Below are positions 1-64,000 of a stretch of 64,000 nt of DNA, piece by piece. The notes below the pieces were generated by a model. That model made no database searches, was not told where the DNA came from, and worked only from the letters and a program-made list of their open reading frames with translations. This DNA comes from Ascidiella aspersa (lineage: Eukaryota): the NCBI GenBank assembly GCA_963924565.1, contig OZ004610.1:7006001-7070000 (forward strand), given 5' to 3'. The translations under genes were made by a program, and so were the position numbers. Numbering within the stretch: position 1 is the stretch's first letter; every line of letters starts with the position of its first letter.

Positions 1-550
1 GAAAAATCGGTCCAGAGTGGCAGCTTTTTTGCAAAGTTTATTAAGATTTTAATTAACTCTGGTTTATGGCCAAAATAACTCCAGAAACTGTAGGCAGTTG
101 GGGGCCATGGGTCTGGCATTGGCCGTTCTAGTGGGGGTCTGGCATTTGGCCGTTCTAGACGTTTGGGAGTCCTAATTTAAATGGCGCCATTAGTGCGCCG
201 CTGTTTTGGGCCTGTTTTGGGTTATGGGTGGGTAATAAATTAGGTTAGAAAATGGGTTATGGTTTAAATTATTAGGGGAGTTAGTGTTGTACTTATGAGT
301 GGGGTTTGGGGTTAGGTAAAGTGTTGTATAGGCCTGATTCTGACCTTGGTCTGAATTGGTCCAATTTTGATCTTATTCCGACATTGAGGTTTATTTCGAC
401 ATTAAGGTTGTTCTTATCTCGATGTTACGGCTGGAGTCCAAACACATGTTTGGAATTGGCATAAGTTTCTGAAAACTAAAAAGGGCGTTGCTAGAACAAA
501 AGACTTGAAACCACGGATCGAATAGATACACTTCCTAAAACACCAATCAC

Positions 551-669
551 CTGTTCCTGTACTCTGTCGACCTCAGTTCCTTGTGCATGGCCTCCAATCG
601 TTCCCTGGCAGTGTTCCAGTAATCAAGCAGCAGATTGTGGAAGATCTTCTGCTTCTCTTTGGAAATGAT
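551..669 (-). CDS. UPF2: UPF2 exon: IISKEKQKIFHNLL...ELRSTEYRNR
   Basis: ttttaag| acceptor, AG|gtgatt donor, 119 nt, phase 0/2. Confidence 0.92.
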
Positions 670-3600
670 CTTAAAATCGCAGTTGTAAACAGTTTTATAA
701 CGTCGGTTTAAAAATTAGAACCGATTGGCTTTTAAAGAAATTAATTCACCCGGAAAGCGAGATTTTTTATTCCTTTCTTCTTCCCCTTTTTTCGCGGCGA
801 CCCAATTAAACGTTTACGTAGAACAGCAAAGCATTGGTGACCAACTTATTTTCACTGGACGCTTTTAAAAGCGAACAAACATAACAAAATAGACAAATAA
901 GTTCGAATTTGGCGAATATTGGTCAGGTCTTCGTGTTGGTTGTGCAAAGAAACTTTGCAGAAATCTTGCTAACAATCAATCTTTCTAGAACTAACTATAT
1001 AAAGCTATTAGATTCGGCAACCCAGCCAAATTCTTAAGTTGCGACAAAATTTAGAGTCGCGAACTATGGTTTGAGAAGAACTGCCTTAATCAAACGAACG
1101 GTGTTAAAAAATATCATTTTTTGGCAGAAAAAATATCACGAAGGACTCTTCTAAAGAGCCCAAAGTGTTATACGTTTATTCAGCGAGTAAAGGTCTTTGC
1201 TGGGGGTTCAACGTGAAGGCAATAAAGTGTGCCGAAACAATAAAGCACCAACATTCAGTTTTACAATGATTTAACATCCGACTAAGAAATGATTGACCAA
1301 ATTTTGAGTCGCGACCAATGGGTGGAGAAAAACTGCCTTATAACCAAAGGTGTTAGAAAAACATTCATTTTGGTAAAAAATAATCGAGAGCACTGTTCTA
1401 AAGAGACCCAAGTGTTACACGTTTATTCAGCAAGTAAAGGTCTTAGCTAGGGGGTGAACACGAAGGCGATAAAATATCCCAAAACAGCACAGCACCCGTT
1501 CCATCATACCGCACGCTACTAATCGATTTTTTACACTTGTTTGGATCAGTGGGCGACGAATTCACGGCCAATTGACGAGCGGCGTATGCGTGAGAAGGAA
1601 CACCAAACAAAGGGTGGTGTTCCCGAGCTTGTTGTTTCTGCCTGTGACCGCACGACATACATTTTTGCGCGTGGATGCGGATTCGTTTTTTTTTGGGGGG
1701 GACAGCACAACCCCCTGTTCGGTGTGAAGGGTTTCACGGTCTTGGACTTGAAAGGCTGGGACCGGGACAAAAGGGAATAAAGCAAGAACACAGTTTACGA
1801 GCGACCTTTCGGGAAACGCGGTTTTAGTTTTGTTCAAAGACTTCAAAAATAAATCTCGAATCCACCGATGCGATTTTTTTCGTTACGCTTTTTTTAGGTT
1901 GTTTTTTACAGTAAATATTTTTTTACAAACTGCTTTGTCAACGTACGGGAAAATATCGTTGGAAATCCTTCAAGACCAGGGGCACATAAACTGGGGTTCG
2001 GGTAGCCCCAGTGGTACGAAAGAGGAATTGTGGGGGTAAGCGAACAAATTTCTCGTTATCGTACACGATTTTCAACAATAATCTACAGTAGTAGCCACAA
2101 TCGAATGTGAAAGTTGCTTGAAATAATTACAATTGTTCAGTCATTTATGTTCAGAAAATGGGCAAAGTTGTGTGAAAACTATCTTGCTCTTTCCATCTAC
2201 TAACTGTTATGAGCAAGGTTTCCATTTTTTTTCTTTCAGTTTCAACTTCACTTACAGTGTACATTTACAGATTTGAGCAACACCCATAGTAACTAGCAAT
2301 TTTTTTAAATGTAGAAACGGTTTAACAATTATAAGATATATTTTGGTGTTTTATCGCGTGTAGATTATACCGAATTCTAAACAGTCCTACACCACACATA
2401 CAGATTCATAGGAAGATTAAAAGAAAAAAATAGCGAAATACTACTGGTGTGTGAAAAAATCACACATCCAACCCATGAAACGAATCACAATCTGTCATAG
2501 AGTAGGGATGGTTCACCCTTTCACATCCCGCATACTTACAAGACCAACATCATGGGGTCAGGCGGATTCTCTTACCTCGCTTTTTGGCAGCTCCAAGCCG
2601 AACTTATCAACGAGGATTCTGTCAGAGTAAAAACAACAGCATTAGGAGGATTGCACAGCTGCAAAAGCAACACACAGCCTCGGCCTTGTATAGGGAAAGC
2701 AGTTCAGTGTGGGTTTTCAGACTTCACTCAGTTGTCTCTTGGGGTGTTTACGCAAAGGGTATTAACACGGGGTTAGCTGTGAAGATTTGAAAGCAGGCCA
2801 AAGCACACCTCTGAGATCAGTTATTTTCAGCCTGATTGAATAGGCTACCGAACAGTGTTTGTTTTTGTTAAACCACTTTTGCAGATCAACAGTATAGCAG
2901 CGCCGACATTTTTGGGAAAACTTTATGAAAAAAACGTAAAAGCGTGCATTTTAAAAATTGAGCAAAAAAAAGTGTTGTCGTATTTAACGCGTAGGATTTA
3001 ATTGCGTGCAAAAATATTTCTGTTGTGTTTTGCTTTGCACCGACGTCAAACTTATATAGCACACTGCATAAAGCAGGTGTCTATTTTTATTAGCCATTAA
3101 GATTCGACAAAACGGTTTCGAAATCCCTAATTGTCGAACTTTCAGGGGTGCTAAATCCACAAATGCATAAAGGCAATCTATATTTGTGTCGGAATTCCAG
3201 GAAATTTTAAGTAAAAGCACGCGGCGTAATTGAAACCACACAGTTTACTTTCGAGATGCGTACAATCGCGTTCTGGGCCGTGTCCAGACAAAACAAGATA
3301 TGGCGCCGTCAATCAAACGAGCGATCTGACAGTGTTCTGTTGACTTTACCGAGCAAAAGCCGCCAAAACGCGAGCTTGCTTGCCAAGATAGAGCCGGGAA
3401 CGACAGCTAGTGACAGCCCTCGTCGGTCACGCAAATTTCTTCTGGAACATTACGAAATTTTCGTTTTAAATTTTCGTGGACCCCCTTTTAAGGAATGTGC
3501 CATTTATTTACAATGTAAAAGGTCGCGTAACGGTAGAGTTATTGCAAATAAAAAGATGGTTACGAAAAAAGGGCGAAAATTGAATAAGGGACAATGAGTT

Positions 3601-6600
3601 TCTTCATATTAATTTACCAAAAGTTACACAAACCTTGGTTCTGAAAAGACAGGTTAAAGTGACACTTACATGGGACTCGGATTTAGCCAACGAAAATAAA
3701 TTCTTATTAACACAATTCAAAACAAGTAAAACAACTAACGTGGCCGTCTGATGTGCAACGCTTTAATTTTTCTATGCTGTTTATGTGCAAATTTTAAGGT
3801 TGGCGGCAGCCGAATCCGACAAATTTGCCAGGCTTTAAGCTTGGTTAAAATCTTTCCTCCGCGGCCTTCACACCGAACAGTAGATATCTGCGGTTATGCT
3901 GGCCACACAATAACGGATAATGTCATAAATATAAAACAAAATGCAAACTATTTAATTTGACAATAGTAAGCCCCTTAAATAATTCCATGAACGCCGGGCG
4001 AAATATCCATCTTAATGCCAGTGAGAAACTGGCTCTTTTTCTTAAATTAGATTTTATAGAGAAGACGTCATCAACGAAATGCATAAATCACCGTATGCGT
4101 TACTTGAAAACGGTATCTTTCCATTAAATGTTATATCTTTTTTACACTGCTAAGCAAAATACATGCATTGCATAATATATTTGATGAAATTCGTGTATCA
4201 AGCCATATGCGATCATCTAATAGAACAAGAGCTGCTGCTCGGTTTACATGCAGAAGTTAGAAGACTTTAACCCGGCTTGAAACCATTCAAAGTAAATAAC
4301 AAATGCCGGAGAAAAAAACACGAAAACGCGTTTTTATAAAAACGGAGGCTGGCGCTTTACGAAGTGGTCGTGTATGCAGAATTAATTATAGCAGCAGAAG
4401 ACTGTTTGCGTCTAGCTGTGGTTAACCGTCTGGCATGGGGTTCCGATTGGCGCGTCGGCTGTGGGCAAAACTGATTGGCACCGACTGATAACTCCCGCCC
4501 GCGTGTGGCCGTTTTCGTATTTGCGCTTGGAGTAAGCGGGCGGTGTAGACCTGATTGCACTGAGCAGAAATGCCATCTGCTCGTATAGGCATTATGTACC
4601 AAGTTTGGTAACATGCTGCAAGCACATAACTTGGCCATCGTAATACACTGGGATACCATCACGTTCTATTTTTACCTTAGTCTTACCATTGTATAACTAC
4701 TAACTAGCATAACGTTTCACATATGTAGGGGCGATATACCTATAATCCATTTGATCTTGTTTAATCTACATTTGAGAACCGAAACTCGTAAACGTACAGG
4801 CAGCCGTCAAATTAAAGAAATCGCTTCATTATTTGTATTTCGACTCGAACCACACAAAAAATACTTGGCCTGGGTGCACCCTAAATGGCGAAATATAAAA
4901 CAAAAGTAACGAAAGATTCCATTAACACTTAGGGTTCACAGCCGTTTAGTGTCTATGAAAAAAGGCCAAGAACGATGAAAAATGATAATAAATTGTCTAA
5001 AACTAATTTATAAAACTACTTAACATTTCTAACAGGTACACCGAAGGCACCCAACTGAAAAACTCAATGAGTTAGCTCCACCATGCAACATATTAATAGA
5101 TAGAATTCGCTCTTCTGGTGTAAGCGAAGTATAAACCGACGTTTCGGCAGCAGATACCAAGCTGACCTCTTAACGGTTAACCGAGCGATTTCTATCTATT
5201 TAAAAAGTTAATGTTCAAGCTAAATTTCGGTCAGAATTGCCAAAAAAAGATACACGGCATTCGGCGGGATTCGAACCACCGACCTTCAGAACCGCGTACC
5301 TGTTCTTGCGCGGCACCAGGCCGGCCAGGTCCTCGCCGTTGTGCTTGCAAAAGCTGATGATGAGGGAGAAGACCTCTTGCCTGTCTCGCTCGCAGCTCAG
5401 GATGGCACACAGCTGGTTGTGGATTAGGGTAAGTCCCTCCTTGTCGCTGAGGATGCCGCACACAGTCAGCTGTACGACAAAAATTTGTGAATGAAAATAG
5501 TGCTGGACAAGTGGTACATACAGATAGCGATCCTTAAGCGTTTTCATAGGTTCGTTTTCGGTTGGACAAACGTAAAGGAAATTTAGCTTGGAATTTGAAA
5601 GTTAAGGATTGAAAAAAATTAATGAAAAAAATTGTTGTACTACCGCACTTTCTGGACAAATACCTCAAGCCACACACAAAATAAATGCAAAGATTAAAAA
5701 GTAGGGTTTTTAAGACTTTTTAATACGCAAATCAATTCAAAGACATCCAACTAATTTACAATTACTTAAGGACTCTGTTGCAACCATGTGAACAGCCAAA
5801 GCGCGGTAGACTGTAAACATCGGTCCCAGGGGGGGGGTGAGACAGACATACGCGCGTCACACATCAGGACAAACAGACAACAAACAAGTTTAATCAGAAT
5901 CGTGTACGACCAAATACGAGGAGTCGTGCCGTGAGACGTTGGGTGGTATAAAGACCGCCCTCCCGCCTGGAGCAGACTTGGACAAATAGATTTATTTTAG
6001 TTTTTTAAAATTAGATTAGAATTAAAATTAGAGCATTTTAGTTTTTCTAAATTAGATTAGAATTAGAATTAGATTGTTTTGAGTTTTTCAAATTATATTA
6101 GAATTAGAATTATCGAATTCCCAAAAAAACATATTTCAACTAGAATTTGAACTAGAATCACATTTAGTTTTTACAACCAATTTAATTTAATCGCAAAGTA
6201 TTCTTATAAGAATGTGAATGGTAAATATGTGTGTGCTAATTTTTAAGCCTTTTTATGCTTTTTAGACTGTAAAAATTACACACAAGTCGTACCAACCAAA
6301 AAGTTTTAATTGAAATTCTGTGTTTCAACTGAGTGACTAAAAATGCCGTTGGACAAAGTAGCAGTTTTGGAAAAATCCGAATTAGATTAGAACTAGAATT
6401 AGAGCACACAGGCAATTCATAAATTAGATTAGAATTAGAATTAGCCGCATTTTGCTCTAATTCAATGAATTAAAAAACTAGAATTATCTAGTTGTCCAAG
6501 TCTGGCCTGGAGTTAAGGCTGCTTTTCAGTTATCCTCCTACCCAGGCGCTATACTTGTGTAGAGGAATGTTGGCGTCTGGCGCGCGTGAGAAGCCTTTCA

Positions 6601-9600
6601 ATACGCAAGTCAATTTAAAGACATCCAAATACTTTAAAACATGTAAAGACTTCCCTGTGAACAGCTAAACCGCAGAAGACCGCGAACGCATCGGCCCAGG
6701 GAGGGCGAGACAGACATACGCGCGTCACACACCAGGACAAACAAGCAACAAAATAGTTTAATCAGAATCGTGTACGGCCAAATACAAGAGGTCGTGCCTT
6801 GGGACATTGGATGGTGTGAAGACCTCCTATACCTCCCGCCTGGAGTTGCTAGTGTTGCTTTCCAGTCAGAGGCCAGCCTCCTTTACAGGCGCTATACTTG
6901 TGTACAGGAATGTTAGCGTCTGGCGAGCGCTAATCTAATTTCCTGTGGCTGTCGGAGCACGCCGACATCGCAGACCCGGGAATCGAGTTTAACACGCGCT
7001 TCTTTTTGGGTTTTTACAGATAAACGTGTACGGCAGTCATGATTGCGCCGCCCGCTCACGACTATAACTTGAATATTCGCGGGAGGATGAATTCGAAATA
7101 TTGTGTCGCATTCCAGCCATTTCGTTTTTTTTTTATCTATTTAGCTATGCACATTTTGAAGCTTTCTTTTTAACGGAGACGGCTTGCTGGGACTTGATTC
7201 AACGCCCAAACTTTTTTTCTTGTTTTTTCACACATTTCTTTTTTTCGGGCGGGAGGGGCTAAATTGAACGACCAAGATTTTATTTTTTCGTTTTTCACAC
7301 ATTTTTTGATAGGGGAGAGGGTTCAAATTCAACGCTAAAAAGGGTTTAAAAGGCTCCGGTGTTTATAACTTACAATTTTAAGGCGACGGGTAGAAATAAA
7401 GCTTTGTTTTACATGCCAATCGAAAATTGTCGATGATAGAAACTCCCCCTAAACACATAAAATCAAAATTTCAAGAACTGCACAGTCGAACAGATACCGT
7501 TCAACCAAAAGAAAAACTTCTATAAAATTGATTTCAGACAACCTTTGCGCGTATTTGAAGTCAAAGAGCCCAACCTGAAGATTTCCTCGGGCCAGTCACG
7601 TTGAAAGTGTGACGAACATGGAAGTAATCCTCGTCAAAAAGAAACGCATTTGTTTCCATTACTGAGACCCAAACCTCTGACACTGTCGACAGGTTAGAGC
7701 AACAGGGAAAAACCACACGTGGGGCCACTTGCAATGCATTAAGAAGCGTCGGAAAAGCGACCAACCGCAAACGGCGCCGTCTAACGCGCATTAAGCGCCG
7801 CACAATGGCGTCGAGTTACATCTGCTCACACCTGCACTGTAGAGCCCAAACAACGGGCACATTCTGTTGTGTGGTCTATGTGGGCGCATCATGCGGTTGG
7901 GACGAGTTGCTTAAAGGGCAAATCAAATAAACCACAGTCAGTGAGTTATTTTTTGTTTAACCTTCAACAAGCGACTGAGTGTTGTCTTTTTCGCGGTTTA
8001 GTTTTCATCGCCTAAATACTTGGCAATAACAAAGCAAATAGAAAATAAAGCAAAATTACGACAGTCAAAATTACTGGTAGAAATAAAGCAAATTACGACA
8101 GTCAAAATTACTGGTGAATAGTTTGTTTTATAAACATCCACTGCGGACTAACCGCAGGTTTTACCCTGCTGTATGTTGTTGGAATTTTGATATTTTGCTC
8201 CGAAGTAATGGTAAACCATAGGGTGCGTTTTCAATAGCCGCTTTAGAAAGGAAATTAGCAAAAAAACAAGCCATTTAATCATATTTTTGTTAGCCTAACA
8301 TATAATTGTTTTCGCTTGTAAATTGAGGATTCAAAATATGCTCTATACTTTGCTGCTGGTAAAACGAAATCGAAAAATTATCAGACACTTTTAAAAGCAG
8401 AATTTTCCAAATAAAGAATAATTGATTTCGAAAACATGTAGCATTCGAAGCATTTGGGATAACCGAAAAAATCTAACAAATAATGATACTTTACACAAAG
8501 CTGCGGCGTGCCAGCGTATGGCATATAAACCGGTGAAACGAACCTCGTTAAAACAACTACCACCAGAGGTGCTAAAGTGTCGGAAATCAATAGGGTAAAA
8601 AACGTTGATGAGAAACACGCTTTTAACTAGCAAACGAACAACTCGGTCTCCTGGGCATTCTAAACCGTGAAGCACACGAACTCGGGTGTGTGGCCTTATG
8701 AGGAGTTTGTTTGCTGATTTGCTAAGTCAAGACGCATGACATTGCCAATCCAATCGAACTGTTCAATATCTGTGGTAAGATTCACACCGTCCAAAAATAA
8801 GTACGAACCTCAAAGTAATGGTAAGGATTTACTTTTTAGCAGGCCAAGTCAAGTGTCTAGTGCAGTGGTTCTCAGCCGGGGTGCCGCGGCGCCCTGGTGT
8901 GCAATTTCTAATGCTCTAGGTAGGGTGTCGAGGGTATTTGAGAAGATTTAAGAATCTAAAATTTGCTCAATTGGTAAGCTTCTTGATACAACTAGTGTAC
9001 GATTAGAGAACATTATATCAAATGACATTTTCCTACATGTTTTAAGTTGATTGTGTTGTTCCAGTTCCATTTATAATGACATTTCAGTAAAACAATCAAC
9101 GAAAATTCTAGTCGGGGTGCTGAAAATCTATTTATTATTTTTGAGGGGTTCCGTAAGCTCTGAAAGGATAAGAATTACTGGTCTAGTGAAAACTACTTGA
9201 TCACCTGCAAACTCTAACGCGACATTTTAACTATATACCTAGACCTAGACGGGCTTATCGAAAGTACACGTGTCCGGAGTTTTGTAGTTAGGTAAACCAC
9301 AATCTTGTTTAACGTTGTTTTTAACAACGCTTATGAAGTTCGAATAGGTGGTCGTTTCCGCATTGCCGAACCGCGAAAATACTAGACTTTATGAGCATGT
9401 TCAAACAAATATCGTGTTACGGTCGCTGTGTATCACTTGATACAGACAAATCCGTTTTGTTTGTATTTGCTTGCGTTCAAAAAAATAAATAAATTACCAA
9501 AAAAACTTAGCGTCTAGCGCTAGGCCATCTAAGAGCAGCAGTCCACATCGCTAACAGATTTCAAAAATAGGGAAAACAAACAACCCACTTGGGTAAATTT

Positions 9601-12600
9601 TTCGAAATGTGCCAATATATTCTCAAAATTTTTTATAAGGCCCGAAAGTTTGTCGGTAGGGCTACGGCAGGTGTCGACACTCGCAGGATCAAAATACTTC
9701 ATGTTGCTCGAATGCGCAGTTTTTAATCCGCACTGTAATATTTTTGGCGTAATTGCTGGATTGCTAAAGTCAACACAGGGTTTGTGTGAAAATTTCAGCT
9801 TATTAGCGGCACAACTTTCGGAGATATTGCCCAAAAACAATCTCGGCACGCCAAGTTCGCCCAGGTCTGTTAGGCCATCTAAAGAAGGCATCGCATGGCT
9901 CGAAATTACCGCCGATGCTGCAAATGGTTGAATTTCGATTCCTGCGGTAGGGGAAGGCGGTTGAGCCTATTATGTCAGCAACGCCGGCAACATGGCATCG
10001 ACATTGTTATGGCCTTGCGTCATCACCGAGACCAGTCGACAAGGCAGCGCGAAAAAGGCAAAGTGATGGCGTTGGTATTATCACAACGACGACCTATAGT
10101 AGCAACCAAACTGCATGGGATAAAGCACACGCAAAGACGGTTTAAAATCCCAGCTTTTTTAGCTGAAATACGGTTTTCAGTAAACTCTAGGACCAAAGTC
10201 GGGACAAATTGTGACTAAGACAGTTAGTTCTACATTGCTTTGCAATTGAATTTTTCTGCAAACGTTAGCTGCAGAGTGTTGAGCATAGTTAGTTAGTATA
10301 TTAGTTAAAAAGGTAACAAATAGCGGAGGCTTCTAAAAAGTAGTTTAGCTTTTCCCAATTTCGAGAAAATGCACTTGTTGTGAAAGTCTTACAGTAAGCC
10401 ACAGTAAAACTCGATTCTATTTAGGATTGAAATTTGTTCCACGTCCGACTCGATTCAAGCATTCTCTATCACAGATTTCGTTCTAGTTTTACATTTTTAA
10501 GGTTCATTACTTTAAAAAAAACGGTCGTTTGCAAAAAGACAAAATTTTATAGAATTTTTTTCTTTTAAATTTTCCCATTAGTTTGAGATAAAAAATACCC
10601 TACGATAGCTACATTTTAAAAGTTAATTGCTGACAATATAAACTGCCTTTTTACAGCAACAAATGTGCCCAATTATCGAAGAACATCATTCATTTGAAAT
10701 TGCCTAATTGCCTTATTGCTCAGTCGAACGCTGACTTGACAGAATAACAATTTGCTTCCAGTGCAAAAACCCTAACCAGAATGAAACCAACGCCCGATGA
10801 AAGGTTTCCAATTCGTCGTGATTAAGCGTTGAACGTTATTGATGGAAAACTGGAGCAATTTGTCAAGCGGGAAAACGCTGCTGAAAGCGCAAAATCAGCC
10901 CATCGTTATGCAAAAAACTGCTGGCATGCGACAAAAATATTAAACTCCCTCCGCCCTTCATACATTTGTAATTGACGGTCACAACGCAACGAACAGAATT
11001 GCAAATTGACCTTTTTTCAATTTTTGACATTCCGAATTTACCGTCCATACAGTTTGGAAAGCGTATACTGTTTAGCAGGGCAGAACAGACTCACCGTAAC
11101 AAAGTTTACGGCCAAAAGTATTTAACCAATTAATTAAAGGAAATGGATATTTGCCCGAATCGCCTATGTCACGAATGTTCTGCAATTGTGTTCTGATTTT
11201 TCGCCCAGCGTTCATAGTTCATAAAATATTGCTTCATTTTTAAGTTGGGATTTGGGTTAACGTGATGTCAGGAATATTATTAATAAATTTAAATTCCCCA
11301 TTGTTACAATATTTATACGATTGATTCCCTTATCTGTTCAAATTATTTTGTTAGTCCGGGACGCATTAACTTATTGGTGATTATGTATTGAATAAATGTG
11401 ATTTGTCAACCAGGTTTGCCAATCAAACCCTTTTTCAAAACTTATTTGTTAAGTTGGCCTCTCGTTGAGGGGAGACAAGTTTACGGTGTCGGCGATAATT
11501 GTGTCCATGTCAACGTGGTCTATTTACGAGGTACTATTGGTTCGTTTTTTCAGCAAAAAACGCATTTTCCCCCTGATTGTTTCGCGTGGCCGTTCAATAG
11601 CATCTGCCCAAAATTTAGCTTTTTAATTTTGGCAAATCTATGAAAAAGGTCGCATGTTGCATAGGTATTGTCAATATTATTTGCCCAAATTTTCGTTTAC
11701 TTTCCAATTTTCGCAACTCTATGAAAAAGGTGCCGGTTGCATTGTCAGGTGGACTTAAAAAAAATAACTGCGTCTCTCGGTGACCATAATTCTCGCCAGT
11801 AGAGCGTATAGCGAGAGTTATACTGGTGAAAGCCCGAAGGCCAGATGAACAACAAGTCACCATACGTTACACGAAGACAAACGGCGAAAACAATAGCGTC
11901 CCTGTGTGTGCGCTCTCGCCATTTCTGTTTGTCCTTGTACCGAAGACCGTCGCCCGGCTTTAACCCTTTTGTGGCTCGAAATTCGTGTGACTTGAGGATG
12001 TGACAACTGACAAAGCGTGGGCACGAAATTCACGGGTGTTGTAGAACTTGTAGGTTGTGCAGATCACATCAGAAAAATAAACGCGACACACGCTTTGGGA
12101 AACAAACAGATTCCAATAAAAGCGGATTTTTTAATGAGAAAACTTGGAATTACAGACATGGAACTTCAAAGAAACAGTATTTCGATCTTCAGGAAATTTA
12201 CCTGCAAAGCGCAGCACTTAAAATGGCAACAAATTGTTAAAACGCCGCAACAGTTTACAACTGAGTGCCTAATGAACTAAGTAAAACACCAGGCGGATAC
12301 ATTTTGGCCCAAATGTCTTGATATCTGTAATGAAGACATTCACATGCTTTGCCTTTTTTTGTTTAATGCGATGTGTTGCAGTACCCTACTCACGTTAGAC
12401 AGAAAGCTACGTGTTTGTGTTAGTATGACTGTCTTTTTTCGAAATAAAATGCTTTTAGGTTAATTCGGGGGCCCCATATATACGGGCTTATCCCGGCTAT
12501 ACTGTTTATTTGCCAAATAAAATGTCGTCGTCAGTTTTAAGAACAACAAAAAGCACTGAAATTTACGCGAAGGCGATTTCAAACTTAAGCAACCCTATTG

Positions 12601-15600
12601 TAGAATTATTAAAGGGTTATTTCGGTGTTTTAAGACGCTAAACTACTAATCGTTTTCAGGTGTTTTTAAAAGTTATGCGCCATTTCTGAGCTGTTGCGGT
12701 CAAGGAAAAAGAGAGAGAAAGAAAAATAGTGAAAAAGAAAGAAGGCCGTAAAAGAGAAGAAGGCGCTCGCGTCTCAAACTGAAACGCAGTTCGAGGCTTG
12801 AGGCCGTATGAGCAGCGCCTTCACTGCCGCCTGACGTTTAATGTGCGTTGACCTTCGTAAGGCCGATTTATAGACGTTAAACAACGCTTTACGGAGCGAA
12901 CCACCGGTCGTAGCACGACGGAAGCAGGCCAGCGAGTGCAGCAGTTGTTGTGTGCTGATATGTTCTGAGTAGTGGTCTCTGCATTTGCTGCTGTGTGGTT
13001 CTTCTTTAAGTTTCAATACTAACAGCTATCCAACTTAAGGTTTTAGCTGTTGATTGTTGTTATTTTGTGTTTGAAATGATAGTTTTGAGCTGCTGCTGTG
13101 CAAAGGTTTAGTTTGTTTGGGGCTCGAAGTGAGTAATGCCTAACATTTGTGGGGGGATGACTTTCGTTTTGCGAATTTGGAACATTTTAGCTTTCGTGTC
13201 GAGGATTATTGCTGATCGTTTTTATGGATTTAACGACGGCTATTCAGGTTCCATCCGTAGGAAAACAGCAAAAAAATGGCTTAAGATGAGATCAAAGGTT
13301 TCGAGGCTCTATTTGTTTTTATATTTATCACAGTGCTGGTACTTTCATACACTGACTTCAACCTTTAAAACGAGATTTTTTTGCAAATTTCCTTTTGCAT
13401 AAACGCTGGGAAATTATTATTCGTAAAATTATATTTGAACTTCAACAAACATTGCTTTCCAGTCTTAGTTAACGAGACGAACTGCACATGGGTCTCTACA
13501 GTTCATACTTTAAAAATAAGGACGGCTCAAAAATTTATTAGGCATTGGGAAAGAATGAAAAACAAAAAGGTGCGTGAAATGTCCAAAAGAGTAATATAGA
13601 GTTTGCAATTCGCCCAGACATCTGCTAAACCACAGTTTGAAGTCGTAATAAGAATATCAAAGCCCATACAGAAGTAGGTATCATTTTGTACGTTGAAACT
13701 ATGTTGAAAATTAACAAAGAGATATTCGAAACGTTTAAAATGATACCTATATTTCTGCATGGGCTTTGATATATCTTACTACGTCGAACTACAACCTCCA
13801 ACCATTATGCTCTACAGTTTAAAGTGTTCATAAACTCCTGATTAAGTCTTAAATTTGTCAGGAGGGCACGCTGTAAATAAAGCCAGTTATCGGCGAAATT
13901 TGTTTGGCGGCTTGCAGCAATCGCGCATATCTTCCAGTAAGTGGCGGGAATATGTCGTCTCTTCTCCGGCGCGTGAAGAAACAACGATGTTAAGGGCCGA
14001 TAGGGAGGCTTGCGAAAAAGCGGCGCTGACAGACTGACAGGAGGCCAGGTCCCCTTAAAAAGCCAGTTCAAGTGGTCGGTTCGATATATACACCTTTCCC
14101 TACGATATCACTACTTAAAAATAGAGATGTCCGATTATATGGAAGCTACCCTATACCACGTAATGGTATCGCTGCTATTTTGGACACTAGGATGGTATTA
14201 GCGTTGATCCGATATTAAACTAACGTGGGCATTTCAATCATGGTTTGGAACCTTTTACGATACTCGGGGACACCAATTTTACGACCTTATTTTTATCGCA
14301 AATAACAAATTAGCGTGAGTTTTGGTATATTGAATCTTAGCGCTAATGTTCTGCCTCAGTAAGACTATCTCCCTGATTCTCAAAAAAAACAAGAAACGCA
14401 ATTACCATTATTAATTATTGACAACGACAACGAGTTTGCGTATTACAAGAAAACCAAACGTAAAGTTATCGGCTTTAGAAGATTATTTTTTAGAAAATAA
14501 ATCCAACCCACTTTTTTAACTAAAGACCAAAATGAGGCTTCCTATAAAACTGAAACAATTCGTCGCTTTATAACCTGGAAAACATTACCTTTGTACGTTT
14601 CAATTGAAACAATTTTGCTAGAAACGACAATACACTTTTTTTAGGTGGGCAGAGGACAGGTTTTTGAAGTGGCCTTGCAAACCAGATAAAGAATAGGCTA
14701 AAATCGCGGTTGAAAAAAAAGGTACACGGGCCGCAAAAAAAAGGTACACGGCCGCGAAGTTTGAGCGCTGCTGACATATGTGCTGGCTTTGTGGGAGAAT
14801 GGGGCCAGCAACGCTCGAGGGACGTTTTATTATTGGATCGAGGCTCGCGGTCGTGGCTCGACCTGAAAGTAAGTTGCACGTTAAAGTGCTCGTTAGTACT
14901 TGATGTAAAACCACCTTTACACATTGACTGAAAATGGTGGAGTTTTCCGGGCTTATTTTGTATAGGAGTAAGTAAGTGAAGCAAAGTGTGTCTCAACGCC
15001 GGTTTTAATGCATTGAAGTCGTTTCACGAGGTTTGTATCTAAACATTCAGTAATATGAAAGATTGGGAGATCATTCCTTGTCTTGCTATAAGACAAACCC
15101 AGGTTACTCTTAGGCTTTAGTGAGATATAAACAACTATGATTGGCTAGCAAAAACGTGTATAGAGTAAGTTTCAATGACAGTCCTACTATTTACACAGTT
15201 AACGCACAATCGCCGTTGTAAACTTGTAGTATAGGAAAAGCTCAAGCTTTTGTTTCCACGTTTAAAATTCCGCCAAGTGCTGGAACAGCAACGCGAAGCC
15301 CCAGTCCAGGAGAGCAACTGTTAAACGACCCGCCTTCACTAACAGCCTTGTGTGCATAGCAGGGGTGGCGGGCGCAGTAAGCAAAGTTCAGTCTTGAGCC
15401 TGGGTCTCACAACGGCGAACTGCCGACGGAAACGCGCTATAAATTCCTGTAGCCTCGCAGTTGAGTCGCTTTACGGCTGTTTGATCGAAGAAATATGACA
15501 AACGGAAGTTTTAGCGCAACTGAATCGCACGAGTCGTGAGTTTACAACTGAAGACGATTGGGAGATGCAAAGTTAACCGACGGATATATCTCTAGGGAAT

Positions 15601-18600
15601 GTTGGAGCAAACTTGAGACGACTTGATTTTCTTAGTGCTGCAAATAAACTCACTAACGGGCCATGTTGGAAAACAAACACAATCTGTAAAATATGTAAAA
15701 GCGAGATCGTATACAAGATGCCTTTGAAAAGGCTTGCCGAAACCAGTCAGCCTGATCAGGATTAAAGACATTGGACATTGAGTATGTACGCTTCAGGTTG
15801 TACTATATTTTCGTGTTTTGCTGCCTTTCTCATGTAAGTCAACGAAATTTAGAAAGAACAAAACATTGCAAACAAGTAACCATATGAAAAAATCCACAGA
15901 CCTTTTTGTACTAAGGCTATAGTCAACTTTACCAGTAAGGCCTAGAGCCCAACTGGCCAATCGTAGATCATTACCCCACAAGCCATTAACCTCACATCAG
16001 GCCAGTAATGACAGCGGCCGACGCCAGCCATTCGAAAGCGAAGTTCGCTTCGATAGTTTTCGTCAGCGGCGGAACTTTACAAAGCCGCAAACACAAACCG
16101 AGCAAAGGAACAAAGCGGCCGCGACGTCCCAGCCACAGAGCGCAAGCAACTCGGATAATATTTGCCTTCGCATTAAGGCCGGGGCTGTGGACTGCAGGCG
16201 ACCGTAAGACAATATAGCACGGCTGAGCGCTGCTGCGCCTGTACTTTGGGTGAGTGTGATTTACCCAGGCGAAATGGCAGCGCCGGTGTATCGATAAGCG
16301 GTTAAATACCCCCCCCCCCCCCGAGTTTCGACGCCCGACGCCTTTTTGATTGGAGGGAAAGCAGATCTATGACAGAGTAAACAGGGGCGGCACAGACCTG
16401 CGCGCCAGACATTGACAGTTAGATAAATCTTGTTTATACGAATTATAGCGATTTGCTGCGAATTGTATTTGATTTGTGGATTGCTTATTTGTTCTAATTT
16501 TAGTTCGAATGGAATTTCCGATTTAATGAAAATGGTATTTTACTTTGTCCATTGGAGTTACTTAATTCCTCAGTCGGAACAAGTTTTTAGACATAAAGGT
16601 GAAGTGAACAGCCTGAAAAGTGTCGATCTTGGCGTATAAATGTTTGCCAGTTATATTTTTATGGAAAATATGCCAATCATCTGAATTGGTTGTGAAATGA
16701 TTAAAGGTATAAATACTAGTTTTGCAAGTTCGGTAAATCTAATTCTAAGCTAATTTGAAAAAGCTGAAAAAACGTTCAGTTGTCAATGTCTGCCTGGCAC
16801 GGCGGTTTTTAATGCATTATGGGGCGTACAACTTGACCGGTTCGAAGGAAGGGAGGTTAGTTTTGTCGTGGTTTTAGAGAACTGGCGTGCACAAAACCCG
16901 TCGTTTATAAGGATTACAAACATATGAAGTCGGGCCAACGCGGTATAAAAAGCCTAAAAGCACAGAACAGCACAGCACATACAGATATAGCATCAGTGAG
17001 TTGGCGTAATGACCAGGTTTGTGTACTGCGGGGTGCGGCGTCCACAGAGGCGAAAAAGGCCGCCTTAAAATAACTCACGATGGCGAAGGCAAATAGGTGG
17101 GTAGTTCTATCGCGATTAGCATTATGCCCGCAACAAAGAGCGTCTCGCATTGAAAGTGGATATATAGTCAGGGCCAGGGTCAGTGTTACGTAGTGCAGAA
17201 AACTCGATGCAGGGAGATTCAAAAGCCGTATGCTGGAGTAGATAGAGGGTCCATTGTGTGCGGGGATAATTCGAAACGTAATTACCCCCTGCGCTATTTG
17301 TTCAGGGACAGGTAAAGGTTGCCTTTCATGCCCAGATGTGGTGATACTGGGTGTGCACAGGAATAAGTGGCGAATCTGAGAACTAGGCCGCATGTAGAAG
17401 TACACGGTTCAAAGATTGCTGTGTGTTTAAGTGGTTTAGTGGTGAACGAGCAATCGCATTAACCGAACTTGGGGTGCAAGTGGAATCAAACATAACGGCC
17501 AATATGCGCTTTGTCTTGACAGTTTGTTTTCGTGAAACGTATGGAACAGTAGGTTAAAGCTAGTTTGTTTTTCAAGTGACGACAGAATTTGGTTGTTTTA
17601 GTGACCCTATGCGATGAAGTCCCGTGTTTTAAATAGTTCCGAGTCGTATGGTAAAGTTAGATAAATAGATGACGGTATTTTAGTTTAAGGGGCAGGCATT
17701 CAATACAACGCAAAAACCAAAACAGTGATTTCCACACATTGGTTAGAAAATGATGAGTTGAGTTTTGAGTGTTGAACGTTACTTAATTATTTGCGATTAG
17801 TGCAAGTAATGGCTCAATATCGTGGCTAGTACGTAATTTACCTGTCAGTGACTGACTTTGTTAGTTTAAATCAAGGGGAATATTAGAATTCAGTTTGTTC
17901 CTAAAATATCGGACGTCGAAATAGAGGGAAATTACGAGGCCACGGCCACCTCCCCATACTATCCACTACAACAGTTGACTCCAACAAATACTTCTTCAAA
18001 TGCGTTTTTACAAACGGAAAAGAGACGCTGGAAATTGGGCTCACCTATGGAAAAGCTATATGTAGCATATCGGAAGCGAGCACGAAAATGTCACAAGGCG
18101 TTATGTTTATTCCAAGGTAAGGCGCTTTGGCGGCGCAAGGAAACGTCCTGGCACTGGCAGCGAAGGGACAATAAAGTGTAGGTCGCAGGAAATTCCGGTT
18201 TCCTATGCTGCCAGTCAAGCGGACAGGTGCGATGATTTTAGGCGGCAATTCGGCATCAAATCGCCGCCAAACTGCCTCGTGAATTCCTGGGCCGACAAAG
18301 CGCCGGAAAACGCGTGTGTTTAGTGCGAGCCAATTTGCATTGCGACTGGAAAATACGCCAAGTCGCTTCTCTTAATGTCGTATAGTCGGGCGTTCTTTCA
18401 CAACAGAGCTTGTGTAGTAAGTCCTTTTTATCAGACTTTTTCGTGCCGTTTTTTAGTATTGTAGCAATGAATATGAGGCCGACTGTTTTTAAATTAACCA
18501 ACTGAACTGGCTGTTGGGGCCGTGTTGGGGCCGTTTTGCGTTTGTATCGGGAAAACTGCAGTTAAAAAAAAAACTTGGTAACCTTGAGGCGTTTGCAGTG

Positions 18601-21600
18601 ACAATTTTAGAGTATTCTTTTTTCGTAATTGTTCACGAAAACATGAAGAAAAACTTGTCCATATTTTTCCTATCACGCTCTTTTTTCAGGTTCATTTCTA
18701 CAGGTTAGATATTGGCATAAAGCAAAGCGTAATCAAACTGCCTGGACTTGTATTTAAAACCTGCTAAAAAGGATATATGATCTAATCGTCGACGATGGAG
18801 CTTTAACTTAAAAGCGGAGCTAAAAAGGATAAAAAAAAAACAAAGAGTCGCTGTATCTGGTGCCTGACATAGAAGCATCAAAAAACATCAAAAGACCAAG
18901 GTGAAAAAACAACGCGCGTGAAAACATGCGAACGAAAGCTCTGCATCTCCTGATGGTAATTTTCGCCGCTGCTAGCGCCGCGGAGCCGGAAGCGGTCCCA
19001 GGAAGCAGTGACGTCACAAGTCCGGCAAGTGGCGCCCACTTGCGGCGCCGGCCGCGCTACACGGTTACCAGCGGCAACCAGAGACGCTACTACCAGCATT
19101 ACGGCTTCTCAGCACCGAGCGATTTGCTGGCTCGCTCGTTCACTGTGAACAGGCAGACGATTAGGCCCGAGCCTCGCTACACTTTTCCACACAGTACTGT
19201 GAGCCGCACGTCGCATTACGCACACCGGCGCAAGGGAAAGCAGCGCTACCAAAAGTTCGTCAAGCAGAGCATCGTGTCGGCCATGAAGAGGTAAAAATGC
19301 CCGCGCCACTGGTCAACAGGCGATCTGTTTTAAGGGTGGATTTTTTTTTGTTCTTTTTATGATATCAGTTTGGTGCCGAGAAGATGGGCGGAGGTTTCGC
19401 TTTTGGGTTAAGCGTTGTATTTATTTGTTAATTAAAATAAGATATATACGTTAAGGAAAGGCTTGGTCTGTTTTAGCCCGAACCGGGTGTATTTTTTGGC
19501 ATTTATTCAGCTCGGTGCCAAAATGGGCGGAGGTTTCGGTTTTGGGTTAAAAGTCGTGTTTTTTATAATTTTTTTAACGATAAGAAATACAAGGACATTT
19601 CATTTACCAAATGTGGTCGGGATTTTATCAGGAATTTTCTGAGAGATTTAGGCCTATTCATCTGAAACATGCCACCCTTTAAACAGTAAGTAAGGCTGCG
19701 TAACAGAAAGCAGTTTTTCTCGTCAATTTTGTTCGTAGTGGTAGTACGGTAGCTACTAGTATTGTTAAAGGTAAATGATAATAATAAGTATCAAACCTCA
19801 GTAGCAACAGAATAATTGGCCGATACACGCATTTGCAAAGCTGAAAGAAAACAGCATTCGAGTCTTGCCAGGAGATATTCTCAAATTAGCTTGCGGCTTT
19901 CAATCAACAATCTATATTCAGCCAAACATGTCAACAGGTGTGCGCCACAATACGTCAATCATTCCAAACGCATTCTTTCCACGGACAGCGGCGCTACGTA
20001 AGTCACGAACAGATTCGCTTACGTGTCACGCCGAATGGACGACTTTATACTTTACAAGCGGAAATCCAACTCGGGCGGTGGCGCTTCACTCAACACCTAT
20101 TATACACCTCGGGAGTACAATCTCGGCGTATAAGAAAGCACACGCACCCCGGCACATAGCACACTACTAGGCAAATACGGGCCCGTCGTCACCTCGCCAC
20201 TTCACCGTTTATAAGCGAATTATAGGAATGCAAATAAATGTCCGGCCGAGGCTGGATGCCCTTTTTGACAGTGGGAAACCGTTTTCAATAGTGGACGGGC
20301 ATCTTGGTTTTGAGATCAGAAGGTTGTCAAACTGGCGTTTGGCTTGTTTTTTTGGCGAGGTCAAGCGTTTTTTGCACGTGAATGAATGTTCTGGAAATCT
20401 GATGCATGGACATGAATGCAGCTTCCAAAGCAAAACAAGAAAAGTCAACATTTAAGGCCCAATTCGAACAATATTTAGTGTTTTTGTCATTTGTTTCGTG
20501 CAAAAACCTAGGTCTGAGTTAACTTTTGGCTATAAGCGTGAATACTGCTTTCAAAACTTGCGTTTTATTGATAACGCATTATGATTGATTCAAGCCTTTT
20601 GCATTATTAGGTAGATTTCTGGAAATATCGCAATTTTAAGTTCAAGGTGACCTATTTCGGTGCACTTGTTCAAGACGTGTATTGCCTGGATCGAACTTTC
20701 GCCTGTTGAACCGAAGCGAAAACAACAATTCCAATTGCGTCGCAATTAATCGATCAATCAAACGACAATATAGCTGCTCCTGGCAAATCGTGTAGAAGAC
20801 GATATAGGCACCAGCAACACGTAGGTGTGTCCCGTCAAAGGCACATTCATCAGCCTGTCGAACTGATAGCTGCCCGGGAAATAAGCTGGGCACGTTGTCG
20901 AAAGGTCAGGCAGGTACCGCCGGTCCTTTTACGCCCTGGCTATCTAATGTCTATTTCTGTCGCATTACTTAAGCCCGAATTGCGCCCGACGCCGCGCTTC
21001 GTCGGTTTGAAGGGGCGACTTAGGGGTGTAGGGGATGGGGGCAGGGGTACATGAGGGTGCATGGGCCGATACCCTACACCGCCGCACGCAGCCTGGCCTG
21101 TAAACAGCACAGCGCTGTGTTTTTAAGGTAATACAAAAAAACCAGGGCGAAAAAGAACGGAATTTTCGGTTGCAACGTCCCTGACTGGGTTGCTACACAT
21201 TTTATTAAACAAATTTGGATTAAAAAATCATAATTTGCAAAGACCTAATTTTTTACCAGTCGACGGTGTATATATTTCAAAAATAAAACAGTTTAAATGT
21301 CATAGTCAACACAATGGTTTAAAAGTTTGTTATACTACGACACTTTTTTGAAAACATACCTTAAGTTGCAAATAAAACCAATTCAAAGACATTTATAAAA
21401 AAAATAAAGTTTTAAAGATTTCTTAATACGCAAATCAATTCAAATACATTTAAAAATTGAAAACCTGCTTGAATTGCGAAATTGCGCAGAAAACAGACAG
21501 CGCAATGTAATGTACTTATACCAAACGCCGTGTACCCCTTCAAAAAGCAATTATATCAAACACAGCGTTGCAAAATGGTAAATTGCGCGCGCAAGTTCAA

Positions 21601-24600
21601 ACAGGCGGCTAAAGAGAGTGGTAAACTGCTGACGAGCCTCAAGCCAGCATCGATTGCGGTGAGTCACGACGTTTATCCGGTCGAATCTTCGCGCGGACGA
21701 TCCGACACACCCCGGTGCTTTTCCGACCGCGTCGACCGCGGCGCAAAAATCCAGCTTTTGCGAAAAGGGGCGACTGGTGTAAAGTTTTTTTCGACGGCTG
21801 CTGACAGGTGCAAGAACCTTATAGCACATCTTGCTTGTTTGGGAGGTGTTCTCGTGGAATCGGAAACTTTCGTTAACCGAACGGTTTTATTGCTCCATTG
21901 TATTTTGGGCAGTTCTTAAACATTCGACTCCAAACGCACCGCTATGTTTATTTATCAAATGATTGAACTTTTTAGAATTGAAAACTGTGCAAAACACTTC
22001 CCGAAAAGCAAAGTAGATTTTATTGATTTGAGTCCGCGAAAAATACTCGTTTTTTGGTGAAGTACGTGTTTGTTTGGGTCGAGTGAACGAAAAAACACTT
22101 CTTACTGTGTCGAGTAAGGCACAAAACACACTAACACTCTAGAGAAGAACTACAAAAGATAAGTTACTCGGCTGAGTTAAGTTGTCAGCGTCTGGGTGTA
22201 AAAGGCTTATTTCGCCCCTGACAATTCTCATAACACCAAGAAAAGGGGGTGACAGATGCACCAAGCAGCGTTCCACTTGGAAAAACACAAATAAGCAGCT
22301 TGTACGTTGGGTTTCCAGACCCGCGGCCAAAAATCAGCCTTTTTTTTGAAAAGGTGAACGTAAAACACGGTTGCCCTTCTCAAAAAAAATCCTACACGTT
22401 TCCAGTCGGTAAAACACAAATAAACGCTTACGGGTTACACCGGCAGCTGCGTGACAACATACCGAACACTTTGATTTCGCGACTTTCTTGTGGGAAACGG
22501 CGCTTTCCCAGAAGCGACAGGATTTGCAGCGGCGGCGTTCCCAGCGTGTTTCGGGAAAGGGGCTTTGCTTGTGTAGGAGCTTGCCAGGCCCGAGTCGGAA
22601 AATGTCGCGTGTATGGTTCTGTGGTTGTGTGCGAAACCACACGGCAGCGGCAAGAGCGGAATTTTAGAGCGATTCGCGGCTGTGCATTTGCTCCTATAGC
22701 TGCTGCTGTGAACTGAACATCAACATTGGTAATCAGCGCGTTTCGGCAGCCCAATTTTTTGCCCGACTCACGTGTGGGTTTTTGTCCGTTCTCAGGGATC
22801 CTAGTCGCAATACAAAGATATCACATACTGAGCGTTTAACGTTAATAGCACTACACGGTGTTTCGGCAAAAAGAAGCCTAAGTCTTCTGGTTATATTTTT
22901 CGAAGTTGATTTCATTGTAAAACTAACGAAATCAGGAAGGCTGTTACCTTTGGTACTGTTAGTCATCATTTTCTTTAGCTCTATCAAAAAAGCTGGAAAA
23001 CTAAGTCTTTTCTACTATTGAATCTACAGCAGAATCTACACTTGCATGCGTTTTGAAGCTTTTGTCTGACGATGACGTTTCTCGCTCAGATCTTAATAAA
23101 AATATTCCCCACTTATTTTTTCAAAAAGTTGTTTTAAACGAAACATAAACAGGCCAAATAAATACAACCTTGTGACAAAAGGTTATACACTTTTAAACAG
23201 AAGCGCAATAAGAGCACTGTGCTTGAGAGGGCGACGGTAAAGTTTGTATAAAGCCGGCAATTTAACGCGCAATTATCAGCAAAAAGCAAACACTTAAATA
23301 TAAAAATTAATAAAAACTTGCCTCATATATCAGGCGCGTCAGAAGACCTTTAAAACCGATTTACGCCAAAGTTCAACCGCAAACTTTGCGCAGCAAATGG
23401 CGACAGGAACAATAAAAAATACACCCTCGGTCCCGAAATTTAATTAGAGGCCGTTAATGTCACCGACGTAGATTAATGGTTCCCCAACCACCGCCATTTC
23501 CCAGTTTATTGGCCTGTTCACGGGTGACGATGGATCCGTGATTATTTTTAGTTTTATGTTAGTTACGACTTTTCAGAAGGTTATTAAGCTATCGTCACAA
23601 AGCGAGTTGTTCTTTACTGCAACGAGTTATGATCAAATGAGCAATTTTATTTATTCGCGAATTGCGAACTAAAAACATGTTTTTTGTCTTTGCAACGAAC
23701 CAATATTGTGAGATGCAAAATAATTTTTTTGGAAAATTACCTTTACGCATTTTTAAGGCATAGAATACATAAATACACACAATTGATTAGCTATAAATGA
23801 AAAAAAAATGTTGATAAACCTATGCCATTTAGTGTATAGTAAGAATGATTGGCCATGGTAAGTTAGGATTGTAGTTAATTTTTGTTAGTTTACAAACTAT
23901 GAGACGAATTATTAAATTTTATTTAGCATGTTGAAATTTTAACAGTAACTGATTACCACAAAGTTGTCAAAACCTAGTTTATAACGTTGTCGTTGTCCCA
24001 TTAGGGCTATACTGCGGATAGATAAATAGTTTAGTTGGTTTTAGGCAAGAACTAGTTAAGTTAGTTGCCACTTGGATGGCTTATGTCTACAAAACGGCAG
24101 CCAAAAGGCTAAATGGCAATTGCACGCGCGAATGCCACAAACTTGGGGCCCTTTTAAGTCGCTTACTTGCGGTTGCTGGTGGTAAAACAAGCCCGCCAAT
24201 AGACGTATTTGGCCTAACGCCACAAACGCTACTCTTGAAAGGTTGAGCCTCGCTCTTGAAAGGTTGCGGCGCAGAAAAGTAGGTTAAGTTGCAAACACGC
24301 ATTGACTATTAAAGATAAACATGCGTTGTTTCAAATTTTGCAAGAAAAATGTAATAAAAAAACAAGGTTTATTACAAGCAGACAACCCGGCGTTACGGGC
24401 GTGAGATTTTTCGAACTTAAAATTAAAAAAATGCAGTTCGGGTAAAATAGGTGACCCGAACGGCAGCTCCCGCGGCCTAATGCATTAGTTCTGCACAAAG
24501 GGGCTACAATAATTAAATTTGTGACATTTACACCCTCTCAAAGACAATCCGTGCGATTGGCAAATTTAACAAAACACAAATTTAAAGCAAAAACCAAAAC

Positions 24601-27600
24601 AAACTTTTACTGCAGCTGTTTAATCATATGGAACAATCAGGACTTTAAAATTACAACGGGTGAAAACTGATTAGGATTTTTTTGTCTAATGGTTGTTTTC
24701 CCTAATTTAAGTGATTACCTAAATTCATCCGGTAAATGAGTTTCTTAAAAATCACACCTCGACAGGATAGGTAAATTTTGAAATGAGAAGCTATAGTTTA
24801 GCGCTTTTGCAGCTGGGTTGCCAGATGGCCAAAGTAAAAAATAAAAACTTACGTCAAAAAAGAACTCTTTTTGCGATTTTTTTGGCAATTTTATTTTTTT
24901 GTGTTAGTTTGACCGGAGGTTCATAAAAGTCTGAATTTTTAATTTTGGCGTTAAAAAATTCTTACTGGCAACCCTGTTTTGCAGCGGCGGCCAAACAAAC
25001 AGCCCGCTAGACTATTTGTAAGAAGGCCCGCCGCGGGTGCTTACAGCTTCGTGGAAAAGCCGCCAACGCAATTTGCGACACGGCAAGGTCGGCCAGCTAT
25101 TTAGCCGAGGTGTGTACGCGATGGCGTGCCAACCAAACTAGGTAACAGTTCGAAAAATCGCCTTAATCCCTGGCGAGATCTCGGCATTGAGAAAAAATGC
25201 GCGATTCTGTCCAGTTTTGCCGTTATTTTCGCCTTCTCGGCAATAACAAAGTGGGCGAGCTCTTCTGATTAAGACAACGTGCCTTGTTAGCTGAGCTTAC
25301 TGCTAAGCAGCATTTTCGATCCCCTTTCATAGCGAAATCCACTGGATAGAGTGGGTTTACAGCGTATACCTTGCGTCGGTGGTTTATTGTATCAGGTAAT
25401 ATGTGACCTGCAAAGCGTGGGTTGTGGCTTGCGCATTTTCAACTGAGCAATTACTTTCGCTGACAGCCCATATTTAAAGTTTAAATATCTCCTAAGATCT
25501 TCAGACTGATTTCACGCTTAATTTAGAAGAAGCCATTTAAATAATAAGACGGCCTATACAGCGACAACGAAAGTATATGTCTTATCAAGCGTATTGCAAC
25601 AAAATTGGTTGCATTGTTCAACGGGTGTTTTTTTAATAAAAGCATTCGAATTTTATTTTTTCACCCAACTTTGGAACAATTAGAAACCAGCTAACCGCTG
25701 TAAAAAAAGGACCGGGTTTATTGCCACATGAACTTTGGTTGTGGCGTGGGTTCAAACGAAGCAGCAACGAAAGAGCTATTTGCTATTGCTTTGGCAAATT
25801 GCACGCGTTATCTTGGTCACGTTCACAGCCTCAAGGAAATAGGTCGGCGGCGCCGCAAAAAAGCGAAACCATAGCATGACTTTTTTAGGAGTTTGCTGCC
25901 TTATTCGCACGTCAACAGAAGTTTGAAGCTTGCAAGTCTGTGTTTTTACCTCGACAACACCTTTTTTAAAACTGCAGCGTTTCATATTAGTTGAAGAATA
26001 GCGTAACTTGCCTAGAGGTAAAATGTCGAAAACTTAATGATTCTCTTTCAATATTTTGGTCGACGATCTCAAATACCCACCCATGTAGACAGTAACGTTC
26101 ATGTTTTTCATACATATAAAGGTTACAGAAATGATTCTGTTGCAATACACAAATGCTTAGGTTTTCTAAAACGCATTCCACATTCAACCGTACACACTCG
26201 TAATGACGTTTAGATGACTTTAAAGTATTGCATTACGGTTACGGCTGCAGATTTTATTTTCCGCTGTTGTTTTATTATTCGGTTTTTCTTAATTTATTTA
26301 TGAGTTACGCGTGCCAGATTCGCGTGCGTTGTAGGAACTTCAGGTAGGAATGCCTGATACTTGACATTTTATTCCAAAACTGACAACCCGATATTTTTGA
26401 CGTTAAGTCTCGCGATCCAATCCGATGCCAAATGACGTCATTACTATGCTGAAATAAGTAAAATAGATATAATAAAAACGTTCAAAAGCAATAATCTACA
26501 AATTATTCGACCGAACTTTGTTTTAGCGTTAAAAAGGTTCAGTTCAGCCACCAGTTGTTAATCCACTACTTTTATATAATTTAGCTCAAGTTAGAAATCA
26601 CTTCGTTGGATCGCAAATCACGGCTAAAATTTCTACATTACTTTCGTATAAGATTAGTGTTCATACCAACATCGGACGAGTACCGAGACACCCACTTGGC
26701 ATCGGGTATCGGCTCTGAACCGATATTATCGGACATCCTAACCTTATAAAGCCATGGTTACAAAGGAAGACCGAAAGGTTGCGACGCACAAGTTTACAGA
26801 GTGAGCAGCGCGGATTGGCAAAAATGCAAAGATGTGCAACGAGCGAATCCAAACAAAACATTGGGTTACAAAACCACAGACTGGACGAAAACAAGTCGCA
26901 GTGGTGATTCACGACATGTTTGACGTCAACAGCATCAAAAAATTTCACGCCTGACTGCCAAAGGGGCGCGCACACGCAAGAATACCTGCCTATAGGGTCA
27001 AAATAGGCGCTTTTGCTTTCGCTAAGTTCTCAATACGTTCAGCTAACCTATTCTGTTGTTGACGGGTCATTATTGTGCACATTTTTACCGGGATCTTGTT
27101 TTTTAAAAGGGGAAAACGGTTGAGCTGGCGGCGCTTCACTATTTCAAACCAGAATTTTTTTTAACGAAAAATCATTAGCAACACAACACACCCATATTTT
27201 GTGTTGTACGAAAAATATACAAAAAAAATTTGCTGATGAACACCGGTAAAAATTCCTAAACATGTGAGAGACGTTCAGGGTTGAAAACTTTTCAGCTTAG
27301 ATGCAAACAAAAAAACTTAAAGTTTCTAAAATTACGTAAAGCCAAACATTTTTTATATAGTTTAAACCTCTTAACACCAAACAGCAAGAAAATCACTAAA
27401 ACTTAAGAGGCATCCGGGTTGAACATTTTCCGCTTAAACCCGCAAGTACGTCGAAATTGCGAATATAACGAATAGACGGGCTGAATAAACAACAACAGCA
27501 AACTAAACGTTATTGATAAACTTCGCTGCGTTGCACAGGTACGAGAAGAACGGCAACAAGACAGAGCTGGCAAGGAGGTTGGAAAAGATCCTAAGTCACG

Positions 27601-30600
27601 TTTCCAACAACGTCGCGCAGTCCAAGGTGAACGGGATAAGGCTTCAACAGAGCAAGGAACGACAAAAAGTGTAAGTTAGCCGCCCGAAAAAATATTCGAT
27701 TCGCGCAAAATACCTAACTATGCGGGTCGCCGAATATATGATATTTGAATAGATAGAAATCGTTCTTCTGGTGTTTCCGAATGTTCTGGTGAAGCGATTG
27801 ATTTTTTTTAACGCCGGCTTATACTTCGTTTACACCAGAAGACCGAGCTTAATCTATTGATATGTTGCCTGGTGGAGCTATAACTCGGGACTTACTCAAA
27901 AAAACAACATTTTAATTTGTAACACGCTTTCCACGGCACTTAATTAATAACCCCCATAACTTAGCGCGCATAAAAACGGCTTCGCAGCCTAATTTAATCT
28001 ACTCGCAGTTTGGCCGAGTTTCGGCGAGTTTGGAGCGGGATTCTCGAGTCGAAAGAAGGCCTCGGGTCGCTTAGGAGAACGTGCGGTGGAATGGCGAACA
28101 ACATCACCATCCTACGCAACACCTTCCAAAGACAGAAGCAGCAGTACGACATGTGAGTTTTGGGTTTTGTTTGCCTGTGTCTATTCCGAGATGTTCGAAG
28201 TGAAGCAAAGAGTCGAGTCTGCGCCGAATCGGTTTATGTTCAGTTGCTTGACGCCGACGGCATCCAAGACGCAATGATTTCCACTTATAGTCGCCACTAG
28301 GATAACCCATATTATCGGATCGGGGCCAATACCCCACGTTTTTTTCTTGAAACTTATTTACTATATTTACCATATTTTGTTGCTACTATTGAAGAGGCAG
28401 CATACTCATCTAAAAATATAGGTGAGTATGCTGCTTCTTTAAAAGTAGCAACAAAATATGAGAAATGACTTCGTACCTATAGTTTGGCCCACTGAAAATG
28501 GTCTCGTGGCACACAGTTTGAAAAAATACTTTAAAAATTAGTAAAACCCCAAACCAACCTTTCACATAATCGAATTCTCAGCAATCTCAAGACGCAATAG
28601 AATAGTCACCATTGGGGATGTCCGATAATATCGGATCGAAGCCGATACCCGATGACAAGTAGTATTATCGATACTTGTCCGATACTGGGTGTTCGATCGG
28701 ATACAAAATTAAATTATGCATAACTGCCATGCTTTGCGATCCAACCTATGGTTTTCTGTCTTTAAAGAAAAATTTCCAAAAAACATTACTTTAATAAACA
28801 GAAGATGAATATGCTCCCTGAAAAAAAAAAAAAAAATTTCGGTCTAATACCCTGGAAATCTTTGCCATTGTACTTTTCTATTTAATCAATTTTGATTATT
28901 TGATCCCATTGTCATGAAGTTATATGGTATCGGATCGCACCGGATCGCGATACTTTTTGCTCAAAATATCGGGTATCGGAAAGAAATATCGGGTATCGGA
29001 CAACCCTGTAGTCATTATATTAGTTAAACGTTTTGGCTGACGGGCTTTAGAACAATGAAACATTTTAGCATCCATTTTATCAGTGTTGTCTATTAGTTAC
29101 AGAAAGAGGTATGTCGATCTTAGGTTGGCCTTGAATTATGTTAATAAGAAAATAAGTTTTTTTCAGAACGGTAAAGTAGTGTATAGGTTGGTTTAATTAA
29201 CCCAATTTTGACTTTGGATATCTAATCGCGCTTGCCTTTCGAATTACGTAAAAGGCCTGATTAAATTAAAGTTCAGCTCGACTGGTTGTTTGAAAAAAGG
29301 ACAAACGTCGCCGCAAAGCAAAGGAGCTATAGTCGACCGGTTATGAGCTCTAATGGGATGTAAATAGGTAAATAAACAAGAAGCGCTGCTAATCCACGTC
29401 CGGGCGCGATCATTAGCAAAGATTGCTGCGATACGCTGGTGTTGGCAATACAGTATTAAGATCGACGAAACTTAGCGAGTCGTTGTGAATTGCGAACACA
29501 TTAAGCGACTTGTGCAAAACGACGGGACACCAGAGAACCACAGGTCATAAGTTATGTAAGGTGTGAGTAGGCCAACTGTTCAGATGCGTAAACTTATCAA
29601 AAATATGTATATGTGATGCAAAAATTGGCCGACAAATTTTGTTATTCTGACGCTAAGTTTAAAAATTGCATTTAGAGCATTACTGCAAAGCTGGTGGCGT
29701 TACTGTACAGATTCAAACCTTTTTTTTTTTAGAATTTTTCTAAACATTACTTAATAATGTCAGAGCCAAAAAGGTCGAGTAAATCGACATCTTTTTCAAG
29801 ACGTTTCGATAAGCACTTTGCGTTTTCAAATCTTTATTAAGAAGATGTCCATTTACTTGATATTTTTGCGACCTAACTTTCTTAGTAAATATATCAAGTT
29901 GTCATAGGGTCGTAAAAACGCGACAGCTGAACATCCGTAAAAATGCAAAAATCTGCTTTTTGTTCTTTTTTTGAAGTAATTTTGCGTGTTTTGCCCGCAG
30001 CCACCTGCAAAACATGGAGCAGAAAATGGACCAGATCGAGAACCACCAGGACATACAGGACAGACGCTACTTCGAGGTGGTGGGCATGGCGATGAACAAC
30101 ACACGAAGAGTGTCGCGTATGCAGGTGAGATGTAATTTGGAGAAGTACATTTATCACACAGTGTCCTATCATACGAACGCACACCACCTTGGAAGCGTTA
30201 ATTGAAACGCAAAAGCATTTTTATTTGAGCACCAATTCAAAATTTAAGAAATATTATAAAGTTACACATCAAGGTTTTACGATGCGACGGCTGCAACACC
30301 ATGAATTTAAACCGTTTAAACCCTACAATGCTTCAGAGGAAGGGCATAAAGAAAATTCACCCTTTTGCAATGATTCCCTTGTATCTTAAACGAAGCGAGC
30401 GGACTATATGGTATTTCAATTGCAAAAAGCTATTTCCAGCTATAGGGAAAACTACAACAGGTGCTCGATTTAGCCGTGCATAATTGTCGAAAAATTGCGC
30501 ATCTAAATTCTAAAGCACTTCGTTTACCTGTTGGGGCTTCAAATGTTAGTTATTAAAAATGTGTTTACGTGCAATTGTCGAGGTTTTTCAATCGCGTTCA

Positions 30601-33600
30601 GCTGAAAAATAAAAGCTATTGGTGCAAAATTTGTGTGAATCTGTTTAGTGGATGTTCGACTAAGACGATGTTTTTATTCTTACACATTAATTTAAACGGA
30701 ATATGTAAGCTTCCATCGTATACATTATTGTATGTTTGGCATTCGACCATAATTTAAGTATTGATTGAAACGGGTCGAACAGTAGACATTATAAAACTGG
30801 CGCCAAGTTCAATAAAACATTTTTTGTAATTTCCGAAGGAGAATTAGGTTTCGTTATAAAGAAACAAGCGGCGTAAGACATCAGCTAAGTCGCGGTCAAC
30901 GTCAATAAAATATTAATCCTAGTGATGCTTTTAAAACGTGACACTTAACCAACTAAATCGGTAAATATTTAGGACGATAACACTCGACTCCCAGTCTAGA
31001 CACATAATGCCAAACTTAAGTAATTTGAAAAGCGAACAAATTAGGCGGCGTCCCAGTGTTTAACGTTTTAATGAGACACACGAGTGTCGTTTTAAAACAG
31101 TTGATAATGCAATGGTTCCCAACCGGGTTGTCGTGGCAACCTTGAGTGCCAATTGTTAAATTTGATGTATGTGTTTTCCACCAAACTATTTCAGCGTACA
31201 TGTTTATCAATATTTAATCTTAATACACATTTCTTAACTAAAAGGGAAGTTTAAAAGGTCATATCACTTGCCCCGAATTCGTTCGTAAATTTACCGTCAG
31301 CGGTTTGGTGCGGCTTACAAAACGCTTCATCCCCGAAATCACCATAAGGTCGCTTTGACGACGACACAAAGGCCCATTGTCAGAAATGCAAATTTAAAAT
31401 TCAAATTGCCGCATTAAGTGTGGTCGTTAACACACAATGTGATTTTAGGGCTGCTCATACAAAAGAAAGCAGATAGATTCCATTTAAGGGTTCTCTACCT
31501 AATGGTCTTAAATTTATTAACTGGCAGGTTTACAACACAAGAGTTACCGCATCGTAATACGCAAAATTCGCATATTTTAAGCTATTTAGAAAAAGCAAAG
31601 AGAAGTTTAAAATTAAACAACAATGTAAAACATAGTTCAAATCAAGTCAAAAAAATTGTGTGGGTGCTAGTGTAAAATACTAAGTGGTCATGCAGATCTG
31701 TATGGCGTATGCGCTTGTGTTGAGGAATTTAAATTGCCCTGAACTGCCTTTTAATACAAAAAACGATACGGGAAACAAAATGTGTCGCGAGCAGCTATAG
31801 CGCGCCTCCAGCCATTTAACCGCGCTTAGGCACGACAATTGCCAACAAATCGCTGCGAGACGAGACCCAAGGACAGCGCGTGGACCGCGAGGAAGCGGCT
31901 GCGGTTTCAGTCGTGAAAACACTGCGGGTTTAAGACAAAGTGGCCTTTGCCGTGTTGCTCTACCAACGCAAACAGTTTTGTCCGACGCGGGCATTGCTGT
32001 TGCGTCGTATCGTGGCGCTTCAACGACCGATCTCGTGCGGTTTCGAGTGCTCTTTGATTGACTCGAAGGGCGATTACAACGCCTCAGTTGTTTTAGCGCG
32101 CTTTTGTGTTGCCAATGCGCCGGAATACAGAGCGACTCGACACAGTTTCTGTTTTGCTTTATGCCGGTCGAAGCAAAACACCATTTCAGTGAGATATATA
32201 CCTTCTCTTGTAGAAAAGGTCTAAAATAATGGCTAGAATAAAACGAATGTTTAGCTACTAATATAAACTTGGACTCAAAACCTTTAAAATTAAGTTCTAC
32301 ACTTTCTTCCTTGATATTTAACTCCCAATATGATTATGAATGGAAATCTTACTTGTAACTTGCGGCTCTGTAGAGCAGCGGTTCTCTAAACTGTGTGCTG
32401 CGGCACATCGGTGTGCCGAAAAACTTATTGTACGAAAAAAAAAATTTGTTGCGAATAGGAATATAGGTGAGTAAAAAACATGCGAAACTACATAAACGTT
32501 ATCTATTAAAAAAAATCTAATGGTTTTAAAGTATATACCTATTGTCATGCAGTGTATTGGGAGAGATTGTCAAGTTATGAAAATATTGCTTTTTAGGAAG
32601 ATTTCGGTGCATATTTTTTCATTTTTTAGTGTGGCGAAAACTCCAAAATATGAAATGCACTTTTTTACAGTTAAGGAATGGCCACTGTAAGTTCAAACAA
32701 AGATAAATGGCCCAAAAGGTGACATCGCTTTAGCTCTAAAACGTGTTTGATCTCTTCCAAAGGGTGATTTGGAGCAAGATCTACGCAGCATCCGCATGGA
32801 AAAGAAGTCGATGGCGATGAGCTTGAACCAGATCCAGAGCAGACTGCACACCATGTTCAGGGAGGATATCAACCAGCAAAACACCATCCTCAGCCAGATA
32901 CAAACAACCATGTTCTCGTAAGTATAGGCCGTGTCTAGGAACGACTGATCGCCGATCGCCTTTTTAACAAATCATGTGCAGCTCAAGTCATTTCGGCAAA
33001 TAACTTAACTTTAGACTTGGGTCATTTAGGCAAATAATTTAACTTGAGTCAGTGAGGCAAATAACTTAACTTAAGACTTGAGCCAGTGAGGCAAATCAAC
33101 TTATATTTAGACTTTAGTCATAGAGGCAAATGTCTTAATTTTAGACTTGAGTCATCGAGACAAGCAACACAAACTTGTATTTTAGTGAATGAGACCAACG
33201 GATTGACGTCCACTAACGTCACTGAGCCAATTGACTTGACGTAGACTTTCAAGTCACTCGGACAAATGACTTAAACTTACATGTCTTGATTAAATATTTT
33301 TTTCGCTAAAATATATATTCAATATAATAACTTTGCGCCAAACTTACTAAATCAACTGATTGTTAAGGATTAGACGACTTAAACAATTTTAAAGCACTAA
33401 CTTTTTAGTTTAATGTTAAAATTTTACTTGGAACTGTGTTATTTTGCAAATGACTTGACCGGGACTTACGTTATTTCGCGATAGACTTTATTTCGATTCA
33501 CCGTTATTCTACAAATCCTAACTTGGACTGATGTTATTGTACTAACGGTCTCAACTTTAAATTGCGTCATTTCACTTGGTACTTCAACACGACTTGTAGA

Positions 33601-36600
33601 CAACACTACCGGTGCTTAAGAAAACCAACAAAGTATTATAAACCCAGGCACGGCGACATGCTACTGCAGCACGACCGAGCCTTCAACCAACAGCAGAGCA
33701 ACGTGGCCGCTATAAACGCCACCTATCTACAGCAACAGCGCGATATAGAGCGAATCACCGACATCATTGAGCAGCTGGGATTGGACGGCAAGGCTAAGGG
33801 AAGCAGCGGGAAACTAACCGAGGTAGATTGTTTGTTTTTGATTGGGTAAATTTTTTGAATGATGCGAATTCAAACAGCGCGCGCTTTTGTTTTTCGCTGA
33901 AACGGAGATTTATGGACGCACGCTGAAATATGGCTACGGAAAACATTGCAAAAGAAAAACAAAGTGTATTGGCAAGGCTAAACAAACTGAGGAAACACGG
34001 GCTTGAGTCGAACTGACGACAAAGGCTTTTTGTTAAAATTTAAATTGTAAATTGAATACACTGTCGCAATCAGTCAGTTTCTCCAAAACAACGATTAGTA
34101 TTTTATAAGCAAAAAATTCCGCCTAAATGCCACGAGTTCTGTTACTCAATAAACTGAAGCGTTGAATAAATGGCATATTCCTGAAAGCCAAATTATTCTT
34201 TGTTTAACAATATTAAAATCAATAGTAAAATACCGTAGCAAATCGATATCAATCTAAATTGAACAATTGAACTTTTTGAAAACTTAACAGTGGGGATATT
34301 GGGCTAAACCGGGCCAATCCGCAAAAACGAAATAGTCACGAACGAAATGGGTCGATGCTCTTTGCTCGGTGACTAAACAGAGGCAAGCAAGCAACTTAAA
34401 GCCATTCGGTGTTGACACGAGTTACATAATGCACCGGGGACGGCGCTCTGTTATCAAAGCAAAAGCAACAGCGGACTCAGTGTATTTGACCTGCGGGCCA
34501 CTGGACGGGCGGACGTGCCCTTTACTGGCAAATGATTTATCTGAATATGCGCCGGCGGTTCCCCGGGCTGTAGTACTAGCGTAATCGCCCACCTATGTTC
34601 ACCTACAGCGGGGTAGGGTGCGTGTGAGGCTGTGGTTGCTTTGCTGAAGGTCCTTCCATCATTGATAGTAAACCAGGTGGCTAGTTTTTTTTTTTTTTTT
34701 TTTTTTGCAATCACGACGAAAAAGTTAGCCGTCGCTTAATGTCCTTACCGCTTATAGTAGTTGACAGCTTTCTGATATTTGCACCCTGCCCTTGAACTTT
34801 TCAAGACATCAACACATTTTTTATATTATAAACTTGGCGGCGTTAGACATACGGAAAATGATAACTTTTTAATTAATCTCGCTCCTGATTTACACGTAAT
34901 AACACAGTATAGTAGCTGCAAGATTTTACAAACAAGTTCTTAAAACATTATGGTATTTATGAAGATTAAAACATCATGGTATTTATGACATTATGGTATC
35001 ACAAGAATCTGGCACTGGCAAAAACCTATTGTTAAAAATAACCCCCAGTGCAATAAATAACACGAATCAGGGCAAAACGGGTTAATTTGTGCCAGGTATA
35101 CGCACGTCAAGGGTAGAAGCGACGCGTTAGAAATACCAAAACGCGCAAGCACGCACACACAATAAAACGCTCACGTTAATTTGCCGTCTTAAGGTTTGCG
35201 AGCTTTTAAAATAACCGGGATCGCCACCGTCATTTCCTTGCCCCTACACAATCGCAGCAATATGCCAAAAGTGGGAAGAAGACCTCCTGTGTGACGGCTG
35301 TCGAGAGAAGGCGACCGCACGACACCCGACAGATGTGCAAATAAATATTTCTCCAGACTGTTTGCTCGAGCGGCGAGATGAGACGCCCGACCGGATTCGA
35401 TTTAAATCCCATTCACAAATACCAGGCGTTTGCTGAAAGCGATTCGTTGCACAGGGCGACAGACCATGGTGGGAAAACGGTTGTTTTTTTCATAAAAACA
35501 AATAAACAGCAGTCGAACAGCAACTTAAATAAAGGCAGTATAACCTTGTTCAGGTAGCCGTTAATGTGCCTTAATAATTCTCAGCTATGCATTGTCCTCT
35601 ATATTGCAAGCTTTCGATAAGCGTTTATCAGGCAAAAAACAGTGCACAACCTAAGTCTTCGTAATGAAAAGGGTAAAGCCGCCACCAGAAGCTCCACTTC
35701 ACAAAATAACCAGAAAGAGGGGCGGGACTTAACTGGGTCAACAAGCGGTTGGTGTATTTGCTGTTGGTCGTGCGGTCCGCTTGCCCCGGCCTATCCCCCT
35801 TGCCTTTGATGGATGGCAACCCATGCGCCGCGCCAGAGATTACAAGATAATCCGGTGGGGCTTTAAAAAGCAGTTTTACCGCGCTTGCCTGTCTTGTCTG
35901 TAAATTGAGGCTTTGAGGTTATTGCGAGAAAACGACCTGTTTGAGTTTTCGGCCTGTATTTTCTACGGTCCCCCGTTGGGTGGTTTTCGCTCAACTTTCA
36001 ACACTAACGAGAGGTGTATAATCTTCAGACTTTCCTGTCTTAATATAAGCATATAAATAACTGTTTTGATAAACACACGAAAGTGTAACGTATATGTACT
36101 TCCATTTGAAGGAGAAAAAGCGTGTAAAGCGTGCCGGCAGTTTATGAAAAGCCGCATAACGTGGCCGATCCGGCATAGTTTGTGGCTTTAGCCGATGGGT
36201 TTAGCTGCGGATTGTTGACTAGTAGGCGTGCAACCAGCGCAGATCTTCAAATAAGGAAGCGTCGAAAAGCTGTCTGAAAATGTGCGATTTCTATCAGATT
36301 GCTCCATGTATAGGTCGTGGCCCGAAGTATAGGTCGTGGCCCAAAACAAAAACCAGAACTTCACAAACTTGTTATTTGCGGCCCCTTTTCACTTAAAAAA
36401 CTTTACGCGATCCTTCAGGATGAACAATGATAAATAGAACATTAACATTTCCTTTTGCACATTTGTTGAAGTTACGTGCAACTCAAATTTCGCATATCTA
36501 TAGTCAGAATAAGTATACTTTACATGGTTGTTACACTTAGGGTATTGATGGAATGCTACTTGTGGCCGCGAAAAAAACTTGCAATTGTAAAAAAAACAAT

Positions 36601-39600
36601 ATAGACTAAAACACAACACTAGCGAACGTCCAGCGAGAAAAAAGAGTTCTGGGAAAAGCGTTTGCCATCGTAAATTTCTGATGTCAAGTTCTCAACCAAA
36701 TTCCAGCTTTAAAAGGAGTTCTTGTGATTTTTATGTGCGGGTGTTAACAACAGTTTCAATTAAGATATTGCCAGCCGTTTAAGCAAGACATTGCCTTTCT
36801 GTATTGAGAAGCAATCTAAACGACACGACGGTACGTAACTTGAAAGGATAACACTTTTTTGCAATAAATATGTTACCATTGTAGCGGACCAATATGAATA
36901 ACTACACTCATACAGACCGCCGAAGTTACACACCATCATTACATAGTTTACTTATTTGTGTGGCAGGTCACTTACTAACCCACATCAAAGTTGATTTAGT
37001 TAAGGGTTTAGTGTATAGGGTTACGCGACTGACGTCAACTCGATTTCTGGAAGCTGACGTTTATTCGTGGCGGAACTTAAAGCAACCTCCGCCGACTGGT
37101 TTTCCGCGCCAACGGACCCTAACAGGTGTGGCGCCTCAAACGGCCGCCAAGAAGGTCAAACAGCAATTAACCTCGGCCTTGGCACAAACGCGGCTCTTGT
37201 CTTGTGGAGCCTGGGGCTCTGGCGAGCACTGAGTGACGTTACATAAACACACAACTCATTGGAATCCTGAGCGAATCATCCTGATTTAGCCGCCCCTTGC
37301 AAGTTGGACGAAATTAAGGGTCTTTTAGGTTGATGAAGTGTAAAGTAATTAGATGGGAAAAGAGGATGCCCCTTGTATAACGAGGCTGCCTAATCCAGAC
37401 CATAAATCGCCGGTCTGCTGGGAGTTTAAAAACGTTTATAACCGCGTGAGGGACTTCGCTTATATGATTTAGCCCCTCGTAATTGGCAGGGAATCTACTA
37501 AAACCCCAATATCGGACGATGGGTTATGCTAAGTAAAACTAATTGCTCTGACAAAACGGCGGGCCCTTATTACAGCTGATAAAATCAACAGGGGCGCGCA
37601 GTTCCACATATTGAGCTGACAGCGTGATGCGTAGGGCAACGAGGTACAAGAAGCAACAGTGGTCTTTTGGGCAAAGGTTCATTAATAACTGTCAGCGGGA
37701 AGTGCAAATACTGAGCTTGTATGCTTTGCGGAACATAACGTTTCAAGTGCCGGGGTTTCAGATTGCTGTTTTGCCGGCGCACCCCGGCGCGAAATAGAAT
37801 GCGAACGAGGGCTTTGGCAAAGCCTCGGAAAGAATAACAAACAACCACGGAGACGGTGAACATGGGTCAGAGACCCAAAGCATCACACAACTAGTTCTCA
37901 CAGGAATTCCACCAATGATGTTCGAATTTTTTCAAAGAGATACACCCTTGGATCTGCGGACATCTAAACCCATTTGTCGAACGCGGTGGTACCACAAATG
38001 TGTCGCTAAAGGCCACACCCGGTGTAAGAAATTCGTCTATAACCTGTTTCTTGGAAGCGGCATGTTATTTGCGGAAGGTGTAACTTCGACGTTAGGCCAC
38101 ATTCGACAAAAGGAATTCGGGAAACGACCAAGCGCACATGGAAACTACACAAACACGCCCAAAAATCTGGTTTCGGAGGGCGGTCGGACACGGATTCCGA
38201 CACGAAACAACAAAAAAAACACTCTCGCTTTCTCTCGCCGTGGGTGGTCGGATGATCCGGGAGTATACTGGATGAGAGCGGCGAAAAATTGACGGCTCGT
38301 AAATATTAACTAACGGTGACGAGCAGCGGCGTTGGAGGGATCAAACAAGTTGACTGGCGGGAGTTATAGAGGTTTGAGCGAGGCGAAGCTCACACTTGGC
38401 GATGACACGACGCCAATCACTCACGACTGTGAAAGGGAAGCGCTCATGGGAACTTTCTCACGCGTATCACGGGCCGTGATTCGTCAGGATCTGACGGTGT
38501 GGCGGTCTGTCGCGCGTGCGGTCGTTTGCATTGGATCAAAGTCGCTGTTTCCGACGAGAGTTGTAGCCGAGAAATGCACGGTGGTCCTCTGAACAATTCA
38601 GATAGATTGCAAGGCCAGTTGCCCGGCTGTCAATGGGTCACTGGCTCTGCGAAAACATTCCCCGATCACGGACATTTTGGGCTTTGTGGGCAAAGTGAAG
38701 TAAAATTTTTCGTCGTTTCTAGGAAATTTGGGTTTATCAGCGCAAATTTTTTCAGCAGTATTTGCGTGCAAACAAGCGTAAAATATTTTAATCATTAACA
38801 AAAAGAGTCATAGAGATAGCGCCACCAGGCAACATTTCAATAGATAGAAATCGCTCTTCTGGTGTAAACGAAGTATAAACCGACGTTTCGGGAGCAGATA
38901 CCAGCTGACCTCATCAGGGTTAATAATCATTAACTTTATATCTATTAAAAAAAGTTATTTTTAACGTCGAAAATTCGGATCGAACCGTGTAAATAATATC
39001 TGGTAATAAGTTCTGGTAGAGACAAATTCCGTAAATTCGACCACAAGTTAATCCTTCAATAGTTTTTCCTCGGCTTATCAAGATGCCTGTCAGCTAATCA
39101 GCGGCGTTTTGATCATTTCAGATCATCAATTAGATTAAATTATTAATCCGCTGACAAAAATCCCAGTTCAGACAACAGACAACCTCGTCACGTTAATTTG
39201 AGAATGTTTTTAAAGCAATACACAGTTCGAAATTCTGCATTTATAGCGCATATGTAGATTTATATACTTAAACGAAATTTGCAAAGAGTCGAAGTCTAGA
39301 CAGCTTTATTCCCTTTAGTTCTTTTTTGGGCATTAAGTGTTTTCGAAAGCGACTTCGCCTGATAAGATTATTTAGGGATAATTGTGACGCGCGCCGACCG
39401 GAATTCTGTCAAGTCAAGATAAAATAGCACATAACGGCGGAAGTGAAAACTAAATAAGACGGGTGACGCTTTCAAGCAAGCAAAGCAAGACGATCAGAGG
39501 CGTCAGACGGCCTATCTATCGCCCTATCTGCAAAAGAGCGGCCGTTTAAACGGTTGTGGCACAAAGAACAGGCCTGGGGATCACAGCAGCGTTAACCTGG

Positions 39601-42600
39601 GTGCTTTGAGTCCAATTTAGCGGTGGCAAGCGTATAGGCGAGCTTTGAAACCCGACAACCGCAAAACTCGAACGCATGAAAACAGAAACGCCTTATCTGA
39701 AACTTAAACGACAAGATTTTAGACTTGTATGTGAGCTAGGCTTGCTTTCCGTGGGGCTACAATGCCCGGCAGCCTTTTTCCATCCTGTTCTTGTAGCGAG
39801 ACATACATACCTATTTTAAGTACTTTATAACGGCCCGGCCTTTTTCCTGCCAATTCTTTTTTTAACTATTGTAGCTAATTTGCATGGCTATACAACATAT
39901 TCTTAATTTGAGACTGCCGCTATTTCCACCCTATTATACCTAAATCCATAACTGCAAGGTAATATGACTGGAAAAACTTCTTATTTTTCCTTTTTCAAAT
40001 CCTTTTTCCACTCTTTTGTAATATTAACATTCAAAGTGGTTAGTTGCAAAAAACATTTTTTGTAAACTATCCGAATGTAGGTTAACAGAATTAGAAGTAC
40101 ACTTAAAACTTTCAGAAATCCCAGTTTTTGTAATATTGTTACACTTCTTCCACAAGATGACCATTCTTTCGTCAATATTTAAAGCCCAACTAACTATTTT
40201 TTTACATTTTTCTAGGCTTTACAATCAAAACTCTAATTTAAGCGTTCCGAACTCCAAAATTTTGGCACTTTAACTGGACCCCCCTGACACGGTCTGAGGG
40301 CTAGGGGTATCAGGTAGGGCTGCAAGGCGCGAAAAAGGCCGGGTGACGTAACAAGCGACCGACGCGTGACCCCGATTGTTCGTCGCAGGCGCGGTCGCGG
40401 CTCTCCAGCATTGCCGACCTTCAAAGCCTGGTGGCGCGTCTCAATCGTTCCCTGCAACACGCGGCCATCACCGAGCGTCGTTTCGAGACAAGGATGGCGC
40501 TACTGGAAAGGGTAAGAGAATGAAAACAAAAACGCAAGTCCGCCTGTTTTCGCGACTGCTGAATGTTCGATAATATCGGATCAGGTGCCCGATACCCGAT
40601 GACAAGTGGTTTAGTATCGGTATTCGTCCGATACTGGGATGGCTATTCGATAGCGAATCGATTTATTACGTGGTATCGATTCGATATTATCGGCCAGCCC
40701 TATCGCTGGCATGAAATTGCGGACTCTATAAACGCGTTCGTTAACTTGACTAAAAACAGCTGTTTAGAAGAGTATCAAAGCCCATACCGAATGCTGTTTA
40801 CTTCTGTATGGGGTTTGCTATTCTTACTATACAGCTTTCTAGAAGTTTTGCAAACTGTTGTGGCATAATATCAAAGCTGGTTATTTTATTAGATATTGAA
40901 GACAATTTGTTCCGCTTATAATGGTATTATTATCGGTTTTAACTAAAAAAAACAAAAAAAACACAATTTTAAAATTGCTATTTGCTTTCGTAAATCAGTG
41001 GTTTGTTCCTGTTTGGACGTGTGCGCTTACTGCAGAATAATCAGCATGGCATGGCAGAGCAGCCGTGAAAACGCGGTCGCTTTCATTTTCGACAGCATGT
41101 CTTCTTCACCACAAACATTTTCGTGTTGTTACCATATTCATCTTTCGGTTTTCCAATCATGTGTGCGCGTGTGTGCGTGGGATGTCACACAAATCGAACA
41201 CGTCGTTATAATTGTTTTCTGGGGTTGGCTAAGGGATTAAACTGCATTTAAAAATTCTAATCTAATTTAGAATTGTAAAATTGCAATGCTGGCAACGATT
41301 TTCGCAGTTTTGTTTGCCTTATTTCTACCAATGAAGAAAATATTCCGCACAAATAGACTTGCTTTTATTAGCAACCGTCTTTGGGTCTGTAGAACATAAA
41401 TGGGTGTGTAGAACATAAAAGTTGAAAATCTCAGATTATTCGCGGGAAAAAAGGTTGCCGACCAAGTCATACGAGCAAAGGTGCAGCAAAAATTACAAGA
41501 ACTTTTGTTGCCAAATCACACCAAGGTATATTTACCGAGATTTATCCGCACCTGTCTGTGATAGCAAATCCATGTCGGGCCTATAGAGCATAAACAGCTT
41601 AGGAAAAAACGCGATCACCTGGCCTAACCGCTAATCGTTGCATGGTTTATTAATGACATGCCGCGAACGCCGTACGAAACGGCTCAAGCGTGTTTAGAAT
41701 CAAGGCAAAGCGCCGTTTAACATCAGGCAAGGCCCACTTGACATGTCACATTTACACCTGTTCGCCGATCACTTTATTTATGTGTTTTGGGATAGCGAAA
41801 TAGACCAGGTATTATAACCTCGCGTTTAAGGTCATACAGATTAGAATTGCAACCTTTCTATAAATGCGAACTGTAAATTAAAAAAGTCCAGTGGTTTTGT
41901 CGGTTGGATTTCAAACCGTTTTCACTGCGGCTTTCAATTATATGAGCACTAAAAACATTTCATCGAAAATCACATAAGTTCACTTAACCAGGGGTGGGCA
42001 ACTACTTTGTGTTAACATTTTTCAATTTATTTCGTAATTTTGCTGACGTTGGCCACAAAGTTCAATCCATTTGCAGCAACTCAGGAAAATATGAACAGAT
42101 AAAAGTTAGGCTTTTAGAAAAGAGGTGTTCATTGAAATAACAATGAAAAAAGCAAATTAACCAAAACGAGTGGCTTGAAATAAAGCTAGCCTTAAAAAAA
42201 CTGCGCTAATAAACTTAGAATGCACCACTGCAAAAAAAGCGGTACTCATAATCATGAACGTTTAGTTTTTAATCATCCAATTTAGAACATTAAACGCGAG
42301 GTTTTCATTGGGCGAATGTTGAATTCAGTTCGGAGTGCGGCATTTCGTGATTAACAAAAGGCTTCTCGATTGCATGGCTGTTTCAATTGCAGAACATCGA
42401 GAAAATAGCGACGTACCTCAACACTCGAAGCAGGCCGAAATCGCATGACGCAGATGACGTCACTGATGTCACAAAGGGATCAGGGGGCAGCGTCAACCAG
42501 TCGACGAGCGAGCAGGTTAACACTCGAAAGGATGATAAGCTATCGACGCTAGACTTAGCTCGATTGGCAAAAGTCTCTCTTGTCGCACACTTATCGGCTT

Positions 42601-45600
42601 TCACGTAGGGTGGAAAAAGGAACGGCCTGGGCGTTTTGAATTTGATAGAGGGTCAATTTTTTTTTACAAACACTTGAAATAAGATGTTACTGGCGGAAAA
42701 ATAGGCTTGGAAAGAAAATGCCGGCGCCTTTTAAAGATTCGGTCCGAATTGTTTTCGGTCAATTATTTTACAAATTTTGAAATTTGTTTTTTCAAATAAA
42801 ATGGAGTTTATGATGGGAGGTAGACATATACCAGGGTGGAAAAAAGTGCTTCTTGAAGTTACCGCGCAAAAGATTTTATCGACAAACAACAAAAGCGATT
42901 TTGTTGATGCCACAGCCCGATAGGCCATCGTACTCAAACCAATGGCGAGTCGAACATACAAATGCTGTTGAACGTACAAAACTTGAACATACAAAAGCTG
43001 TTGACAGCAGCGTTCAGGCCGACACGCGCCAACAAACGTATATCGATCCGTCAAACTCTCCGCGATAAAACAGCAAAGGCTTTATTTACGAGTTCCGCCC
43101 TGAAGCAATTACGCTGGCATCGGAAGCGGCTCTTTTTCATTTAGGCGAACAGGGGCTCACTTTGGTTAAGTGCCTGTTGTCGGCACACACTTGAAGCGTC
43201 TATAGGGGCCCGCGCCATAAACGCCACAGCCTTCAAAGTCGCAAAGGGGCCTTATCAGCAGGGCACACACAGGACTTTACTTGTTTGTCAACGCACAGAA
43301 CAAAGACTATGGCGTATCTCTCTCGCGAAGCTTCCGTTTGGCCGGAACGAAATTCGGGGAAATGTTTGCCACTAGCGGCTCGAGACGGGACGATACGTAT
43401 ATGGCGGGGGTCATTTGGGGTCGAACCCCGCGCCACTGGGGTTATTTAGGGTCATGGGTAAAAGAGCTTGAATGGAAGATGGGGGGGGGGGGGGGTGGAT
43501 ATCCGTGCAAACAGCAATGTTACGGAATGCAAAACATTTTAACAGTAGTTTTGTACGCCTTTATAAACTAATCTTGTCAACTTCTGGTAAAGCTAAAAAA
43601 AACACAAAGCACATCGCTTCAATCGTTCGGCAGTATTTTTTCGCTAGCTTTTATCATACAGACTTTTTCAACGTCGAAACAGGCATGCGATAATAATTGA
43701 TCAACCTTAATGCAGAAATGACTCGACATATACCAATCGAACCCAATAGCAAAAAGTACGTCACTCAAACTTGGCCGTGTAAATATATAACGTCAAAACG
43801 TCACGCACTGAATGAAGTTCGACATGGGAAACGCGAAGGCCGTATAAATGTTAGCTTAATAAAAATCACAAGCATGGAGACCTGCTTCTTAAGCTGACGT
43901 CAACCTTGAAACAGCAATTTTATTTCTCAGGCTCAAAACTCAATCACGTCTAGCCTTGATTTGGATGGATTTAAGCCAATCACAATTACAAGGCTGGCTC
44001 CAACTTCGCAGGATTTGCTGGTGAGTGTTCTTGTGCGATACGAAAATTAATGTTTAAGGCAATTAGGTGCGATGTTAACATTTAATTTGGCAAATGCTTT
44101 ATTTCAAATGCTTGCAAAAAAATAAACTTATGCGAGGATCAACCCAATTTATCACTATTATATACAGTGAAAATCACGCAACATTTAGTAACTTTAATTT
44201 TTAGAGGATATATTGAAATAAGCAAAATAATGATAAATACCTTTATCCTACGGAAAAATACTAAAAGTTCACACTAATTTGAAGAAAGTGTAGGTCAAAT
44301 ATTGATGTTAGAGTGCTAAACAATTTTTATGCATTTCTGACATCCTTGAAAGGTAAATTTCTTACAAAATAGCAAATTTTAATAGAAGGTTACTCAACTT
44401 TTTAACGCTTAATAACTACACTGGCTTGATAACATAGAAAACATATCCTGTGAACCACTGTATCGGATGGCTTTCAGTATCAGATGGCCGAATTTTTGCC
44501 TTCATAAAAGTAATTTTTTTGCCTTTCATGTCATCATAAGAAATACGCAATAAATATAGGAAGTATCAGGCATTCCCAAATAACCGTATCTTTTCCGAAC
44601 ACATAAACACAGGCGGCCATCGCGGAAACCGGATTCCAGGATCGCCTGGACCGCATGTCGCGCTCGTTACATCAACACGGTCGCAAGCTGAACAACGTGT
44701 CGAGCGTTGTGAACAGCGTGGCCGAGGACGTTCGGGCGCTGTCCATGACCACCGCCAATTATTTCGAGATCATCAACCAGCAGGCCCGCGATATACGCAG
44801 CCAGAACGAGACCATCAACCAGCTGCTGAACAAGGTGAGCTCTATATGTACTATTCTTTGGGCTCTTTCCGGTTCGAGTTTGACCAGTTTTTCAAAATGT
44901 GAAAGCGCAATGGAGTTTAAATATACATTCAGTCCTAAAACGTTTTATATTTAATTAAACACTTTTCTTTGAAAAAATTATTACTTTTCAAATATACACT
45001 AATATTTCAATTAGGGCCTCATGGACCCTCTAAAACTAGTTCCCCCCCAATGGGTCCATGGACCCCAGTTTAAGGACCCCTGGGTTAAACGCATCGAAAG
45101 AAAGATATTTTCTTTTTTGAGTACAACACGACATAAACCAGTCACAGTAAACTAACAAGCTTAGAAGTGATCTCGCTTAAATTAACCTTGCCTTGTCGTT
45201 TCAGTTCGACCGTCAAGAAAGCATATACCACGCGCACTTCGACTACCAACATCAGATGACACAAAAGCTGATGGAGGCAGTTATCGGATTCGCAAAGCAG
45301 GTTTCGCTTCAGAAGCCACTGGAGCAAAACCGAGGTATTAAACAAGCGTAATAACTGTCCGACTTTTCGTGTTGGTTTCAAGGTAAAATGTAAATCGAAA
45401 AGCGTGAATATATAGGGATTTTGGGGAAGAGGTAAATCAAGTTTATTTTTAGGCTGTTGTCGTTAGTAAAGAGAAAGGCTACAGGATTATAGGATAAGTG
45501 TTTTATAAAAGACTTATGTTTTCTTTGTAAAATATGACAAAAAGGCGTGTACATCGAAACATTTTTTAAAAGTACAACGGTTATGTTGAGCAGAATTTTT

Positions 45601-48600
45601 TTGTAAACGTTCTATATTTTTATCAGTAAACTGTTCCAAAAAGGTGTTCTTATGGGAAGTTTTTTATAGATAAAACGTCATGTGTGTCAAATATCCACGA
45701 AATGTGACTTTTGTTCGCTTTTACTGTAAGGCGATTTTCATGGAAATTAGACACAAAACAAAGGGGGCTTTTTTGTAGCGTTATTTAAAGAAAGGTGTCC
45801 TTTGTTTGGCATGAAATAGAAAAGGTCGTGCACGTATAAAAAAATAGGGGCGCATATATGGAAATTTCTACGTTGCTTTCAAAGTAGGGCGTCATTTCTT
45901 AGGCTCACACCGTAAACAAGCAGAACGGCGCCGCCTTATTGGGAAGCGAAATGGGCGAAACAGCAGATCGACAGCGATAGTCACCCACACGCTCGTATAG
46001 ATAAAGCAAAAACAAAAAACAAGCCCTGATTTCGTGATGACGCAATCAATCTCGACGGTTCAGGGTGCGGTTTGCGGGCGCGAATTCGCCACAACGACGA
46101 TCGGCCAACCAGCAGGGATCTCGTTGGCTTATTTGCGAGGACAAATCGACCTGAATTACACCGGGCGCCAAAAATAGCGTGGGACGCGCAAGTCGAGTCG
46201 ATTTCTTTTTATAGACGCTCCTCGTGCACTTTGCACGCGTTAGGTCAGCCCGACCCTGCCAAGAACGCCTGTTCACCTTTACGCAAACGATACGCTGGCT
46301 TCGTAATGGAAAGCCTGGCAACAGAAAAGCAAGGGAAAGCAGAATTTTCGGCGGTAAAATTGTTATCGCTATCGTGGAGCGCCTTGCAGGAAACGTTCGA
46401 AGAGTACATTACCGCAAGTTTTTTTTCGCTTACGTATAGTGCTGCGAAATCTGCCTTGGGTGGTTTTATAGCATAACACCAAGGCATTGCTTCCCATGGG
46501 CCAACGACTTTTATCTCAGCAAGTAAAGAAACGGGATTTTTTTAACATAAGGGCGGATTGAGGGTAAAAAGAGGTCAACACTCATTTCAGACTAAGTTTT
46601 TGAACTGTTGACCGGCTCAAGCGGCCACATTTAAAGTAGGCTGCTTTCATTTTTACCAATGGTATTCTTTGCCATTTTAATTAAAAAATCTCAATTAAAA
46701 GGTGAACGCACTCGAAGAAGTCTGAAGCCGGCTCATTTAATTCAATTTCGAATTAGAGAAATGCGGCCGTTACTTTATTGGTTGAAAACTAGACAGAACA
46801 AGGCAACTGGTAAACACCGTGCCAGACATTATATATAGATAATGTGAATTCAAGTTTAACATGCTAACCGACTTGCCTATTTGCAACACTAATAGCTTGT
46901 TTTGCAAAATTAAAAATGGTTTCGCGGCACATTCAAAGTTAAGATTTCGAATCGTCCACTCGTTAATTCGGGGCCAATTCTCCGATTTACACACACTCGC
47001 CCAACTAGCGATTGCCAAAAAGTTGTTATAAGACCTACCGGACTTAATTTGTTTATGTACATCATATTACGTGACATCGTTGCACTCATAATCTATTAGT
47101 GAAAATTTATAACAATAGAAGCTTGAGCAACTATAAAACTGGTTATAGAAGTGCGTCAAACAAACACCCTAGATATTCATTCAATGCTCCTGTAAACAAT
47201 CTAGGCGGGTGCTAAGAGAATTACGCAAACGCATAGAAATAGAAGAGCACGGGTTAAATCATTGGTAAAAACAGTTATGTAACATGAAATTTCCAACCGG
47301 CGAATACAAATTAAATTCAATATCATCCGTTGACAAACCTCTAGGTAAAAAGGCCAAAAACTTCATTCGAACGGGGGCACTGAAGCGCCCAATATAGTTA
47401 CAAATATAACCGCCTGACCCTTGACCTGCTGCAGACTGTCACGACCTCTGGATGAGCGGACAGACGCACAGCGGCGTGTACACAATCGTAAAGGACATGC
47501 AGCTCAAGCCTGTCTACTGCAACATGACGGCAGTCGGTGGCTGGACGATCATTCAGCGACGAAGCGACGGAACACAGGAGTTTAACAAAGGTATGGTTTG
47601 CTTCTCATAGCCCCGATTGATGTTTAACCATGACGTGTAAAGACGTTTTGTGACGAAAACATGCCGTTTGGTGTTGGAGTAATTTTTTTTGTTGTGATTT
47701 GTCCCAAAATATTTTTTTTCTCATTTCTTACGAGATATAATTTAACATTGAATGCAACGTACATCAGTTGACCTTCGGATGAACATCCTATTTCATACAC
47801 CAGTTACATGTTAATTATAAAACTAAAGTCGTGTTCAAACGCAAAAAAATGTTTTTAAAGCTTTCCATGCACCTTAAACTATTAAAAGTGGTTTCATTTA
47901 ATATATTTGTTATATATTATTTTTTGCAAAGTTAATAGCAGCGCACATATATTTTAGTTCCATTGTTATCAGACATCAATACTCAAGGCTACACATTCAC
48001 AAATAATTTGTTAATAACCCAGATTGGCCTTGAATTGCTTTTCGACATGAGTCTGTCTTCCGCCAGCAAATTGGTTACGTTTTCTGATTTGCCTTGTTTG
48101 TAAAAAACATAAGTGAAACGACATTATAGTAGTGCCATAGGTAAAGAACGTTTCAACATTTCGAAAGAAAATGTTATTTAATATTTTCGACCCTCCCTAA
48201 AAGACAATTAATGGTTTATTTCTAAATTAAGCGTCTGTAAAATTCTCCATTGAGCCCAATTGGATTTTGAATCAGGAATAACTAAATTAGCTGATTTTTG
48301 CAGATTTAACAAAATATGACAAACAAAAATGTAAACAAATCCAGTTGCGCGGAAACCTAAATCCAGTCGAAAGAATTTGAATGAAACAATCTGCGATAAT
48401 TAAAAGTGTAATACGCTTCAATGTGTAATAGTGACGTTCCGAGGCAAAATTGTAACGCTTCAAAGCGTAATTGTTACGTTTCAAGGCGCAATTGTTACGT
48501 TTCAAGGCGCAATTGTTACGTTTCAAGGCAAAACGTGATATGTTACATTTTAAGGGGTCAACGACTACGAGAAGGGCTTCGGCAGCATTTTCGGCGAATA

Positions 48601-51600
48601 TTGGCTTGGCTTGGACATGATAAGGTGGCTGACACACGGCAGGATTTACAGCATAAGAATTTTGCTGGAGGACTGGGCGGGACACCAGCGATACGCCAAC
48701 TACGACCGCTTCATGGTATACGGACAGCACTACGTTCTGATGGTAAGTGGCGGCGGTGCGGTTCGAACGGGCGACCCCGGGAATATAGACTCTGTTGTCT
48801 AAACAAGGGTGCCAACGACGAAAAATCGGCTAATCTTTAAAAGAACAAGTTGTTTTGTTAAGTTTTGTAACGGTTAAAGAGGTTTCAGGTTTGGAATGAA
48901 TAAAAAAAATATTTTCATTTTATTTTTCGTTATATAAATTCACCAGGTGAAACTATGAACTTCTTCAAGTGCATATTCACGACACACAATAGTTCCTTTG
49001 TTGCTCACTGCGATCAGGCTCATGTTACCCTTTTACCGCGAGTTGAAAATGACGGAAAAAGCACAGCATTACAGTATACAACGACAAAGACTTACACCCA
49101 TAGGGGTGGTCTGTATCGCGAGATCAAACTTACCCCAGGGGCTGGATTTAACCGGGTGACCTGCGCCAAGCCAACCATTGCGACCTCGCTTTTACAGTTA
49201 ACACGGGAGCCTGGATTGAAATCAAGCTCAAAACTACCCAAGCTCTGCCGGATTGATGTATACGTAACACTCTATAAGCAACACCAAGCAAGTTTGAGCT
49301 TGATCGCTTGATCGCAAGATCGCGAACTGAACGATTACATACGCGTTGCAACTGTTGCGTGATCGGGACCAAGTGTCGTACTGGGTTCGCATTTCAAGGG
49401 CTTAAGTTGGTGTTGATATAACAGCATTTCGCCATGCGCGCGATTCTCACGACCGTTTGCCCATCGCTCATGTCTATAGAGTATAGTACAGGTTTCGTTC
49501 GAGACGCTGCGGGCCCTTACAGATTCGAGTGCTGCGCCAACGGACAGGCGGCCTTGGGTTCCGGCGCCGTTGGGCCACAGAGATGACGTCATATTTTGGG
49601 TGCAGCGCCAAAAAAGCAACAGCGGCGTTGCGACTGATAATAATTAATTGACAGCAGGCCGTAGGGACGCGATTACCTGTTTTGACTCGCGGTGAACGTT
49701 GCGAGAAAAACAAGCTAGCGGTGGTTTGGCCTTGCAATAGCAAATAAGGTGTTGGCGCGAGGTTTAAGGGCCGCTCAATAGCTGGCGGCTGGAAGGGCGA
49801 ATGGCAGCGCCGTCGTATTTTCCATTCGTAAACACGCGCGCACAAAAAAAGCCTTTTCCGAGCGACAAATAGCTCGGTCGTCGAGCCGGCCATTTGGCAT
49901 CGGCCTTGACACGCGTGTCGAGCTTTCGGAAGGCAAGGTGAGGAATAATTGCTGACATCCCGGCCGTAGCCAAACGACTAGCGACGAGTATAGGGGATTT
50001 TGGCTGCGAATTGGTCGGCTAGTGCCAAAATGCACCGGCGTATGTCGTCGCGATGTAGACAAACCGCGACAATAACGAGGCAAGCTCAAGCTTGGTGGGC
50101 GCCGAATTTCAATATATATAAGTCTTGTTGACTACAAGGCCGCGGAAAAAAAGAGGCGGTTGCAGCGAAATGAACGAAATGGTAAAAAGCGAAAGCCTCG
50201 ATCAAGTAATACGCCTTACTGAAAAACAAACAATTATTCGCGAGGCTCTAAAGCAGTGTTTATCAGCCTTTTATGGCTTGCGGCACCCCCCAGCAATAAT
50301 AAATAGATTGCGGTAATTCACTATAATGTCGCAGTAAATGGAACTGGGGCAATACACATCAAATATATACAACGTATGAAGTTATTGCATTTATCCACTC
50401 TTATCTTACACAAAAAATTGTAAGAGTTGAGCAAAAACCAGATTCTTAAAGATTCTGAAATATCTCCAGGTACCCTTGAGAATTAGAAATGGCACACTAG
50501 GGGTCCACTGCTCTAAAGTTTAAAATATAGTAGTAAGACCCTGCGGTTTCGCATTGAGGCGTGACTTTAAGGGTCAGCGGGATATTGGAAAAACCCTCTT
50601 ACATTGACAAACGCCTTTGTAGGAAAGGGAAAGCGTATTTCGTCGCAAGCTTTTAAACACGGAACTCGTCAAAAGACAACAACCGAACATCAGCAGCGCA
50701 GTCGGCGACCTATTCCATAATTTGTGGCCGCGAAAGATTCAAAGCGAATTTTTTGACACCAAATTCTGCGATATTCACGCCGGGAATGTTATTTTTCATT
50801 GTAACACTACGACATTTCGGCAAATGACGTCACTGGCGTGGTTTTGGCTGAGCATTCAAGCCGAAGATCTTTGGCGGGAAGGCACTGGAACGCAATCGGG
50901 GTCGGAGGCAAAAATCCCAAGGAAAGCAGCAACCTGTAAATTTACCGCGCGTAATATGCCATACTGTCTCTCGCACGACAAAAGACCACCGTCGAGTCAA
51001 AGCCGCTATTCAGGCCGTGACACTCAATATGAGCGAACGTGTTAATCCGAGTATGACTTAGCCTGAACCTTCCACATGCGTACAGTGCTCTTAGGCTTTG
51101 GCTGTGGTTTAAAATCCCGACTGGGTGCAATGGAAATGCGGTTTTCGGTCGGCCCAAGTCAACAGTTTGCTTTTGCGCTCGTCAAAATTTGACGAGTCCA
51201 CGAAATACGAGCCCACGGACAGGTGCTGCAGAGAACTGGCGAACGGCTTTGCCCGAAAAAGGGCACGTTATGCATTCTTGCAAGTGCGTGTCGATAACCT
51301 TCCACTTTCCACTCATGTTTTTGGCTTTTTTCGTCAGTTTACGTGGCTTCGCAAAAACTTGACCTCAGTAAATGTCGAAATCAAGCAGAGTTTCGCATCG
51401 ACACTTAACCCTTGTAATTTCGCAAACCAACATAATTTATTTTTTTGTTTTCAAGGTGAGCGGATACAGTGGAAATGCGGGGGATTCTCTGACTGGGAGT
51501 AACGAGGTCCCGTTCAGGGCGAGAAGACAGAGCAGGGAAAATACCATCACACGCAATTCAGACTGCACGTCGCGAAGACAAGCAGGTGCATATCTTAGTT

Positions 51601-54600
51601 AAACTTTTTTTTATAATATGGCGTACCATATAGGAAGTAAAATTATTTTCTTTTTAATTTGCCAGAGTGTCCTATACTTCAATTTGCATAAGGTTACACA
51701 TTATGTCATTGTCCTCAATTAAACCTAAAAAAAATAAATTGCCAAAAAAAGTTTAAATCCGTACACACAGGTATTTCTAGCTTTTCAACGTCCAGAAAGC
51801 TATATTTAACGAACAAACATTCAGCACAAAACTATAACCAACATTTTTACGGTATTTGCAACGCTATACTGACCAAATAATGTTTTGCCGTCTGGAAGAG
51901 TAACAAAAAACTAAAATAATCCACCTTTTCATTTTACGAATAATTCCTAATCTGATCAAGTGAACAACCTACACCGTTTAACGAACGAATTATTCACCGC
52001 CTCTCTGATTCTAAAAAAGCTCCCTGGTTCTAAAATAATTTGCTTAGCGTATATGTAATCATTTTGGGCCCGTCTCCTAATCAAATTGCGGGCAAAACAA
52101 CGCATAATGACCAAGTGAAACAACCGACGTAACATATATGACCGAGTGTTTCTTGTCCCGGCAGGCTGGTGGTTCCCGCGGGACTGCGGCCAGGCAAACC
52201 CGAACGGGCCGTACCCAGGCGACCCGCGTGACGGCGCCAACAGCAAAAAGGCCGAGGCGCCGAACAAGTACAGCTACATGATCCCCGATTTTGAGTGGAT
52301 GCGCTGGAGAAGCAACCAGTTCCCATTGCGCAAGGTTTCACTGCAGATCATTCCCAGAGAAGCGCTCATTGAAAGTCCATTCTCGACTATCGGCGATACG
52401 AACGGCAACGCCGATGGATCCGATGGCGGCGACACGCAGGAAAGCGACGCCGGTAAGAAACGGGGTCAAGGGTCAAGGGTCAACCGGCGCGGTTTTTGTG
52501 GTTAAACAGGACGAATTAGGTATAGAGTGCAAGAACTAGATTTTTTAATTTTTTCTGCACAAAATCTAAACTAATACGCAGGAAAGCGACGCCGGAAAGA
52601 GGCAGGATTTGCTGGCTTCGTGGATAGACCGTGATTATAAAAAAAATTAATCCCGCAATTCTCATGTAACAAAAACTCGGCTTACCTTCTAGAAAGAGGC
52701 TTCTCTTAGTAAAACAATCTATTGCTCCTATAAAACAACATATTTTACTGCCGCAAATTTAAATGCGATATCTCAAGGCAGTGTCTCTGTTAGCACCTGT
52801 TTCGCATGTTGCTCCGACCAAACATATCAAGTATAGAGTGTTACAACTATAATTTTTTTTTTTTTCAGCAGAAAATCAAAACTGTAATGCAAAACAAAAC
52901 CCTCGAGTTACAACAAACAAGGAGAATTGTTCAGATATCAGTCCAGAAATAAGGCCGAACAAATCAAACGACAAATTAAATATTAAAATTATTATACAAA
53001 CAAAACTGCGCTGGAGGATCGTTTACTTTTTGCTACAGCACTCAAGCGGGTCTCTGTTCACAATTTTCTGCTTGTTTATGTGTCATGTAACATGTTTAAA
53101 AACAACTAATTTTCTTGCATATATGTTACGCTCTGCTGACATGTGAAAGTAAAGCAACCAAGTGACCATAAATATAAACTGTAGAATATTAAGGTTTGCA
53201 TGGGAAATGGCATTTCTTTGGGTGTAGTCATATAGCCTTCATTAATAGTTTTTAGCACAATAAAGCATTTTTAGCAACTAAGAATACAATTTAAAGGAAG
53301 TTCACATAATACAAACTAAACATGTCCAAATAAACCAACGAAAATGGTTGTGAAAACATGCCAGCCCTTTCTCTTTTGTAATTCCGTGTGCGTATACTAT
53401 GACAGGCATGGAAGGGATCATCATTTGCAAATATACTTTTCGCCGACGATTAAACACAGTCGCGGCTTTAAGTTTCGCAGGCCTTAATTTAGCCGAACCG
53501 CGTTTTCCCGGGAAAATATTTACCAGTGATTTCACGCGCAAGGCCTCGCCCAGATTTACGATAAGGGCAGACAAAGAGACAAATCGCGACACCCCGGCAA
53601 TCGATTTGATTCAAAGTCAATATTGACGTTTGAGGACTGGCTTAACAGTGACACATCTGGACCGCACAAAGGGCTAAATCACCTCCGTGAAAGAGTGAAC
53701 ACTCAGACGGACGTGTTGTGTGAAAAGTCAATGTTAAGTGGAAAAGCATTTGTCTTTTTTCAAAGAAAAATCGTCGTTTACCTATAGTTGTATTGTAAGA
53801 GTTTCGTTCCAAAAACCTAGCTTTTAGCACTCAGTTTGACATGAAACGGCTATCTTCTAAACTGGTAATTAAAGCGTATATTTCTAACACGTTGTACTAG
53901 CGAGATCTTTAAAACATAAAAAAATAAAATAAAAATGCGCTTTTAAAAAACAAACTGTTGATTTTACTAGATTGACTAGATACATTTTGTGATAAAGACT
54001 TGCTTCTAACAGAATAGCGTTGTTTTGCATTTCACTTGAGCTTTAAACATTGTAATGGCCCAAGTTTAAATAAAAATTATCAAATGTTGTTATTTCACGA
54101 TTGATGTGACTATGGGGTATCGTACTCATCGTATGTAGGCATAATAATCATTTCTACAGCTACAATCTCACAAAATGCATTGCAGGCGACGCGGCCGACG
54201 ACTCACAAGAAAGAGACACCAGGACAAGTCGCGTAAGAGAAACCGCACAAGCAACCACCACCAACAATAACAACAAGAACAATCGCAACAGCAATAGCAA
54301 CAACAACAATATCAACAGGCGCAAAAACAACAACGCTAGCAAAGGCGGCGCAGGGTCGAGCAAGGCACTGAGGCGCATCTACAAGAGAAATAGCAGATGA
54401 CCGTGCCGCGTGCTGGTACTTGGCTACTGCGAGACTATATGACGCTGCCCTTGGGTCGACCTTGAGTGTGAAGGCAACACGTGGGCGCGCGCGCAAAAGA
54501 CCTATGCTTCTTTTGCTGCTGCTGCTGTTGTGCGCAAAATTCGACTCGTGTCGCGACGAGAAATCGAACCACGAACCCTGGGAAAATGCGGGACACGTCA

Positions 54601-57600
54601 CTGGAAAAAGGCTGCGCGTTGTTTATCACTTTTGTTTTGTTTGCAGAGGTTTTCTTGAGATTTTTGTGTTTTTCAAACAGCACCTTAGGTAATATTCGAA
54701 TCGGTTATGAATGCGCAAAGATATATTTCAATCATAAAATCGACAGCTGTCAGTTACGAATCAGTTATAAATAGGCGAAGCAACATAAGTTGAGAAATTG
54801 AAATATCTGTATTTTCACTATCACGATGAGCTACAATCTTAATGCGCTTATCTATATTATAAAAAGTTTTATTTCAAGTATAATATGAGATATATTTATT
54901 GTTAATGTAACGCAGGGGTATATGGGAAAAGCTGTTTTTAAAAAACATCGAGTATTAAGTATAAAGTTCAATACGTACAGAGTTAACGTATCTTGTAATT
55001 CCCTGTTGAAGTAATGCGGCAAGTTTGTACTTTTAAGTCCAAATGGCATTTGTACGAATTTGTCCACAAAACCTGATCGGCATATTTTTCGGTTACTGTT
55101 TATTTGCAATGCCAAAAACGTGAATTCGCTTTATCTTCAAAATAAATCGTTTTCAGCACGTTACGACACTTCCTAATGTTGTTGTTTAGGTTGCCTTTTT
55201 GGAAAAAATAGCGCTGTTTAATTAGCGAATCGTATCTGTTAGTAATCGAAACATGAAAATGATGAGTAATGCATTAGTTCGGAAAGTGGCGGAAAATGAA
55301 CATAAAAAGTCATAACCATTCACTAGTTTAACCATTTTACATTATATAGTAAGTTCACAAATCAATGCCAATGGTCACCAATTAAAGATAATAATTAAAC
55401 CTGGTGCTGGCGGATATGTGGAATGCAAGTTCATCTATGCCTTGAATAGCTAAATTGTTTATCAGCGAGACAGGCAAAATAGGTATGTTACTTGATATAT
55501 CAGAAAAATGAATAAGCGGCCTTTTTTAGTTAATAAACATTTTGATTCTGATTCTCTTCTCGTCGTGGACTATTATTATTAATGTTAGAAAACAAAACAC
55601 TGTATTAAAGAGTAAAATCGTGTAATTCACACCAGAGCGATCTTGAACGCAATCAATCAAAATAAAATCAAGTGGCCCAGACTTTTTGAAACTCAGAAAA
55701 AAACACTGGCCACACGCTTTGACACTTTATACACGCCAGTCCCCTAATTTCGATGTGTTTTACCGACTTGTCAACTATATAATTAACTGTAATGGCTTGC
55801 GTAATGTTTGGCTGGTTTCGGATTTTGTGTGTTCGCCAAACCTCAGGAAAAATAAGCACCCTTAGTCAAGGGTGCACATCAAAAATAGATAAAATTTCCG
55901 GAGCTCTACGAACATTCCCGTTATGCTAAATCTCAGTTTTACACCACAAGATGAAATTTTAGATCATATTTAGCATGAAGGAAGTATCTTGTTTGGCGTT
56001 TTGAGTGTTCCACTTTACGAATATACGTCTGTAAAACTAAACGAGCGTGTAACCATAACTCATGCCTTGTTTTTAATGTTAAGGCTCTGACACTTTGCGA
56101 AGTTCTCGCTCATAGTTAAGTGCCACTCGAAGAGATGAAACACTCGCAAATCAACTTCAGCCTTAAAGGAAACTCAATCAGACGATATTAATCATAAAGT
56201 CAAAGGTATCTGAACTCAAAAGCAACCCGATATACACTCACATTTACGTCGCAATAATTTCCATGTATTTTTTTTTGTTTTAGAAAACATTTCACATAAC
56301 GACACCGAATTATCGATTCGATAAAGTCATGATTTATTCAAAAACGTGTGAGGAGAAATCCTATGGAGATTGATGAAGGCTTTTTCATTTCAGTTGCCGT
56401 CATAAATTACTGACGCGTACATAAAATGCAATAATTTTGTTTAATGTTTTGCAACTCCAGTTGTGTTTCGTGTTTTTCAATTTTAAAATCCTTATTGCGA
56501 AATTTATACCAGTTTTGAAGAAGATTGGTCCAAATGCTCGTAGAGAAAGAACCCTGTTCCATAGACAATACACATAAAATGTTTTTAAATGAATGGTAAC
56601 ATACCATGCCGGTCTGAAAATACTGCCCCATAAAACCAGTTACGCAATACAAAATACAGTAGTAGCTGGAAATTTGTCCGTCCCAACAGCCAGCAAAAGG
56701 TGGTAAACGCTATAGGGGCATCGTGGCGTGATAACCGATCGGCGGGTCACGGTCCTTCACGTTCAATTGGCCCCGGAGCTGTGACAGGGTCGAATAGTTG
56801 GTATCGTGGGGAATTCATCGCCGCCGAAATATTACGATCCGGAACGCGCAACGTTTTTTCGTCGGTTTGAGCGTCTGCTTTCTAGGGCAGGTGATTATTT
56901 ACACACAAGGCCCACGAAATAGGAAATACTGAAGAGTAATAATACCGAAAGGGTATGAATTTAAGGGTATTATTGGCATACTATATTAAACGACGTAGGT
57001 GCAACAATGATAAAATCGCCTTATTATGAGTGTAGTTATGTAAAAATCCCTGAATATTTCTGAAGTATTATATTAATACCACTGAATGAAAATTATAAGT
57101 ATTATTTAGACTCAAAGGAGATACAATTTGCAAGGGTGATCAAGTAGGGTTGGCCATATGTTTTGTTGTAGTTATATCATGCCAAAAATGTCGTACTAAT
57201 ATACGTTCCATTTTCAGACCACCCACTTGTAACGTTACAAGTCTTAAAATGCGACCATCAGATGCAGTTATCAAGCAATTCATTTGTTTAAAGTAAACTT
57301 TTCGAAGAAATATCGGACAGTTTAAGTTTTCGCATTCTCACTACTATTTCTTTGTAAAACAAAGAATCGGAGTCGGCCTGATTCTATTCGTAAAACCCTA
57401 AGCGCGGGAATATTTTGCCGTCGACTGTTTAATGCGAACGATTGATCGCCGAAAACTAGCTGAATAACAAAAGCACATCGATACTTCGCTTCAAAGACAA
57501 GTCGCAACGCAGCGCCGTAAATTACCAGGAAAGAATTCTCATACACAGTCAGATCCGTCTTCCTATTTCTGTCAACGCGAGGCCGTACGGGTCTGCTACG

Positions 57601-60600
57601 GGCGACCTCAGCATTTCAGCGATGAAAACAAAACAGCGGGCGCTACAGAACAAGCGAATCTCGGCCGAACCGCCAGAAAGTTGTCAGAAATCGTGATAAA
57701 CGATGACGGTCCTTCGTGGAATTGCGTTTACGTGAATGCAGCGGGATTGGTTTGAATCTGCGATTCTTAAACTGGGGGTAATTACGTCACAAGGTGCTGA
57801 TTTGACAATTTATTGGTTTCGGTGGAAACGTGTTTTGCTTGCGGCGAACTTTTGAGAAAAGTGTTTGTACTTAATAAAAAAGAACTGCTTTGTCAACGTT
57901 TATAGTACACGGCAAAGTGATTAGAGATGTTCGATACTTGACATTTTGACTTTGATAACGATACCGATACTAGAGATAGTCCGATATATCGGTTTGCCGA
58001 TAATATCGGCCGATATTTGGCTTCTACCGATATATCGGTATCGGTAAATGTAGGCCGATACTTTTGTCGATATTTTAGTACCAAAAAATGATATCGTTTT
58101 TCCTGTACAACAAACAACTTATCAATATTTTTATTAAAAAAATTTGGTTTTAGCATCAGGTCAAGTTAATATGCAAAATAATAGTTTAATAATTAATAAA
58201 GGTTTATAAACTAAAACATTATTAGGATTTTTTTTTGATAATTGAAGTTTTGAACATTTCTGAGGTATATAAAAAAAATCGGTATCGGTATGGGTTGAAA
58301 AATGTAAAAAATCGGGTATCAGTATCGGTCCAAAAAAATAGATATCGGTCGACCTCTAACCGATACCGAAGCCTGCTATTTGTGACAAAACTTATAGCGC
58401 TCCTTTCAGATATCAAATGACGCCATGACAGTTCCAAACCAAACATAATAGAATTAATTTAAACGTTCAAGGGACAAATTTTTCTTTAGCGTTAAGAAGT
58501 TGAGTTACGTCCAGCTGTTAAGCTACTAATATTATTTGACGTTTCTTATCCTCTCTTATTTCAATGTTTGCAAGATACTAAAAAATAAATCGAATCTTGG
58601 GTACACTATGCACGGATCTGTAATGTAGTTTGATAATAAATTGCAAAGATAAAAAGGTCGAGTAGATCGTATCGAAACTACTTAATCAAGATGATGTCAA
58701 TCTACTCGACCTTTTTTGGCTTTGCAATTTATTATCAAGCTAAATTGAATCTTGATAGAGCAAATGAGGACAACGATGCCTGCTACCGTCAGCAAAGCCA
58801 ATTATATCGACCATTACGCCATTACTTCGAAAATGGCTCGTGACGGTGGTTTCGGCTTGAATAGAAATGCCGGCAAAAAGTCCATTAGCTGTTACTTTGA
58901 AACGCCTTGCTTCGATAACAAAACAAAAACAGCAACGGTCGCAAGTTGCAGGACCGACTTTCGTTTCCTTTATCAAGTGCGCGTGTCAAGATAATTGCCA
59001 GCCACCGTAAACAAACGTATTCACAGAGCAAATTTCCTCTGTCTGTTTTGCAAACTCAATGGTGCCATCCTAAATAGGCATACAGTGCTTACTGTGAACG
59101 TTAGCGCGCGCAAAAATAGACATGACAAAAAAGCATAATGTGAAAAACGTTGTTCCTCACAATGCCTTTTTCTTCTTCGTGCCAAAAAAGTCCCAAAAGT
59201 GGAAATAAACCCTCAAACATAACTTAAAACGTAACTAACTTAAGTTACTTGTGCAAGCTTTTGGTGTAAATCCACACTTTCTTGCCAACTTTTGCAACAA
59301 TGTTTTTCAAACACACCGTCTAGAAATGTTAACATACTGCCAAACCGCTTATTATCTAGTTTTGTGTGGGAACACCACAATTAGGGGCCTGGGGGGTCGC
59401 GTAGGTTTTCGAAAACTGAAAAGGGGGTCGCGACAGCAAAAAGGTTGTGTGAACCTTTGATGGAAAAAATTAACAGGCTTCCGCAGGAACGTTCTTCTTT
59501 AGTTGCCCTTTGCACAATAACTTTAACGTTTTCAAACTTTTTCTTTTTAGAAAAAACAAATGAGGTAAAGTTGACGATCGTGGTAAAGCTAATTAATTTT
59601 AGCGAGAAATCAACTGACAGAGAAAAAGTATTGGAAGTTTATTAAAACAAGAAAACACGGCATTCAAAATTAAATTGTCCGCGTTAATAGTCAAGCATTT
59701 CGATTAAAACTATAGACAGTTGCGTGCCAGTCCGGGTGACACCAAAACTTAAAGTCAAAAAGTTTTCGGTGAATAATTAAGATAGGCTACACTAAAAAAA
59801 AAACAGGCCGCTAAAATGCTTCGGCAGTTTTTAATTAAACTTTTCGACTGCCGGCACTTTAACAGGGGCAGAATTACCCTCGAGCCACTTTTATCCGGAG
59901 CAAATCCCGACGGCAAAACGCGCTTACACATAACGTACAGGGGCAAGTTCCTTTTGGCGAAAGAACGCATGTTTACAGTCTCGCCGTCAAGTGGTGTAAT
60001 GACCCTTGAAGCTGGCAAGGCCTCAGACCAAAGTCAAGCGATTTACGTTCGCTTCGATAGAGCGAGCAATGCGGGCAAATTGCGCACTTGGTTTTCGGTG
60101 AACCGCGACGGAAGTCGAAGTTTTGGCCCACACGGAAGTTCGGGCAAAGGCATCAAACGGATCGGCAAACGGCTCTTGGCCATTTTCGGTGCATCTGGGA
60201 GATGGTATAAGACTTGGGATTCTTCGTCCAAACCAATTTTCTTGTATTTTTCCACGTTTATTTTGGCGAGGCAAAAACTAAACGTATATATTAGAACGAG
60301 GTTTTGGCGACCCAATTCTTTTCACTAAACTTCTTTAAGCAAACAAAACATAAGATATTGGCATAAATTAGTTTAAATTTAATTAATACAAGTTATTCTG
60401 CACTTCTATCAAGCATTTGAGAAATCTTGCCCAGAATAAACCTCATTTAATCTAACCAGAAGGTAAACTTCTGCAATCGTCGACTCAACCAAATAAGGGC
60501 CAACCCTGTTTTGGCGCGACCCGTAGGTTGAGAAACACAGGACTATGAAAATGCGGGGTGTATTTTTTTAAGCAACAAAACAACCTTCAACATCAAAGTG

Positions 60601-63600
60601 TAGACAATACGCGAAACCAGTGTACCAAACTGCATTTCACAGTAACATGGTCGATTAAGAAAGCAAAAAAAATTATCCTCAAGACAACATCGATTTTCAA
60701 TAAACGCTACAGAACAAACATAATCACAAGAAAAGCTGTTTTAAACGACATTAGGCCTTGCAACAAATATTTATGAATTCCAAGCAATTAATATTACAGA
60801 AAACATGGCTAAATCAGCATGTCTGAATACCCTGAATGAAAATATGAACCTGTAGAAGGTATCCTGCAATTTTTAAATCAAGATAATGTACTACATCCAA
60901 CATAACAAATTGGAAGTTAAAAATGCCAAGTAGTCCACATAGCACGTATGGTAAACTAAACTATTGTTTTCAACTCACAAAAAATACAATTTTCAAGCTA
61001 CAACCTGCTCCCGTCTTACGACTAACCACTGTCCTGTCAAACACTGTTTAATAATCTAAACCATGAACTGCAACACAACAAACAAACATGCAACTCACCT
61101 CTGCCAAGAAGCGCAGGTCGGTCCTCACTTTGCTGATGTTGGTCAAAAAGAGCTGCAAAAATACAAGTTGAATAACTTAACACGACAAGAAAAACAAAAA
61201 TACATATGGAAAATTTAGCAATATATATGCCTCACAGTCTTGTGCCGAAACGCAATTTCACACTTGTGATCAAAGGCGTCAAGTTGCTATATAGTTCGTT
61301 TTGGTATAAAAATGCACGAATGTAGGCAAAAATATACTGGGTCACCTACAATTAATAAGAAAATAAATTTTAATTTTTTGTTGTTGTTCTTAATAACTTA
61401 ACAAGTGATTTAAAAAAATTGTGATTAAAAATTATAACTTGTTAAGTTATAATGTAACAAGCGATTGCAAGTTTGCGTAAACTTTTTTTGGTACTTTGGC
61501 GACAGCTAGCGGAGCGCAATGCGTACGGGAAAATAAGTATTAATCGTTGGCACAAAATGGGCGGCAGGCCACGAACAAGAACTTACTTTCAGCCAGTTGA
61601 GGACCCACAAAAAGGCGCAGCGGCTGAACAAGTAAAACAAATAATATTCCTAATGCTAGCCTCATTCGAAACCTGTATAACTTCACCACTAAGAGCGGTT
61701 CTGGTAGGAAGGAATTGACGACAAATTGTATAGAAGTAAATTACAATAAAATTAATTGTATGTTTGAACAGGTAAAAGCTTTAATTTGCTGGAAGAAAAT
61801 AGAAATAGCACTTAATCAAAAGTGCACAGCCCACGGGTTAAGGAGCGCTAATCTAGATACGTTTGTTTGCTTTATTTAGCCATTTCGTCTACTGATTGAA
61901 TATTACTATCGATTGAATAGGTAATAACGACAATAACGAGACGAAAACAGCATGGACCACATAAGCTAAACAAGATTAATTTGAATTAAAATAGACTGAT
62001 GATGCCGGATTGGAAATAATATATTTCTCTATTGATGACTAGAACTTAAAAATGACTGATTTTGACTCAGACAAGAAAGTCTAAAGTATATTGCTACAAT
62101 TTGAAGTCATTGTTGTCATTTACGTTAAAGGGCGAGGAGATGTCTTTATATTTTACATAATCAGTTTGCAATTAAAGAACATTTTCAGATATGTCTTAAT
62201 TTCAGTAACACTAGGAAAACTAATACGCTTTAAATCAGCTCTAAGTTTAAAATGACATTCTTTAGCAGCACCCAGCGGACGGGCGATGCTGCTAATCACG
62301 TCCGCACGGTGGCAAAATAACACACAGACGACCAACCGATTTGTCTTCGATCCTGGAGAGGCAGACGCGCTTGAAGGCCTGAAAGAGTTGGGGCGTAAAG
62401 TCCTGGTAGCGTTTGTGCATCAGAGAGCACATGTGGATGGCGCACGATACGTCGCTCATCTTCAGCTTAGCGTCAATCAGAGTGGACACCTGCAGGACGA
62501 AAAATAAGAAGAAATTTCAAAATAGGAATCGATCTACGAAACTGCGTTTACGCATTTGTTCTATCGAACATTTCCGCCGATTACAGCATTATTATACTTT
62601 TATGAAGCATTGACGGGCTGGTAATAAGTTACAATACCTAACTATCTAATTAATGCTCTAACCCAGGGGTGGCCAACCTTTTCCTATAGTCGCGGGCCAA
62701 AACCAACCTCAGAAACGTCTCTGCGGCCGGAATAATTTTAAACTGACAATTAAACATTTAAAAATCAATGAGTTTCAATGAGTCGTACAAGTTCATGACG
62801 AGATGGTAATTTTCTAACCTGAAATCAGGGATGTGGAGTCGGTTAAAAATAACCCAAGTCGAACTCTGACAAATAAATTAACTTGAGTCAGCGTCCGGCC
62901 AAATGTGCAATGAGTCCCAAAGTCCGGGTCCTACACTACAGCCGTATTTCACCCGTTTACTGAACAAAATTATGGTGGATATTCAGCAATTTACTCACAA
63001 GGGTGTCATATAATTCATCCACCCATGACAAGTAAAATGTTCTACCATACCATGCTATCCAAAATTACAAGTTGCGGCCTTATCAGTAAATTGATACTGT
63101 GCATGCTCGGGGGTAGTCTTACTCAAGTCCGGAGTCAGACTCTAGCAAAACAAACCAAACTCTATTGAGTCCCGAGTTTGACTGCGCCTTAGATTAAAAC
63201 AATATTAGAAAATTATAAAATAAATGAAAACTTACAACTTCTTGGATGTATCTTGTCAAATTGAGAGACTGAAATTCGTTTGACAGTGCAGTGCGTTGTT
63301 GCTCTGTTAACTTGCCCTAAAGAAAAATCATTATATGCTTGATTATTGTCTTTACGGCAGCTTTTACAAATTACATCTATTTTGTAATTTACTTGAAAAT
63401 CATAACCAAATGGCCTTGCTTATATTCACAGAAAATTATTTACTGAGACCTTATGCAGGAAATACACAATAAGATCTACAAAGAGGGAAGTTTATAGCAA
63501 AGAATCTACATTAACATAGTATTAACACCATTAAAATAAGAACGCCAAATACGCAATAATAACCACAACAGAATAAGATATAAAATTGTCAACCGTTCGG

Positions 63601-64000
63601 CATCAACAATTGGGCGCCCTAGTTTTAACGGCACCCCTTGCATGCAGCGGTTTTGAAACCCAATATTTTGCCCCTGTTTAGGATTAAGGTGAGTAATGGG
63701 ATGTCGTTAGAAATCCAATTAGGACATCAAAACTATGTGCAATATGTATACTGCATAGCAACTAATGATCTGAGCAAAATACAATACCGAGGGTTCTATA
63801 CCGGTAGTTTATAAAGATCGCATTTAGTATTTGGCTCTGTAGAACACCAATATTATTTTTGTGCTAACATATAAGTGTACCAGTTTTTTGACAAAAGATG
63901 TGTTCTTTTTTAAACTTGAATCCAGTTTCCTGAAGAAAACTTCATCTGGACGCTTTGTCGCTGCATTTTGATACTCAATCCGAATACTGGATTTCTGTTC
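551..64000 (-). CDS. UPF2: UPF2 (regulator of nonsense transcripts 2), partial spliced gene, 7 exons in window, extends beyond both window ends
   Basis: Joined exons translate EQKSSIRIEYQNAATKRPDEVFFRKLDSSLKKNTSFVKKL-GKLTEQQRTALSNEFQSLNLTRYIQEV-VSTLIDAKLKMSDVSCAIHMCSLMHKRYQDFTPQLFQAFKRVCLSRIEDKS-LFLTNISKVRTDLRFLAE-LTVCGILSDKEGLTLIHNQLCAILSCERDRQEVFSLIISFCKHNGEDLAGLVPRKNR-ILVDKFGLELPKSE-IISKEKQKIFHNLLLDYWNTARERLEAMHKELRSTEYRNR. This matches, from recall, the UPF2 MIF4G-1 region (LDSSLKKNTAFVKKL, KLRTDLRFIAELTIVG, SFCRHCGDDIAGLVPRK). GT-AG and matching phases at all junctions. Confidence 0.95.
1041..1500. repeat. ~250-bp tandem duplication including a MITE-end-like segment
   Basis: gagtcgcga...gagaa.aactgcctta, ttctaaagag.cc.aagtgtta.acgtttattcagc.agtaaaggtctt each occur twice. 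Confidence 0.8.
2576..2618 (-). CDS. UPF2: UPF2 short exon: (R)ILVDKFGLELPKSE
   Basis: 43 nt, cag| acceptor, GAG|gtaag donor; phase 2/0 bridges the neighbouring exons exactly; resembles SAAEKFNLSFPPSE of vertebrate UPF2. Confidence 0.88.
5069..5200. mobile_element. Hammerhead-bearing dispersed repeat, copy with decayed core
   Basis: Same family as 38807-38946; inverted arms aatagatagaattcgctc (5095-5112) / gagcgatttctatctatt (5183-5200); core reads GTTAAGA instead of CTGANGA. Confidence 0.6.
5251..5297 (-). mobile_element. tRNA-derived (SINE-like) fragment with B-box
   Basis: Minus strand gaaggtcggtGGTTCGAATCCcgcc; no A-box or D-arm, T-stem imperfect. Confidence 0.4.
5300..5469 (-). CDS. 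UPF2: UPF2 exon: LTVCGILSDKEGL...LVPRKNR (3' flank of giant intron)
   Basis: gtacag| acceptor, AG|gtacgc donor, 170 nt, phase 0/2; lies within listed ORF 5215..5547. Confidence 0.93.
5713..6930. repeat. ~340-bp tandem duplication (copy 1 interrupted by MITE; copy 2 ~6596-6930)
   Basis: Shared blocks aatacgcaa.tcaatt.aaagacatccaa, gagacagacatacgcgcgtcacac, gtttaatcagaatcgtgtacg, caggcgctatacttgtgta. Confidence 0.85.
5973..6504. mobile_element. hAT-type MITE
   Basis: TIR cagacttggacaa / ttgtccaagtctg; perfect 8-bp TSD gcctggag (5965-5972, 6505-6512); internal ttagaattagatt repeats. Confidence 0.88.
8040..8115. repeat. ~37-bp direct tandem duplication
   Basis: aaataaagcaaa(a)ttacgacagtcaaaattactggt x2. 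Confidence 0.85.
8863..9180. mobile_element. hAT (Charlie-like) MITE
   Basis: Ends cagtggttctc / aagaattactg; perfect 8-bp TSD gtctagtg (8855-8862, 9181-9188). Confidence 0.85.
18926..19290 (+). CDS. FReD gene exon 1 (signal peptide + basic N-terminus)
   Basis: aaaacATG context; hydrophobic signal-like segment; donor AG|gtaaaa, phase 2. Confidence 0.8.
18926..54400 (+). CDS. Secreted angiopoietin-like / fibrinogen-related (FReD) protein, complete 16-exon gene, ~919 aa, nested antisense in the UPF2 intron
   Basis: Exons 18926-19290, 27539-27670, 28009-28152, 30001-30124, 32763-32917, 33648-33822, 40389-40511, 42393-42515, 43931-44020, 44613-44834, 45205-45334, 47435-47590, 48555-48742, 51456-51585, 52165-52452, 54186-54400 join in one open frame (2760 nt), all GT-AG. 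Signal peptide MRTKALHLLMVIFAAASA; Q/L/M-rich heptad-like region; FReD motifs RDC...SGVYTI, VYCNM..GGWTIIQRRSDG, GFG...GEYWLGLD, LEDW, GYSGNAGDSL, GWWF..C..ANPNG.Y. Confidence 0.88.
19370..19562. repeat. Local direct duplication in intron 1 of FReD gene
   Basis: ggtgcc...atgggcggaggtttcg.ttttgggttaa occurs twice ~140 nt apart. Confidence 0.7.
24813..24976. mobile_element. hAT-type MITE
   Basis: TIR ctgggttgccag / ctggcaaccctg; perfect 8-bp TSD ttttgcag (24805-24812, 24977-24984). Confidence 0.85.
26345..26740. mobile_element. MITE of the tatcgg/ccgata-rich family (opposite orientation)
   Basis: Ends taggaatgcctgatac / gatattatcggacatccta; shares cacttg.catcgggtatcggc with reverse complement of the 28613 copy. 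Confidence 0.65.
27539..27670 (+). CDS. FReD gene exon 2 (YEKNGNKTELARRLEKIL...)
   Basis: cacag| ... |gtaagt, phase 2/2, open frame. Confidence 0.82.
27748..27886. mobile_element. Truncated, inverted copy of the same repeat family
   Basis: aatagatagaaatcgttcttctggtgt faces the reverse arm acaccagaagaccgagcttaatctatt...gttgcctggtggagct. Confidence 0.55.
28009..28152 (+). CDS. FReD gene exon 3 (LAEFRRVWSG...RTCGGMANNITILRNTF...)
   Basis: cgcag| ... |gtgagt, phase 2/2. Confidence 0.82.
28371..28460. repeat. 90-nt near-perfect inverted repeat (hairpin)
   Basis: catattttgttgctact..aagaggcagcatactca..cta / tag.tgagtatgctgcttctt..agtagcaacaaaatatg. Confidence 0.85.
28613..29008. mobile_element. 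MITE of the tatcgg/ccgata-rich family
   Basis: Ends tggggatgtccgata / tatcggacaaccctg; homologous to 26345-26740 and 40563-40702; TSD only approximate. Confidence 0.7.
30001..30124 (+). CDS. FReD gene exon 4 (HLQNMEQKMDQIENHQ...)
   Basis: ccgcag| ... CAG|gtgaga, phase 2/0. Confidence 0.85.
32763..32917 (+). CDS. FReD gene exon 5 (GDLEQDLRSIRME...)
   Basis: ccaaag| ... |gtaagt, phase 0/2. Confidence 0.85.
32983..33280. repeat. Degenerate minisatellite (~25-32-nt unit)
   Basis: Recurring ttaacttaagacttgagtca....ggcaaat. Confidence 0.7.
33648..33822 (+). CDS. FReD gene exon 6 (HGDMLLQHDRAFNQQQ...)
   Basis: cccag| ... GAG|gtagat, phase 2/0. Confidence 0.83.
38807..38946. mobile_element. Hammerhead-bearing dispersed repeat (possible Penelope pLTR derivative), copy with intact core
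   Basis: Shares aatagatagaa(a/t)tcgctcttctggtgtaa..gaagtataaaccgacgtttcgg with 5069-5200 and 27748-27886. Confidence 0.6.
38878..38921 (-). ncRNA. Minimal type I hammerhead ribozyme (Penelope-like element type)
   Basis: Minus strand reads AACC-CTGATGA-GGTCAGCTGGTATCTGCTCCC-GAAA-CGTC-GGTT: core boxes CUGAUGA and GAAA, stem I AACC/GGTT, imperfect stem II, minimal palindromic stem III (ACGU), GUC cleavage triplet. Confidence 0.7.
40389..40511 (+). CDS. FReD gene exon 7 (ARSRLSSIADLQSLVARLNRSL...)
   Basis: cgcag| ... AGG|gtaaga, phase 0/0, 123 nt. Confidence 0.8.
40563..40702. mobile_element. Short MITE of the tatcgg/ccgata-rich family
   Basis: gataatatcggatc...ccgatacccgatgacaagt...ccgatactggg shared with the 28613 copy; ends tatcggccagcccta. 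Confidence 0.65.
42393..42515 (+). CDS. FReD gene exon 8 (NIEKIATYLN...STSEQ)
   Basis: ttgcag| ... CAG|gttaac (weak donor), phase 0/0. Confidence 0.72.
43931..44020 (+). CDS. FReD gene exon 9 (AQNSITSSLDL...SQDLL)
   Basis: tttctcag| ... |gtgagt, phase 0/0, 90 nt. Confidence 0.75.
44613..44834 (+). CDS. FReD gene exon 10 (AAIAETGFQDRLDRMSRSL...QLLNK)
   Basis: cacag| ... AAG|gtgagc, phase 0/0. Confidence 0.85.
45205..45334 (+). CDS. FReD gene exon 11 (FDRQESIYH...PLEQNR)
   Basis: tttcag| ... G|gtatta, phase 0/1. Confidence 0.83.
47435..47590 (+). CDS. FReD gene exon 12 (DCHDLWMSG...VYCNMTAVGGWTIIQRRSDGTQEFNK)
   Basis: Start of fibrinogen C-terminal domain; ctgcag| ... G|gtatgg, phase 1/1. 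Confidence 0.93.
48428..48554. repeat. 21-bp minisatellite abutting exon-13 acceptor
   Basis: aattgttacgtttcaaggcgc units; produces the spurious LKRNNCA repeat ORF. Confidence 0.85.
48555..48742 (+). CDS. FReD gene exon 13 (GVNDYEKGFGSIFGEYWLGLD...LEDW...)
   Basis: FReD core motif; ttttaag| ... |gtaagt, phase 1/0. Confidence 0.93.
51456..51585 (+). CDS. FReD gene exon 14 (VSGYSGNAGDSL...DCTSRRQA)
   Basis: GYSGNAGDSL motif; ttttcaag| ... G|gtgcat, phase 0/1. Confidence 0.9.
52165..52452 (+). CDS. FReD gene exon 15 (GWWFPRDCGQANPNGPY...LRKVSLQIIP + acidic linker)
   Basis: FReD end motifs; ggcag| ... G|gtaaga, phase 1/1. Confidence 0.9.
54186..54400 (+). CDS. FReD gene terminal exon (acidic, Asn-rich, basic tail; TGA 54398-54400)
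   Basis: ttgcag| phase-1 acceptor; open frame GDAADDSQ...NNNNKNNRNSNSNNNN...RRIYKRNSR*. Confidence 0.75.
55141..55146 (+). promoter_or_regulatory. Candidate polyadenylation signal of nested FReD gene
   Basis: AATAAA ~740 nt after the stop codon; AT-rich context makes it weak. Confidence 0.3.
57971..58358. mobile_element. hAT-type MITE inserted into a related MITE fragment starting at 57922
   Basis: TIR tagagatagtccgatat / gatatcggtcgacctcta; 8-bp TSD accgatac (57963-57970, 58359-58366); tatcgg/ccgata subterminal repeats. Confidence 0.82.
58630..58738. repeat. ~110-nt inverted repeat, partial homologue at ~29763-29812
   Basis: ttgataataaattgcaaag..aaaaaggtcgagtagat / atctactcgaccttttt..ctttgcaatttattatcaa. 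Confidence 0.8.
61099..61152 (-). CDS. UPF2: UPF2 exon: LFLTNISKVRTDLRFLAE (5' flank of giant intron)
   Basis: ttttgcag| acceptor, GAG|gtgagt donor, 54 nt, phase 0/0. Confidence 0.93.
62337..62489 (-). CDS. UPF2: UPF2 exon: VSTLIDAKLKMSDV...RIEDKS
   Basis: ctgcag| acceptor, |gttggt donor (weak), 153 nt, phase 0/0; overlaps listed ORF 62292..62489. Confidence 0.9.
63236..63316 (-). CDS. UPF2: UPF2 exon: GKLTEQQRTALSNEFQSLNLTRYIQEV
   Basis: tttag| acceptor, |gtaagt donor, 81 nt, phase 0/0. Confidence 0.93.
63881..64000 (-). CDS. UPF2: UPF2 exon (5' part runs off window): EQKSS...LDSSLKKNTSFVKKL
   Basis: LDSSLKKNT motif; donor CTG|gtacac, phase 0. Confidence 0.93.

Follow-up and report, generated by a model that had tools for sequence, protein, structure and literature searches.

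The window, a stretch of 64,000 nt from Ascidiella aspersa, contains part of the UPF2 gene on the minus strand and a gene for a predicted angiopoietin-like protein on the plus strand. All the coding exons of the second gene, whether it ends at 52505 or at 54400, lie inside a single UPF2 intron, and we refer to the two genes as guest and host. Their features are collected in Table 1, where FReD stands for fibrinogen-related domain.

Table 1. Coordinates of the host and guest features in the window.
Feature	Position	Strand	Description	Basis
UPF2 coding exon a	63881..64000	-	runs past window end; C-terminal letters ...FVKKL; donor GT at 63880	tblastn and sequence
UPF2 exon b	63236..63316	-	GKLTEQQ...QEV; AG/GT	homology to UPF2 and splice sites
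UPF2 exon c	62337..62489	-	VSTLIDAKLK...IEDKS; AG/GT	
UPF2 exon d	61099..61152	-	AG acceptor; 18 codons to RTDLRFLAE; strong donor GAG/GTGAGT	
UPF2 host intron	5470..61098	-	55,629 nt; GT-AG; phase 0 on both sides	
UPF2 exon e	5300..5469	-	MIF4G-1; LTVCGILSDKEGL...PRKN; acceptor ...gtcgtacag; donor GTACGC	
UPF2 small exon f	2576..2618	-	ILVDKFGLELPKSE	tblastn and sequence
UPF2 exon g	551..669	-	IISKEKQKIFHNLL...YRN	tblastn and sequence
Interspersed repeat in host intron, ~530 bp	5973..6505		numerous copies on other chromosomes share 91-95% identity with it	
Interspersed repeat in host intron, ~390 bp	57968..58358		numerous copies share 85-92% identity with it	
Nested angiopoietin-like gene, minimal coding span	18926..52505	+	13 GT-AG exons; 810 codons	coding-potential scan, Pfam, PDB
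Guest exon 1	18926..19290	+	ATG preceded by an in-frame stop; hydrophobic N-terminus MRTKALHLLMVIFAAASA... resembling a signal peptide	
Guest exons 2-5	27539-27670, 28009-28152, 30001-30124, 32763-32917	+	coiled-coil-like region	
Guest exons 6-9	33600-33822, 40389-40511, 44613-44834, 45205-45334	+	coiled-coil-like region	
FReD exon 1	47435..47590	+	Fibrinogen_C profile positions 4-58	Pfam
FReD exon 2	48555..48742	+	Fibrinogen_C profile positions 61-125	Pfam, PDB
FReD exon 3	51456..51585	+	VSGYSGNAGDSL...; divergent	placed from motif, splice sites and phase
FReD exon 4 and C-terminal tail to stop	52165..52505	+	GWWF...CGQANPNGPY...; profile positions 171-221	Pfam
Candidate alternative last guest exon	54186..54400	+	Asn-rich tail; stop 54400	ab initio chain only
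Further candidate guest exons	25333-25395, 42393-42515	+		

UPF2 and its giant intron

The host was identified as UPF2 by its full-length colinear similarity to orthologues, MIF4G-1 included. The gene occupies ~89 kb of the minus strand in ~27 exons. In a genome-wide search with Phallusia UPF2, all 20 matches were colinear and fell into one locus (contig positions 6981198-7070042, minus strand), covering Phallusia residues 41-1210 at 75% identity overall; UPF2 is thus single copy, and this search found no second locus or paralogue. Exons c and e each occur once in the 308.6-Mb genome. UPF2 orthologues carry PF02854 and PF04050; the exons of both genes were searched one at a time, and the single UPF2 exons of the window (48-58 residues), too short to score, gave no MIF4G or Upf2 match in Pfam. 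No Ascidiella protein fragment matching exon e was found in a search of a homologous-protein database.

It had been predicted that exon d ends with RTDLRFLAE and the donor GTGAGT, and that the UPF2 reading frame resumes at 5469 past a cag acceptor, in phase 0 on either side and without the loss of any residue. Both ends of the intron were confirmed in the sequence. In an alignment with human UPF2 (PDB 4cem_A, matched at 2.1e-14), exon d covers residues 141-155 and exon e residues 156-210; these are consecutive, and therefore no residue is missing at the junction. Phallusia UPF2 is likewise unbroken over this point, reading ...RTDLRFIAE and then ITVGGILTDKEGL. The other introns in the window measure 564, 746, 1184, 2681 and 1906 nt, in agreement with the ~0.6-2.7 kb given before, and those beyond the window about 0.3-3.8 kb.

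The large distance between exons d and e could mean that UPF2 is broken, with exons a-d and those from e onward never joined, so that the locus would hold a pseudogene or two transcription units. To this we attach next to no probability: the exons found through homology all remain open and in colinear order, with 60-90% identity to Phallusia UPF2, there is no second locus able to supply the function, the donor and acceptor of the giant intron rank among the best splice sites of the gene, and their phases match. A scan for coding potential detected no coding-like minus-strand segment within the intron. Genome-wide, neither an alternative nor a second copy of exon e was found, including the duplicate LTVCGIL exon considered in the original prediction; the separate UPF2 paralogues that it considered for the two halves were also not found, all matches lying in the one locus. 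A weak tblastn match at 58914-58988 (RTDFRF, E 0.24) was on the wrong strand and was taken as chance. Ten long ORFs in the intron flanks gave no credible Pfam match, only HTH_Tnp_Mu_2 at 0.0043, below the cutoff.

Another explanation for the size of the intron would be an assembly artefact, in which a segment of ~50 kb bearing the FReD gene was misplaced into a UPF2 intron that is truly ~3 kb long. High-copy interspersed repeats are indeed present close to either end of the interval, and the sequence outside them (about 0.5 and 2.7 kb) amounts to the usual intron size for UPF2. The two repeats, however, belong to unrelated families with no mutual similarity found, and at just 0.4-0.5 kb they are easily spanned by long reads. 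The locus is on a 35-Mb contig, neither the window, with the interval for which an assembly break had been considered, nor the 114-kb region contains a single N, and the GC and CpG content runs smoothly across the interval boundaries. A misplaced segment is therefore very improbable. When the germline-methylation signature was examined, CpG o/e was ~1.0-1.4 throughout and is therefore uninformative about nesting.

The guest gene

The claim of a plus-strand FReD gene wholly within the giant intron was borne out, as was the intron itself, at the level of the DNA. The 13-exon chain runs from the ATG to the stop at 52505 with consistent phases and no internal stops, its exons occur in single copy, and the coding span makes up 60-64% of the intron. 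Searched singly, three guest exons matched Fibrinogen_C (PF00147). FReD exon 3, which would occupy profile positions 126-170, had no Pfam match by itself. Judged from FReD exon 2, one exon, the best PDB relatives are ANGPTL2 (2.4e-12) and ANGPT1. An alternative donor was noticed at 52452 in FReD exon 4.

Ab initio chaining at strict thresholds missed two FReD exons and at loose thresholds brought in spurious small ones, and because of this the FReD exons were placed manually, guided by their Pfam positions as well as by motifs and splice sites. The N-terminal exons were placed by ab initio scoring and phase logic only. A basic and then hydrophobic N-terminus can be seen directly in the translation of exon 1. 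Exons 2-9 (27539..45334) contain no Pfam domain over threshold; against coiled-coil families, the middle region gave weak sub-threshold similarity to Fib_alpha (0.0035), Laminin_I (0.014) and CENP-F_leu_zip (0.014). From its translation, the guest is predicted to encode a secreted protein of angiopoietin-like architecture, in which a signal peptide is followed by a coiled-coil-like stretch and a FReD.

The number of exons was previously put at 16, with the end at 54400. Thirteen exons, chained to the stop at 52505, are firmly supported; the other three and the 54400 end are candidates, and the 3' end is ambiguous between the two stops. The guest thus has at least 13 exons across at least 33.6 kb.

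Interpretation of the locus

Taken together, the locus is very probably an ordinary opposite-strand host/guest pair of nested genes in a phlebobranch ascidian, made up of a single-copy UPF2 and an intact angiopoietin-like guest. The guest lies in one host intron, the host exons on either side of it are both coding and adjacent in the UPF2 protein, and by their predicted structures both genes are intact. The giant intron, with canonical splice sites, separates the ...RFLAE codons from those of LTVCGIL... within MIF4G-1, and its size would be made up of the coding span of the guest plus the guest flanks. Host and guest are presumably each transcribed from their own promoter, and the guest would be excised from the UPF2 pre-mRNA together with the giant intron.

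It is also conceivable, along the lines of the original prediction, that the two genes are coupled in their regulation, convergent transcription of the guest across 34-35 kb of the UPF2 unit lowering UPF2, and hence NMD, in the tissues that express the guest. By geometry, the host and guest pre-mRNAs are necessarily complementary along the guest span, and in human liver ANGPTL3 and ANGPTL8 were overexpressed and their respective hosts, DOCK7 and DOCK6, underexpressed (PMC6371847). However, the association of ANGPT2 with MCPH1 is positive, and none exists for ANGPTL1/RALGPS2 and ANGPTL2/RALGPS1 (PMC6371847); the relation between host and guest expression in the human ANGPT/ANGPTL pairs is negative, positive or absent, depending on the pair (PMC6371847). 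We found no sequence feature special to coupling, and no recursive splice site in the giant intron (0 against 1.5 expected by shuffling). The mature host and guest mRNAs have no exon sequence in common, and special coupling is therefore unnecessary. We regard such coupling as very unlikely, and much the same holds for the idea that antisense transcription of a tissue-specific guest of 34-35 kb acts, in this lineage of ascidians, as an inbuilt brake that limits UPF2 production, and through it NMD efficiency, in particular tissues. Effects of the guest on NMD would be pure speculation.

For the nested pair itself, the practical outcome is a correct gene model of a core NMD factor, UPF2, in an ascidian genome, where automated annotation could easily cut the gene in two at the 55.6-kb intron or merge it with the guest. 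Nesting alone raises no new question.

Comparison with known nested genes

The pair extends to a non-vertebrate the tendency of angiopoietin-family genes to lie antisense in host introns. No synteny of ANGPTL genes with UPF2 is known in vertebrates.

The arrangement had been called unusual in the original prediction, a view that the known examples do not support. Among nested genes, those on the opposite strand of a host intron are the most frequent, and 91 protein-coding pairs are common to human and mouse (PMC3933685). In human, introns of MCPH1, RALGPS2, RALGPS1, DOCK7 and DOCK6 each contain an ANGPT/ANGPTL gene in antisense, five in all (PMC6371847). Close in kind is ANGPT2 in intron 12 of MCPH1, where, as predicted here, the guest has several exons and encodes a secreted protein in which a coiled coil is combined with a FReD; it lies antisense in a single intron of a host that is broadly expressed, between host coding exons (PMC6371847); the present host, by contrast, is UPF2 in a tunicate and measures ~89 kb, against 237 kb for MCPH1. 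ANGPTL1/RALGPS2, ANGPTL2/RALGPS1, ANGPTL3/DOCK7 and ANGPTL8/DOCK6 also have angiopoietin-like guests antisense in host introns, although the human ANGPTL guests are termed small genes (PMC6371847), whereas the Ascidiella guest, with the extent given above, takes up ~60% of its intron.

The LRRTM genes in alpha-catenin introns are similar in that an opposite-strand guest lies in the single large intron of a host that otherwise has shorter introns (PMC3933685). These introns are about 50-450 kb in human (PMC3933685). The LRRTM guests, for which an origin by retrotransposition is assumed, consist of one or two exons (PMC3933685); the guest described here, in contrast, is rich in introns and was therefore not born by retroposition. 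Synapsin/TIMP involves unrelated families, and unlike the present guest the TIMPs are short, with about five exons (PMC2825198). In that pair, too, a gene for a secreted protein lies on the opposite strand in a host intron and is documented in an ascidian: the nesting is conserved between cnidarians and human, and in Ciona two TIMPs are nested in synapsin (PMC2825198).

The UPF2 locus and its giant intron

All homology searches were performed with one exon at a time, and a script served to verify the exon phases and the codons that span junctions. The giant intron of UPF2 (61098..5470, 55,629 nt) is in phase 0 at both ends. In separate searches of solved structures, both flanking exons matched the MIF4G-1 part of human UPF2 (PDB 4cem_A), exon d at residues 141-155 and exon e at residues 156-210 (E 2.1e-14); these ranges are consecutive, thus no residues are lost between the two exons. 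They also adjoin in Phallusia mammillata UPF2 (P0071), which reads ...ISKVRTDLRFIAE and then ITVGGILTDKEGL across the junction, in agreement with the original prediction that one giant intron splits the gene. Using exon e as query, a library-wide phmmer search returned full-length UPF2 proteins, and when the search was repeated with the best of these (P0001), the relatives were ascidians. The UPF2 exons of the window are 75% identical to the Phallusia protein and 69% to that of Ciona intestinalis, which marks the genome as phlebobranch; no Ascidiella aspersa proteins were found in the protein collections searched.

All 20 genome-wide matches of P0071 are colinear on the minus strand (contig coordinates C4:6981198-7070042), with no UPF2 paralogue among them, and exon e was found once in the 308.6-Mb genome, as was exon c. 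On these matches, the two halves of UPF2 are one locus of ~89 kb with ~27 exons, and not separate paralogues. That UPF2 is broken here is very unlikely, since the exons are intact and colinear, the splice sites are good and the genome holds no second locus. It is also unlikely that the guest-bearing interval was wrongly joined into the intron by misassembly: there is no N in the window or in the surrounding 114-kb region, composition and CpG content continue smoothly, the contig measures 35 Mb, and the repeats near the two interval ends are short and unrelated to each other. The UPF2 giant intron with its nested gene is confirmed at the DNA level.

The remaining UPF2 introns inside the window measure 564, 746, 1184, 2681 and 1906 nt and those beyond it about 0.3-3.8 kb, so that the giant intron is ~15 times the next-largest and >100 times the smallest. 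The range of 0.6-2.7 kb originally given for the neighbouring introns is right, because a small exon, f, sits between exons e and g. A codon-usage scan of the giant intron revealed no extra minus-strand coding-like segment, just antisense shadows of plus-strand exons. An RTDFRF match at 58914-58988 was weak (E 0.24) and on the wrong strand, and was taken as chance.

Positions of UPF2 exons, candidate guest exons and flank repeats in the window
Feature	Position	Strand	Remarks
UPF2 exon d	61152-61099	-	preceded by AG; 18 residues ending RTDLRFLAE; then GTGAGT
UPF2 exon e	5469-5300	-	preceded by ...gtcgtacag; first residues LTVCGILSDKEGL; end AG/GTACGC
UPF2 exon f (small)	2618-2576	-	between exons e and g
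Candidate guest exon	25333-25395	+	outside firm 13-exon chain
Candidate guest exon	42393-42515	+	outside firm 13-exon chain
Candidate guest tail exon	54186-54400	+	reached via alternative donor at 52452
Interspersed repeat, ~530 bp, high-copy	5973-6505		giant-intron flank
Interspersed repeat, second family, ~390 bp, high-copy	57968-58358		giant-intron flank

The guest gene

The guest, an angiopoietin-like gene with a fibrinogen-related domain (FReD), is single copy in the genome. Its chain consists of 13 plus-strand exons, opening with the ATG at 18926 and closing with a stop codon at 52505 (810 codons); all introns are GT-AG, phases are consistent at 12/12 junctions, and no stops occur within exons or in junction codons. 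Exon 1 has an in-frame stop upstream and encodes a basic, then hydrophobic N-terminus resembling a signal peptide. Exons 2-9 gave no Pfam domain and weak matches to coiled-coil families, and a coiled coil is therefore suggested only. Three exons match Pfam Fibrinogen_C (profile positions 4-58, 61-125 and 171-221); between Fibrinogen_C-matching exons lies exon 51456-51585, which carries the motif GYSGNAGDSL and is divergent, without a Pfam match when searched alone. The solved structures nearest to FReD exon 48555-48742 are ANGPTL2 (2.4e-12) and ANGPT1. The 16 exons over 35 kb, ending at 54400, of the original prediction are thus compatible with the sequence if the three candidate exons are real; the firm minimum is 13 exons over 33.6 kb.

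Intron flanks and composition

The coding span of the guest occupies 60-64% of the giant intron, and its flanks hold no further credible gene. We counted at least two short high-copy repeats there. The ~530-bp repeat has very many copies genome-wide, 91-95% identical (7,544 first-look candidates), and copies of the ~390-bp repeat, 85-92% identical, occur on all large contigs. The former is flanked on both sides by copies of a direct repeat of 129 nt (5831-5959 / 6699-6827, 86% identity, 868 nt apart), and so might represent either a nested insertion or a small element with terminal repeats. The intron flank that separates the guest from UPF2 exon d contains a plus-strand ORF of 170 codons with an ATG start (59816-60328), which has no Pfam match.

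Across the 114-kb region CpG observed/expected is about 1.0-1.4, in the guest and most of UPF2 too, and falls to 0.4-0.8 at the UPF2 5' end alone (64001-68000 in window numbering, past the window's end). Codons of UPF2 exons a and b are AT-richer than those of exons c-g. CUGAUGA...GAAAC...GUC is present on the minus strand at 38878-38921, within a short dispersed repeat (38797-38903) with two more copies in the window (5053-5159, direct; 27810-27881, inverted); Rfam hammerhead searches gave no match at the gathering score in the whole window and none at E<=10 in 38600-39100.

The nested pair and known nested genes

In the observed geometry both genes are intact and single copy, and UPF2 and the guest most likely form a standard opposite-strand nested pair. 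Each gene would have its own promoter, and the guest sequence would leave the UPF2 pre-mRNA along with the spliced intron; that this intron is so large is probably due to the guest together with the guest's regulatory flanks. Being rich in introns, the guest did not originate by retroposition; presumably a rearrangement at the DNA level put it there, or the host intron expanded around it. Complementarity is confined to the pre-mRNAs, as in every antisense nested pair; the mature mRNAs have no common sequence. Regulatory coupling of the guest with UPF2/NMD is possible in principle, but not supported.

The nesting had also been called unusual, which is not supported. The commonest form of nested gene lies in a host intron in opposite orientation, and 91 opposite-strand intronic protein-coding pairs are common to human and mouse (PMC3933685). 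Five human angiopoietin-family genes have a larger gene as host and lie within one of its introns (ANGPT2/MCPH1, ANGPTL1/RALGPS2, ANGPTL2/RALGPS1, ANGPTL3/DOCK7 and ANGPTL8/DOCK6), all five antisense to the host; host and guest expression is inverse in liver in two pairs, positively correlated in one and unrelated in two (PMC6371847). Given these mixed relations, interference is not predicted by nesting. The pair is mildly notable, no more, for its host, a core NMD factor, and for the size of the guest when set against a host gene that is fairly compact. By this comparison the UPF2/guest pair is new and the kind of arrangement already known, with an ascidian precedent in the Ciona synapsin gene, which contains two TIMP genes (PMC2825198) and is, like UPF2 and its guest, a case of nesting in an ascidian.
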